Origin: Octopus vulgaris
Taxonomy: Eukaryota
Length of the DNA: 64,000 nucleotides
Assembly (NCBI GenBank): GCA_951406725.2
Contig: OX597822.1
Coordinates: 53,878,001 to 53,942,000 of the forward strand
Reading direction: 5' to 3'
Each line of letters begins with the position of its first letter. The first letter of the stretch is position 1. The notes below the pieces were generated by a model, which saw only the letters and a list, made by a program, of their open reading frames with translations, made no database searches and was not told where the DNA came from. The translations under genes and the position numbers were made by a program. Shown here piece by piece: positions 1 through 64,000 of the stretch.

Positions 1-175
1 GTCCTCTACATCATATGTCTCTATCTCTTCCTCTTTCTCATCAAAGGCCTCATTAAGAACATCTCTAAATCTCTGCCTGTTTGAAGGATCCTTGAGCTTC
101 CACAACCTCCTTTTCCATATCGGATTGCATCTCTGGATCCTTCTGACCCTAACCCTTAAGTCACTAACTATTAGC
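1..175 (-). mobile_element. RTE-clade LINE fragment (runs off the window start)
   Basis: The minus strand reads WKLKDPSNRQRFRDVLNEAFDEKEEEIETYDVED, resembling the post-endonuclease linker of RTE ORFs. Confidence 0.45.
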
Positions 176-615
176 TTATGTTGAGTTGTACATTCTTCAC
201 CTGGGAAAGATTTTGCATTTACGAGTATATATGTGTCCCCGTGTCTGGTGAGGATGTAGTCAATCTGGCTAGTGAGAGAGAAAGTGGGGGAGAAAACAAC
301 TGCTGTATAAAAAATTCATAGTAAAGTGGCTCCTAGCGTCTACAAAACAAAACTTAAACACTGGAAAAGTTGGGTACACACATGTGCACACTCACCAATT
401 TTTTCTTACATTAAATTCTAATACAATCGTAATCTGTCCCATCTAAAGGGTATTTGTAGAAAATTTTATTAAATCATATCTATTTTTCTGAAAGTTATTT
501 GGAAACAAAGAAGAAAGCACACTTGTGTAGGTAGTTCTGATATCTCCCAATACCTCCATGAATATGACATAATTGAAGTTCAAGATATAGTATTTACGAG
601 TAAAAGATGGGGATA

Positions 616-1104
616 GAATTCCGGTTTAAGCATTCCATATAACTCCTCATAACTTTTTTATTTTTTGGAATTTTCAGAAAATTTTTGAAGATTTGTATTC
701 TGCACAGGGGAATTCATGCGATTAAGGAAAAACAAATTTTTTTCGTGTGTGTCTGATTTAAGGGTTATTTAGCTGTTATTTTTAGCACATCTCACGACCA
801 CCAGATACCTTCCTCACTTTTTTGTCACACTGACATGTATTGATGTTTTTCAATATTTTCTCCTCATAAACACATTTAACGGAACAATGATGAGATTTAA
901 GCAAAGAATTCGGACTGTCCGCATTTTAAACTCTAAAATAAAAATTCGAAAGAAAGTGGAACTTTTGGGGGCTTAGGAAGCGGGGAGGGGTTTCAAAATT
1001 ATTTTATAATCGTATAAATTACCGTGTGTAGAACACAAATTCGCAAAAATTACCAGAAAATTCCCAAAAAATAAAAGTTATATGGTGTGCTTAAACTATA
1101 ATTC
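616..1104. mobile_element. MITE-like element with long imperfect terminal inverted repeats
   Basis: GAATTCCGGTTTAAGCA...ACTTTTTTATTTTTTGGAATTTTC near 616-676 is mirrored by GAAAATTCCCAAAAAATAAAAGTTA...TGCTTAAACTATAATTCC near 1056-1104. No ORF. Confidence 0.55.
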
Positions 1105-1269
1105 CGCCAAGATAAGGGGTCACAACTGGAACGTCTTTGATAATAGATCGGCTGAGTCAGAGCTGACAAGGGAGAGGGGATGGTGTTTAAACATTTTAAA
1201 CATCCACAAGCTGAACGAGGAAGTAAAATTGAATGAATTAGTCAGTTAGTCAGTCAGTCAGTCAGTAGT

Positions 1270-1360
1270 AAAGTGTGACGCTAAGCTAGTGTTGTATTGT
1301 TTGGTCCCATCAGCCACTAGTAACGGAAGTTGTGTTTCACTCCTCATTCAACTTGACAAA
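1270..1360 (+). promoter_or_regulatory. Probable promoter/5' UTR of the myosin light chain gene
   Basis: Unique sequence immediately upstream of the ATG, with an ETS-type CGGAAGT (1324-1330) and a TGACG half-CRE (1276-1280). The start context is ACAAAATG. Confidence 0.4.
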
Positions 1361-1363
1361 ATG
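1361..1363 (+). CDS. Mlc-c: Non-muscle myosin essential light chain, coding exon 1 (ATG only)
   Basis: ACAAA-ATG followed directly by a GTAATT donor. An intron right after the start codon is typical of calmodulin-superfamily genes and gives the correct frame into exon 2. Confidence 0.8.
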
Positions 1364-1525
1364 GTAATTGTCCATTTCTTATATTTCTCTCTTATATTTC
1401 ATATTTTCACCATTTAATCGACTCATTTACAAAAAAAAATATTTTGCTGTTTTCCCCGTCTTTGTTATTATAAATGTTAAACTATCTCTCTATATAAAAT
1501 ATCTTTCATATCCTTCTCTTTTCAG

Positions 1526-1553
1526 TCGCAATTAACAGAAGAACGTATTGGAG
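1526..1553 (+). CDS. Mlc-c: Myosin essential light chain exon 2 (SQLTEERIG)
   Basis: Polypyrimidine tract plus TTTCAG acceptor and GTAAGA donor. QLTEE resembles calmodulin/ELC N-termini. Confidence 0.85.
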
Positions 1554-3205
1554 GTAAGATTTAATTGAGAAAGAAAAAAAAAAAGAACCCAGTTATTATT
1601 TATTTTTCCCCTTCGATCGAACTATTTTGACAGTTTAAATACTTGCCCTGTTTTATTTTTCATTCCTTTGTTTCTCTTTTGTCGCTCTGAAACTTAATTT
1701 TCATTACCTCAAAAATGCTCCACTTTTTTTTTTTCTATTCATGAAATGTCAACTTCGTTCAGACCTTACAAAAAAAGAAAGAAAAAAACACCCCTTTCGC
1801 AGGATCTTTATTCTAAATATTTTCATCTGTAACCGTTACACCACCTAAAATATCTTTATCTTTCTGCTATTGTAACAACCACACCTTAAAATGTTATTAT
1901 CAACAGTCACCACACAATGGTGATTGTAGCGACAGGAAAGTCGGGAACTTTAAAATCTAGCATAGATCGACTTTATTTTTGATCTACCTCGGGTTATAAA
2001 CAAATAAATAACACAACCATCCTCCCTTCCATCATATTCACTAAATATACCGCTTTTTAATTAATCCTCATAATAATTACGTTATTGTCATATGGCGTGT
2101 TAGTCATCCTTCAATTAATATATTATTTACTAACTTTCCCAACGAGGGAACTAGTATCCTCTGAATGACTATTTCTTATCAAATTGTCTCAACAAACACT
2201 ATTTAGTTTGTTTAAAACTTAGCAGTAAGTCTCGTTTGGTTTAAAATAAAAAAGATAGTTGATTTTTAATCGTATTTATGTAGGAAAGAAGACAGATAAA
2301 AGTTCGACATTGACTGAAACACACAATCAAAAAATAATCAGCGAGGGAATCTTTCTCTGCTGTGTGTGTCTGACCTGTTAAAATGATAGCTAATATATCC
2401 CTCAGATCATTTAAGTTACTGTCCCTAAAGGAAAAATAGACATTCGTTAATGTAGTCTGAGTTAATGCTTGTAGAGATATACTAGAAGATGGGATTGTCA
2501 CGGTCTTCAAATACTTTTGATGATGGGTGTCTCTTGAATTAGGTCTGGAGTTTATAGACAACTGACAACGAAGGAAAGGAAAATGTCTGTAAAACATTCA
2601 ACATTGTGATTTACTCTTGTTTTTTTTTTATCTCCACTATTTTATGACAAAATATTAATTTAACTTAGAATGACTGTCGCCTTTGTGGGGGTGATAAAAT
2701 TTGTTCTTTAGCCCTAGGTTAGTCCTGAGTAACCAGATCTTTGATCATAGACATTCAGATATGACAATCGTCATTTTTGTTTCATCAAAATTACAGTCCT
2801 TCCTTTTTTTAAGATGATTGAGGGTAATTTTAAATAGTTGGTTCTTTTTTTAGCAGGTCAAGTGACTAGTTAGTGGCTCTAATTGGTTCGCAGTAGCTAT
2901 GTCACATTAAATAGTGGTTAATGAAATCTTAATTGGTTGCCGGGCTAGACATATCTTTGAGTGTGTCACTCCTTAGAATATCTTACATAAATGTCTGAGA
3001 CTTTGGATTCATTTGTTGTTTAGTCCCAGGTCAGTCCTAAATGAGCAGATCCATAACCAAAGAGGTTCCAGTCATACCATACATACCATGCTTTCTTTTT
3101 GTGTATTTAGAACCACTGTGTCTGCTGTGAAAATATTAAGACCTTTAGGTGGAATTTGAAAGAGGTGTGACTGCTATTTCTAGTAGGTGCGGCTTAGGTG
3201 GTTAC

Positions 3206-3579
3206 TCGACCTGGCAGAAATAGCAGCTAAGTTCCCACCAACTCGCACTCCACTCTGTCTCCTTAGAAATGAATACATTAGATGATAGAAAAAAAGATGG
3301 AATGATTCAAAACGGCAGAGGGAATGCGTTCGATCGTAGGTTAGCTCTTTCTTGGCTGGCGTGGGGTTAAGCAGCCACCACTTCAAGGATTGCCATAGGC
3401 TCATCTGCATGAGCATGCACCTCCATCCTGTCTTATTTCATTAAAGAATATCCATTTTTTCCCTAAGGAAACGAAGTTGATGGGGGTGGGGGGCACACTT
3501 GCATACCATCTTAGCAACGTTATAGACAGAGTGGAGTGCGAGTTGATGGAAACTTAGCTGCTATTTCTGCTAGGTCGAG
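3206..3579. repeat. Inverted repeat of about 55 bp flanking about 260 bp
   Basis: CTCGACCTGGCAGAAATAGCAGCTAAGTTCCCACCAACTCGCACTCCACTCTGTCT is mirrored by AGACAGAGTGGAGTGCGAGTTGATGGAAACTTAGCTGCTATTTCTGCTAGGTCGAG. The GCTGCTATTTCT motif recurs in degenerate dispersed repeats elsewhere in the window. Confidence 0.7.
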
Positions 3580-5137
3580 CGAACAGGACTAAATCAATGC
3601 ACTTGACCCTACAATATTTATTTACTGACTTACAGAAAACAGACCAGAATTGGATCCCCGGACTCGCGAGGCCGCAGGACACTTGCCCAGTGTGCCCCAT
3701 GCCTGTAAGGTGTTACTCAGGCACTCAACTATGAGTTCACTGCATCTTATTATAGAAACAGCTGTAAGCTAATGAAGTTCATAAGATAATCGTTTGTTCC
3801 TTTGTCATCTTATTTTCTCATTACCGCCCTGTACGCGACTAACGCTTCATTTTGAAGCATACATTTATTGAGTTTACACCAGGTTATTAGTATCGCAGTG
3901 CCTACGTGAAATAATATGTCTGTCTGTCCATCCATACATACATAAGAGGACATTTTTTGGCTAGAATAGGTGCTGCTTTGAAGCGTCAAGAGACTGTTAT
4001 TGCTGTTTAGTCTCAGGTCATCCCAAGCTAAATTCTCTCCATCTAGGATTCATGTTATGTAATTAGAAGAGAGACATTGTGTTAGGTATGATGATTTAAA
4101 CCACCACAAATCTGCCTGACTGCTTCATAAATTAGTGTTATGCATGAAAATTTAAAAAGAAAAAAGACACCCATCACATAAACTTGGGTTAAACTTCATG
4201 AATGGTACCTGCTAATATAAATAAATGTATCTGTATATGTATCTCCCCTTCTCTCTCTAATTGATTTGTGGGGTAAAGAGAATAGTGAATGTACCCATTC
4301 ATTATTCTTGATCACATATTACCATTACACATTGTTTTGTGTGATAAAAATATTAATTGAACTACATAAAACTCATTTTTCTATGTAATGTGTAGTTAAA
4401 ATATATATCCAAAAAGAAGATCTATGCTGGCAGAGTACACATAGATATGGTGTAAATATTTAAGTATCAGATTCATGTATGCTTGTTTTAACTTTAGCTG
4501 AATATTGTGCAAATTTTAAATGCTTTAAAATTCCTCATCATTTTTAATTACAAAGTGGTGACCTGTGTTAAAACCTGTTTTCAAAGAACTAGAAATATAA
4601 CTTATACCTTTTTTTTCTTTTTGTCAGTAATTTTTCGCCCTATAAATCGAATTCGGCATTTGATTCTCCTCCTGATGTAGTCCAAGGATAGAGGGTCTCT
4701 GATTATTAAAAGACCTGAAACCCCGAATGGCCTGAGGAAGCATCACTGATGATGTGTTCAGGTGCATAACAGGATGTTGTCTGGAAAACACAAGAGGTCT
4801 TAATTGTCTCAAGTGTATTTTATTTCTGAAAATACCTCTACTTTGTGACCGCTATTATATTTTATCTTGTGTGAAGAAAGGGCTAAGGTTTTTCTGTTTT
4901 CATATTTTAGTGGTGTGTTTTGTCTGACACGAATGCTTAATTCCATTGCTTATACAGTCCGAACTGTTCTTCCTCATGGAATATCACATTCGCAAGGCTA
5001 AAAGTAATATTCCAATAGCCCATGTCATCATAATAATTTTATCCCCATATTATGGAACTGTAGAGTCTAAATAGACAAATAGTACTTTATTCAAACATAC
5101 AGTTCTAGACGTGTTCCTTTCACTTTACTCTCTCTAA

Positions 5138-5412
5138 TTACCCTGTGCGCATAGGTGAAAGCAGGGTATTGTAATCACTTGTTTTTGTCATTTTGTTTGC
5201 AAAATTACTGGAAAATGGCCAGACGGATTTTCACCAAATTTGGCAGAAATACTCATTGGGTGAATGGCTCGAAATGATGAAAATTTGGTTTGATTATCTT
5301 CAAAACTGGTGGGCAGATGAATCAAAGTGTTTTGAGTATGCAGATTTTTTGTGCACGCAAGGTACGCAGCATTTTGGCGTGTTCTCCGCACAAGAATCTA
5401 TTACTAGCACAT
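5138..5412 (+). mobile_element. Helentron-associated (HINE/DINE-1-like) non-autonomous element
   Basis: Terminal TACCCTG...CAGGGTA hairpin followed by a GATTTTCACCAAATTTGG core. Related minus-strand copies lie at about 35750-35915 and 37180-37375. Confidence 0.45.
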
Positions 5413-5508
5413 AAAAAAAAGGATTATTTTTATTAAATACTATTTATCTCTCACCAGATGAGCTACTTTTTTTGTTGATATTACCATCATGGAATAGAAC
5501 ACTATATA

Positions 5509-5900
5509 TTATCCAAAATGTATAGTATTAAATATCTATTACAGCTGGTCTTACCAATCTGTTTCACGTAATGAATACAATGGAGTATTAGGTAACAAAC
5601 CGATTATATAACTTTACACTCATCAGAGTTAGCCACTATGGAATATGGCGACTGCTCTCTATCTGAATAGAATAGAAAGCAGTCACCATATTCTCTTTCA
5701 TATCAGCTAACTCTGATGAGCATAAAGTTATATAATCAGCTTGTTGTCTAACACTCCATTGTATTCTTTATGTGAAACTGATTGGTTAGACCAGCTGTGA
5801 TGGATATTTAATACTATACATTTTGGATAAGATACCTACTCTACTGACAAATATATGAGTGCATCTCTTCCCTAACTTATGGTCTCTTAGATGACTCACA
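5509..5900. mobile_element. Penelope-type non-coding element: about 320 bp imperfect palindrome with a hammerhead in each arm, plus tail
   Basis: Arms 5509-5664 and 5671-5830 are reverse complements. A short tail runs into a (TG)n/(TA)n microsatellite. Confidence 0.7.
5704..5797 (+). ncRNA. Type I hammerhead ribozyme motif, long stem II
   Basis: CAGCTAACT-CTGATGA-GCATAAAG...CTTTATGT-GAAAC-TGATTG-GTT-AGACCAGCTG. The inverted copy (5542-5633, -) has a GTA site. Confidence 0.6.
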
Positions 5901-6505
5901 TGTGTGTGTGTGTGTGTATATATATATAATCTCATTTCATTTGACCCTTGTCTGCGTGTGTATAGATCATGGTGTATCTATGCATGTAGACACGTGTGGG
6001 TATATACATACATAAATATGCGACTGTGTGTGTATGTACAGTGATGGATTTAAGGGTTTCGTTTATTTATGAGTTGATTTCTTAGTTTCACTGGAGTATA
6101 AATACCTATAATGGTGATAATTTAAATAAAAAAAAAAAAAAAAGAATCCAACTTACAAATTTTCCAATAAGCAAGTGGTTATAATATTTATATCCTTCAA
6201 TGAATTACAGTACCTGTGATTCGCCTGCCATCATTGGAAGATGTTGAAAACTCTTCTCAAATTCTATGCAATATTTTCTAGAAATATTTCATTTTGTTCA
6301 TTTTCTTTTTCATAATCGTGATTATTATTTGAATAATCATTTAGTCATATGCAAATTTCACTCATGCATTTGGCATAGACATCGATCAAGTCTTCTTTTA
6401 GCTGCCATCTACTTAGCCTTCTAATCCTCTTTTAGTCAAACACTTACAAAGCTTAATTCAGTTTAGTTAAAAAGCATGGCTAAGCAATGCATTGTAAACC
6501 ACGGT

Positions 6506-6975
6506 ATCATCATCATTATCATCATCGTTTAGCATCCGCTTTCCATGCTGGCATGGGTTGGATGGTTTGACTGGGGACTGGTGAGCCAGATGGCTGCACC
6601 AGGGCTCCAGTCTGATCTGGCAGAGTTTCTACAGCTGGATGCCCTTCCTCATGTCAACCACTTGAGAGTGTAGTGAGTGCTTTTACATGCCACCTGCACG
6701 AGGGCCAGTCAGGTGGTACTGGCAACGGCCACGCTCAAATGGTGTTTTTACATGTCACCCGTATAGGAGCCAGTCCAGCGGCACAGGCAACACTCTCGCT
6801 CGAATGTTGTTTTCACGTACCACTGGCACAAGTGTCAGTAAGGCGATGCTGGTAACAATCGTGGTCGAATGGTTGTTTTTTACGTGCCACTGGCATGGGG
6901 GCTAGTCAGCGGTCCTGGCAACAATCACGCTCGGATGGTGCTCTTAGCGCTCCACTATCACAGATGCCAGTCATG
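6506..6975 (-). mobile_element. SINE-like repeat with RTE-type tail (GGAAGGGCATCCAGCTGTAGAAA...(GAT)n)
   Basis: The same family recurs at about 15800-15930, 20090-20220, 23750-23930, 24550-24990, 38640-38750, 42241-42620, 51975-52290 and 54720-55080. Longer copies carry internal tandem GGTGGCACGTAAAAAGCACC units. Confidence 0.75.
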
Positions 6976-8080
6976 AGCACCACATGACTATAATTTGTGA
7001 AAAATTTATTTGCACACAGGATATGCATCGCCCCTTCGATGCCTTTGTTTTCTCATTCTGACATGCTTTAGCTTCAGGTTGATCCTGAACATGCAGGAAT
7101 ATTATCAAGCATGTTGCAGTTATCATTGTTTTATCTTTTTCCCCCAGACTACATTACCCAATGAGTCTTTCCTTTTTGAAGTCTAGATGATGTGCGAGTT
7201 GAGGGACGTTTAGTTAATATTTTTAGTGGGTTGAGCAATCATGTTGAGGTTTCCTCACTAGCTCATGTATACTTCTCCATTGCTGGTAGTATTAAAATAG
7301 AATTAGTTATCATATATTTAGACCAACTGTACAGGTAGTAAATACACTCTTGGCCTTGTTAAAATATTGTCCTTACAAAACCCTGTGCAAAAACAAATAT
7401 ACACAATTGATTTTCTTTCAGGTTTTAGTAGTCTAAAACATGGGAGTTTCTTTTAATGGTATGTGATGATGGCATTTACACTCTGTGTAACATCCTGCTT
7501 GTGATAAATCATATTCAGTAATCATCTGCTTATATCTATAATGAAGTCAGCATCAACACACCTGAATGTGGTGAGAAGAAGTTAATTTTGATGGGGTTAT
7601 TTAGCATTAGCTAATTCCTGATTGAGCATATCAGATATCTAGGAATGTATTACTCAATGTATATTCCTTTTTATGAGTTTGATTTGAGGCTGATTTGGTT
7701 ACTACCTCTAGTCAGTGACAGGGTATAGTATGGTGGAATGGCTAAGAGTAGTATATTTACAAGGTAGCTCATGGAAAGATGCTTGTACCATTTAAAAAGG
7801 AAATAGACTTTGTTTTCAATATGAGAGGAAGAAGGATGACAAAAATGTGTATAAAGAGCTGTTCAGAGTTAGGAAATTGTTTGCAGGAAGGGAGATAGAA
7901 TAAGTAAGTACTGTGTAAAGGAAAAATAGTTCCTTGTTCAAATAAACAGTTTACAATGTGGGCTGGAGAGTGACAAGGCAGAAGTGGTAGATTTAGGAGG
8001 ATTGTGATATGGTATGAGGTGGCAGTGTTAAAGCAGAGCCTTCAAATACTCAAGTTGTAACAGAGGCTCTATTGTATCAA

Positions 8081-8162
8081 AGAAAATTTAGAATAGACAA
8101 GAGTTTTTTAAAGAATCTTACAAAAATTTTTGCAAGATTCTTTAAAACTCTTGTCTATTCTA

Positions 8163-8170
<8 letters not shown>
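8081..8170. repeat. Near-perfect palindrome of about 90 bp abutting a (CT)n(TA)n(CA)n microsatellite
   Basis: AATTTAGAATAGACAAGAGTTTT..AAAGAATCTT is mirrored by AAGATTCTTTAAAACTCTTGTCTATTCTAAATT. Confidence 0.8.
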
Positions 8171-8250
<80 letters not shown>

Positions 8251-8405
8251 GCACATTTCTAAACAAGTATAAGTCGTATGAGAGTTAGAATCCAATGAAG
8301 ATGTATTAATCTATGGTATAATATATACAAAACCATCATAAACTAAGACACCAAGAACTAGAAACTTTATGAATGACACACACGCACACACACCATGAGA
8401 TAATG

Positions 8406-8447
<42 letters not shown>

Positions 8448-9749
8448 ATACATAAACACATGTTGACATAATTTATGCTTTACCTCTTTTTATATGACTC
8501 AGGCATTATTTAATAGTTCCTATTATTTCTCTAGCAGACAGTCGGTTAAAAGTTCATAATCAGTTAAATAGGTTTACATTCTCTGTTGAAATATTTACTT
8601 TCTATTATTCAAATTTTTCCATCTACTAGTTGTGACTGACTTCTGACATAAAATATATAACACTGTCCTACTTCTGTGTATATCGTACCATTATGTCAAC
8701 TTATATTTTTGGCTACGTTGACATTTGCATTCCAGTGTTTCTGCATGTTAATAGTAACATTGTTGGTTTTCTTTGTCATTGTTGATATTGTTGCTGTTGT
8801 TATTATTAAGGTGGTGAGGTGGCAAAATTGTAAGAACGTCAAAACAAAAAATACCACTCAGGTTTCAAATCCTGCTGAGGTTAACTTCGACCTTCAATAA
8901 AATAAGCACCAGTCAAGTGCTGGGGTTGATGTAGTTAACTTGCCCCCGCCCTCTAACACTGCCGGCTTTGTGTTAGAATTTGAAACCATTTCAAATTCTG
9001 CTAAGATCAAGCTTGTTCTTCATCCTTTCAGTTGGGAAACTAATTTTTTTTACCACACAGCAACACCTGCAAAGAATTATGCGTAACATGTAGACACACA
9101 CACACTTGCACTGGATCTGCTAACCTATGTGCTGGCCAGCAATGGTGAAGTGCTGGTGGCAGATAGCCTGCAGCTCACTGCTGCTGGTAGCCGGACAGCA
9201 ATGACCAAGTACCCTATGATGAGGTTTCCTTCTAGTGAAGTGTTATGTATTGCTACTTTCCATGTAGGCATAATGATGATAAATGAAATGTTTACTCAAG
9301 TGTAAGCAGTGGTTTATTTATTTTTATTTTTGAGACAGGATAGAAATAAAACCTAAGACTTGATTGAATCATATGACACATCCTGTGGTACTATTTTTAG
9401 GAATGGATGTCTGTAGTGGTGTGTTTGTTAATGAACTATTCCAGTCAGTTGAAGTAATGGTTAAAACTGACCAAAAAATACGATGTAATTTGAGAAGCTT
9501 CTTTTAGCTGGATAGGAACTTATTTTATTTATTAGGCAATGTAACCAGTAGAATAAATTCTGAAGTCTGGAATCTGGAGGAATCAGTGAAGGTCTGCTTT
9601 GAAAATAACCAGTCATATGTTCAATTACTGTGATAAGTGGGAAGTTTAAAGTTTTGAATTCTTGCTTTTCAAGAGCTCAAGACTTCAACTGTTTTGATTT
9701 CAACCCACTTGAGTCTGTTCTCACTTCTGTATAAACTTAACTGTTTTAA

Positions 9750-9969
9750 CCCTTTAGCATTCAGATTAATTTATCAAATATAATGTTTATGTAGCCATAT
9801 TTAAAAAAATTAATCACGTGTTATCTTGTAGCTTCAAGATTTTGAAGATGTAATCATTTAATTTCAGAATGACATTGTAGGGTAGGTGGGAAAGACTGGA
9901 TCTGGCCAGTTTGAACATAAAACAGGTAGACCATTTGGGCTGGATATGGCCGGTTTAAATGTTAAAGGG
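9750..9969. mobile_element. TTAA-flanked piggyBac-like MITE
   Basis: TTAA|CCCTTTAGCATT...AATGTTAAAGGG|TTAA. Related copies lie at 18284-18500 and about 20254-20470; a second subfamily lies at about 47037-47258. Confidence 0.7.
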
Positions 9970-10306
9970 TTAAAGTGACCTGAATTAAAAACTTGCTTCA
10001 AAATGTTAATTTTGCACAAGGCCAGCAATTTTAGAGGGAGTGGTTAGTTGATTACATTGGTGTCAGTACTTGACTGGTATTATATTTTATTTTATCAAAC
10101 TTGAAAGAATGAAAGGCAAATTTAACCTTTATAGGATTTGAACTCAGAACCCAAGCAGCTGGAACAAATATCACAAAGTATCATGTCCAATGCTCTAGTG
10201 ATTCTACCAGCTTGCCACTACTACTAATAATAATAATAATAATAAGGCCAGTAGTTTTGGGAGGAGGGGGTAAGTTGATTACACTAACCCTTGTACTCAA
10301 CTGGTA

Positions 10307-10693
10307 CTCTCTTTACTCTTTTACTTGTTTTAGTCATTTGACTGTGGCCATGCTGGAGCACCGTCTTTAGCCAAGCAAAGCGTCCCCAGGACTTATTCTT
10401 TGTAAGCCTAGTACTTATTCCATCGGTCTCTTTTGTCAAACTGCTAAGTTACAGGGACGTAAACACACCAGTATTGGTTGACAAGCGATGTTGGGGGGAC
10501 AAACACACACACATATATATACATATATACAACGGGCTTCTTTCAGTTTCCATCTACCAAATCCACTCACAAGGCTTCGGTCAGCCTGAGGCTATAGTAG
10601 AAGACACTTGCCCAAGATACCACGCAGTGGGACAGAAGCCGGAACCATGTGGTTGGTAAGCAAGCTACTTACCACACAACCACTCCTGCGCCT
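10307..10693 (-). mobile_element. tRNA-derived SINE (family 1)
   Basis: Reverse complement of the copy at 26386-26790. Confidence 0.8.
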
Positions 10694-11786
10694 AATTTAT
10701 CGACCTTGAAAGGTTAAGTAGACCTCAACAGAATTTGGTTACCAATTCTGCCAGCTCACTGCATTACCAATAATAATAATAATAATATTAATGATAGTTT
10801 CAGTGACAAGTATTAAAGATACATCATCATTGAGATTAATTTTTGTGTAGAACACAGATTCCTTGATAGGAAAGTAGGAGCAGAAATACGGAGCTGAACA
10901 TGAATTGTGAAATATTGAGCTTAACTCGAGCAACAGAGACTATAGAAATGTATATTTAACTGTCCTCTATTGTTGGGTTGGCTGTTATACAGAGTATGGA
11001 AAAGAAAAGAAAAGAAAACCTCCCAGATTCAACAGTCTTGGCAGATATTTCAACAGCAAATTTGCAGTGTGCACCAATCCAAACCACAATAGTGACTGAG
11101 CTGACAGAAAAGAAAAGAAAAAAAAAAAACTGTGTTTGCTGAATGATCCCCTCCCCTCTCCAGTAATTATTTTAAAAGTCTACTACTTATTCTATTGGTT
11201 CCTTTTGCTGCACCGCTAAGTTATGGAGGTGGGGATGTAAACACATCAACGCTGTCAAGTGGTGGTGGGAGATAAACACATAGATATACATACATGCACG
11301 CACACACATACACACACACTTGATGGGCTTCTTTCAGTTTCCTTTGACCAATTTCCACTCACAAGCCTTTGGTCAGCCCAGCGCTGTAAAAGGTACCATG
11401 CATGGGACTGAACCCAGAGCCATGTGGTCGGAAACCACACGCATACACATGCACATATATGTGGCAGACAAAAAATTCCGTTTTATTTACTCTCATTGTT
11501 GGCATCAAATTCTTCAATGGTAAAAAAAGACAACGAAAAAAAAAGTTGCTTCCCCGTTAAATGAATAAATGCAGAGACCAGTTTTTTTTTAAGAACTCCT
11601 TTTGAAATGTGTCGAAATTACTGAATTTTTATTATCTTAGTTGTCAAAATGTGTTGTTATGTTTATGTAAATGTTTTTGCAAGATTCTTGATGTGAAATC
11701 GTATGTTGAAACAGCTATTGTTTTATTTGGGGATGATCATATTTTGCCAGTCACTTCAGGTTTATTATAATCATTTGAGTTTTTTT

Positions 11787-11890
11787 TTCAAAGCTTTTTC
11801 GTCACTCATCCTGTGACCTCTTCAGCAAAGACACATGGGATAGAGAGTCACTGAAGAGGTCACAGGACGTGTGCCAAAAGAGCTTTGACA
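11787..11890. ncRNA. Inverted pair of degenerate minimal hammerhead motifs (Penelope-type)
   Basis: Plus copy: GTCA-CTGAAGA-GGTCACAGGACGTGTGCC-AAAA-GAGC-TT-TGAC. Minus copy: CTGAAGA-GGTCACAGGATGAGTGAC-GAAA-AAGCTT. The same family occurs at 46460-46505. Confidence 0.55.
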
Positions 11891-11906
11891 AAGAAACTAA
11901 ATTGAT

Positions 11907-11939
<33 letters not shown>

Positions 11940-12061
11940 GCTGAAATGAAAACCAAATATATTGTGCATGTGTTTTCATTGGCAAAATCGGATCATCTCC
12001 AAGTTTCAAAATATATATATATACTGTTTATTCATTTGACTATATTATTTTGTCATTTTAG

Positions 12062-12202
12062 ATTTACTTGACATTTTCAACTTGTTCGATGAAAAGGGAG
12101 ATGGAAAAATATCTGCACATCAACTTGGAGAAGTACTGAGAGCGATGGGAGAGAACCCAACCCAAGCTGAAGTGAAGAAATGTGGTTATGAAGGTAGAGA
12201 AA
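12062..12202 (+). CDS. Mlc-c: Myosin essential light chain exon 3 (DLLDIFNLFDEKGDGKISAHQLGEVLRAMGENPTQAEVKKCGYEGRE)
   Basis: TTTTAG acceptor and GTTAGT donor at 12203. Contains EF-hand 1 and the LRAxGxNPT motif diagnostic of ELC/calmodulin. Confidence 0.92.
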
Positions 12203-12977
12203 GTTAGTATTAGCTTTGCTAACCGTTTTCTTAAAGTTACTTATTAGCTTCATCGATAATTTTCATGGAAAATTTCAGTTTTTTTTTTTTTTTTTTCTAA
12301 TGAGTCAGTTTGTTGGAAGGATCTTTGCTCAAGGCTCTCACAAGCTATCCTAGACAAAGTTTCCTCTTGAAATGCTGAATGCTGCAAGAAAAATGTGGAC
12401 AAAGAATGAATTCTAGAGGGATATTAGTGTTGGACTTGTGGGATAGGTGGACACAACAATATGGTTGATAAGAAAAAGAGAGATGAGTGTTGAAAGTGGT
12501 GTCTGAGGAGAGGCAGCAAAGATAACATGCTCTGAAAAGCAGAGGCCACTATAGTAATACTAGGAAAAGCAATGAAGACCCAGAACCAAGTGGTTGGAGA
12601 GCAAGCTTCTTACCACACAACCACACCTGCACCTAAAAGCATAAGTTGTCCCTGGGTGACGTGGTTAAAGAATATTTCGTAATTACTAACAACTCTAGTG
12701 TTTTATATCTTACGATTGCGTTTCACAATCTTTTATAAGGTATTTGTCAGTCTGCTGCATTAGTAGTAATAAGTAATAGTTAATAATAATTAATAATTAT
12801 TATCAGTGGATTATCATTATATATTTTGGAACTAGTAAGTAACTTTGTAGTTTCCATTACTAATTAAACTGAAGAAGCATGCGGTGGTTTGACATTCATT
12901 TTATTTGTTGATTTAAAGATACTACTGATAGCTTTTTCAGATTCTCCTAGAATGCAGATGGGTGTATGTGGTGTGTG

Positions 12978-13038
<61 letters not shown>

Positions 13039-14851
13039 TCACACACACATAACTATAACCAGGTCTTGTATATGTAGCTATAACTGGTCTTGTATATGTA
13101 TGCATGGACACTCTAAATCATTATAGCACAGGGACATGTTGCATGGTCATGCTAGTTTGTTTTTTTTATATTATGTAATTTTCTTTTTATTGAATGTTTT
13201 CCATGTTTTGCTATGTCAGCTACAATGTACTTTTTGCATGTAGCTTGTAATATGTTTGCTTTTGTTGTGAAAGTAAGCTCCGAAACAAAACAAAAACAAA
13301 AAAGACTCAAAAATGCTTGCTAAAACTTTATGAATAGCTGTTGATGAAAAATAATAAGTTGTCATGTGCATGGACAACAGCCAAAATCAAAAATAGTCTT
13401 GTATATGTTCTTGATATGTTTTGGCTGATGCAAACATGAACAAGCTTAGGATATTCACATTTGAATTCACTGGAATGTCACAGGAATGAACGTTTATGTC
13501 ATTGTTGCGTTAATTAAAGCATACAGAACTCAACTCTATTACAACATACAAATACAAAGAAATAGGAAAGAAGAGAGATAAGAAAGGAAAGGGGGAGAAA
13601 GTGTGTGTGTAGGGAGTGGGGGTGTAAAGCTGCAGGAGATGGAGGGGGTGGAGGTGATGGGCCACATATCCCAGAACAAATTATGTGCTCAGCTGCGCCC
13701 TGTGGCACAACTCCTGTTATTTATTATATTCACCACCACAGCCATTCCTCATCTCTCACTCTCCCATTCACTCATGTACTCCTGGTTCTTCTGCACTCCT
13801 CTACATTTACTTCTACACACCTGATAGATTGATGGTCCACACACAGATCTTCATCACCACTATTTTTATCTCTTCCCTGCTCCACCCTCATCATTCTCCA
13901 TCCTTTTTTCTAAAATGTTAGAAACCATCCATGTGGGTCCTACTCTAGCTCTTTCTCTTGTAACCCCCCCCCCCCCCATCTAGCATAAAAGGTTTAAGGT
14001 CCTATAAGCTCTCGGGGTCTTATAAGCTGCATGGTGATCCCACATGTGCTGGTGGTATGAAAAATACCCAGTACAGACTGTGAAGTGGTTGGTGTTAGAA
14101 GAGTACCCGACTGTGGAAATCATGCCTGAACAGACAGTTGAGTACAATACAGGTCTTGGACCTGTTGGATTCTGTCAATCCATCCAACCCATGCAAGTGT
14201 GGAACAAGGAAGTTGAATGATGATGATGAAATTATTTTATTCAGTTTTTGCTTAAATTCTGTATGAACTTGTTTAAGTGTTAGTAAACCATAGAAACCAA
14301 GCATTAGTTGAAAGTCTCAGGCATTGCCATACTCATTCAGGCTTAGCTAATTAGGTAGAGAGTTTGAGAAAGTCAAGTGGCTATATAGTAACATGTGTTT
14401 TTTTTTTCATTTTGTTGCTTTTAAAGAATTATTTTGTTGCTTGTTATTCCCATAGTGTGTGGCTTGTAAAGTGCTCTGCCTAGTGCTAAATTTAGGTTAT
14501 AGGAACAATTGCATATGAAAGTCAACCAGATGTTTTTTTAAAATCCAAGTTACATTGTTTTAATATAAGCTCTGTAATAATAAGTCCATTCTGTGAAATA
14601 ATCTAAATGGGAATTTATTTTTGTTTTATGCTTTTTGTAGGAAGATAGTTTGTCAGAAATAATGAATGAGAGCTTTTATTAATATCTCTACAATTTTGTA
14701 CATGGTGTAATAATTACAGAGAAAGATTATTACATTTCTCTTTATGTCTGTTGATGTTTTCTTTCATCCTATTTTTCCTAACAGTGATAAATGCTTATTA
14801 TTATTATTATTATCATTATTATTATTATTATTATCATTATTATTATTATTA

Positions 14852-14882
<31 letters not shown>

Positions 14883-15486
14883 AATAATATCATCTTGAAG
14901 ATCTACCATTATTATTATTATATCTTGAAAATCTACCATTAAATTATCATGTATTCAAAAGCTACCTATCATTAAATAGTTGTTTACCATTAACCCTTTG
15001 TGATACCAACCAACCTGAAACCACCCTTCGTTCTAGGATATAAACATTCGGTTTTAAAGTGATTTGAAATTTAAAAAAAAGATGCTATGTTAATTTATGC
15101 TCTAAGCACCAGATTAATAATGGCAGATGGAAACTGAAAGAAACCTCTCATCTATGTGTGTGTGTGTGTGTGTTTCTGTTTCCTTGTCTAGATGTTAGGC
15201 TTTAGTTGTAAACTTTCACTGCTAATCATACAGATGATGCTGTTTGCTTCCAGTCATCTGTAGAAACCTGTACAATCATAAGGAAAAAAAATACCTTACT
15301 TGGAAACAGGTGAGGGTTTGGAGATAAGGGTGCCTGGCCTTAAAAAGGTTTTCGTCAAGAAATTCTGTGTGATCCATGCAAGTATGGAAAATTGGACATT
15401 AAAACGATATATATATATAAAAAATTTAATGTACAATATATGGATTTGTGTAATCCAGTGGTAATCACAAGAAAGCTCCTCTAGAA

Positions 15487-15705
15487 AGGTGGTGAGCTGG
15501 CAGAAACGTTAGAACGCCGACGAAATGCTTAGCAGTATTTTGTTTGCTCTTATGTTCTGAGTTCAAATTCGGCTGAGGTCGACTTGGCCTTTCATCCTTT
15601 TGTGGTCTATAGATTAAGTACCAGTTACGCACTGGGGTTGATGTAATCGACTTAATCCCTTTGTCTGTCCTTGTTCAGCCCCTTGTGGGCAATAAAGAAA
15701 TAAGA
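15487..15705 (+). mobile_element. tRNA-derived SINE (family 2, MetaSINE-like core)
   Basis: GGTGAGCTGGCAGAA head, GAGTTCAAAT B-box and GCCTTTCATCCTTT...AGTACCAG core. Further copies lie at 27701-27915, 41690-42068 (-), 37380-37980 (-) and 61910-62105. Confidence 0.7.
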
Positions 15706-17284
15706 AAGCTCCTCTAGTGAACCTGGCTACAAACCACATAGTAAACTACTATGTAGGAGTGTAATGGAGAGTCCTATGTAATTGAAATCTCATAAATCCA
15801 ATCATCATCATCATCATCAAGCATCCGTTCTCCATGCTAGCATGGGTTGGACGGTTCAACTGGGGTCTGTGAAGCTGGAAGGCTTCATCAGGCCCAGTCA
15901 GATCTGGCAGTGTTTCTACGGCTGGATGCCCTAAAAATTATTTCATGAGGGGTGTATAGAATATAAAAAAAGTCAGGTTGTATGGGATTCTTGTATTCTT
16001 TTGTATGTTTCAGCCATAAGGCTGTGGCCATGCTGGGGCACTGCCAGGAGAATATATTTATTTCACCAATTGATATCAATAGGATGTTGGCCATTTCGCA
16101 GACAACATCATGCAAAAATAATTTATTTTATTGCATAACAAATTATTTTACATGTCAACGCTAGTGAATATGCTATAAATTGCATAGTACTATTGTACAT
16201 TTTACAAACCAATGCAGATATAGAGGCTAAATCTTCTGATCAACAGAATACAATGGTTACATCAGTATTTCAACTTCAGTATACACATAAAATCATCTTG
16301 AAATTTATAATGTATGGAAGATCACACACACACACACACATACATGTTTATGAATATTTGGAAAAAAAAAAAATATATATATATGTACACACACACATAT
16401 ATACATATACACACATCTATATATATATTATAAGTATGGTCTATTAGTAATTAGAACCAAAAGGTAAAATTGATAGAGGTCACAAAGTGACAGAGAACTG
16501 ACTAGTACCACTTATGCTAAAAATAAGAGTTAAAAAACTCCAAAACCTCAAAAGCACTCTCTTAATAACTGCATACATAGTTGGATTGCAATTTTGGATT
16601 TTGATGTAGACCATTTTAATCCTCACCAGTGACTCTTAACTCCTGCAGTTAAATTCAGCTGCCATACATTCTAAAGATGAGATCAAATAGTGTAATATAA
16701 TAAAAAGTTTAGTTTTTAATTCTTTAATCTACTATTTGTTTCATCAACATTGACAATTATAAAGTCAAAAGAGTTGAGAAAGGCCTTTAACATTGCATTT
16801 AATTTTTCTATGGTTATTTATGATGTTGAAAACATTGTTAATAACCATTTCCAATCCCACCCCCGTTTTTTAATTGAATCTGTTTTCAGTGACCCCTTTG
16901 TCGCCCCTTATTATGAAATTGTCATGCAATCTCAATTCCTGGCAGCTATTCAATGTATTTTATGAACATGCTCTATAATAATTTGGTTACCACAATGGCG
17001 AAGGCTAGACTACTACTTATGAATGATGGCATTTGGAGGTGTCTCCTTTTCATGCTCAGCCCAAGAATGCTGATCATTAGTTTTTCATCAGTGCATTTAA
17101 ACTTACTGTGGTGGTTATCTATGTTATTGAAAATGTTGCAAATTATCAAATTATTATGTTGTGTTAACCTTTTTAAAAAGGACGAAGAATTTAGTAAAAT
17201 AACTTTGTTGTTATTAAGCTGGTGTTTGGAACATAAATTATCATTAAATTTTGATGGAAGGTTTTAACTTGGATCCTATTTCTA

Positions 17285-18052
17285 ATGCCTTATATACCCA
17301 CTTTTTCTCTCAGATTACTTACACTCTGTTGTACATGCACACTGACATTACCCATCCAGTGGAGCATGCTGGCTTCATTTTTTTCAAGCCTTTGCTTGTC
17401 CTCAGTAGTCACAGCCCATGTCTCACTGCCACGTAACATAATTGTATGTACACAGGCATCATACAATCTACCTTTCACTCTAAGGGAGGGGCCCTTTTTT
17501 ACTAACAAAAGTAGTAGCTCTCTGAACTTTGCCCAGCCTGTTCTTATTCTAGCAGCTACACTTTCAGAACCACCTCCACTGCTTACTTGGTTGCCTAATT
17601 AAAGGAAACTATCTACTACTAAAGATCCCACCAGATATTTGAGGGAGTCTATTATCTGTACTTTCCTAGTGCTACATACAAAGACTACTTTTTTCTGTTA
17701 ACCTTCCTGTGATACCGTTGTACCTCTTGTGTGCATTGGGTACAATGTATGGCATTTCTACCAATAACTCTTCTACATACCGAGCAAGGCCATCTCATTT
17801 TCTTACTTAATAGGACTTTGGTCTTTGTTAAATTAACTCTAAAGCTCTTTGATCCCAGACCTTGCTTCCACACCTGAACTTTCTTATAGCTCTAAGAACA
17901 AGGTCATCAGTATAGAGGAGTTCCCAGGAGTAGCCAGGTCTTAAATTTCTCTGTTATAGCCAGGAGGAATATGGTAAACAAGAGAGGCTGAGAACCAATT
18001 CTTGGTGAACTCCTACCTATAACACTAAATTCCTCATTATACTTATTGCCAA
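17285..18052 (-). mobile_element. Decayed RTE-clade LINE reverse-transcriptase fragment
   Basis: ORF pieces SLRVKGRLYDACVHTIMLRGSETW and RVNLTKTKVL, plus a degenerate WELLY-DDL motif near 17900-17930. Frameshifted. Confidence 0.8.
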
Positions 18053-18638
18053 CTTTTCATTATTTTCAAAATTAATTGAAATAAATGTAGTTATTTTCAG
18101 CAGAAACATGGTAACAAAAGAGTTAAAGTGCCCTAATTAAAACCTTCCATCAAAATTTCATATGTTAATTTATGTTATAAACCTTAATAATGACAATATA
18201 TTTTGCTGAATTTTTCAATATTTTCAAAATTATTTGAATGTTGTCTGATTAACAGAAATATGGTTACAAAAAAGCTAATTTAACCCTTTAGTATTAAAAT
18301 TTTTCAGTCAGATGTGAAGCTTATTTATTCACATTGTTTTGAGTTAATTAGGCATTTTCTCAAAGCTTTAAGAGTTCAATAATATGATTGTTGCATTTTT
18401 AGAATGACATTGTAGGGTAGGTCTGAGAGATCAAATCTGGCTGGTTTGAACGAACATAAAATTATTTGGGTTTGATATGGCCAGTTTAAATACGAAAGGG
18501 TTAAGGTATATTTATTTTTATTTTTATAAATGTAGAAACTTTATATGTGACGTTACTGAAGCAAACATTCTTTATATAATTTTATAATTTTAGTAATTTA
18601 CATTTGCAGCAGAAGACAGATTAAACATTTAGTAATTA

Positions 18639-19039
18639 CTAGCAGTATCGCCAGGCGTTGTTCGGGTTTGTAAGGGAAATAACTATAAGTATTTTTAGAG
18701 AGTTATAGCAAAAAAAAAAATAGCAAAAAAATGCATTAAAAATGGGAAAAAAATGATGGTAAATTTTTTTAAAAATCGTTGACTCATCGTAGACATTTTT
18801 AGAGAGTTACTTCCCTTATATAATATCGAAAAAATGCATTAAAATGGAAAAAAAATGATGGTAAATTCTTTTTAAAATCGTAGACTTATCGTAGGCGCGT
18901 GCTAATACCCAGAAGGGCTCGATATGAATCACGACTATAAGATACCCGGTTTGGGTTAAACTGCACCGCAAAATGTGGGAGTAGTTAGGAATCTAAATCG
19001 TAGGAGACAGACACACAACCTTACTTTTATATATAAAGA
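18639..19039 (-). mobile_element. Non-autonomous Helitron
   Basis: On the minus strand it starts TCTTTATATATAAAAG and ends with a CCCGAACAACGCCTGG hairpin then CTAG. It is inserted between A and T, and closely matches 32038-32420. Confidence 0.85.
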
Positions 19040-19651
19040 TTTTTCAAATCAATCTCCTTATTGAAGCCTTCATCAATGTTCACTGCATTCACTTCTATCA
19101 TCATCTCTTTTGTCTGTCAGTCCCGTTTCACACTCTCAAAGACCCACCCAGCTACCTTCAATTTACTGTCCCTATTCTCTCATCATCCACCTTCTTGTTC
19201 TTTAAATGTATGTCCTGACACTTCATCTTCACTATCCTTTCTTCCTGTGTTGCTAGGGTAGCCATGTATCCCCTCTACATGCAAGATACATGGCACCTGC
19301 TTCTCTATCATACTTTAACCTCCACTCAGTCAAAGGAGCCTTGAGAGTTACTTGGTGACCTTGCTAGTGCTGGTGCCATGAAAAACAGCACTCAGTACAC
19401 TCTGTAAAATGGTTGGTGTTTGAAAGGGTATTCAGCCACAGAAATGATGCCAAAAATAACATTGGAGCTTAACACAGTCCTCTGGCTTGTTGGATCCTGT
19501 AGAACTGTCCAATTTTTGCCAACATAGAATACAGGGGTCAAGTGATGATGATGATGATGCCACTGCTGCTGATGATGTAGTAGTACTATATAAGCATGAT
19601 GTTTCACATTTGCATGCAGTTAAATGTTTTTTTTTTTTTGCTTTTTTACAG

Positions 19652-19816
19652 TGGAGCGGATCAGTTTTGAAACAGTTCTCCCTATTTTACAAACTATCAA
19701 TCGGAATAAAGATCCAGTTACTTTTGAAGATTTAGTTGAAGGGTTCAAAGTTTTCGACAAAGATCAAAATGGGTTCGTCAGCAGTGCTGAGATGCGTCAT
19801 CTTTTATCTGGATTAG
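19652..19816 (+). CDS. Mlc-c: Myosin essential light chain exon 4 (MERISFETVLPILQTINRNKDPVTFEDLVEGFKVFDKDQNGFVSSAEMRHLLSGL)
   Basis: TTTTACAG acceptor and GTAAAG donor. The ERISFE..LPI and EG..VFDKD..G..S.AE.RHLL motifs match non-muscle ELCs (Drosophila Mlc-c, vertebrate MYL6). Confidence 0.95.
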
Positions 19817-20738
19817 GTAAAGATTTCCTTCAATGGTTTTTGATTTGTTTTGTTTATCGCTTTTTAATCTAGAATCTCCATTCACATAGAAAAAAAACCC
19901 CAAAAAACCAACTACATTTGGTTTGGTTATTCTGACTTGTGGAAATAGTTTAAACACTAAGTTACAACTAAGGCAATAGCTATGACATTATAGTGCTTCT
20001 TAAGATATGTTTTGAATAATCTTGAAATGGCATTCTTCATATTCATGCTATAATTTCATTTGGAGCATATTTTGTTTTTTTTTTATGTCCAAAGGGCATC
20101 CAGCTGTAAAAACTCTGCCAGATTAGATTGGAGTCTGGTGGAAGCAATCTGGTTTGCCAGACCTCAGTCAAATCATCCAACCCATGCTAGCATGGAAAGC
20201 AGACGTTAAATGATGATGATCTACGACTCCATTGCCCAATGTGTTCTTTTCAACCCTTTAGCATTCAGGTTACTCTGTCAAATGTTATGCACATTCATTC
20301 ACATTCTTTTGAATAAATCAAGCATTATCTTGTGGCTTTGAGATTTCTGTGATGCAATTGTTTATGAATGACATTGTCAGGTAGGTGTGGGAGGCCATAT
20401 CTGGCGAATTTGAACATAAAACCAGTAGAGCAATTTAGGTCAGTTACAGCCAGTTTGAATACTAAAGGCTTAAGAGAGAGATTTGCTTGCTATTTTTAGC
20501 AGTTTGAACAACTACATACAAGCTCCCTCTGTGGTTGAGGAAGAAACAGTTGTAGAGGACATACATTTGGTGTTATGTTAATATTTAATGTCAACTGTAG
20601 AATCTCCCTGCTTAAAAAAATCTCTGTGAAAACACAAGAGTAACTGCAATAACACATTCAAATTCCATTGTTAAGTTAAATGATTAATTACATTCATTCA
20701 CAAAAAGCGGGAGAGTAAAATATGTTCCTTTATTACAG

Positions 20739-20816
20739 GTGAAAGATTGACTTCTGAAGAAGCTGATCAATTATTGCAAGGTGTTGAAGACTCACATGGT
20801 AATGTTAATTATGAAG
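20739..20816 (+). CDS. Mlc-c: Myosin essential light chain exon 5 (GERLTSEEADQLLQGVEDSHGNVNYE)
   Basis: TTACAG acceptor and GTAAGT donor. GE.LT.EE..QLL...ED..G.VNYE is the ELC EF-hand 4. Confidence 0.95.
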
Positions 20817-20911
20817 GTAAGTTCTTTGTTCTGTAATTATCATCTTACCAGGAATTATACATTCTTTTAAAAAAAAATTTCTGAGATTTATTCATGTGTT
20901 GTAGTCTTAAG

Positions 20912-21387
20912 AGTGGATCTTGTGGAATGGTTAAAGTTTGCAGATCACATCATGTCAACAACACTTTGGCCAGACATAAGTGATCTCAAATTCCATCAAA
21001 CAGGTGATCATATGGAAACTGACTATGCTCTTGGAGGATGTTCATGAGAGGAAGATTGCCAAATACCAAGAGCTGCTAGAGTAGTACAGAAATTGGAGCT
21101 GGCAGGATTTTGTGGGGCATTCATTCTGCAAAGCCCTGACTGAACTTGTAGTTACTGGTGCAACAAAGAGGAGGGCCATAAATTCCATCACTGAAGCTGG
21201 AGAGAAGGCCACTAGGTGACTTTGGATTGGATAAACAGGGTAGACAGGCGGTTTGCTGTTATTTGGGACTTGACCAACCCTGGTTGGGTCAGCTGGGTGA
21301 AGGGTTCTGATGGTGAAAACCTGAAACCCCTGAGCACCCTAAAATATCACTGATGATGCATCTAAAGCATCTCTGTGATGTATCTTG
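20912..21387 (+). mobile_element. HERO-like (R2-group, RLE) LINE 3' fragment in intron 5
   Basis: Decayed translation VDL..LKF..HI..TTLWPDI and EDVHERKIAKYQELLE...GATKRRAINSITEAGEKATR*LW, typical of HERO restriction-like endonucleases. The 3' UTR is also present at about 4655-4781. Confidence 0.7.
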
Positions 21388-22370
21388 AAATAATTGTTTC
21401 CTTTTCTTCAGCCATTTTACCTACAATGGTGTTTGTAGGTGTGATATGTAGCTTGCAATGTGTAGCGCATTCATTTTTGGCATATTGTAGCTCTTATGAT
21501 ATCTATTAAAAATTGTGATGTGAATTATAAGATGCTCTCAAGTGTTGCTGGAGATAAGCTGTGATGATAGATTTATATAAAGATATTATTACTCAGTATG
21601 GAGTTAGTATTCTGATTTTAAATGTTGGTGTCTAAATGTAGTGACATGATCATCATCATCATCTGATGACCATGTTCAATGCTGGCATGAATTGGATGGT
21701 TTGACAGGATCCAATGGCCATGGACCCAAGGACTTCATTGTACTCCATTGTCTGTTTTAGTATGGTTTCTACAGATTGATGTTCTTCTTAATGCCAACTA
21801 CTTCACAATGTATATAGGATAGTGCTTTTTTTTTTTTTGTGACACCAGTACAAGTGCAGGGATTTCAGTGTGCAAGACTATGAACTCCAGGAGAAATGGC
21901 TTTATGCAATTAGATGAGGGGTAGGCCAGTATGAGAGAAAAAGGGCCAGAGCAAAACAGGTTCTTTTTTGCTGTAGAGGGGTTTCATGGCTACTCATATT
22001 TTAGAAGAGAGGGTGGTGTGGTATGGTTGGAGCTGAGAAGAGATAGAAAAGGATGTTAGATACTAATATTGTTAGCAAAGGGTATGTATAAATTGTACAG
22101 ATGTTTAAAAGGGTTTGCATGTATGAATTAAAGAAGAATTTGTAGCCCTCCCATCATTCAAGAGTTCATGGATTTTGGGAGTTATATAATGTACATTTGA
22201 CATCCTACGATAATATTTATAATAATATAGGCTTGATATTCTCATAGGTAATTAGCGAATATTTGTGGCTGTTATTCTCTAAATATTTTATTATAAAATG
22301 CCACACAATAATCATTTTACGTAGTAGTTCGTCTCCAGGTATCTTACAAATTGTTTTTTTCCTTTTACAG

Positions 22371-22399
22371 AACTGATCCGCATGGTTCTTGCAGGTTGA
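22371..22399 (+). CDS. Mlc-c: Myosin essential light chain exon 6 (ELIRMVLAG*)
   Basis: TTTTACAG acceptor and TGA stop. The spliced CDS totals 444 nt, giving 147 aa plus stop. Confidence 0.9.
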
Positions 22400-22801
22400 T
22401 TTACTCTTTCTGTACTGTGTGGAAAGATGCCTTATCTCCGAAGAACTTTTCACAGCTCTGCTGCTATGTAAATCTTTAACCTACAAAATAATATTCATAA
22501 TTCAATTGACATGGAAGTGTTGAAGCAAGGTGATTGTGACTTATCAGTGTTGATGTGTATTCCACACAAATTACTTTCATGCTTCCATCATTTTCGGCTA
22601 ATACTTTTACTAATAGATGATGATCTACCATTTCTTCTCTCTTCATTTCTTCTCTCTCTCTCTCACTCTTTTTATGCTTTTTTTTTTTTAATTTAGATCT
22701 TTTCAACATTTTATTTTTCTAGTTGACTTCTTGACATCTGTAGTATATGTATGAAAATGATTATATTCATATAAAATGTCTTTGATAATTTCGAGTTATT
22801 A

Positions 22802-22807
22802 AATAAA
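22802..22807 (+). terminator. Probable polyadenylation signal of the light chain gene
   Basis: AATAAA about 400 nt after the stop, followed by T-rich tracts. Confidence 0.55.
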
Positions 22808-24252
22808 CATTTATTATACAAATGATTTAAATGCTTCAGTTTTTTTTTTCCAATCTTTTTTTTTTTTGAGATACTTGTCACCTATAATTATTCCAAAGAA
22901 TTTAAAATTTGCTATCAAATGGAGTTTTATTTCTTTTACCAGTTCTAAATCTTAAGTATAAATATTGCGAGGTGCCTGTGGTAAGAAGTTTGCTTTCCAG
23001 CCACATGGTTCCATGTTCAATCTCACTGAATAGTACCTTGGGCAAATGTTTTCTGATATAGCCCTGGGCCGACTGAAGCCTTGTTGTGAGTGAAATTGAT
23101 GGGCAGAAACTGAAAGAAGCCTGTTGTGTATGTGTTACTTGACAGCATTTAGTTGTGAGTGTCACCATCATGGTGTACTTAATTTCCAATCATCCATGAA
23201 AACATATTTGGTCATGGGGAAATGGGTGAGAGTTAGCTACATGAAAGTCATCCACGGGTGAGAGTTAGCTACATGAAGGTCTTCCAGCTGTAGAAAATCT
23301 GCCGCAACAAATTCAGTCTGACCCACATGAGCATGAGTATATATATGGACATGATGATGATTTTAACCAATTATCTGGCATGGAATTTCTCTTTGTGTCA
23401 CAATCACTAATTTCATTTAATTTTCTCTTGATTACTTTCTCGTTCTTGGTAAATGTGGGGGACATAATCAAAACATACACCATCTTTCATGTATTACAAC
23501 GCATTGATGTCATCCTGCTTAATCCTTTCGTGTTTAAGCGGGTTATATCTGAGGTGATACAAGGACAGCCTGAAGACTTACCTTGAGGCCTGCGGCATTT
23601 CAACCCGTGGCTGGGAATCGCTTGCTTCCCAACTACATGGTCTCAGGTTCAGTTCCACTGTGTGGCACTTTGAGCAAGTGTCTTCTTCTATAGCCTTGGG
23701 CCAACCAAAGCCTTAAGAGTGGATTTGGTAGATGGAAACTGAAAGAAGCTCAGGTGGCACGTAAAAAGCACCCACTACACTCACGGAGTGGTTGGCGTTA
23801 GGAAGGGCATCCAGCTGTAGAAACATTGCCAGATAAGACCGGAGCCTGGTGCAGCCTTCTGGCTTTCCAGATCCCCGGTCGAACCGTCCAACCCATGCTA
23901 GCATGGAGAACGGACGTTAAGCGATGATGATGATATATATATATACACACACATAAATAATGCATGTGTGTCTGTGTTTGTGTGCCCCCCCCTCCGACAA
24001 TAGGTATCCATATGTTTACATCCCTGCAACTTAGCAGTTTGGCGAAAAAGGAGATTGATGAAATAGGTACAAGGCTTAAAAAACAAAAAAAAGTAATGGT
24101 GTTGATTCATCTGACTAAGATTCTTCAAGGTGGTGCTGCAGTATGGCCACAGTTTAATGATTGAAACAAATAAAAGAACAAAAATGAACCACATCATCAA
24201 AATCTCAAAACTATATGGTGATACATGATTAATTTAAAACAATGTGAATGTA

Positions 24253-24494
24253 TAGGTTTGGCTAAAAGTCACCCGACAGTAAATCAAAATTCCATAAATA
24301 CTATCTGTAATTCTGTATTGACTCAAATGGAAAAATGTGTTGCTCAAGGAGGACTTCAGTTTGAACAATTTGAACAATTTTCATGATGTTTCGTAGTCAA
24401 ATGCTTTTATTAAATTCATTCAGTTGTTAAACATAAATAAATCTTGGAATTAAATGGTTTTGATTTACTGTCAGGTGACTTTTGGCCAACCCTG
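24253..24494. mobile_element. Tc1/mariner MITE
   Basis: TIR of about 37 bp (TAGGTTTGGCTAAAAGTCACCCGACAGTAAATCAAAA / TTTTGATTTACTGTCAGGTGACTTTTGGCCAACCCTG) flanked by TA. Confidence 0.8.
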
Positions 24495-25449
24495 TAACAA
24501 ACGTTACGTTTCACTGTAATCTGTATGCTAAAGGGTTAAGCTATAGATAATCATTTCGTTTAATGTCTGCTTTCCATGCTGGCATGGGTTGGATGGTTTG
24601 ACTGAGGACTGGCAAACCAGGAGGCTGCACCAGACTCCAATCTGATCTGGCAGAGTTTCTATAGCTTGATGCCCTTCCTAATGCCAACCACTCCGAGAGT
24701 GTAGTGGGTGTTTTTACATGCCACCGGCTTGAGGGCCAGTCAGGCGGTACTGGCAATCGCCATGCTCAAATGTTTTTTTTTTTTATGTGTCACCTGCACA
24801 GGAGCCAGTCCAGTGACATTGGCAACAACCTTGCTCGAACGTTTTTCTTGTGCCACCGGCACAAGTGCTAGTAAGGCGACACTGGTAACAATCACGGTTG
24901 AATGGTGCTTTTTACATGCCACTGGCATGGGAGCTAGTCAGCAGTCCTGGCAACGATCAGGCTCAGATGGTGCTCTTAGTGCTCCACTGGCTGTAAATAA
25001 TATTTTTAAATAAAAGTTTGTTACAAATAAAATAGAATTAAAGGGATTTCACAGGTGCAGGCATGGCTGTGTGATTAAGAAGTTTGCTTCCCAGTCATGT
25101 GGTTTTAGGTTCAGTCTCACTGTATTGCACTTTGCGCAAATGTCTTCTACTATAGCCTTGGACTGACCAAAATCTTGGGAGTGGATTTGGTAGACAGAAA
25201 CTGAAAAGAAAAAAAAAACAATTGTATATAATAAACATGCACATGGTGATTTGCTGTGTTTGAGAAGACATGTCAAGCTAAGTGACATTGTAGTCATGGC
25301 TAGTGCTGGTGACCCCTTAAAGGCACCCATGCTGGTGACATGTAAAAGGCACTCTTGCCACTGACACGTGAAAGACACTCAGTGCACTCTGTGGAGTGGT
25401 TCGCAACAGGAAGGGCATCCAGCTGTAGAAACCAAGCCAAAACAAACTG

Positions 25450-25872
25450 GAGATCTTTTCGGTTTGAACGGCAGTTTTTTAACATAATTTCTAGGTAACT
25501 AAAAAATTTAAAACTTCGTATACTGGTAGAATGTGTTTATAAAATATCTTTTTCTCTTGACTTTATTGAGAAAATTCTATAGTTTGTAAGATATTTGTTG
25601 TTTTTTTCTTCAATTTCTGAAATTTCAACCAATCAGTGACGTCTATTGAGGTAAAAAAAACACATTCTGTGCCGTATGAATATGTCCCTCGTTTAAGAAA
25701 CAGATTGGGTTTATTTACATTTGTGAAGAAAAAAAGGATACCCTTTCCCCACCTCTAACCCTAACCCTAAAACAGATTGAAATGCAATAGATCGATTCTA
25801 GGGTCATAATTATGGGTGACAATTTCAAAAGACACCGCTAGAAAAAACTGCCGTTCAAACTGAAAAGATCCC
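25450..25872. mobile_element. Non-autonomous DNA transposon with 6-bp TSD, inserted in a SINE
   Basis: TIR of about 30 bp (GAGATCTTTTCGGTTTGAACGGCAGTTTTT / AAAAACTGCCGTTCAAACTGAAAAGATCCC). AAACTG is duplicated at 25444-25449 and 25873-25878. Confidence 0.85.
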
Positions 25873-26385
25873 AAACTGAGCCAGGCGCAGCTCTCCAGCT
25901 CACCAGCTCCAGTCAAACTGTCAAACCCATGCCAGCATGGAAAATGGACGCTAAATGATGATGATGATAATGTATTTATGTGAATGTGTGTATGATCGAG
26001 TCTCCTTGTTTTGACATCTCGTAATAGTTGTGAGTATCTCTGTGACAGAAGTGTGTCTTACGTTTGTCTACTGCAATTTCTGGAATAGACAGACTGAGGT
26101 CAAACAGGCAGAAGGATAACCTTCGCCAGGTTAAAAAGTGCCGAAGGCACGCTATATGTCACAATGGCGCCCCTACCATTTCACGTAGAAGTTGAGGGTT
26201 CGAGATAAGGACACTAATACTACTGCTGTAACTGCAATTAATCTCCGTAATGACTCTAACTTTAATCGTCTCTAATTTTGGCACAGGATCAGCAATTTTA
26301 GGGGAAAGAGCAAAGTACTTTATTTTATCGATCCCGAAAGGATGAAAAGCAAAGTTGATATTGGCAAGTTTTGTTCAGTGGCTAT

Positions 26386-26790
26386 AGGCGCAGGAGTGGC
26401 TGTGTGGTAAGTAGCTTGCTAACCAACCACATGGTTCCGGGTTCAGTCCCACTGCGTGGCATCTTGGGCAAGTGTCTTCTGCTATAGCCCCGGGCCAACC
26501 AATGCCTTGTGAGTGGATTTGGTAGACGGAAACTGAAAGAAGCCTGTCGTATATATGTATATATATATATGTGTGTGTGTATGTGTTTCTGTGTCTGTGT
26601 TTGTCCCCCTAGAATTGCTTGACAACAGATGCTGGTGTGTTTACGTCCCCGTCACTTAGCGGTTCGGCAAAAGAGACCGATGGAATAAGTACTGGGCTTA
26701 CAAAGAGTAAGTCCCGGGGTCGATTTGCTCGACTAAAGGCGGTGCTCCAGCATGGCCGCAGTCAAATGACTGAAACGAGTAAAAGAGTAA
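26386..26790 (+). mobile_element. Full-length tRNA-derived SINE (family 1, CORE-like segment)
   Basis: A-box TGGCTGTGTGG, B-box GGTTCAGTCCC, TCTTGGGCAAGTG segment and internal (TA)/(TG) repeat. Many copies, e.g. 42885-43610, 43905-44290 (-), 55080-55424 (-), 58960-59320 (-) and 63560-63890. Confidence 0.85.
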
Positions 26791-27136
26791 CGGGAAAAAA
26801 TATCAAGCATTTTATCCGATGCGCTAATGATTCTACCTCCTCTCCGTCTTTGTAACTACCAGAAGTAATGAAAAAGTGTACTGGGTTCGAACTTGGAAAA
26901 AACCTCATTTAATTTTTAATAAGCAAAAACCTAATTACCCTATAAAATTAAAATATTACTATTACTATTATCTAACTGTTAAAGTAGTTATTGATCGGCG
27001 AATTGTAAAAGTGACTAAAGCAAAAGTAACTGTGACAGCAGAGTTGTGTCCCCTACACCGATGTCTTATAATCGTAAACCAATTTATATTTAAAGCGATA
27101 CACAACTTGTGGATGGCCGTGAAATTTTTCCCGACA

Positions 27137-27655
27137 AGAGTTCCGGACCCCAGTAATGATCTCATTTGCATAAAGCGAATCAGAGCTCACCTTGACCTTG
27201 TTGTCAAGTTAACAAACGCACTCTACCAAGTAAACACAAGACGAAGAACGATGTTGTAAGTCGACCGATCGCCAAGTTACGTATGCCTGATTTTAGAAGG
27301 AGACAAATAATTAGATAGATTTGCATCTATATCTATTATCGGATGTTGTTAGGGCCCCATGTGGTAAAGATGTGGATGGGGAAAATGTGGGTAGAGAGTG
27401 ATGTGCTAGTAACCCTCTCCCCTTACTGTTTTACAAAGTAAAAGACAACACAAATAACTACGCAGAGGCAGCCACGGTTGAAACAAGAACAAGGGCAATG
27501 ATCATTATTAAAAGAGAAAAGAAGCATGGCCATTCCTTAGCCAAGTGACCTTATCGTATCGCCCATCACTTGTTATGCGCGCTCATAAATTAGTTTCATA
27601 GTTGAGCTCTGATTGGCTGTAAGCAAATGAGTTCATAACTGGGGTCCGGAACTCT
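27137..27655. promoter_or_regulatory. Candidate enhancer bounded by a 53-bp inverted duplication
   Basis: 27137-27189 and 27603-27655 are reverse complements with 5 mismatches. The region has two ATTTGCAT octamers, GTAAACA, TGACCT and CCAAT motifs, and many retained CpGs. Confidence 0.35.
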
Positions 27656-28039
27656 CGTGGGTAAAAAACATTTCGTTGACTGGCCAGCATGTTTGAATCA
27701 GTGGCGATCTGGCAGAATCGTTAGCACGCCGGACGGAATGCTTAGCGGTATTTCGTCTGTCTTCACATTCTGAGTTCAAATTCCGCCGAGGTCGACTTTG
27801 CCTTTCATCCTTTCGGGGTCGATTAAATAAGTACCAGTTACGCACTGGGGTCGATATAATCGACTTAATCCGTTTGTCCTCTCAGCGTTTAGCCCCTTGT
27901 GGGTAGTACAAAAATAGGTTCTCATTTGGGATCCATATAAGATCTTGTTAAAATTTATGTGCAATAAATTGCTTATACCTCTACGATACACCAAGTATTT
28001 AAACTATGTATATATATATATAATTTATTATATAGAAGG

Positions 28040-28090
28040 AGCTTCTACAGGACTAGAACTGTTTCATTCAAGAGAAATCTTCAGGAAGCT
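28040..28090 (-). ncRNA. Type I hammerhead ribozyme (inverted copy)
   Basis: Exact reverse complement of 29682-29732. Confidence 0.75.
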
Positions 28091-28573
28091 AGTTAACGAG
28101 AATTGTATTGGCATTTATACATTTAGGCAGGTTTAAAGGGGTGGTGGTGGGGGACTTTTTGGGGGTAGGCATAGCGCAAAAAAATCATACTTGGGGGAGT
28201 GGTCAAGGAGTCAGTGGTAAATTAGATAGAAGAATAAATAAAAGAATAAAAAAAGGAGAATAAAAAAATATATAGAAGAATAGAGTTTTAGGTAAATAAG
28301 GAAAATCTCACTTATACCTATACACATATGTATACATATACACACACACACACACACATATACATACTCACATACATACACACACACCCATATATATATA
28401 TATATATATATACATACACACATACATATACATACATATCCGCATACATACATACATACACCCATACATACATACATATATACACACATACACACACCCA
28501 CACGTATACATATACATACATATACGCGCATGCATACACATACAAATACATACACATATACATATACATACAT

Positions 28574-28606
<33 letters not shown>

Positions 28607-28978
28607 CACATACATACACATACATACATACATATACATATCTACACACACACACATACATACACATATACACATACACGCACATACACATATACATGCG
28701 TACCCATACACACACACACACACACGCATCCATATATACACATAAGTACACACATGCGTAAAAGTATACATATATCTATGCTTACACATACACACACACA
28801 CACGCCACTCCTTATGTTCATACTTACATGCATACTCAAAAAATAAGTAATAAAATATATACGTGCAGTTATTCATACATGCATACTCAAAAAATAAATA
28901 ATAAATAATAAATAATAAATATTAAGTATATATACGTGCAGTTACCTATTATACAGACGGATACATACATATAAACTT

Positions 28979-29029
<51 letters not shown>

Positions 29030-29330
29030 CATATATATACATATATATATATATATATGTACACATACTTACACATATGTACATATACATACACACATAC
29101 ATAACTCTACGTACCTACATATACCTAAACACACGAGCGTACACGTATATGTACATATACACATACACATACACACGCATATATACATACATACACATAC
29201 ATACACGCACATATACACACATATATATATATATACATACATATATATACACATATATATATATATATACATATACACACATACACACATATATACATAC
29301 ATATACATACACACACATACACATACACAC

Positions 29331-29376
<46 letters not shown>

Positions 29377-29681
29377 ACATATACACATACATACATACAC
29401 ATACATATACATATACACACATACACACACACACATACATATATACACACCCACACACATACATATACATACACACATACCTAAAACTCTATTCTTCTAT
29501 ATATTTTTTTATTCTCCTTTTTTTATTCTTTTATTTATTCTTCTATCTAATTTACCACTGACTCCTTGACCACTCCCCCAAGTATGATTTTTTTGCGCTA
29601 TGCCTACCCCCAAAAAGTCCCCCACCACCACCCCTTTAAACCTGCCTAAATGTATAAATGCCAATACAATTCTTGTTAACT

Positions 29682-29732
29682 AGCTTCCTGAAGATTTCTC
29701 TTGAATGAAACAGTTCTAGTCCTGTAGAAGCT
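29682..29732 (+). ncRNA. Type I hammerhead ribozyme
   Basis: Stem I AGCTTC/GAAGCT, core CTGAAGA, stem II TTC/GAA, core GAAA, stem III ACAG/CTGT. The GUA site predicts cleavage after 29726. Confidence 0.78.
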
Positions 29733-29815
29733 CCTTCTATATAATAAATTATTTTTACTCTGCTATGTATTGAGTACCTTATTTACTGTGGTTAACCACG
29801 AATCAACCCGGGACC

Positions 29816-29855
<40 letters not shown>

Positions 29856-29946
29856 ACTATACTGTAAAGTGTCAAAATGTATGTAAAATCTACTAATATA
29901 ATGAGCATTGTCTTTTTATATATTTGTATATATATTTGTGTGTATG

Positions 29947-29989
<43 letters not shown>

Positions 29990-30064
29990 TAGCAGAATTG
30001 CCCGGCGTTGCTCGGGGCTGAATTGCTTGAAAGTACTGTTAATGATTGCACTGAATTATGATGA

Positions 30065-30586
30065 TTATTCGGGCAAATATTGATATAAGCTTACGGTGGG
30101 AGATAAGGACTTAACGATCAAACGTGTGCCATTGCATTGTTTTGGGGGAACCAAATTTCTGATGAGCATTATAGGGGCACCAACTTTAAGTTTGAGAACG
30201 TGTGGTGGTAGTCCGGGGTGCTCAAAGGAATTGAGTACCTCTATTGGATAGTTGATGACGTCCTCTGGGTCAGGAGTTGTATCGATAGACTGATATACAT
30301 AGACTTCCCCAGGAATGAGTTTTAGCATTTCATCATTAATATGGTGAACAGTTTTATTCCTCGGGGCCAGTATAGCCTTTTTGCCAATCCAATCCATATT
30401 CTGATAATTAGCTTGTAGATCTGGGAACACTGCATCTCTGAGATCAGAAGGCGTCTTAACAATGGTACAAATGGAATCGATGGCAATATTACCATTTTCA
30501 TCCCCTGGTATTTTGCCTTCGCCAAGTGCAAGGAGGGTGTGAGGAAATGCTGCTGATGTGATATTACGTCGCATATGAGCACGCAT
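30065..30586 (-). pseudogene. Helitron RepHel Pif1-helicase fragment
   Basis: The motifs AILAPRN, YPIEVLNS, PGLPPHVLKLKVGAPIMLIRNL and CNGTRL are characteristic of Helitron Pif1. Only a 173-aa internal piece is present. Confidence 0.9.
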
Positions 30587-30834
30587 ATTGGTGTGAAGTT
30601 TGAGAGTTACTTCCCTTTATTAAAAAAAATATGCATTAAAATGGAAAAAAATGATGGTAAATTATTTGTAAAATCATAGACTCATCGTAGACGCGCGCTA
30701 ATACCCAGAAGGGCTCGATATGAATCACGACTATAAGATACCCGGTTTTGGTTAAACTGCATCGCAAAATGTGGGAGTAGTTAGGAATCTAAATCGGAGT
30801 AGACAGACACACAACCTTTCTTTTATATATAAAT

Positions 30835-31512
30835 ATTTTCGTCCTAAAAAACTTTGTATGGATTGAATGGTTACCTCTATGGAAATATATACACGCACAT
30901 TATACATACATGTGTGTATAGATGAATATATAAATACATTTAAATATCTATATACACTTTTGGGCGATCTTTCTGTTTCTTAGAGATAACTTTAGATCTT
31001 ATTTTCGTCCTAAAAAACTTTGTATGGAGTGAATGGTTACCTCTATGGAAATATATACACACACGTTATACATACATGTGTGCATAGATGAATATATAAA
31101 TACATTTATATATCTATATACACTTTTGGGCGATCTTTGTGCTACTTAGAGATAACTTTAGATCTTATTTTCGTCCTAAAAAACTTTGTGCGGAGTGAAT
31201 GGTTACGTGTATGGAAATATATACACACACATTATACATACATCTGTGTATAGATGAATATATAAATACATTTAAATATCTATATACACTTTTGGGCGTT
31301 CTTTCTGCTACTTGTATATACTTTAGATCTTATATTCGTCCTAAAAAACTTTGTATGGAGTGAAAGGTTACCTCTATGGAAATATATACACACACATTAT
31401 ACATACATCTGTGTATAGATGAATATATAAATACATTTAAATATCTATATACACTTTTGGGCGATCTTTCTGCTACTTGGATATAGGTCTTATATTCGTC
31501 CTAAAAAACTTT
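30835..31512. repeat. Minisatellite, about 166-bp unit, about 4 copies
   Basis: Units (A-T-T/A-TTCGTCCTAAAAAACTTT) start at 30835, 31001, 31167, 31332 and 31492. Confidence 0.9.
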
Positions 31513-32037
31513 CCTGTCACACACTCACGCACACGCACACACACACACACACACACACGCACCCTCACACACACACACACATACACACACACACTCACAC
31601 ACACGCACACACACACGTTAGCTTACAATTTTATTTATATATTTGCGTGTCTATGTGTGTAAAGAGGAAGTGGCAGAGTGAAAGAGTCACTCACTACAAA
31701 AAGTGAATTACTTTCACTTTATTCGTTGCACTCTGTGTGTGTGCGTGTGGCTCACTACAAAAAGTGAATTACTTTCACTTTATTCGTTGCACACTGTGTG
31801 TGTGCGTGTGCGTGTGGTGTAAGCCACACTAAGAAAAGCATTTGACTTAGACACCACAATGTGAGTTTTCTCTAAATTTTGCTTAATTGGGGTTGAAAAT
31901 TTAAAAACTGGACCTGGCACGACCCGATGCATTCTACTCTTAAAAATGCTAGGTAAATTGTAATTGAAGAAATCCTATATTGTAGATTTCTATAAGATAC
32001 AAAGGGAGGCAGATAAAATCTGCCTTTTATAATAAGA

Positions 32038-32420
32038 CTAGCAGTATCGCCCGGCGTTGCTCGGGTTGTAAGGGAAATAACTATATAAGCATTTTTAGAG
32101 AGTTATAGCCAAAAAATGCATTAAAAATTGAAAAAAAATTAAGGTAAATATTTTTTAAATCGTTGACACATCGTAGATATTTTTAGAGAGTTACTTCCCT
32201 TATATAAAAGCGAAAAAAATGCATTAAAATGGAAAAATATGATGGTAAATTTTTTTTAAATCGTAGACTCATCGTAGACGCACGCTAATACCCAGAAGGG
32301 CTCGATATGAATCACGACTATAAGATACCCGCTTTTGGTTAAACTGCACCGCAAAATGTGGGAGTAGTTAGGAATCGAAATCGTAGGAGACAGACACACA
32401 ACTTCACTCTTATATAAAGA
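32038..32420 (-). mobile_element. Non-autonomous Helitron, same family as 18639-19039
   Basis: TC start, 3' hairpin and CTAG end. Its CTAG abuts the TC of the neighbouring Helitron. Confidence 0.85.
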
Positions 32421-33587
32421 TGCTTTTTTTTTTCAGTCATAGAGTTAGATTTATGAAGGTCTTCAGTAGAAAATCCTTCGAATTCTGACTCGCTGCTTGA
32501 TATAATGAAATTCGTATCCATTTTTTGTCAGAATTACAAATTTTGAAAACACAATAGGAACAAATTTCGGAAAAAAATCTCCCATAATTCACGGAATTAA
32601 AATTACACTTCGATTTTTGTACAAAACTGTAGTTGAAGTGTTTACGAAGTATAATACGTGTTTTCACGAATGTACTAAAGAGATTTGCTCTGATATTCTC
32701 ATTTAAATATGAATAGGTAAATTCGGGCGGCTTGGTAACTATATATAAGTGTCGTCTGTTTATACATAAACACTGTTTCATACTGCAATTATGTATACAT
32801 ATATCTATATATAATATTATATAATAAAATATATACAGAGTAAAATAAAAACCAATTTACCTTTTCTGTCCTCCGTGTGTCTTTGCAAATGTGTTGGAAT
32901 GATAAGTGAGTTGTGTTTTTGCGCCTTTTTTACTAATAACAAACACACACGTGTTTGTATGTAGTTGTATGTGTATGTAGTTGTATGTAGTTGTATATGT
33001 ATGTGTATGCGTGTGTGTGAGGAATGACACACACACACTCTCGCAAGCACACATGTACATCAATGCTTTCGGAGTGATATGTTAAAATATTGAGTTTTCT
33101 CGAATTTTGTCTTAATTGGGGGTGAAATTGAAAGAAATATATTATGGCATGAGCGAATGGAGTACTTTGAAAAATCTTAGGTAAATTCTAATTGAAGAAA
33201 TTGTGTGAGGACTAAATGGTTATGTATTTATTTGTTTCTGTTTGCTGTGTTTTTTTATTTTTTGAGTAGTGGTTTAATTACTTTCAGTTTAGGCTTCCTC
33301 AAATCACTCTGTCGCTATTTACTTTCATTTTATTCGTTGCCCACTGTGTGTGTGCGTTTGCGTGTGGTGTAAACCAGACTAAGAAAAGCATTTGACACAC
33401 ACACAAGAATGTGAGTTTTCTGTAAATTTTGCTTAATTGGAGTTTAAATTTTAAAAACTGGACCTGGCATGACGCAATGCATTGTACTCTTAAAAATGCA
33501 AGGTAAATTGTAATTAAAGAAATCCTATATTGTAGATTTGTATAACTCCCAAAGGGAGGCAGATAAAATCTGCCTTTTATAATAAGA
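32421..33587 (-). mobile_element. Helitron 5' portion
   Basis: It has the same TCTTATTATAAAAGGCAGATTTTATCTGCC 5' end and adjacent 300 bp as the ends at 32037 and 35464. No clear 3' end of its own. Confidence 0.6.
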
Positions 33588-33605
33588 TATATATATATAT
33601 ATATA

Positions 33606-33966
33606 CTAGCACTATGATCCGGCAACGCCGGGTCGTAGTGCTAGTGCATGCATATGCAGCTGCGTGCGTGTGCACATACACACGAGTACTGTCCAAATCT
33701 TTGACCAATCACATACAGCTAGCTGGCATTTAATTGGTGTATCAAGTTTCGGGCATTTTGATTGGGTTTTGGATAGAAAATTCACAAAAAAGTCACTTCT
33801 ATTGATTTTTTAATGGCTTTGCGGGGTGACTGGGGAAATGTAAAGATGTGCACGACCACCCTTGGACGGTTTTGAATGACCATAGAAAGTGCGAGCTCTC
33901 TAACTGAAAAATTGCGGATTTGTATAAAGGACACACACGCAGACATTTTTGCCATTTATATATATA
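33606..33966 (-). mobile_element. Short Helitron with palindromic 3' end
   Basis: Terminus CTAGCACTATGATCCGGC-AAC-GCCGGGTCGTAGTGCTAG; AT-rich opposite end. Confidence 0.6.
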
Positions 33967-33967
33967 A

Positions 33968-34828
33968 CTAGCAGAATTGCCCGGCGTTGCTCGGGGCTGA
34001 ATTGCTTGAAAGTACTGTTAATGATTGCACTGAATTATGATGATTATTCAGGCAAATATTGAAATAAGCTTACGGTGGGAGATAAGGACTTAACGCCAAA
34101 CGTGTGCCATTGCATTGTTTTGGGGGAACCAAATTTCTGATGAGCATTATAGGGGCACTAACTTTAAGTTTGAGAAAGTGTGGTGGTAGTCCGGGGTGCT
34201 CAAAGGAATTGAGTACCCCTATTGGATAGTTGATGACGTCCTCTGGGTCAGGAGTTGTATCGATAGACTGATATACATCGACTTCCCCAGGAATGAGTTT
34301 TAGCATTTCATCATTAATATGGTGAACAGTTTTATTCCTCGGTGCCAGTATAGCCTTTTTGCCAATCCAATCCATATTCTGATAATTAGCTTGTAAATCT
34401 GGGAACACTGCATCTCTGATATCAGAAGGCGTCTTAACAATGGTACAAATGGAATCGATGGCAATATTACCATTTTTATCCCCTGGTATTTTGCCTTCGC
34501 CAAGTGCAAGGAGAGTGTGAGGAAATGCTGGTGATGTGATATTACGTCGCATATGAGCACGCATATTGGTGTGAAGTTTGAGAGTTACTTCCGTTTATTT
34601 TAAAAAATATGCATTAAAATGGAAAAAAATGATGGTAAATTATTTGTAAAATCATAGACTCATCGTAGACGCGCGCTAATACCCAGAAGGGCTCGATATG
34701 AATCACGACTATAAGATACCCGGTTTTGGTTAAACTGCATCGCAAAATGTGGGAGTAGTTAGGAATCTAAATCGGAGTAGACAGACACACAACCTTTCTT
34801 TTATATATAAATACATACATACACACAC

Positions 34829-34860
<32 letters not shown>

Positions 34861-35464
34861 ACATGCATACATACATATACACATAAACCGAGTAAAAAAT
34901 TTCAGTTATCTCTCTCTTTCACACATTACTCTCTCTGTCTCTTCACACACACTAACAGAAGCACTTCACTTACACAACATAGTGTCTGTCTCCCACACTC
35001 CATCAAACACACACACACATGTACATCAATGAGTCCCATGCACGGTAACTTGAAAGGAACTTCCCTCGTCATACAATCGCTTTCTCTTAGTCTCTTTCGC
35101 TCTCATTACTTATGTAAAAAAATAAAAGTTTTTTCTATGTGTGTAAAGTGGAAGTGGGAAGCAGAGTGAAAGAATCACTCACTACAGTAAGTGAATTACT
35201 TTCATTTTATTCCTTGCCCACTGTGTGTGTGCGTTTGCGTGTGGTGTAAACCAGACTAAGAAAAGCATTTGACACACACACCAGAATGTGAGTTTTCTGT
35301 AAATTTTGCTTAACTGGAGTTTAAATTTTAAAAACTGGACCTGGCATGACGCGATGCATTGTACTCTTAAAACTGCTAGGTAAATTGTAATTGAAGAAAT
35401 CCTATATTGTAGATTTGTATAACTCCCAAAGGGAGGCAGATAAAATCTGCCTTTTATAATAAGA
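33968..35464 (-). mobile_element. Second composite Helitron with a Pif1 fragment (ORF 34070-34564)
   Basis: The first 850 bp or so are nearly identical to 29989-30833. It has the same 5' terminus type as 32037 but a different middle. Confidence 0.8.
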
Positions 35465-36467
35465 GATAGAGCCGGTATGAGAGGTGAAGGTAGAGGAGAT
35501 AAATGGTAAAGAGAGTGTCATAAGAATGAGAAAGGAAAGGTTGAAGGAAGGAATGAAAAAGCTGATAAACGGCGGTTTGAAGTGTGAGTATATATGTGTG
35601 CAAAAGAGAGGTATACTTGCGTGTGCATGTGTGTGTGTGTGTACAGTGGTAATGTTCAATGCTGAAAATGTGTGAGTATATGTGTGTATGTGTGTGCATG
35701 TACATGAGAACTATGTGAAACTTTACATATACACGTGAAGTAAAGAAAATATAAAAAATAATCCAGAATCCTTGTCCGGTACCGGATTGATCCCAAAATC
35801 TAATCAGTTCGTGCAAGTTATGAAGCCAAACATCCCTGAAAGTTTCTCGAGATATCTTGTCCATGGACAAACAAACACGACAGAAAACAATACCTCTGTC
35901 TTCACTAAGGCGGGGATGATGCAGTACCAGGCAGTGGATCTCATGTCTTCTGATCTTAACTGATTGGAAGTGTTATCATGTACATTGTTCTGTTTTGGTA
36001 TAAAAGATGGGCTACAGCAAATATTCTGCTCAATACCACAGATTTGCTTGTCAGTTGTTTGACCATAACCAGTTGAGCATGTCCCTTAGTGGCTGACGAT
36101 ATGTGCATCTCTGATCACGAGCAGAAGTAGTGGGGAAGCATCATAGCCATGTGTTGAGAGGGATTCTTTGGGGTTTGAATAATTCACCTCTGGAGACATG
36201 GGTGGTTTTTTCAACATTCTTAAACAACCCGTATTCAGGGACCTTTTGAGCAGGATGAGCTACTCAACCAGAAGAAAATTCTAACTGGGCCCCACCTGCA
36301 AGGTCATGTGCAGTTTATCTTGATATGAGATCACCATGTCGCGCACATATGGTTGTGATGCATGTACCTGGTGTGCCCTTATCAGACGGATAGTCATGAT
36401 GGGTATATTGGGCTTCATATATTTTACCCCAGTGTCACTTTGATGGCATGAACTACTCTCTCACTCC

Positions 36468-36509
<42 letters not shown>

Positions 36510-38142
36510 GTAATAATAATTAATAATAATAATAAAAAATTCGTTTATTGGCCACAAGGGCTGACAAAAATTAATTAAAACATAAAGGGACAAAACACAG
36601 GACGAAAGTTACAAAGGGTTTTGTCTGTTTGCAAAACGTGTAAAAATTCCAGAGATAACAACGAAAATATAACAATTGAAATTCCTAATAGAGGGAGGCG
36701 CTTCGAAAGGTTACTCGTGGAAAAACCCATAAAAGCCACGGGAGCCTGGTCAAAAGGGATAAAGAAGTAATAATAAAGAGGTAATAATAATAATAGAGAG
36801 CGCAAACCTCCATCAAGGCAACACCAACGACCTCTCAACGATTTTTAAAAGGAGAATATCTGAAATAAACTCGACTGCTTTCACAAACATGATTACTAAA
36901 AATGAACCTGACTGCTCTCAAAAGTTAAGCAAAATAAATGGAAAAATAATCCAGTATCCTTGTCTGGTACATGATTGAACCTAATGATAGTCATGGAATG
37001 TAAAGGTGGTTGTAGAAAATTTAGTAACAGTAATAAATAGTTTATCCTTATCTAATACAAGCCAAAGTTAACTAATTCACCATTCAAAGTACCTAGTTTA
37101 CAGCCTAAAGGGAGATAATTGAGAAAGACTTAAAAGTTAACGTTAGAATGTAATCATATAAAGTAAAGTTAATGTAACAAAAAATAATCCAGAATCCTTG
37201 TCCGATACCAGATCGATCCCCAAATCTAATCAATTTGTGCCAGTCATGAGGCCCAAAATCCCTGAAGGTTTCATCTGAATCCATCCAGTAGTTCTCGGGA
37301 TATCTTGTCCATAGACAAACAAGCAAACAAACACGACTGCAAACAATACTTCTGCCTTCGATAAGGCGGAGGTTATAATAGTTTCAAATTTTGGCACAAG
37401 GTTAGCAATCCTGGGGGAGGGGCTAAGTTGATTACATCGACCCCAGTACTCAAATGGTACTTATTTTATTGACCTCTAAAGAGATGAAAGGGAAAGTAAA
37501 CTCCAGCTGTATTTGAACTCAGATCATACAGCTGGACAAAATACCACTAAACATTTTGCCCAGTGTGGGGGCAATTCTGCCATTTCACTGCCTTATAATA
37601 ATAATAATAATATTGCTTTCAAATTTTGGCACAAGACCAGTAATTTTGGGGTCAGTGGTGAGTCGGTTACATTGACTCCAGTATTCAACTGGTACTTATT
37701 TTATTGACCCCGGAATGATGAAAAACTTTGGTGGAATTTGAACTCAGAACATAAAAACAGTTGAAATGCCATGAAGTATTTTACCTTGTGTGCTAACAAT
37801 TCTGCCAGCTTGCTGCCTTAATAATAATAACAATGGTTTCAAATTTTGCCACAAGGGTAACAATTTTTGAGGAGGGAGATGAGTCAATTACATCGACCCC
37901 TGTGTTCAACTGGTACTTATTTTATTGACTCCGAAAGGATGAAAGTTAAAGTTGATGCCAGTGGAATTTGACTTAATAATAATGATAATAATACCTGAAT
38001 TTGTTTTGATATTAAGAATGAAAAAATAATTAACCTTATTTGTAAAAGATTTTGTACTTAGCTTCACACACTGCCCCCAGCAAATTTTGTTCCTGTTACT
38101 TATGTTTGGAAGTATGTATGTATGTCTATAAATATATACACA

Positions 38143-38227
<85 letters not shown>

Positions 38228-38337
38228 TGGCCTGCTCGCTTAGCCAGCGGGGTGGCATCATTTGAAGGCTAAAACAATGCGAAGCACATTGTGACTAGCG
38301 ATGTGTAGCAACATCTGATAGCCTGGTCGGTCACGGT

Positions 38338-38339
<2 letters not shown>
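38228..38339. mobile_element. 112-nt structured mini-element inserted in (TA)n
   Basis: A second close copy at 43228-43340 is also in (TA)n. Multiple internal helices. Confidence 0.7.
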
Positions 38340-38361
<22 letters not shown>

Positions 38362-38368
<7 letters not shown>

Positions 38369-38456
38369 AATAAGGAAATGAAGAAATACATCTTAATCAA
38401 TAATCAACTACCAGATTATTGATTAAGATGTATTTCTCCATTTCCTTATTTTGTAT
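38362..38456. repeat. Hairpin with arms of about 43 bp at the edge of a (TA)n-inserted repeat
   Basis: ATACAAAATAAGGAAATGAAGAAATACATCTTAATCAATAATC is mirrored by GATTATTGATTAAGATGTATTTCTCCATTTCCTTATTTTGTAT. Confidence 0.8.
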
Positions 38457-38793
38457 CATTAATTTGTGGTAAAACATTTTACCTTTGTCCATATAATACA
38501 GTGAATGAATTAATTGCATCGCAATTCTTAACATTTATGTATTAGCTTTGTTGGGTGCTAGCAGTATATACTAGCAGTATATTGGATATATGTTATCCCA
38601 TGGTGGGTTGCACTCACAACCCCTATCTCAATTTGTATATCATCATCATTTAGCGTCCGTTTTCCATGCTAGCATGGGTTGGACGGTTTAACTGGGGTCT
38701 GTGAAGCCGGGAGGCTTCATCCGGCCCAGTCAAATTTGGCAGTGTTTCTATATATATATATATACATGCATGTATGTATGTGTGTATATATAT

Positions 38794-38836
<43 letters not shown>

Positions 38837-39465
38837 CATGTGTGTATGTATGTATATGTGTGTGTGTTAATGATAGGTGCAATGAATGCAGTGGTTATTA
38901 GTATTAATAGCCTATTAGTTAAACTTCCAGGGCAGTGTGGCATGTATCAAATGAATCAACAGAAGGAAAAAGGTTATTTCTTTCAGATCTTATTTATCTG
39001 TCAATTTGTTGTTAGGAAGAATATACAAAGGCTGTAACTGTTTGTTGTTTTGTAATGGTAGAGCATGATAGTATAGTAAGAATAGCAGTCATGTGCCTCT
39101 GACCATGTTGGGTGGAAAAGACAGAAAGGCATGCTAGAAAGAGAAAGATGTGCTGCATCTAAAAGCAAAAACAAACTGTCCTAAAATAATAGGAGCAGGC
39201 ATGTTTCTCTGTCAAGGTGCTGGGTTAAAGAGAAAGAATTCTGTTTAGTGCACTGTAGTTATACATGTTCATGTTCAAGCTGTATGTAGGCTGGAGAACA
39301 AAACAGGGTGAATATGTTTATCTATGTTGAACTGAATTTAACCTAAGTGGTTGAATAAAAGAATAGAGCTTATCTAAGTATGACAGTTGACTGTCATAAA
39401 TTTGCAAGTATGAATGCTGATAACTATACAAAAAAGCTTATAATATAATAATAATATAATAATAA

Positions 39466-41580
39466 AACATTGTGTACAGTGCTCAGGTGCACTATAACTC
39501 ATCTAAAGTGTATGTATAGTACATAGGGTAATGTACAAGCATCAGGAAAAGAACAGTGCATGAGTCATGACATACACATATGTGTATGAGTATGGAAGGG
39601 GGACAATCAGGTGTAGTTTCGGCGGATTTCGGAAGGCATGAGGGTCTTAAAGGATGCAGTGTCATGGCAGTCAACAACTGATGCAGGCAGTTTGTTCCAT
39701 GCTTCAGCAACTCTGAGCGTGAAAAAATGTTTCCGAAAGTCATGGGAGCTGTGCTGTTTTCTGACTTTGTAGGCATGTCCACGTGTGTTGGACACATGGA
39801 GATCAAAAAGGTGTTCAGTGTTGTTGTTGGTGAGGTGGTTGATAACTTTGTGGGTGTTTACCAAGTTCATCGCCAGACACCGGAGCTTCAGTGAATCCAT
39901 GCCCAGGGAAACAAGGTGCTCAGAGTATGGTAGGTGTCTGATGGAGGGTATGCGTTTGGTTGCACGTCTCTGAACAGATTCCAGGAAGTCAATGTTCTGA
40001 GCAAGATAGGGGTTCCAAACTGATGATGTGAATTCCAAGTGTGGTCGTACCATAGCTGTATACAGCTTCAAATAGATGACTGGAGAGTGGCTAACAAAAG
40101 TCTTGCTGAGTGATGCTAAGACACCCTTGGCCTTCTTGACAATTTTAGAGATATGCTTTGTCCAACGCAAATCACTGCTGACAGTGATGCCTAGGTCACG
40201 CTCGCAAGAGGATTTCTTGATATCAGTGTTGTGGAGGGAGTATGTGGACGCAGGGTTTTTTCTCCCAAAATGCATGGTGGTACACTTGTCCACAGCCAGT
40301 TTCAGTTACCAGTCTGTGATCCATTGCTGCATTATGTCCAGGTCTGATTGCAGGAAAGAGTTGTAGACATCAGGATCTGTCCTCTTGATTTCAAGGTACA
40401 GCTTGATGTCATCTGCATATTTCAATGCTGTGGCATTCTTTAAATTAGCATCTATGTCATTAATGTATGCCACAAACAAGAGGAGACCAAGAACAGATCC
40501 CTGTGGTACACCCGATGACATCTCATATGGTGTAGAATGCTGTCCTAGAACTGTGACTACCTCCTTTCGGCTGAGAATGAAGGATTTCAATCAGTTAAAA
40601 AGATCATCCCTCACACCCATTGCAGAGAGTTTCACCATAAGCCTTTTGTGTGGTACAGAATTAAAAGCCTTAGCAAAGTCAAGGTAGACAACATCCACCC
40701 ATGAGCCACTGTCAGTGATCTGAGTAATGTCCTCAAGGAACTCGACAAGCTGATCACTGCAGCTGGAGTTAGGGACAAATCCATATTGTGAGGGTCGGAT
40801 GAGACTGTGAGAGCTCCAGAAGTTCCAAAGTGTTTCTCTGACACACGATTCCATCAGTTTTGCAATACAGCTAGTGAGACTGACTGGGCAATAGTTGACA
40901 GGTGATGTGCGGTCGCCCTTTTTGAACAGAGGAATGACACTGGCGGTTTTCCACTGCTCCAGAGTAGCACCATTGTTGAGACAGTACTGCAAAAAAATAG
41001 AAAGCTGGTGTAAAAGGAAGTACCTGCCACATTTGAGAAGCAGGTATGTAACACCATCAAGACCAGGGCAGGCATAGTTGCGCTTATTTTGAAGGTGACG
41101 TCGCAGCATTGCAGGTGTAAATTCCATGGTTGTTATGGAATTTGCTGTTAGAGATGGTGAAGATGGTACATTTTGATTTTCAACAGTGAATATGCTTGCA
41201 TAGCACTCGGCAATGAGTTCTGCGCATTCCTTGGGATCGTCAGTGATCTGGCTTGTGTGAGGGTTGCGAAGAGGGCCCACTGGAGAGTGAGGTCTCTGCT
41301 TCGAATGCACATATTTCCAGAAAACCTTGCTGTCAGGATTGGCTGCTATGCACTGTTCAAATTCAAGCACTGCTTTTTTTGTCACTTGCTTGAGATGGTT
41401 GGAAGATTTATTCCGCTTTTTCCTGTTGGTGTCTGATTTATGCAACTTGTATTCCCATTCAGCAGTCTGACGTTCCTTCCTGGCAAGTTGGACCGCTGGA
41501 AAACTTTATGGAAAACTTTAGACAAAGGTTTTGATTCTGAGGTAAGAACCCATAGTTTGTTTTTATTGGAAACCTCCATA
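39466..41580 (-). mobile_element. CR1-group LINE, 5'-truncated, RT domain with stops and frameshifts
   Basis: Motifs PLFKKGD, PVSLTS, YLDFAKAF, GVPQGSVLG, YADD, VRPHLE and ESVQRRATK. It ends at a (TAA)n tract. Confidence 0.92.
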
Positions 41581-43105
41581 TCAAGGAATCTTTATTGATT
41601 CTCCGACTTAACCCCAAAATTAACAATTGGCTGGAGCTGCCACTGCCATAACCAATTTCTTTCTTTTCTTTTCTTTTCTACTATAGACACAAGGCCCGAA
41701 ATTTTTTGGGAGGAAGCCAGTCAATTAGATCGACCCTAGTATGTAACTGGTACTTAATTTATTGGCCCCGAAGGATGAAAACCAAAGTCGACCTCAGTGG
41801 AATTTGAACTCAGGACGTAAAGAAAGACGAAATACCCATTCCTTTACTACCCACAAGGGGCTAAACACAGAGAGGACAAACAAGGACAGACAAACGGATT
41901 AAGTCAATTATATCGACTTCAGTTCGTACCTGGTACTTAATTTATTGACCCCGAAGGATGAAAGGCAAAGTCGACCTTGGTAGAATTTGAACTCAGAATG
42001 TAAAGAGAGACGAAATACCGCTAAGCATTTCGCCCGGCGTGCTAACATTTCTGCCAGCTCGCCGCCTTGCCATAACCAATATCATCACCACTATGATGAT
42101 GATTGGTATTGTTGCCTGCATGCACCAACTTTGCCACTGCTGTGATTGAAACCATCATTGCTACAATGATGAATTTTGTCATTTTCTCCCAGGCCCTTTA
42201 CACCAACTACTACAACATCTACCCCTATTACTACAAATACTACATAAAAAGCACCATCCGAATGTGGCCGTTGCCAGTGCAGCCTCCACTGGCTTCTGTG
42301 CTGGTGGCACATAAAAAGCATCATCCAAACGTGGCCGATGCCAGCACCGCCTTGACTGGCTTCTGTGCCGGTAGCACAAAAAAAAGCACCAACCGATCAT
42401 GGCCGATGCCAGACCCCTCTGGCACCTGTGCAGGTGGCACGTAAAAAGCACCCACTACACTCGCGGAGTGGTTGGCGTTAGGAAGGGCATCCAGCTGTAG
42501 AAACACTGCCAGATCAGACTGGAGCCTGGGGCAGCCCCTGGCTCCCCAGACCCCGGTCCAACCGTCCAACCCGTGCTAGCGCGGAAAACGGACGTTAAAC
42601 GATGATGATGATGATGACCACCACTGCTGTCAACATACAGCAAACCATCCATCCTTGTCCCCACCCCCACTGTAGTCGACTTTTTTAGCCACCAGCAACA
42701 TTATTTTTGGAGAACTGCTGTTGCTATCATTCCATTTGACAAACTGGGTGGGGGCAGACAAAGTAGGTTTGTCACTACCTATTCAGCAATCAACATGGCA
42801 GCAATCAACATTAGTGGTTCTCAACCAGGGTCCATTTGGCCCTTGGGGGGTTCACATAGGATTTTTGTTGTTAAAATTTATTGTGGCTGCGTGGTAAGAA
42901 GCTTGCTTCCCAAATACATGGTTTTGGGTTCAGTCCCACTGTGTGACATCTTGGGCAAGTGTCTTCTACTATAGCCTCAGGCTGACCAAAGCCTCAAGAG
43001 AGGATTTGGTTGATGGAATCTGAAAGAAGCCCATCATATGTATGTGTATATATATATATCATCATCATTGTTTAATGTCCGTTTTCCGTGCTTCCATGGG
43101 TTGGA

Positions 43106-43159
<54 letters not shown>

Positions 43160-44404
43160 CATCATCATTGTTTAATGTCCGTTTTCTGTGCTTGCATGGG
43201 GTTGGACGATATATATATATATATATATGGCCTGCTCGCTTAGCCAGCGGGGTGGTGTCATTTGAAGGCTCAAAACAATGCAAAGCTCATTGTGACCAGT
43301 GATGTGCCGCAACATCTGATAGCCTGGTCGGTCACGGTGACGATGACGGATATATATATATGTATGTATATATCTGTGGGTGTGTGTCTTTGTGTCTGTG
43401 TTTGTTCCCTCATCACTGCCTGACAACTGGTGCTGATGTGTTTATGCCTCTGTAACTTAGCTGTTCAGCAAAAGAGACTGATATAATAAGTACTAGGCTT
43501 AAAAATAAGTCCTGGGGTTGATTTCTTTGATCAAAACTCCTCGAGGTGGTGCTCTAGGATGGCCACAGTTAAATGACTGAAACAAGGAAAAGAATAAAAG
43601 AATAGTACACAAAATATTTCAACAATTTTTTAAAAACAATTCCTAATAATATTTAATTATAACGATATGATATAATTTTTGAAACATTGAATGCCTAGGA
43701 GGGTCCATTTGAGTGAAACAGGAACAAGGGGGTCCATAGGTGAAAAAAAAAAAATGGTTGAAAAATACTGATCTACATAAACTCACATTTCTAAACTATT
43801 CATTTCTGATGATGGACCTCTGTGACTAAAATATATAAAGGGTGTTTGTTTTTTTAACTTACCCTTTTTGCATTGTGAGAAATTCTCTGTCTTCATTATT
43901 TGTTACTCTTTTACTTGTTTCAGTCATTTGACTGTGGCCATGCTGGAGCACCGCCTTTAGTTGAGCAAATTGACCCAGGACTTATTCTTTGTAAGCCTAG
44001 TACTTATTCTATTGGTCTCTTTTGCTGAACCGCTAAGTTACGGGTACGTAAACACACCACCATCGGTTGTCAAGCGATGTTGGGTGGACAAACACACACA
44101 CACACACACATATATACATATATACAATGGGCTTCTTTCAGTTTCCGTCTACCAAATCCACTCACAAGGCCTTGGTTGGCCCGAAGCTATAGTAGAAGGC
44201 ACTTGCCGAAGGTGCCACACAGTGGGAATGAAACCGGAACCATGTGGTTCATAGCATAAGCAAGCTACTTACCACACAGCCGCTCCTGTCATTTTAACTT
44301 TTCAAGTAGGCCATGGTAGGATTTGAACATAAAACACAAAGAGAGAGAAGAAATATCACAAAATAGCTAGTAAGAAAGAAAAGTATTGGTGTAGTCCTCT
44401 AATA

Positions 44405-45142
44405 TGTGAACGTGACCTGGGCATTATTGTCAACAGCGACTTGTGTTGGACAAAACACATTGCTAAAATTGCCAAGAAGGCTGAGGATGTCTTGGCATCA
44501 CTCACCAAGTCCTTTGTGAGCCACTCTCCGGCTATCTATCTGCAGCTTTATATAGCTATGGTGCAACCTCACCGGGAATTTGCATCAGTGGTCTGGAACC
44601 TCTATCTTGCCCAGGATATTAATTGTCTGGAAACTGTTCAGTGATGTGCAACCAAGAGAATACCCTCCATCAGGTATTTGCCATATTCTGAATGCCTTAC
44701 TTCCCTGGGCATGGATACATTGAAACTCCGACGTCTGACAGCTGACTTGGCAGACACCCATAAAATTATTAATCACCTTACTAACAATAACTCTGAGCAC
44801 CTTTTCAAACTCCACCTGTCTAACACCTGTGGACATGTTTACAAAGTCAGAAAACAGTACAGCTTCCATGACTTTCGGAAACATTTTTTCATGCTAAGAG
44901 TTGCTGAAGTATGGAACAAACTGCCGGCATCAGTTGTTAGTTGTTGGAGCACTGCATCCTTCAAAGCTTCCATCCTTCCTGAGATTCACCAGCACTACAC
45001 CTGATTTTCTCCCCTCCATACACATGCAAGCATGTATCTGACACATACACTGTTCACTTCCTAGATATTTGTACATTACTGCATATACTTTATATGCACT
45101 TTTGACAAGTTGTAGTGCACCTGAGCACTGAATACAATAATT

Positions 45143-45146
<4 letters not shown>
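44405..45146 (+). mobile_element. Second, shorter copy of the CR1-group LINE 3' end, with an (ATT)n tail
   Basis: ORFs 44441-44644 and 44678-45004 match ORF 39607-40293, and the 3' UTR is the same. Confidence 0.9.
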
Positions 45147-45175
<29 letters not shown>

Positions 45176-45180
45176 TATTA

Positions 45181-45225
<45 letters not shown>

Positions 45226-45229
<4 letters not shown>

Positions 45230-46200
45230 TAGTTTTATTTTTATAGCGTGCTTTCACTTCACTACCGAGCGCAGCTCTGTGTGCCTTGGGTATGTGCTGT
45301 GATTTGTTGTGATGCTCTGATGGTTATTGTATGGAAAGTGCTCTGCGTAGGATGTGTGCAGTGCCTAGTAGTGCAATTTTCTGTATGATATATGTGTTTG
45401 TAAGTCCTGGTGTTTTTGTTATGTATTTGTCTGAATATTTTTTTATCATGCCTAATGCACCTACTATGATAGGAATTGTTTCTGTTTTCAGATTCCACAT
45501 TCTAGTTACCTCTATTTCCAGGTCTTTGTATTTTGAGAGTTTCTCCATTTCTTTTAGAGACACGTTGTCATCTGCCGGTATTGATACATCAATTAGAAAG
45601 CATTTTTTTCTTCATGATCTCTGACAACTATATCTGGTCTGTTGGCCTTAATTTCTCTATCTGTGTGTATCGGCATATCCCAGAGTATGGTTGCTTTCTC
45701 GTTTTCTGTAACCTTTTCTGGTGTGTGCCTATACCATCTTTTTTCTGTTGTTATTCCATAATGTTGGCATAGCTTCCAATGTATGTAGGTTCCAACTCTG
45801 TCATGTCTGTGAATATATTCCTTCTTAGCCAGGACTGGGCAGCTAGAGATAATATGATTTATTGTTTCTTGTCCATCTCCACATATTCTGCAGTTACTTG
45901 TAATATTTCTTTTCATTACATGTTTTTGGTAATTTCTGGTGGGGAGGCTTTGGTCTTGTGCTGCAATTAAAAATCCCTCTGTTTCTGCTTTGAGTCCTGA
46001 GCTTCTCAACCGTTGCTGGGTTCTTTCTTTGTCTATTTCTTTTGCGTTTAGTTTAGTGCAGTATTTACCATGAAGGGGCTTTTCTTGCCATCGTTTTATC
46101 ATGGTTCGTTGCTGTTCTATTTTTAGTTTGGATTTCATTTGTTTTATAGCTTTTGTTGTTTCTTCATCATCTTCTTCTTCTTCTTCATGTTTATTAGGTG
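45226..46200 (-). mobile_element. R4/Dong-clade LINE 3' fragment (CCHC plus restriction-like endonuclease)
   Basis: Motifs AAQDQ, CRIC...ETINHIISSC, YIHRHD, RPDIVV, KYKDL and IQKIALLGTAHILRR. Flanked by (TAA)n on both sides. Confidence 0.9.
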
Positions 46201-46263
46201 GTATGATTTCTTCTTCTTCTTCTTCTTCTTCTTCTTCTTCTTCTTCTTCTTCTTCTTCTTCTT

Positions 46264-46325
<62 letters not shown>

Positions 46326-47575
46326 ATAACAATTTATAAATATGGTTTTATTTGGAGATGGTCAAATTCAATTTTTGTCAAATTAACCACTCTATAAACT
46401 TGTTCTTCACTTCAGCTTTGTTATCATTCTGGATGGAGAGAATAATTATTGGGATGGAGTGTCACTGAAGAGGTCAAAGGATGTGTGATGAAATATTTCC
46501 AGACAATGGACATAAAATAAGAACAATAATAAGCAAGTGAAGAATGAATACACAGTGTGTGTGTTTATTTGGCAAGAAAAAAATTGACCGTCCCTAAATA
46601 TAACAATACATGATTCTGATTACACATCAGAAAACTTGCAAAACAAATACATAAATTTATAAATATATATATATATATATAAATCAATTTATAGAATTTT
46701 ATTATCATCTTCAACATCATTATTTATAAAGACATCTGTTTAGATATTTTCTTAAAAAAAAAAAGAAAAGAAAAAATTAAAAACTAAAAAATAACATTTT
46801 TCCAGTTTTCCATATCAAATATATTTCCGCTAAATGAAAGCATCATGTACAATATTAATTATATTGCCTAAGTTTTTCTTCATGTAGTCATGAAAACAGT
46901 TTTAGCAGCTGGTCTAATGGTAATTGCATTGGTTCCTAAATATAAGAGTTGCAGCTCAAATTGGGTCACAATATAATTCTAAAAAGAGTTAGTCTTTGAT
47001 GAAATGTAAAATGTTCTATGAAAATGTGTTTTTTAACCCTTTTGTTACCAACCCACCTGAAACTACTCCTGGTTCTAGGACACAAGCATCCTCTCTTAAA
47101 ACAGTCTATATTGAAATCGTCCATCAAAATTTCATGTTAATTTAAGTTCCAAGCACCAGCTTAATAATGACAAAATTCTTGTGCTAAATTCTTAATTAGT
47201 TAAAAAATTAATTGAAGGAAAAGTTCTATATTTCAGCAGAAATATGGCAACAAAAAGGTTAACAAGCCATTGGCATCATTAGAATCACAATGCAACACTT
47301 ACCTCAAACAGAAAGTAAGGAATATTTTAGCAAAAGTATCAAATATAAATTTTATAAAATTTTTGGATAATTGCTTTTTTTTTATATTTTACATTTAAAT
47401 ATATATATAAAAAAAAGAAATTTTGTTTTGCCAGTATGAGTTGTGATACTAAAAGATTTGGAACTGTTGGTTTATTGGAATGGAAGAATAAAATCCAGTT
47501 AGGAGAGTTAAGAGCGCTGAAGTTTACCAAGTTATTACTAACAAAGCATTTTTAGTGTTCATGCAACGCTGGTTA

Positions 47576-47773
47576 TCATGCAGCATCAACATCAGTTATT
47601 TCATTTTTCATTGGTATTTCTTCTGCACTAGGGCTTCGAGATGGGGCATCGTTCTTGTCTCGTTTCCTCAGACAACATCGGTAGGAAAGGCTGTCAGTTT
47701 TTCTGGTTGAGAATACCTTGTCGTATAATACTGACCCTATGATACTGCCGGTTAGTGGACCAATCCAGTAGGC
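47576..47773 (-). CDS. Aquaporin (MIP family), last coding exon (AYWIGPLTGSIIGSVLYDKVF...DVDAA*)
   Basis: CATACAG acceptor. YWxGP starts TM6, and the exon ends TGA TAA. Confidence 0.9.
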   Translation of the reverse strand, partial: AYWIGPLTGSIIGSVLYDKVFSTRKTDSLSYRCCLRKRDKNDAPSRSPSAEEIPMKNEITDVDAA

Positions 47774-48096
47774 CTGTATGGAAATAATAATAAGACCAAT
47801 AAAAATGAATGGATAAACTATGCGTTCCGATAACAAGAAGCAGTTACAAACACCACAGACCTGATATTGTTCTGAGGGACAGAGAACAAAAGTTGTGTAT
47901 CATTGTAGAGGTCAGCAGGAGTTCATCATAAGTTCACCATTTATTATGGTGAACTAATGTTGAACTTATAGATCATGTACCCTCCTCCTCCTCCTCCTCC
48001 TCTTCCGCTCTGTTTTCTTTGATTGTGACAGTTGCAGGATGTGCAGACCCTGGATCATCTTCAAAACTCTCCCTCCCCTACCTAAATTCAGCTGCC

Positions 48097-48130
<34 letters not shown>

Positions 48131-48959
48131 TGTATGTATGTATGTATGTATGTATGTATGTATGTATGTATGTATGTATGTATGTATGTATGTATGAATG
48201 TATGTATGTATGTATGTATGGATGGATGGATGTCATTGTTCAGTTTTATTTCAAGACTTTTTGCCAATAGAGAAAGAGCCAGTTTCTAACCTAGATTCAA
48301 GGCTCCTTCATCGGAATTTTAACATCAACAACAGGGTATTTTTGTTTGTATGTATGTATATGTGAAAATTTGTATGTTTTGTTTTATGTATGTATTCTCA
48401 TGCATATAGTTGCATATCTAGACATGCTCATATATATTTAAATGATAAACTTCTGGAAAGTTTTACAGATTTTTACTGTTCCAGTGATGGATTGGATCTG
48501 TAATGTATGTATGTATGTATGTATGTATGTTTGTATGTATGTATGTATGTATGTATGTATGTATGTATGGCTCAAGAAAAAACAAAACAAAACAAAAAAC
48601 TCAAAGATGAGGTGAAAGAACAACAAAGAGGATATAGATTTACACCAAGGAAAAATGGGAAAGGTCTTTAGGATTTTGAGTCTATGTAGAAGAAATCTTC
48701 ATGGTTCAAAGGAGAAGAAGGTTGCAACAATGCACTGTGGAGTGCAGAGAGGAAGATGAGGTAAATAAGACATTGTGGTCATTTACTGCATTTATCTTCA
48801 TCCCTAATCATCTGGACCTGGCCTTGTCACTGGATTGTAGGTGGTCACAAATAAAAGAGTGAGATTCACAAGATGCAACTTTTCTTCACTTTAAACAAAA
48901 TCACAGCACAAGTCATACATACAAGTACACATCATTGACAAGGCCCAAGAAGGCTGAAA

Positions 48960-51530
48960 GGCATCTGGCATTCTTGCTAACCACTGTCAAGATAATTTTT
49001 CATCTCCCTCTGATATATGTATATATATATATATATAGATATATATTTGAAGGTATTGACAAGGCGTTCTGCTTGTCCATTATGTCTGGGATGGTATGGT
49101 GCTGTAGTTACATGTTCTACAGCAAACGTTTCACAAAATTTTAAAAATTCACTAGACATAAGATGTATTCCATTGTCAGGCACTAACTTATCTGGGATGC
49201 CAAATCTAGTAAACATTGTGTGTAAAAAGTTTATCACCAGTGTGGAGGTTGGTTTTTTTACACTTACAAATTTCTGGCCATTTTGAGAAACTATTAACTA
49301 TCACTAAGTAGTAATAACTGTTTTAAGGACCAGCAACATCAATGTGTATTCTCGACCATGGAATACCTACTTTTGAACAGTCTTTATTTTTTATTGTGGC
49401 AAATTTTAAATTTCGTTTTCTACTCTGTTTTACTGCATTTTTTTTGTTTTAGTCCCTCAGCCGCATTCAGACCTTCAACTGAACCGACTATATTTCCACA
49501 CAAAACACTTATGGGCATATCCCTCAATTTGAATAGTTCCATCCATTCTGTGCCAAATATATTAAGTGAATCTTCTAATATGTATATCTTTGCCTTTTTT
49601 GTTTGACCTCGAAATGTTACATTACATATGAATTCACTGAAAAATATAATCTTTTTCCTGTAACACCATGTGCTTCATTTTTAGATTTAATTAATTTCAG
49701 CTTACCGACATATTCCCAAGTTTTTTTCGCTTATAATGATGATATTACTTCCTGTGTCTAATTTCATTTAAACACTTGTATTTCTGATTTTCACCTTCAT
49801 GAATTTCCTCATCGTTATATTACCAATTTCTTCTGATGACATACTATTTATTCTTTTTTCTTTGTTCTGATGTTTTGTCATCTTCGTTCTACTGTGCATC
49901 TTTATGTGTCCTCTATTTCCACAATGGAACTACTCTGCTTTTTTAAATGGACAGTTTTTCCTCCAGTGTATATCTCCACATGCACAACATGAGTTTATTT
50001 CCTGATTTTTGTTGTCTTTTTTAGAAAACGCTTTCTCTCTATTCAGATTATTTTTCACACTTGCTTTACTTGGAAATAATCTTTATGTTCAATTTCCTCC
50101 GTGTTGTATCTTAATTTGGCTATCCTTTCACATTCTTCTGACACTTGCAGTAGGGTTACATCCTAATTTTGTTCCAGCTTTGCGGGAATTGTAGTTCTAA
50201 CTTCTGCGTCCTTTTTGGCAGCATGCTCCTGTGTAAAAATCAGGCAGTTAAACATATCTGGCATTAATTCATCTAGCTCAAACTTCTTGTATTTCCTGTT
50301 TACTCTACCAGCATATGTGATGTAGTCCTCATTGTTGATTTTCTCTGCATTCAAACAATTCCAACATGTGTTGAACAATGAGCTGGGTTTGGCTACTCCA
50401 CATTGATAAGGGGCAAATACCTCAAAACTAAAGCTTATGTCCGAAGGTTTTCTTGGGAGTACTGTATCGTCCGTGTTCTGTTGTCACCTATTTTTCATCT
50501 CGTCCCAATTTTTACATTCTTTCTCAAAGATTTGCTCATATCTTCTGTAGTATGCTTCAAAAGTAACTCCTTTATCAGGTTCGTATTTGAACTCTGTTAA
50601 GGAGTTTGTGACACAGTCTGTCAAGTATATTTTTTGTGACTTTCCTGATGACTTCAGTAATTGCAGCATTTGTTGCTGTAATATTATTTGTTTTTGCTAT
50701 TGCTTCCATTGTTGCTCTCGCAATTGTATCTGCTGCTGTCTTCTTCTTCTTCCAATCAGGATTCATGCCATTAGCCACAAAGAATAATCTCTAATTTGAG
50801 CCTATTCTAAGCTACTAACAATGTGTGTGGCAACTTGAAGATCCACCCACCAGACGCAATAGACTGGCGGTTGCATGGGTGCGAAAGCTACGTCGTTATC
50901 CTCATTCCGTAAATGGTGGCTTTTAATGGGTGGAGAGCTGAACCATCCTGGGGTACAGAGGATTCGCAATCTAGACTAGGGTCTGAAAGTTTACCACACC
51001 ATAGTGGGTTACACCATGGTTCCTCTGCTTTGTGGCAGAAGTAGAAAGAAAGAGCGAGAGAAAGTTGTGGTGAAAGAGTACAGCGGGATTCTCCCCCTCC
51101 CCCACATTCTTACAACTGCGAGTCCGCTGCCCTAACCACTAGGCCATTGCGCCTCCTCTCTGCTGCTGTTGTTGCTTCAGCTGTTGTTCTTGCAGTTGCT
51201 GTTGTTGCTGTTTTTGCAACTTGAGCAAATCGGCCAACAAATTTCCCATAATTTTATGATTTTTTTCATAAAATGTGCTCAAAAACTTTTATGAGTTTGT
51301 TAACTCCTCGTGAGTTGTTAATTCCTCATGAGTTGTTTAAATCCTTGTTGAGTTTATTGATTCCTCGTGAGTTGTTTAAATCCTCATCACTACTGTTGTA
51401 TCCTTACAATGCTGGCTTGTTATGATGCCCACTTCGGTATACACTATACTTAATGAAACCAGTAAAGACTGTCTACTAGATACTCTGGTATTTCACATAC
51501 TTCTTACTTATATTGATTAGATTATTCCAT
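48960..51530 (-). mobile_element. Decayed Ty3/Gypsy (Mag-like) LTR retrotransposon in the aquaporin intron
   Basis: Gag-like FEAYYRRYE, two CCHC-like knuckles (about 49890-49995), protease LDTGS (about 49750-49765), integrase PWSRIHID and FGIPDKLVPDNG...TAPYHP, and a degenerate PBS after ACAACA at about 51381-51399. Confidence 0.8.
50770..51160 (-). mobile_element. tRNA-derived SINE-like insertion inside the Gypsy gag region
   Basis: The minus strand starts GGAGGCGCAATGGCCTAGTGGTTAGGGCAGCGGACT (A-box-like) and interrupts a poly-Gln-coding stretch. Confidence 0.55.
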
Positions 51531-52599
51531 TCATCATGTGGGAGGGGTGTACCATTATTACTAATTCCCTACAACAGAGAACCCCCACACAAACTGATTT
51601 GCTGATTCTTTCAGTTCACAAGTATGCTTTTCTGGGCATCATTTTCTTTGACCACATTTTTGCATTTATGGCTAAAAATAATGATGTTTCTGCCAATATG
51701 TTTGCCGGGTCTACATACCACCACCACATCGCTGGAACTGTGAAGTGCACAGTTCTCTACAAGGATCTTTGTATTTTTTTTTTCATAAGCTAGAGGACAG
51801 CTACTGCCATTAAGTACACAACACATTCCTTGGATAATGGAACAGTACCTCTAATAATTCTAGGAAAATAAAATAATTGTGTGTCGCCTTGTCGTAAATC
51901 TTTGTGTTACCACGTGTAACAACAACGATTGAAAACACACCACTCTACCTCGTAAGGATAATTGTAAGTACACCCCAACTGGCCTCCGTGCTGGTGGCAC
52001 GTAAAATGCACCATCCAATTGTGGCCGTTGCCAGCCTCGTCTGGCCCCCGTGCCGGTGGCACTTAAAAAGCACCATCCGATTGTGGCTGTTTGCCAGCCT
52101 CGTCTGGCACCTGTGCAGGTGGCACGTAAAAAGCACCCACTACACTCACGGAATGGTTGGCATTAGGAAGGGCATCCACTGCTAGATCAGGCTGGGCCTG
52201 GCGCAGCCTTCTGGCTTCCCAGAACCCAGTTGAACCGTCCAACCCATGCTAGCATGGAAAACGGACGTTAAATGATGATGATGATGATCCCGAATTCTAA
52301 AAAAACCATACACACAGTTTTACATATCAGCATGCACCACACATGAATATATACACAAAGCGAATTTAAATCATATTTTCTTTTTTTTCGCTGAGGCATT
52401 GCAGTGAGTATCATGCGCATATTATAAACACACCAACCATTGACTCCTTACATCTCTCGATTGTACATAAGCACAAAGCTGTGTAACTGCCTGCTTCTGG
52501 GAATATAGTCAAATGAAATTACTCTTGTTAAACGGTACTTTTGGGTTTAAACTATTGGGGCTGTTGCATGAAGCTCTTCTCTTATGTTTGTTTACTTAC

Positions 52600-52680
52600 C
52601 CAGTGAGCAGTCCAGACTCCAGTGATGACAGCAGGACCAAACGCTCGACAAGGGTTCATTGCTCCACCAGTTATATTGAT
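52600..52680 (-). CDS. Aquaporin, penultimate exon (INITGGAMNPCRAFGPAVITGVWTAHW)
   Basis: TTTCAG acceptor, GTAAGT donor, 81 nt, phase 0/0. It matches the loop E exon of classical aquaporins (AQP4: INYTGASMNPARSFGPAV). I did not find upstream exons in this window. Confidence 0.92.
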
Positions 52681-55228
52681 CTGAAATGGAGGAATTAATG
52701 TTTTAATCATACAAATTTGAAACAGTAGCAAAAAATATATTTGAGCTGGGACATATGCAAGTGTCTCAGATGTATAGAGAAAGAAATTAATGCTGTGACA
52801 ATTATACCTTTACAAAAAAAAAAAAGCATTAGAAATATAAGTAACGATGATGATGATGGTAGTGGTTATCATGGTGGTGGTGGTGATGATGATGATAGTG
52901 ATGATGATAATGATGGTGATGATGATGATGGTTATGATGCTGCTGCTGCTGATGTTGATCACTACCTCTCCAAGATCATGCAGGTGAACTAGACCAAAGT
53001 GTGTTACATCATTTATATGGTAACTGTCACATTTGTATGTTATAAGTGTGATGTTTATAAGTCTCTACATATTGATATTTGGTGAGTCCAACTGAAACAG
53101 ACAGTATTAACTTAAAATAACCATGAGTCTATTATACTAAATGTATGTATTTTTAGCAAAACATGTCTAAAAAGAGATTTTCTCTCAGATAATTCCACAG
53201 CAGCATGCCTTCCTGCTGTGTGTATGCCTTTAGTATGTTACACAGACAGCAATTTTAATATAATAATGTTTGAATTGCTTGCACTAAATTTTTCACAACC
53301 TGGCAAGCATTCTGCAATATCAGTGAATGTATTATTCACTGATTTCTATATCGAGGCATGAATTTCATTCAAGCATATGACAAATGGGTACACATTGCTG
53401 ACAAGACCCAAGAAGGGGTCTAACACTCTCAAGAGTCACTGTTGCGATGAGGTTCCCTTTGCTTTGATATAAATTGTGATTTTAACACAACAATTCTATG
53501 AAAGGATTTTGTGTGAGACAATTCCATAGCATTATGTCTTTTAAAAATATGTATACATTTTGTATGATACACGGATGTTTTTTCCCGTGCCAGAGAGGCA
53601 ACGCTGGTAATGATCACGCTTGAATGGTGCTTTTTACGTGCCACCGGCACGGAAGCCAGTCAACTGCTCTAGCAATGATCACGCTCGGATGGTGCTCTTA
53701 GCGCTCCACTAGCATGGATGCCAGTCATTGAATTTGATTTCGATTTAAGAAAATTGGGTTTATTTTTTGGTGGAGTTTACTTAAAAACACTCTTCATCTA
53801 ATGGAATGATGACTGAGTGAAGAAACCTCTATACAAACATATGGTCTGCTAAAAATAACGACCAAATCTTACTAAACTCATAACTTATATATAAAAAAAT
53901 GCAAGTCCATGTTTGATAATGTGATCTTAGATAGACAATGACTGAAGCAAAACAAACAAAAAAACAAAAGACAAGATAGTTAGTGTGGGAATGCTTTTGA
54001 TCATAGATTTGTTGATGAATTCTGACCTAGGGTTAAACAGGAACATTGACAGTAACAACAGCAAAAACACGACATAAATAACAACAACAACAACAACAAC
54101 AGCACCACCACAATGATGACCACCACTACCCCCACCACCACCAGGCGAAATGCTTTCATTTCACGAAATTACTTAATCAAATTATCTGAATTATTAATTA
54201 AATATATTTAAGTGTAGCGCCCATAATTTTTTTCTTTTTTAGTAACTTGTAAAGCTGCCAATGATATTTAGAAATAATTAGTCATATTGACTTCTAGCAT
54301 TGGCAAAATCCGACAAATTTTGGAGACAGGTATCCTCCTCCTCCTCCTCACCACCACCACCACCACCATTTTAACATACACTTTTCCATGCTTGCATGGG
54401 TTGGTCAGAATTTATTGAGGCAGATTTGTTATGGTTGGACACCCTTCCTGTCACTAACCCTCACTTGTTTTCTAAACAAAGTAACTCCCTATGGTCAAAC
54501 TTTTTTTTTATTAATGGAAGGTTGGAAATGAATGATATCATGCGTATGATATCAAGACACGGGACAAATACACACACACACACTTCCTACATCCTCTTCT
54601 ACACATTCCCCCCACACACTCCCATATACGTGTGTGTATGTTTGTTTGTGTATGTGTGTGAGTGTGTGTGTATATTTACATAGCAACAACAACAACAACA
54701 TTAATGGAAATTGTAGCTGTGATACCAGTGCCGGTGGCACGTAAGCGAACCATCCAAATGTGGCCATTGCCAGCGCCGCCCCGACGGGCCGCCATGCCAG
54801 TGGCATGTAAAAAGCACCCTCCGATCGTGGCCATTGCCAGCCTTGCCTGGCCCCTGTGCCGGTGGCACATAAAAAGCACCATCCGACCGTGGCCGTTTGC
54901 CAGCCCCGTCTGGCACCTGTGCCAGTGGCATGTAAAAAGCACTCACTACACTCACGGAGTGGTTGGCGTTATGAAGGCCATCCAACCGTAGAAACATTGC
55001 CAGATCAGACTGGGCCTGGTGCAGCCTTCCCAGACCCCAGTTGAACCGTCCAACCCATGCTAGTTGGAAAGTGGACGCTTTAGTTGAGTAATTAACACTA
55101 GGACTTATTCTTTGCAAGCCTAGTACTTATTCTATCGGTCTCTTTTGCTGAACCGCTAAGTTACAGGGATGTAAACACACCAGCATCGGTTGTCAAGTGA
55201 TGTTGGGGGGACAAATACAGACACACAA

Positions 55229-55265
<37 letters not shown>

Positions 55266-55425
55266 CATATATACGACGGACTTCTTTCAGTTTCCGTCTA
55301 CCAAATCCACTCACAAGGCTTTGCTCGGTAGAAGACACTTGCCCGAGGTGCCACGCAGTGGGATTGAACTCTGAACCATGTGGTTTGTAAGCAAGCTACT
55401 TACCACACAGCCACTCCTACGCCTA

Positions 55426-56865
55426 AATCTTAGACTCATTGAAATATCTGCCCTTGGCCTTCATCACTGCCAAGCATACTCTTGTCATTCTTTTGACCAA
55501 CGAAAGCAAACATTCGTTGGTAACATTTTGCCACTCTTGTAAGAATTTCCAGAGGGTTTCTACACTTTTTGGCTGTCATTTTTTAACTCTGTGATCCAAT
55601 TCATCCCACACAATTCCAATGGGATTACAACTGGGAGATTGGGCTTGCGATTCAATTACACTCACTTTTTTTTCATCCATTTTCTTCTGTGAATAGCTTT
55701 TGCATAGTTTAGAAGTATGTTTAGGATCATTGTCTTGTATCAGCACAAAATTATCACCAATCAGTCTCGTCCCAGATAGAAAGGCTTGATGCTGGTGGAT
55801 AGAGTGATACCCGTTTTGGTTCAATATTCCTGTTACCCGATGAATATCCCCAACACTATTGCCTGCAAAGCACCTCCAGATCATCACATTTCTCCTACCA
55901 CGCTTTACAGTTGGAACTATACACTCAGGAGTCATCTGTTCACCAATTCTTTGCCTCAGATAAATTCTATGCCAGGATCCAAAGATTTCAAACTTTGATT
56001 CATCAGTCCAAAGGACTCGTTTCCATTGATCAATGGTCCAGGTTTGGTGTTTTCTGGCCCATTTGAGTTTCTTACGCTTATTCATTGGTTGAAGCAGTGG
56101 TTTTCTGGCAGTGCCATGGCCATTTAGACTGGCAGCAATGAGTCTTCTCCCCACAGTTGTAGGAGACATATTGGCTTCACTGACTTCACTTACTTGTGCA
56201 GCGATTTCATTTAGTGTCAGGTGCCTGTTTCAAAGGCTGGTGACTCTGATGAACTTATCCTGAGATTTAGAAGTCACTTTTGGACAACTTGAATAAGCTC
56301 TGTTGTTATTTTTTCTTGTTTCATTATACCTTTCAATGGCAGAGTGGATGGCAATGAAAGAAACTTTAACTTTTTTGGCTATTTCTCAAAAACTATAGCC
56401 TTCGCCACATAATGTGATAATGCTTTGTCTCTTTTCAGGTGATAAATTATTGGCTTTGCTCACATTTAGGTTGATTTTTAGGAATTTCACTAACTTTACT
56501 TATTTTTAATAATTGAACCTGAAAGAAGCAATAACACATTTAACACAGTCATTAGGTGATGTTATCTCAACTGACAGCACATAACGATTGTAAATTAATC
56601 AAAATGTATTGCAATGTTGCCAGAAAGTGGATGCTAAAATGATTTTGACAACATTCTCATATAGACTTGCTGTCAAGAAATATGATTATTTGCTTATAAA
56701 ATATGTATAAATAGTGTTATTCCGTATTGAATAAACCCCAAACTTTATGCAATATGTTATTCCATTTTTTTATACTAAAAATTTATCTAAATCAATGACA
56801 TTGAACTAAAAATTCCACTTTGAAATAAACTTTAGTAGGTGATTTAAAACTTTTGGATAGTAGTG
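55426..56865 (-). mobile_element. Tc1-family DNA transposon, defective transposase
   Basis: N-terminal LSPEKRQSIITL..EG, ARKPLL, WTDESKF and QDNDPKH; the third catalytic motif is degraded to SPSCNPIG. A CACTACTATCCAAAAGTTTT terminus lies near 56865. Confidence 0.88.
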
Positions 56866-56874
56866 TGTATGTAC

Positions 56875-56916
<42 letters not shown>

Positions 56917-59112
56917 CTCGACTCTCTCGTCGCTGACACATGACGAAAGAGAATCTATCTTTCTGCCCACTATCTTCCTAAAGATAAAACGTGCTTATAC
57001 TGTCTCCTTCATAAGCTCGTCTTCCAAGCGTTCATAATAATTTTTCTATCGTCTTGGCTTAACAGTCCTCACCGTTTGTTTTTCCTGTTTTGTTCTCACT
57101 GTCCTGTTCTTGTTACCACTTTCACTCTCTGCAAAAAATCCCAAATCTTATTTAATTTGCTTCGTGGGAAGGACTGTTTCAACAAAGTTGCGTATTGTCC
57201 TTGCCTTTGAAACGCAGATTAGATGAAACAGGGACAATGGAAGAAGGGGAATATTCTTTATGTCGCATATCTTGTTTCTCTGTTTTTTTTGTTGTTCGAA
57301 AAAAAGTTCGTTTCTATGTTTTTGTTTTTATGTTTTCGTTAATCTTTGTGTTCTGTACCCATATATGCATGTATATATGCATATATATGTATGTGTGTGT
57401 ATATATGTATGTATATATACATATATTTATATATTATTTATATTATTATGTGATCAAATGCCACGCATCCTTTTCCAAGTAAGTTTTATATATATACATA
57501 CACACACACATATGTGCACACACACACATGTGCACACACACACACACAGACATGTACATGAGACAGAAATTGAATACATGAGGATGAGGTGAGAAACAAA
57601 CAAAGTATATTAGGTCTAAGCTAAGGAAAATTAGAAGTCTTTTATATTTTGAGTGTATGATCTTCCACAGAAAGAATAGATGAGGAGACAAAAAAATGGA
57701 GAGAGAAGAGCAAATGTATCTCAATTAAATGGTCACTGCATACTGAGGTTTCTTTCATTATCTGTTAACCTAATCCATTCACAAGGCTTTGGTTGACTCA
57801 GGACTATACTTGTTCAAGGTGCCACAAAATGGGACTGAACCTAAAACCACTTGGTTGAGAAACAAACATCTGAATTACACAACTACAACTGCATTCATAG
57901 TTAAACTGACCCTTGTTTACTTCAATAGAACTTTATTTCACCAGCTTTGGAAGAATGGACGACAAAGCTGAGCACAGCAAGATTTGAACTCACAACCTAA
58001 AGACATGAAACTAAATACCATAATGCATTTTATCTAATCAGTACAATTAGACCACCATTTGTGATTCTGACAATCCATTGTGATATAAACTTTGATTAAC
58101 TATTGCCAACAATTTGCAAATGGAGCGTCAATCTTTGGCAAAGGTTTGGTTTTTCCTTCCTGTCTGGAAACAAATGTTATAATTTACTTGTGGACTCAAT
58201 CAATTAGACCTATAAAGTAAGATGTGGTAAGAGATGTACTGATTACTTGACACTTCACTGATTGGTTATCTCCACCATAGCAGCTCAGAACATGATTGTT
58301 AACGTGTCTTATTCAATATGACTTTCACACTTAGTAACATAAAATATATGTTTAATTAACAGAACTGATTGGAATTGCTGGAATGTAACCAGCTTAAAGA
58401 GCAAATAAAAAATGAGATGTGACTTGTCAAATGACAAGAAGTACGTTAAGGTGTGAACAGTTTATGAACAATACTATTTGAAATTTTTTTTTACTGACAT
58501 ACAATACAGGCATGGCTGTGTAGTTAATAACAAGCTTGCTTCCCAACCCTGTGGTCTCAGGTTCAGTTCCGTTGCACAGCACCTGGGGTACATGTCTTAT
58601 ACTATAAACCTTAGACCAAATAAATTCTATTAAAATGGTGATGACAATGATGATAGTGATGATATGTACATACATACATATTTACATACACATACACACA
58701 TATATATTTACTCATATGCACACATGCACAAACATGCATGCATGTATGTATATATATACATATACACACATACATACATATAAACATGCATATTTACATG
58801 CACACATAAACATATATATCTTTACTCATATGCAGACATGCACAAACATGCATGCATGTATATATATATATACATATACACACACATATATATATATTTA
58901 CATACATACATACATATGTACGTACATACATACATACAACAAACATACATATTCTTTCATTCTTTTACCTGTTTCAGTCATTTGACTGCAGCCATGCAGG
59001 GGCACTGCCTTTAGTTGAGCAAATCAACCCCAGGACTTATTCTTTGTAAGCCTAGTACTTATTTCTGAACCACTAAGTTATGGTGACATAAACACACTAG
59101 CATCAGTTGCGT

Positions 59113-59156
<44 letters not shown>

Positions 59157-59391
59157 CTGGCTTCTTTCAGTTTCCATCTACCAAATCTAGTCATAAAGCT
59201 TTGGTCGGCCTGAGTCTACAGTAGAAGACACCTGCCCAAGGTGCTATGCAGCGGGAATGAACCTGGAACCATGTGGCTGGTAAGAAAGTTACTTACCACA
59301 CAGCCACTCCTGCACCTATATATATACTTTATTTAAAAGCAGCAGAAATTTAACAAAAGCTGTTACTCGGAGTTTTATATATATATATATA

Positions 59392-59774
59392 TTTCATTTC
59401 ATTTCATTTCATTTGAGTTTGAGTCCATGCTCAGGCCAAGTCGAAGACTCCACCCTCAGAGTCTGGTGTGGTTGCCAGGTTGTATTCTCTGTTTAATTTT
59501 GACATGTGTAGGAGCGAGTTTGAGTCAGTTTGTGCTCATTGTGTATATCCTGGGAGATGGGGTTCATCTCTAATGGTGCTTAAGTATCTATCCAGCTGCA
59601 ATTTGAATGATTCCACACTGCATCCTGATAGATTTCTGACATGTACCGGAATGGAGTTGAATAGTTGTGCTCCTCGAACCAACAGACTTGACTCTCGCAG
59701 GGTTTTTGCTGCCTGGCCAGCCTTTTTGTTGATTGGTGGTAGCTGGCAGCGTCTTCCGTGGCGCAGTGAGTGGT
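59392..59774 (-). mobile_element. CR1/L2-group LINE 3' end with (GAAAT)n tail
   Basis: RGAQLFNSIP..VRNL....VESFKLQLDRYL..I.DEP C-terminus followed by a short UTR and a pentanucleotide tail. Confidence 0.7.
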
Positions 59775-60139
59775 AGGTTTTGATATATATATTTACATAC
59801 ACACATACATACACATTCCTATTTACATTTCTCCTTGTTAATGTACTTTTCTTTAATGGATTAATATTGTTTCTCACTATTTTGTAGTTTAATTGGAGAA
59901 TATTCTCGAAGATAGCTAAAAACATTATCACTTTAATTGACCGAACCTGATACCTCATTATTTCTGTATAACCTACTTTTCCGTGTGTGCTTCTCATTTC
60001 TTTCTCAAGTAATTTTATACACTCATACAGTACATACACCCACACCTATGAAGATATATAGCAACTTATCTATTTACCTATCAACCTAGTCACTCATCAA
60101 TCTGTCTGTCTGTCTGTCTGTCTGTCCATTCACCCATTC

Positions 60140-60183
<44 letters not shown>

Positions 60184-61076
60184 CAGACTTGTTTGGAGAC
60201 GTCTTGGTCGACAACACACAAACGTGTGCCGTGCCAGGCCGGAGCATCCATGACAACCTCCATCTGATGCGCTACATCATAGATAGAGTAGTTAAGGAAC
60301 CTGGCATGGGTGGGTCCCTGATCAACTTTGATCAATCGAAAGCCTTCGATAGGGTAGACCATCGATACATGGAGGCAGTCCCGAGAGCGGCTGGTTTCGG
60401 TCCCGTCTTTCGCGGCTGGATAGCTGCCTTGTACAGAGGCATCCGTTCGGTAATTCGTGTAAATGGACATCTATCGAGACCTCTCGACATTGCACGTTCG
60501 GTCCGTCAGGGATGCCCCCTTTCGGCGCTTCTATACGTATAGACTCTCGAGCCACTACTGCGGAAGCTGGCGACTCTGAGGGGCATCCCGCAAGAATTGG
60601 GATGCGGGACGAGCATGTCTGCATACGCGGACGACGTCACCGTCATAGTGTCAAGCCACGTGCCTATCAAGCTGGTCGGCGAGACACTGAAAGACTACGA
60701 AGCAGTGACAGGAGCAAAAATCAACCGGGAAAAGTCAGTGGGCTTGTGGCTCGGCACCTGGAGAAGCAAGCCCATGCCGTCCACCAGTACCTCTGTCGTG
60801 GGACGCTGGACAGACAGCCCGGTTGAGTTGCTCGGGGTCTGGTTCGGTCTGGACCTCCAAATGGAGAAGAACTGGAATGAGATAACGAGTAGGGTGGTCA
60901 CTCTCGCCCGGCAATGGGCCGAGAGGAAACTGTCCCTAAAAGGTTGGGCGGAGGTGGCGAACACGTACATCGCATCCATCATCTACTACCGCCTGACCGT
61001 CGTACCTTGTCCCGACCCTACCATAACCAAACTAGAACGCATTCTCTTCCGCTTCTTGTGGAAAGGATGCGTCCCC
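60184..61076 (+). mobile_element. L1/Tx1-clade LINE reverse-transcriptase fragment
   Basis: RSIHDNL, DQSKAFDRVDH, VRQGCPLS, in-frame TAG, AYADDV and GAKINREKS. GC-rich and adjacent to (TCTA)n. Confidence 0.9.
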
Positions 61077-61459
61077 AACACATTCCCCAACACATTCCAA
61101 CCTCTGATTCACAAACATGATGTCACCTTTCCTTTCATCTTTTTTACATGACTACTTTGTGTCTGCTCCTCAGAGCTGGCTGGTCTAATGTTACTCTAAT
61201 TCAGAGAAACCTAACTTATTTATTTCTTATCCTTTTAGCAGCCATATTGTGTCTATTTTCAGGTCCTATGCTACCTACTTTATCCAGTTTGTCCTCCTCA
61301 AAATGTCGGCTCTCTAGAAATCCCTTCCCTGACCATTTTTTATTGTAATCAAGAGGAATACAAAATGTGTCAATATCATGGGCTTTGGAAGACCTACAGG
61401 GGCGACAAGCATTACTTCTCTTCCAGATCAGAACAGCAATATAATAAGAGCAACCAAGA

Positions 61460-61680
61460 TAGGAGTGGAGTCAAGGTTGGAGTGGAGTCAAGGCTGGCAT
61501 AGAGACAAGGCTGGAATAGAGTCAAGGTTGCAGTGGAGTCAAGGCTGGAGTGGAGTCAAGATTGAACTGGAGTCAAAGCTGAAGTGGAGTCGAGGCTGGA
61601 CTGGAATAATGGTAAGAGTGGAGTCAAGGCTAGAGTGAAGTCAAAGCAGCAGTAGAGTTGAGTTTGGAGTGGAGTCAATG
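61460..61680. repeat. Degenerate minisatellite of about 20 bp (GGAGTGGAGTCAAGGCT-like)
   Basis: About ten GAGTCAA-containing units. Confidence 0.8.
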
Positions 61681-62702
61681 ATAGGGGTAAGCTGACACTT
61701 GAGTAGAAGAAGGGAAAGTTCCCAGAAAATTTTGTGTCTGTCATTTTGTTTGTTATTTTTTATCATCATTTTAATATTTACTTTTTCCTGCTTTTATGGA
61801 TCAAAAATTATTTAAAAAATATTTTTGAGGTAGATTTTCTGTGGTGAAATGTTCTTTCTGTGGCCAAACTTTGCTTGTTTCTAAGCAATATTTCCCATGG
61901 CCAAAACAGTGGGCTGGCAGAATTGACAAAATGCCTAGCAGTATTTTGTCTGACTTTTCATTCTGAGTTCAAATGCTGTCAGGGTTGACTTTGCCTTTCA
62001 TCCTTTCAAGATTGATAAAATAAGCACAAGTTGAACACTGAGTTCAATGTAATTGACCTACTCCTTTCCTCCAAATTGCTGGCCTTGTGCCAAAATTTGA
62101 AACCAATATTTTCCATGACTGATGACTGGAAACAAATGATGTCACTTTTATGGTGATAGCTGTTTACAATTACTAAGCCATGTCAAGATAAAGAAACACA
62201 AACAAGTGTACACACACGACCCCCACTCCTCAGAATTTTGCCTCCCAGTCACATAGTTCTGAGTTCAGTCTTACTGTGTGACACCTTGGCCAGGTGTCTT
62301 CTGCTGTAGCCATGGGCCAACCAAAGCTTTGTAAGTGGATTTGAGAGACTGAAAGAAGCCTGCCATATATATGTATATACATTTGTGTATGTGTGTGTGT
62401 ATTATTGTCTCCTTGGTTTGTCATCGTGTGATAGTTGTAAATGAGCGTCACTGTCACGTAAGTGGCGTCCTTCATATCCAATCTTTCATGAGAAACATGC
62501 TTGCTTCAGAGAAATATTACATTACATGGAAACACGCAATGGTTAGTGACAGGAAGGGTGTCTGGCTGTAGAATATCCACCTCAACAAATTCTATGAACA
62601 TGGAAAAAGTGACTGTGAGATGATGATGATGATGATATGTATATATAAATATGTGTAGATGCATACATACATAAATATATAATATGTAATATATAATATG
62701 TA

Positions 62703-62738
<36 letters not shown>

Positions 62739-62761
62739 ATACACACATATATATATATATA

Positions 62762-63163
62762 TTTGAGTAGAAAAATGAAATATCTTTTTATGGATAATTC
62801 GTTTAACCGATACCTGGGTAGCAAATTCACATAAAAAATAACACGGTTGAAGTTACGTGCCTAGGGCAGAGACTACGTGTTTTCGTGTGGAAATTTGTGT
62901 GTATTTTTATAAAATTTATGAATAAATGAAAGAATGGAGTTGAACGACAAATTAACAAATTTCCTTTATTTTCGACATATGTTTCGAAGGCTGCATATTC
63001 CTAATTGTGAAGGAATAAGGAGTACATTATGCCGCTTTCTCATCAGGAAAAAGAAGGAATTTATGTCAACATCAAGATTCACAAAAAACTTTTAGATGAC
63101 GGCTTTCACGGACCGCATAGCAATAATTCAACTCCATTCTTTCATTTATTCATAAATTTTATA

Positions 63164-63169
<6 letters not shown>
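62762..63169 (-). mobile_element. Penelope-type mini-element with a 43-bp inverted end, between (TA)n tracts
   Basis: 62902-62944 is the reverse complement of 63127-63169, and a hammerhead lies between them. Confidence 0.75.
62961..63059 (-). ncRNA. Type I hammerhead ribozyme with palindromic stem III
   Basis: Minus strand TTTTC-CTGATGA-GAAAGCGGCATA...TATGCAGCCTTC-GAAAC-ATAT-GTC-GAAAA. The core is canonical and the site is GUC. Confidence 0.82.
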
Positions 63170-63235
<66 letters not shown>

Positions 63236-63320
63236 ATCCAAACATGAAAACACAAAGAGAAAACACAACAACGTGAGGACGTGGAACAAATATAGTATTG
63301 TTGGACACTCAGGAAGGAAG

Positions 63321-63355
63321 ATTTAACGTTTCGAGCGGAGCTCTTCGTCAGAAAC
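63321..63355 (-). ncRNA. Minimal hammerhead motif in a (TA)n-flanked element (63231-63427)
   Basis: Minus strand GTTT-CTGACGA-A-GAGCTCCGCTC-GAAA-CG-TT-AAAT, with palindromic AACGTT. Confidence 0.65.
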
Positions 63356-63905
63356 ATAGGAAAAGGAAAGATCCAGAGAAAGAAAGACGGAGGAAAAAAA
63401 TCGCCAACGGTACACACGCGGTCACAATATATATATATATTATGTTACTTGGAAACACGTAATTATATTATTATTATATTATTATTATAATATTATTATA
63501 TTATTGTATGTACATATGCATATATTTATATATTATTTATATTATTATATAAACCCGGAATCAGCCACATGGTTCCAGGTTCAGTCCCACTACATGAAAC
63601 CTTGGCCAAGTTTTGCCTACTATATCCTTGGGCTGACCAAAGCTTTGTGAGTGGATTTGGTAGAAACTGAAAGAAGCCCGTCTCTCTCACACACACACAT
63701 ATGTGTATGTGTCTTTGTATCTGTGTTTGTCCCTCACCACTGCTTGACAACTGGTGTAGTTCAGCAAAAGAGATTTACATGATAAGAACCAGGCTGAATA
63801 AAACAAAATTATTTGGGTCAATTCATTCTACTAAAGATTCTCCAAGGCAGTGCCCTAGCAGCCTATTGACTGAAACAAGTAGAAGATAAAAGTTGTATAT
63901 GTATA

Positions 63906-64000
63906 CCGTAAATCCTCGAGTATAGTTCGCCCTTGAGTATAATACGCAGGGGATTTTTAGGGGGCTGTACTTTTGAAAAACCTAAACCTTGTGTATAATA
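63906..64000. mobile_element. Start of a Tc/pogo-like DNA transposon
   Basis: TA followed by a CCGTA terminus with a repeated GAGTATA subterminal motif. It runs off the window. Confidence 0.5.

Follow-up and report, generated by a model that had tools for sequence, protein, structure and literature searches.

The hammerhead motifs scattered through a 64,000-nucleotide stretch of the Octopus vulgaris genome (hereafter, the window) are probably type I hammerheads in the 3′ pseudo-LTRs (pLTRs) of five protein-coding families of Penelope-like elements (PLEs), and the window holds short 3′ pLTR pieces of these elements, most likely pasted into (TA)n by the elements' own reverse transcriptase (RT)-endonuclease. 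A first-pass annotation of the window had read the same pieces as a population of non-coding retroelements mobilised in trans. This interpretation is partly supported: its Penelope link, type I hammerheads, inverted ends, and (TA)n targeting hold, and its non-coding families mobilised in trans find no support.

We searched the window with a descriptor of the type I hammerhead and compared the result with 40 Markov shuffles of the same 64 kb. The window gave six matches, and the shuffles gave a mean of 0.25 and a maximum of 2, so the motifs noticed in the first pass are real. Three copies of family B miss the descriptor because they are mutated, and the full hammerhead of this family was recovered in a consensus of 25 genomic copies. 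With these three degenerate copies the window holds nine motifs in six insertions (Table 1), or about one per 7 kb, which agrees with the earlier estimate of one per 7–8 kb. This density is higher than that of a genome sample of 400 kb picked by position, where 10 descriptor matches were found against a mean of 1 in eight shuffles. Extrapolation from those 10 matches gives an estimate of about 60,000 intact-looking motifs in the genome, with a range of about 27,000–120,000. Across the five families, a sixth (F), and five further motifs from the 400-kb sample, a conserved core and pairable stems I–III are present, and the core is conserved while the stems are unrelated.

Hammerhead families were absent from the Rfam results for the window (the best 150 of 197 matches) and from two focused scans, and the miRNA matches of Rfam, which lie under the curated thresholds, were set aside as microsatellite noise. 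Other strings with a core plus GAAA (e.g., at 34137, 19781, and 17910) were dropped because they failed the stem test. Minimum-energy folding gave no support for stable monomer folds, and in none of the folding windows of C, D, and E did it produce the complete hammerhead; only that of D folds better than shuffles (z −2.7), yet not into a hammerhead. An apparent stem compensation between two family A arms was rejected, as it follows CpG decay, which affects both strands. Several family A copies no longer have G12, and families C and D are too young for covariation.

Table 1. Pieces of Penelope-like elements in the window and their predicted signals (core, first base of the hammerhead core; d, descriptor match)
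Feature	Position	Strand	Details
Family A inverted arm, tail-less	5505..5662	-	Core from 5626 (d)
Family A pLTR arm, tailed, then (TG)n(TA)n	5671..5900	+	
Family A (+) hammerhead	~5704-5796	+	Core 5713 (d); predicted cut after 5787
Family B inverted arm, longer-ending	11675..11825	-	Degenerate core 11825
Family B pLTR arm, internal (ATA)n run	11828..12010	+	Degenerate core 11851; 3′ limit set by eye at TA run
Family C long arm, tail-less	28021..29477	-	pLTR, core 28084 (d), plus ~1.2 kb of 3′ UTR
Family C short arm, tailed, then (TA)17	29478..29818	+	TATA box 29653; core 29688 (d); predicted cut after 29726
Family C stem I	29682-29687 pairs with 29727-29732	+	
Second family B insertion	46400..46653	+	Degenerate core 46465
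Short inverted piece of second family B insertion	46400-46428		
Family F fragment (sixth PLE family, Hydra-type)	59322..59375	-	Ends in TA run
Family D pLTR arm, tailed	62762..63127	-	Core 63046 (d); predicted cut after 62974
Family D 42-nt inverted arm	63127..63169	+	Stops at tail-less site; no hammerhead
Family E solo piece of pLTR, ~200 nt, TA runs on either side	63231..63427	-	
Family E minimal hammerhead		-	Core 63351 (d); predicted cut after 63325; one extra base after A9

As shown in Table 1, the inverted ends that had been ascribed to most of these pieces occur in A, B, C (arms 99% identical), and D (42 nt, lacking the hammerhead), and E has none in the window. The association with TA-type microsatellites holds, with (TA)n or (TG)n(TA)n beside A, C, D, and E. 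A family B insertion does lie at 11.8 kb, as annotated, with a true span of about 11675–12010 that is broader than had been drawn, and the family F fragment, which is broken within its hammerhead, was absent from the earlier list. The tailed arm of family A is a PLE 3′ end with a Hydra-type linker and is 84–90% like other copies. The UTR in the long arm of family C is microsatellite-like and lacks a block of several hundred bases that is found in another copy (L143), and stem III of the D hammerhead is palindromic.

No coding piece was detected in the window by tblastn with three PLE proteins, in keeping with the first-pass observation that these copies have no ORF. Longer copies of all five families, however, reach GIY-YIG endonuclease coding sequence upstream, which upholds the suggested connection to Penelope and speaks against separate non-coding families that are mobilised in trans. 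Such coding sequence is entered by loci of family A (L077 and L081), family D (L046, L056, L052, and L041), and family B (L125), and by a long copy of family E (L182). In no family did the long copies prove to be chance neighbours of ORFs. When loci were chosen by the B endonuclease, the B hammerhead was found downstream on the same strand in 11 of 20. Family C has the most complete layout, where an ORF with RWR, DKT, RT, CxCX5C, and GIY-YIG is followed by the UTR and then the pLTR (L143, L221, and L222). Its intact open frames of 718 and 722 residues lie between two pLTRs. A sister subfamily of E has open frames of 883–1061 residues, likewise between pLTRs, in 6.2-kb tandems, in which Pfam finds RVT_1 and GIY-YIG as weak matches; the family C ORF went unrecognised by Pfam, with just one unrelated weak match. 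Intact 727-residue frames of family F are present elsewhere in the genome. The single ORF with RT and C-terminal GIY-YIG is intact in C and in the sister subfamily of E, and the coding sequence seen for A, B, D, and E proper consists of broken C-terminal parts. Other PLE traits are also present, namely partial-tandem pLTRs, an inverted 5′ copy, an optional tail, and the type I hammerhead in the pLTR.

Clades were assigned from motifs and architecture, without a tree. By these characters C and A have Hydra-clade motifs, D probably has them too, and E and B have motifs of the Neptune/Nematis type. The Hydra motif set is complete in C (with RWR as the RWK-like motif) and F, comprises the linker and C-terminal motifs in A, and comprises the C-terminal motifs only in D; an initial placement of A, C, and D in Neptune was abandoned once the Hydra definition had been compared. 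The Hydra-clade PLEs of Craig et al. 2021 (PMC8557442) resemble C and F in the RWK-like motif, DKT, the CxCX5C linker, and CxxC and CxH around E/N residues with no cysteine pair within GIY-YIG, as well as in the pLTR hammerhead, insertion into (TA)n, an inverted 5′ copy, and a tail that is confined to one end. They are generally shorter than 3 kb (a descriptive rather than diagnostic length), whereas the unit is about 5.5 kb in C and about 3.4 kb in F. C is longer because of its 2.5–3.4 kb UTR, 63–68% of which is alternating purine-pyrimidine repeat. E and B (the latter as a consensus of 20 loci) have a CX4CxxC linker, an internal cysteine pair, and two histidines, comparable to the CX2-5CxxC linker and CCHH endonuclease of Neptune/Nematis PLEs. 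Like those elements, E and B have a minimal hammerhead with one extra base after A9, and E lies at (TA)n; unlike them, E has an AC-rich UTR of 1.7–2.9 kb and occurs mostly as fixed 210-nt pieces. In the youngest E-like subfamily, U4 of the core is replaced by C.

The ends of the arms bear on how the pieces were made. Families A, C, D, and F each have two fixed 3′ ends, with and without a tail of 65–140 nt, and insertion into (TA)n is seen for these Hydra-type families (C and F; A and D in part). Among head-to-head pairs from these families, 55 of 56 have one tailed and one tail-less arm: 19/19 in C, 14/14 in D, 12/12 in F (12 of 16 short pairs, chosen by the spacing of their joints), and 10/11 in A (gathered by BLAST with a tailed query), where both arms of the exception, L074, are tailed. 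Fifteen family B loci were left out of the scoring because their (ATA)n run confused it. Either arm of a pair can hold sequence that is missing from the other. At two loci of family D (L319 and L322), the arm with the tail consists of nothing else while its partner holds upstream sequence, and for the window copy of C the longer arm is the tail-less one; therefore, neither arm is a fold-back copy of the other. The mixed tails and the arm-private sequence together argue for separately primed cDNAs, two per pair. It is rather unlikely that the inverted arms arose, as Arkhipova proposed in 2013, from a single cDNA or an antisense template that primed itself or folded back at palindromes, and the simple form of that process cannot yield arms that each have private sequence. 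Family E has one 3′ end and is inverted in 1 of 30 copies, which places it outside the two-primer step. A TA run lies within 20 nt of its 3′ end in 25 of the 29 scorable copies, compared with 3.7% of random positions.

The 5′ joints are fixed in C, E, and F. In C, 657 loci are joined on one 4-base palindrome (AGCT axis) at the foot of stem I. The two nearest palindromes on its upstream side account for 1 and 2 loci, and 1716 arms run intact through the joint site. A TATA box lies 29 nt (counted by hand) before the C joint in the window copy and in L222, L345, L361, and L366, despite their differing spacers. A single joint is common to 144 loci of family F. In a sample of 30 family E copies chosen by the hammerhead alone, 26 begin 65–84 nt upstream of the core, either on an initiator-like TCATTC or immediately past it. 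Family D has no hard 5′ stop, and the starts of 30 of its arms are spread between +47 and points past −900. Under fold-back, the joint hot spot would mark microhomology at a palindrome or a place where RT is blocked (a splice site, for instance), rather than the RNA 5′ end. The C and F joints do lie on self-complementary 4-mers, both contain YAG (a possible 3′ splice site), and the intron of D. virilis Penelope terminates at the 5′ end of helix I. However, a longer palindrome 10 nt upstream was used once against 657 times, and one guessed spliced join (a single donor was tried) has 0 genomic copies.

The regular paired ends suggest instead that each head-to-head insertion likely records two RT events that reach the RNA start and join there. 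The mRNA would start at the pLTR promoter (for C, on the base that opens hammerhead stem I), and the endonuclease would cleave both strands of (TA)n. Each DNA end would then act as a primer at one of the two internal sites where reverse transcription begins, and both cDNAs would extend towards the RNA 5′ end and fuse by microhomology, giving a short palindromic insertion. Long copies would derive from read-through or tandem transcripts primed in the downstream pLTR. Hammerhead cleavage is probably dispensable for insertion, because the inserts examined span the predicted cut site. The portions of Frangieh et al. 2024 (PMC11167929) used here describe, for Poseidon PAc of Anolis, a tail bounded by two internal RT starts, as proposed for the octopus families, with extension of both target strands, AT-rich targets, and dispensable hammerhead cleavage; that element is of a different clade, and those portions give no account of inverted pairs or fixed 5′ ends. 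Tentatively, and at somewhat less than an even chance, we read the solo and palindromic pieces, which number tens of thousands, as the standard run-off product of PLEs and not as random 5′ truncations: an RNA that starts at the hammerhead would be primed twice at cut (TA)n, and the two cDNAs would meet at the transcription start. In L1 twin priming, two target ends likewise prime two cDNAs and an inversion results, but the second primer anneals at variable sites and little is duplicated, unlike in the present families, whose two start sites do not vary and whose arms mostly overlap.

It is highly improbable that the short palindromes are artefacts of long-read assembly. Small indels in a single arm of several C palindromes resemble hairpin base-calling errors, but the asymmetry of the arms follows a rule (tail versus no tail), the flanking sequence is unique, and in two other public runs, which come from different studies, contigs leave the reference at the same base (loose ends before 1989).

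The 210-nt E form and the C palindrome of about 200 nt do look like discrete mini-elements. We consider it unlikely, though less so than an assembly artefact, that these and the F palindromes of similar length are non-autonomous mini-elements or retrozymes with masters of their own that use PLE proteins in trans, which would keep the first-pass reading for these forms alone. Their fixed length and thousands of copies (exact motif matches: E 2928, C 5694, F 4055) would fit such elements, non-autonomous pLTR derivatives are known from Chlamydomonas and Xenopus, and a frameshift that recurs in 8 of 11 near-full-length C loci could be the sign of a lineage mobilised in trans. That frameshift, however, falls within a run of C and may stem from a sequencing error. 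Moreover, the C joint recurs with at least two variants of the core and several of the loop, the arms of a pair mostly match in variant, as if every insertion were made anew, the joints vary by a few bases, and long and short E copies have the same hammerhead variant. Nor were the tandem monomers of the retrozyme reading recovered, as a second copy on the same strand within 1.5 kb was found at 0/30 C, 0/30 D, and 3/30 E loci. Non-LTR retrozymes (Cervera and de la Pena 2020, PMC7229834; Li et al. bioRxiv 2026.07.22.740005) share type I hammerheads, short non-coding units, and pLTR kinship with these pieces. They form head-to-tail tandem monomers of 150–450 bp that give rise to circles, whereas the octopus pieces are solo or head-to-head; no retrozyme-type head-to-tail tandem was found in the 64-kb window. 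A retrozyme family also lacks protein coding, and the octopus pieces belong to families that have it.

Several of these features have been described for PLEs, including minimal hammerheads that lie scattered, pairs on opposite strands, and targeting of (TA)n. In the part of their paper considered here, Cervera and de la Pena 2014 (PMC4209133) report metazoan genomes with thousands of single minimal hammerheads, opposite-strand pairs separated by 100–700 bp, one additional base ahead of stem II, and a palindromic stem III, and they read the minimal hammerheads as truncated PLEs. This is the same phenomenon as the one in the window; that part of the paper, unlike the present work, includes no cephalopod and no tally of arm ends or joints. 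Beyond the published accounts that we found are the 55/56 asymmetry of the tails with sequence private to either arm, the fixed 5′ sites of C and E, and the microsatellite-like UTRs of 1.7–3.4 kb in C and E.

As a catalogue entry the finding is ordinary, with pLTR hammerheads of PLEs known throughout animals. Its value is mechanistic, as the origin of the head-to-head repeats and one-sided tails of PLEs is called open by Craig et al. 2021 and, in the portions used here, by Frangieh et al. 2024. Families C and F, which are young and very abundant and have intact ORFs, allow base-exact predictions of the RNA start, the RT starts, and the joint. If the run-off reading is true, it explains the inverted repeats of PLEs, their one-sided tail, and their need for tandem copies, and it accounts for why minimal hammerheads are so common in the genomes of animals. 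Through the multi-kilobase microsatellite-like UTRs, retrotransposition, besides slippage, could fill this genome with dinucleotide repeats, and, on that reading, these PLEs would be carriers that spread their own kind of target.

The descriptor, a type I hammerhead pattern search comprising the core, a stem II of at least 3 bp, a paired or palindromic stem III, UH and stem I, gave 6 matches in the window compared with 0.25 in shuffled sequence (n = 40), and 4 compared with 0.1 when stem I was held to at least 3 bp. The hammerhead motifs described by the first-pass annotation in this AT-rich, microsatellite-rich sequence were thus borne out. Its five hammerhead-bearing families, A to E, were said mostly to carry an inverted duplication of one end, and inverted arms are seen in the window for A, B, C, and D but not for E. 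The three window copies of family B gave no descriptor match, but a 25-copy consensus restores a full motif, in which A9 is followed by one extra base. Rfam scans lent no support, with no hammerhead family among the matches listed.

In the 2.8-Gb assembly searched (227 contigs), all five families are dispersed, with 870–3310 first-look candidates per family and exact 28–30-nt motif counts of 5694 for C, 748 for D, and 2928 for E. A genome sample of 40 stretches of 10 kb at round coordinates (400 kb) held 10 descriptor matches compared with a mean of 1 in shuffles (n = 8), and hammerhead density in the window is about fourfold that of the sample. Three of the 10 belong to C, D, and E, five to further families, and the remaining two are probably chance. 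The five additional, unrelated motifs are at loci L242, L253, L258, L274, and L280; fragments of Hydra-like ORFs stand head-to-head with the motifs at L242 and L258.

No Penelope-like element (PLE) coding piece was found in the window, so the "no ORF" description of the window copies holds, but longer copies of every family (A–E) run upstream into PLE coding sequence. In A, 1.1 kb common to L077 and L081 has a CxCX5C linker and a GIY-YIG domain at its end, and in D the endonuclease C-terminus is common to four loci. B runs into a GIY-YIG domain at L125, and among 20 loci chosen by that domain, the B hammerhead is downstream on the same strand in 11 and the consensus contains CX4CxxC and CCHH. 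C has an unbroken 601-residue RT-endonuclease frame 3.1 kb upstream of the hammerhead at L143 and, at L221 and L222, the order pseudo-LTR (pLTR), 718–722 residue frame, UTR, pLTR. E has RT and endonuclease 1.7 kb upstream at L182, and its sister subfamily has intact ORFs within tandems. Intact RT-endonuclease ORFs flanked by pLTRs are thus present for C and for the E sister subfamily. By the motif list in the accessible text of Craig 2021 (PMC8557442), C and the added sixth family, F, are assigned to the Hydra type, A very likely and D probably belong there too, and E and B are assigned to the Neptune/Nematis type.

The first-pass annotation had read these families as a diverse non-coding retrozyme/mini-Penelope system. 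Its Penelope link stands, since all families run into PLE coding sequence, but the retrozyme part is not supported. Retrozymes are described as tandem non-coding monomers (accessible parts of PMC7229834 and bioRxiv 2026.07.22.740005), and in 30-locus sets chosen by hammerhead motif alone, a further copy on the same strand within 1.5 kb was found at 0/30 C, 0/30 D, and 3/30 E loci. This near-absence of tandem copies, together with the coding families, argues against retrozyme identity. The accessible text of Cervera and de la Pena 2014 (PMC4209133) already reports single minimal hammerheads, thousands per genome, and opposite-strand pairs 100–700 bp apart, which those authors read as truncated PLEs; the window pieces are the same phenomenon, and the finding is thus a known one in one more genome. 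That the window motifs are PLE end pieces is close to certain.

Features of the window and related loci (3′ ends are offsets in nt, counted from where the hammerhead core begins)
Feature	Window position	Other loci	3′ ends
Family A	5.5-5.9 kb		about +122 and +187
Family B	11.7-12.0 and 46.4-46.7 kb		
Family C	28.0-29.8 kb		+62 and +131
Family D	62.8-63.2 kb		about +145 and +282
Family E	63.2-63.4 kb		
Family F (fragment in window)	59322-59375 (-)	L231-L238, L411-L422	+72 and +142
E sister subfamily		L381-L395 (e.g., L384 1767-4790)	
Microsatellite-like UTRs	28295-29477	L143, L221-L230, L381-L386	
EF-hand-encoding exon-like stretch	12082-12192 (+)		
Dispersed short repeats, SINE-like, abundant	10308-10694, 26383-26795, 42883-44249, 55090-55266, 59117-59320		
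Inverted pair, 534 nt, 81%	39673-40206 with 44405-44938		
166-bp tandem, 4 copies	30834-31512		

Family F has 4055 exact hammerhead-motif matches and an uninterrupted 727-residue frame in many copies. The E sister subfamily, with open frames of 883–1061 residues, is arranged as 6.2-kb head-to-tail tandems, and its hammerhead core has U4 changed to C and a weak stem I. Its copies are near-identical, the most uniform of any E-like subfamily, so recent activity seems to belong to this young subfamily. The accessible part of PMC13282606 includes Penelope-like families in the octopus repeats that were active recently and does not mention hammerheads. Many C copies (L224–L230, L239, L240) share a one-base frameshift in a run of C at around residue 380 of the family's ORF, reflecting either a trans-mobilized lineage or an assembly error.

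UTRs are 2.5–3.4 kb in C and 1.7–2.9 kb in E and its sister. Alternating purine-pyrimidine runs make up 63–68% of C UTRs and 51–58% of E-like UTRs, compared with 8% of the genome sample and 4–28% in A, B, D, and F. These C and E-like UTRs resemble host microsatellite yet move with the element, and of what looks like microsatellite at 28.3–29.5 kb in the window, about 1.2 kb is family C sequence. The SINE-like repeats, 534-nt inverted pair, and 166-bp tandem have no hammerhead by the descriptor. The EF-hand stretch (Pfam matches weak, below cut-off) resembles myosin light chain or a calmodulin-like protein; a B insertion, probably sitting in an intron, ends about 70 nt upstream.

The core is retained in combination with at least 11 unrelated sets of stems, a sign of selection in the source elements. 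The changes in family A track CpG decay and affect core G12, so inserted A copies appear to be in neutral decay. The hammerhead fold was mostly missed by minimum-energy folding. The inserts examined span the predicted cut site, in a set chosen by motif from which copies of cleaved RNA would escape.

In families A, C, D, and F, the 3′ end falls at one of two sites, one that includes a tail of 65–140 nt and one that lacks it, and head-to-head pairs have one arm ending at each site. Such mixed-end pairs were 19/19 in C (22 insertions, 3 apparently single), 14/14 in D, 12/12 in F (12 of 16 fetched short pairs), and 10/11 scorable in A, where the exception was a two-tailed pair and two loci were unscored. 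Prior publications, in their accessible text, report no more than a tail that is frequently present at one end. Simple fold-back of a single cDNA cannot account for these pairs because either arm may reach farther 5′, case by case, and the arms at L319 and L322 have zero overlap. Two separately primed cDNAs can account for the paired ends, with L1 twin priming as the comparison case for two-primer insertion. For PLEs, the accessible text of Frangieh 2024 (PMC11167929) describes two internal RT start sites, one on either side of the tail, with both target strands extended, which is chemistry for the octopus pairs. Because like-with-like pairs are nearly absent, one RNA may serve both primers; an asymmetric dimer of two RNAs is also compatible.

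In compact C pairs, neither arm extends past −8 in 16/17, and in 12 an arm begins between −5 and −8. Genome-wide, the C joint is exactly on the AGCT opening stem I at 657 loci, on the adjacent CTAG at 2, and on a six-base palindrome 10 nt upstream at 1, while 1716 C arms are intact through it. By hand count, five copies with differing spacers have a TATA box 29 nt upstream of the joint base, the usual TATA-to-transcription-start distance, and contigs from two other public runs diverge from the reference at this base. E starts at −65 to −84 in 26/30 copies, on an initiator-like TCATTC or directly behind it (the others: one at −95, one beyond −1400, two shorter). F joints are mostly at −11 to −24, with one identical head-to-head joint at 144 loci, and D arms have no hard 5′ stop. 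Our literature search, with most subscription journals outside it, found no paper on octopus PLE hammerheads, PLEs with microsatellite UTRs, strict tail pairing in PLEs, or PLE joints at the start site.

The simplest reading of the fixed joints is that reverse transcription would run off at the RNA 5′ end. The main alternative is a block at a splice site, as might be suggested by the YAG in both C and F joints and by the D. virilis intron, which in the accessible published text ends at helix I; one guessed spliced join had 0 genomic copies. Run-off at the RNA 5′ end, combined with two primers, gives a mechanism that we hold tentatively, at about an even chance or slightly below, and it is this mechanistic lead that is the main interest of these PLE families.

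Follow-up and report, generated by a model that had tools for sequence, protein, structure and literature searches.

The window, meaning the whole 64-kb stretch of Octopus vulgaris DNA that was analysed, contains two long inverted arms that each carry a hammerhead ribozyme motif and together enclose a microsatellite tract. The locus is real, young and mostly accounted for by the known behavior of Penelope-like elements (PLEs). With a probability of about 0.78, it consists of two head-to-head copies of one high-copy, hammerhead-bearing repeat in (TA)n, most likely produced in one recent insertion by a Penelope-like RT/endonuclease from elsewhere in the genome.

Arms, tail and interior of the locus

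The inverted arms (28020-28294 and 29478-29752) are 275 bp each and are complementary at 274 of 275 positions, the sole mismatch being G at 28098 versus T at 29674. The sequence-only reading had described 274-bp arms beginning at 28021; the inversion and the single mismatch stand, and the length and endpoints are corrected here. The left arm is the 3' end of a long minus-strand copy without a tail, whereas the right arm is an inverted, 5'-truncated copy on the plus strand. A 66-bp tail of the kind known as an optional 3' extension of PLEs follows the right copy only (29753-29818, plus strand). It contains a perfect 12-bp palindrome and, near its end, an AC-rich stretch that resembles the AC-rich stem loop where the Poseidon RT starts (PMC11167929). 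The inversion junction is a 2-bp TA overlap (29478-29479) that is compatible with the microsatellite and the arm alike. The 6-mer that opens the right arm also occurs in the interior at 28315, 28943, 29112 and 29122 (an 8-mer match at 29122), and these recurrences are possibly degenerate units or alternative microhomology sites.

Both flanks are (TA)n, in which a target-site duplication cannot be read. The left remnant of the target (28009-28019) runs into the first base of the arm and is shorter than the (AT)17 remnant beside the right copy (29819-29852). When the arm and tail were compared with the 64-kb window by blastn, the two matches were the inverted pair itself; there is no third copy in the window and no direct pseudo-LTR (pLTR) from a partial tandem at the locus. 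One difference in 275 bp corresponds to an age of ~0.5 Myr (95% range 0.01-2.8) if the octopus rate quoted in PMC13282606 applies and the arms have not been homogenised. Most contigs of the wider family, described below, are 90-99% alike, and the earlier description of the insertion as recent is thus supported.

The interior (28295-29477, 1183 bp, read on the minus strand) is an imperfect CA/TA/CATA microsatellite of a single polarity, with 230 CA and only 13 TG on the plus strand. Runs of dinucleotide type make up 78% of it, compared with 9% of the remaining window. Its two blocks measure 578 and 484 bp, and no other tract of this type in the window is longer than 291 bp. The tract is also degenerate (66-73% matches by TRF). 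To call it almost pure CA/TA, as had been done, was an overstatement: the start of the interior (28295-28318) is not repetitive, and an island at about 28803-28925 contains a duplication spaced 51 bp (28820-28859 and 28871-28910) in place of microsatellite.

There is no real ORF in the interior, and all frames of the element are of low complexity. No RT or GIY-YIG ORF occurs in the element, and Pfam found no GIY-YIG domain among the 13 window ORFs scanned. The copy is therefore non-autonomous and, having neither an ORF nor a direct tandem partner, is probably a dead end. The surrounding window is rich in other repeats, with fragments of Pif1, RT, integrase and Tc3 transposase in 7 of the 13 ORFs scanned by Pfam. 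Two Helitron-like fragments with a Pif1 2B domain (29988-30835 and 33967-34813) share 98% identity across 848 bp. Four 166-bp tandem units (30834-31512) directly follow the former, and shorter related pieces lie near 18725-19043 and 32183-32416. Related tandem units of 62-67 bp are found at 42242-42452, 51979-52137, 54795-54942 and 6677-6813. A minus-strand frame at 47576-47899 has no Pfam match, but it resembles what we take to be the last exon of an aquaporin.

The hammerhead motif

Each arm contains an identical 51-nt type I hammerhead with a 6-bp stem I, CUGAAGA, a 3-bp stem II, GAAA, a 4-bp stem III and GUA. The left copy occupies 28040-28090 on the minus strand (C3 at 28084, H17 at 28046). 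The right copy occupies 29682-29732 on the plus strand, with stem I formed by 29682-87 and 29727-32, C3 at 29688, GAAA at 29707-10 and H17 at 29726. Both motifs have the CUGANGA, GAAA and UH core elements and the three helices that define a type I hammerhead. Positions 10.1 and 11.1 are both U (29695 and 29706) beneath the short stem II, so that the closing base pair of helix II is missing. Stem III includes the A15.1-U16.1 pair, and its CUAG-centred loop is able to pair with itself. The two identical, complete ribozymes that had been proposed, including the stem lengths, the GUA site and the U-U mismatch, are thus all found in both arms.

A hammerhead descriptor matches only these two sites in the window, and any match at all arose in just 4 of 200 dinucleotide shuffles (mean 0.02). 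At gathering score Rfam reports no hammerhead anywhere in the window, and there is none among the 88 matches with E<=10 over 27900-29900. Those 88 matches are driven by repeats and nearly all belong to miRNA or snoRNA models, none reaching gathering score.

Folding predictions for this RNA depend strongly on its ends. In the isolated segment 29680-29735 the hammerhead fold is predicted to lie 1.2 kcal/mol above the minimum, with pairing probabilities of 0.95 for stem I, 0.53 for stem III and 0.06 for stem II. With flanks (29670-29745 and longer), a rival fold is predicted to be favored by 4.4-5.3 kcal/mol and the probability of stem I is at most 0.02; a separate prediction agrees on the minimum folds. 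The transcript 29670-29745, which had been suggested for a cleavage assay, would consequently be a poor choice (predicted stem I probability 0.02 versus 0.95 for 29680-29735). Self-pairing of the stem III and loop III segment is predicted at -14.8 kcal/mol, as a dimer design requires. If the element is read through from end to end, all 51 of the 51 ribozyme bases in the RNA are predicted to pair with the opposite arm, whichever strand is transcribed. The ribozyme would then be buried in an arm-arm duplex, and cleavage at this locus is predicted to be unlikely, whatever the motif does in the family. The earlier statement that a transcript from either strand contains one ribozyme holds as a description of sequence, but not of the predicted fold.

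Variation across the family bears on whether the motif is functional. Contigs from four short-read runs list no variant of at least 5% at any invariant core position. The only such variant listed within the 51 nt is at N7, the free core position (11-22% of depth). This restriction is a weak sign of selection and, for the PLE reading, is tempered by the chance of about one in four that N7 would be the single variant among tolerant positions. No variant is listed in the four runs at the two U positions (28066 and 28077 in the left copy), and therefore the U-U mismatch is the family state. It has a published precedent that cleaves weakly (PMC7229834). The hammerhead is the family's own motif and is likely to work there weakly, as a dimer or with the help of a protein.

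The repeat family and the source of the interior

The arm and tail (29478-29818) are matched in 20 of 24 listed sequencing runs, which come from 10 studies and carry five organism labels; none of the matching runs is recorded as RNA, although several may be. The family was characterized from short-read contigs of four of the 24 runs (X1, X2, X3 and X5) that align on 27900-28335, numbering 10216, 3788, 3116 and 2064, respectively. Some of them align on a separate repeat in the left flank: 27915-28004 is a fragment of another high-copy repeat, with a depth near 100,000 in three runs and loose ends that look like what is presumably a hAT-type MITE end. The flank junction itself (28001-28034) was left out of the comparison as repeat. 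On the arm, summed depth reaches 1-2.7 million (X1-X3), compared with ~50 for two long flank contigs (X2). Summed contig depth is not copy number, but it suggests that the family has thousands of copies or more. In X1, 2161 of the 10216 contigs are at least 99% alike and most are 90-99% alike. The left copy has two private letters, a G at 28098, where the family letter is A in ~100% of depth in all four runs, and an A at 28303, where G makes up 95-99% of depth.

The shape of the contig depth suggests that family sequence crosses the inner end of the left arm at 28294/28295. In all four runs, coverage of 28275-28289 exceeds that of 28260-28274 by a factor of 3.4-4.8 and remains high through 28319, and depth over 28290-28319 is 8-50% of that in the hammerhead bin; in X1 and X5 the inner-end depth is well under that bin. 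There is no pile of loose ends at 28294/28295 among the contigs listed. Equally, none of those listed bridges this point with 31 letters on each side; the best extends 8 letters past it, which weighs against the PLE reading, as does the unreadable target-site duplication. If family sequence does continue, then the segment at 28295-28335 (minus strand) is the part of the left copy that lies 5' of the arm and grades into the CA/TA repeat. The left, minus-strand copy would thus be the longer one, and the length of the arms would reflect only the point at which the right copy was truncated. A symmetric element with defined 274-bp inverted pLTRs, as first proposed, does not fit such a layout, although the Penelope-like origin implied by the term pseudo-LTR is supported.

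Two further features of the contigs concern the pairing of the copies. The arms agree at 7 sites that are polymorphic in the family, an agreement with a chance of 0.03-0.07 if the sites are unlinked. Linked subfamily alleles would raise this chance and weaken the argument that the PLE reading draws from it. Loose ends at 28090 (25 contigs in X1 and 5 in X5) begin at the 5' edge of stem I, pass a short palindrome and continue into a second, inverted hammerhead, which in X5 has a different, TA-rich stem II. Head-to-head joins therefore recur in other copies of the family, with library fold-backs as another possible source of these contigs.

The polarity of the interior never flips, and therefore no part of the upstream tract belongs to the right copy. 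For the same reason the possibility that two truncated copies each brought half of the tract was rejected. Expansion of the 1.2-kb tract at the locus once the insertion had occurred was rejected as well, because a tract this degenerate is difficult to reconcile with arms that are 0.4% apart. The interior must then have been copied in or have been present already, and most likely it arrived with the left cDNA in an already degenerate state. Within the PLE explanation, the balance tips slightly (55:45) toward the interior being the family's own microsatellite-rich upstream region over host sequence copied after read-through or a template switch. The suggestion that such an element is a vehicle that may spread microsatellites is plausible, although carriage is shown only for the first ~40 bp of the interior, and it is not new, since the same was reported for a shrimp Penelope (PMC7878876). 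A bolder extension is doubtful, namely that the whole interior is family sequence. The family would then be a protein-less, Penelope-dependent retroelement with a compound CA/TA body, and its copies would number from thousands to tens of thousands in several related species. It would be a main source of the long compound microsatellites in this SSR-rich genome, and its family-wide U-U hammerhead would work only in dimers.

Family-specific patterns have no matches in metagenome contigs, viral contigs or prokaryote genomes. A looser hammerhead pattern matches at least 108 metagenome loci; 45 of the 108 listed have a hammerhead with an extra U and a stem II of at least 4 bp. None of the listed loci matches the arm, tail or inner segment (blastn, E<=1e-3), and RT and GIY-YIG motif patterns are absent from all 174 ORFs of the 22 such loci of at least 2.5 kb among the matches listed. 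These loci show just that the core context is widespread. Three of them contain head-to-head hammerhead palindromes of ~220-340 bp that are 73-82% self-complementary (L019 1574-1908, L060 879-1219 and L028 6037-6554), which are older PLE-like stubs from other organisms.

Proposed insertion mechanism, rival explanations and known systems

The features of EN+ PLE insertions that are present here are a type I hammerhead in a terminal repeat, a head-to-head inverted 5'-truncated copy, a tail on one side only and a (TA)n target. We infer a single event with unequal truncation, in which the enzyme would act in trans. It would nick the (TA)n target on both strands, and the 3' end at each nick would prime cDNA synthesis on a family RNA. 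The left cDNA would begin at an inner start site and therefore lack a tail, and the right cDNA would begin at an outer start site and include the 66-bp tail. The left cDNA would traverse the hammerhead and the 275 bp of the arm and then proceed into GT/AT-rich upstream sequence, which is the interior, while the right cDNA would end after 341 nt. The two cDNA ends could then be joined through the 2-bp TA overlap at 29478, a microhomology. No RT or GIY-YIG ORF is linked to the family, and PLE membership thus rests on architecture. The locus behaves like a truncated EN+ PLE insertion; formal membership requires a partner ORF, which is absent from this copy. Also counting against the PLE reading are a tail longer than the published 30-40 bp (PMC8557442), a hammerhead to which Rfam is blind and the 4.4-5.3 kcal/mol by which an alternative fold is predicted to be favored in context.

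The most serious rival holds that nothing was carried: the microsatellite tract was already in place, and a near-identical family copy inserted on each side of it, whether as separate events or as one concerted event at two nicks 1.2 kb apart. The interior is degenerate in the manner of host tracts elsewhere, and such runs account for 9% of the remaining window; family copies are numerous and at this locus lie in (TA)n, and a PLE protein is a predicted dimer (PMC11167929). Even so, this account is unlikely. A (TA)n target is absent from both inner ends, the transition from the left copy to the tract is gradual and made of family sequence, both interior blocks exceed anything else in the window, and the shared alleles together with the pairing of a tailed and a tailless copy suit a single standard event.

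It is more improbable still that assembly or polishing across a long repeat produced the inverted structure or the identity of the arms as an artefact. Tandem and inverted PLE structures are known to trouble assemblies (PMC8557442), and neither flank junction is bridged by a contig among those listed (28001-28034 having been left out). The arms are nevertheless asymmetric in the way of real PLE insertions, with a tail on one and a longer 5' run on the other. The left copy's two private letters also speak against an artefact, and a fold-back chimera would mirror the interior, whose polarity is constant. There is a comparably slim chance that the locus is a self-contained element resembling a foldback, a MITE or a retrozyme, in which fixed inverted arms form the ends, the whole is copied as a unit and the two ribozymes release unit-length RNAs from either strand. 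The long, near-perfect inverted arms, the complete hammerheads and the lack of an ORF would fit this description. However, the tail makes the arms non-terminal, the family has no fixed inner boundary, and a lone ribozyme on each strand can cut an RNA at just one of its ends and would, by prediction, be hidden within the duplex of the two arms. Retrozymes, moreover, are direct tandem repeats (PMC7229834). In their strict forms both versions were rejected on the features examined: a MITE or foldback DNA transposon has symmetric inverted repeats at its very ends, with fixed boundaries and a target-site duplication, and would have neither a tail outside one arm nor family sequence continuing inside the other, and a non-LTR retrozyme consists of head-to-tail 150-400 bp units that each have a hammerhead, whereas the copies here are inverted and the locus has no tandem unit.

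A single Penelope-like insertion is thus the preferred reading. By itself the locus is one more young insertion of PLE type, and it draws attention to a hammerhead-bearing family of very high abundance that goes unrecognized by Rfam. Should the family itself carry the microsatellite, it would give the genome's compound CA/TA tracts a countable mechanism and call for caution in marker design, and it would extend the report on shrimp Penelope (PMC7878876). With its U-U mismatch and 4-bp helix III, the hammerhead is also a simple natural variant for comparing monomers with dimers. Octopus vulgaris is reported to have 31 recently active Penelope-like families (PMC13282606). Literature searches gave no account of this family or of a cephalopod PLE with a microsatellite body, and passages of PMC8967140, PMC12602865, PMC3124438 and PMC6962438 contain nothing on this family; Repbase, Dfam, the Zenodo library of PMC13282606 and supplements may contain one.

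The closest known systems are the EN+ PLEs, which insert as inverted 5'-truncated copies with a tail of 30-40 bp at either end and a bias for (TA)n (Craig et al. 2021, PMC8557442). Like Penelope/Poseidon, Neptune and Hydra elements (PMC8557442; Arkhipova et al. 2013, PMC3846280), the octopus locus has a head-to-head truncated copy, one tail, a hammerhead near the 3' end, a (TA)n target and microhomology at the 5' join. It differs from them in having no ORF or direct pLTR, a 66-bp tail and a longer copy whose 5' part is microsatellite. In the Poseidon element two RT start sites define the tail, and the hammerhead cleaves only when protein is present (PMC11167929). Pen1 of Adineta vaga captures host or non-coding DNA next to or between its pLTRs (PMC3846280). 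Its spacers of 0.9-1.5 kb are similar to the interior in being non-element DNA that adjoins a pLTR and non-coding DNA between pLTRs, but they are unique to each copy and some have target-site duplications, whereas microsatellite fills the octopus locus, with family sequence making up the first ~40 bp of that filler. In Litopenaeus vannamei, SSRs are taken to move with recent Penelope-like copies (Yuan et al. 2021, PMC7878876). Recent copies, SSRs inside them and an SSR-rich genome are common to both cases, but the shrimp copies have an RT gene, and the octopus copy is nearly all SSR with carriage by the family putative.

The hammerhead has two close relatives. HHR_Amex2 of the axolotl (Cervera and de la Pena 2020, PMC7229834) is likewise a type I motif in which a U-U mismatch underlies helix II, and it is reported to reach 22% self-cleavage in an hour as a monomer and more as a dimer. 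It is part of tandem retrozymes of 350 bp, and its helix III has 2 bp and a tetraloop, in contrast to the 4 bp and 8-nt loop found here; tandem retrozymes are described as derived from pLTRs (preprint 10.64898/2026.07.22.740005). The minimal PLE hammerheads of metazoans act as dimers with low activity and can occur as motif pairs on opposite strands 100-700 bp apart (PMC4209133). They resemble the octopus motif in their type I fold, their location in a terminal repeat, a U after A9 and a self-complementary helix III for dimers (Cervera and de la Pena 2014, PMC4209133). Their G10.1-C11.1 pair and long helix II (7-8 bp in Schistosoma) are replaced here by 3 bp stacked on a U-U mismatch, together with a longer helix III.
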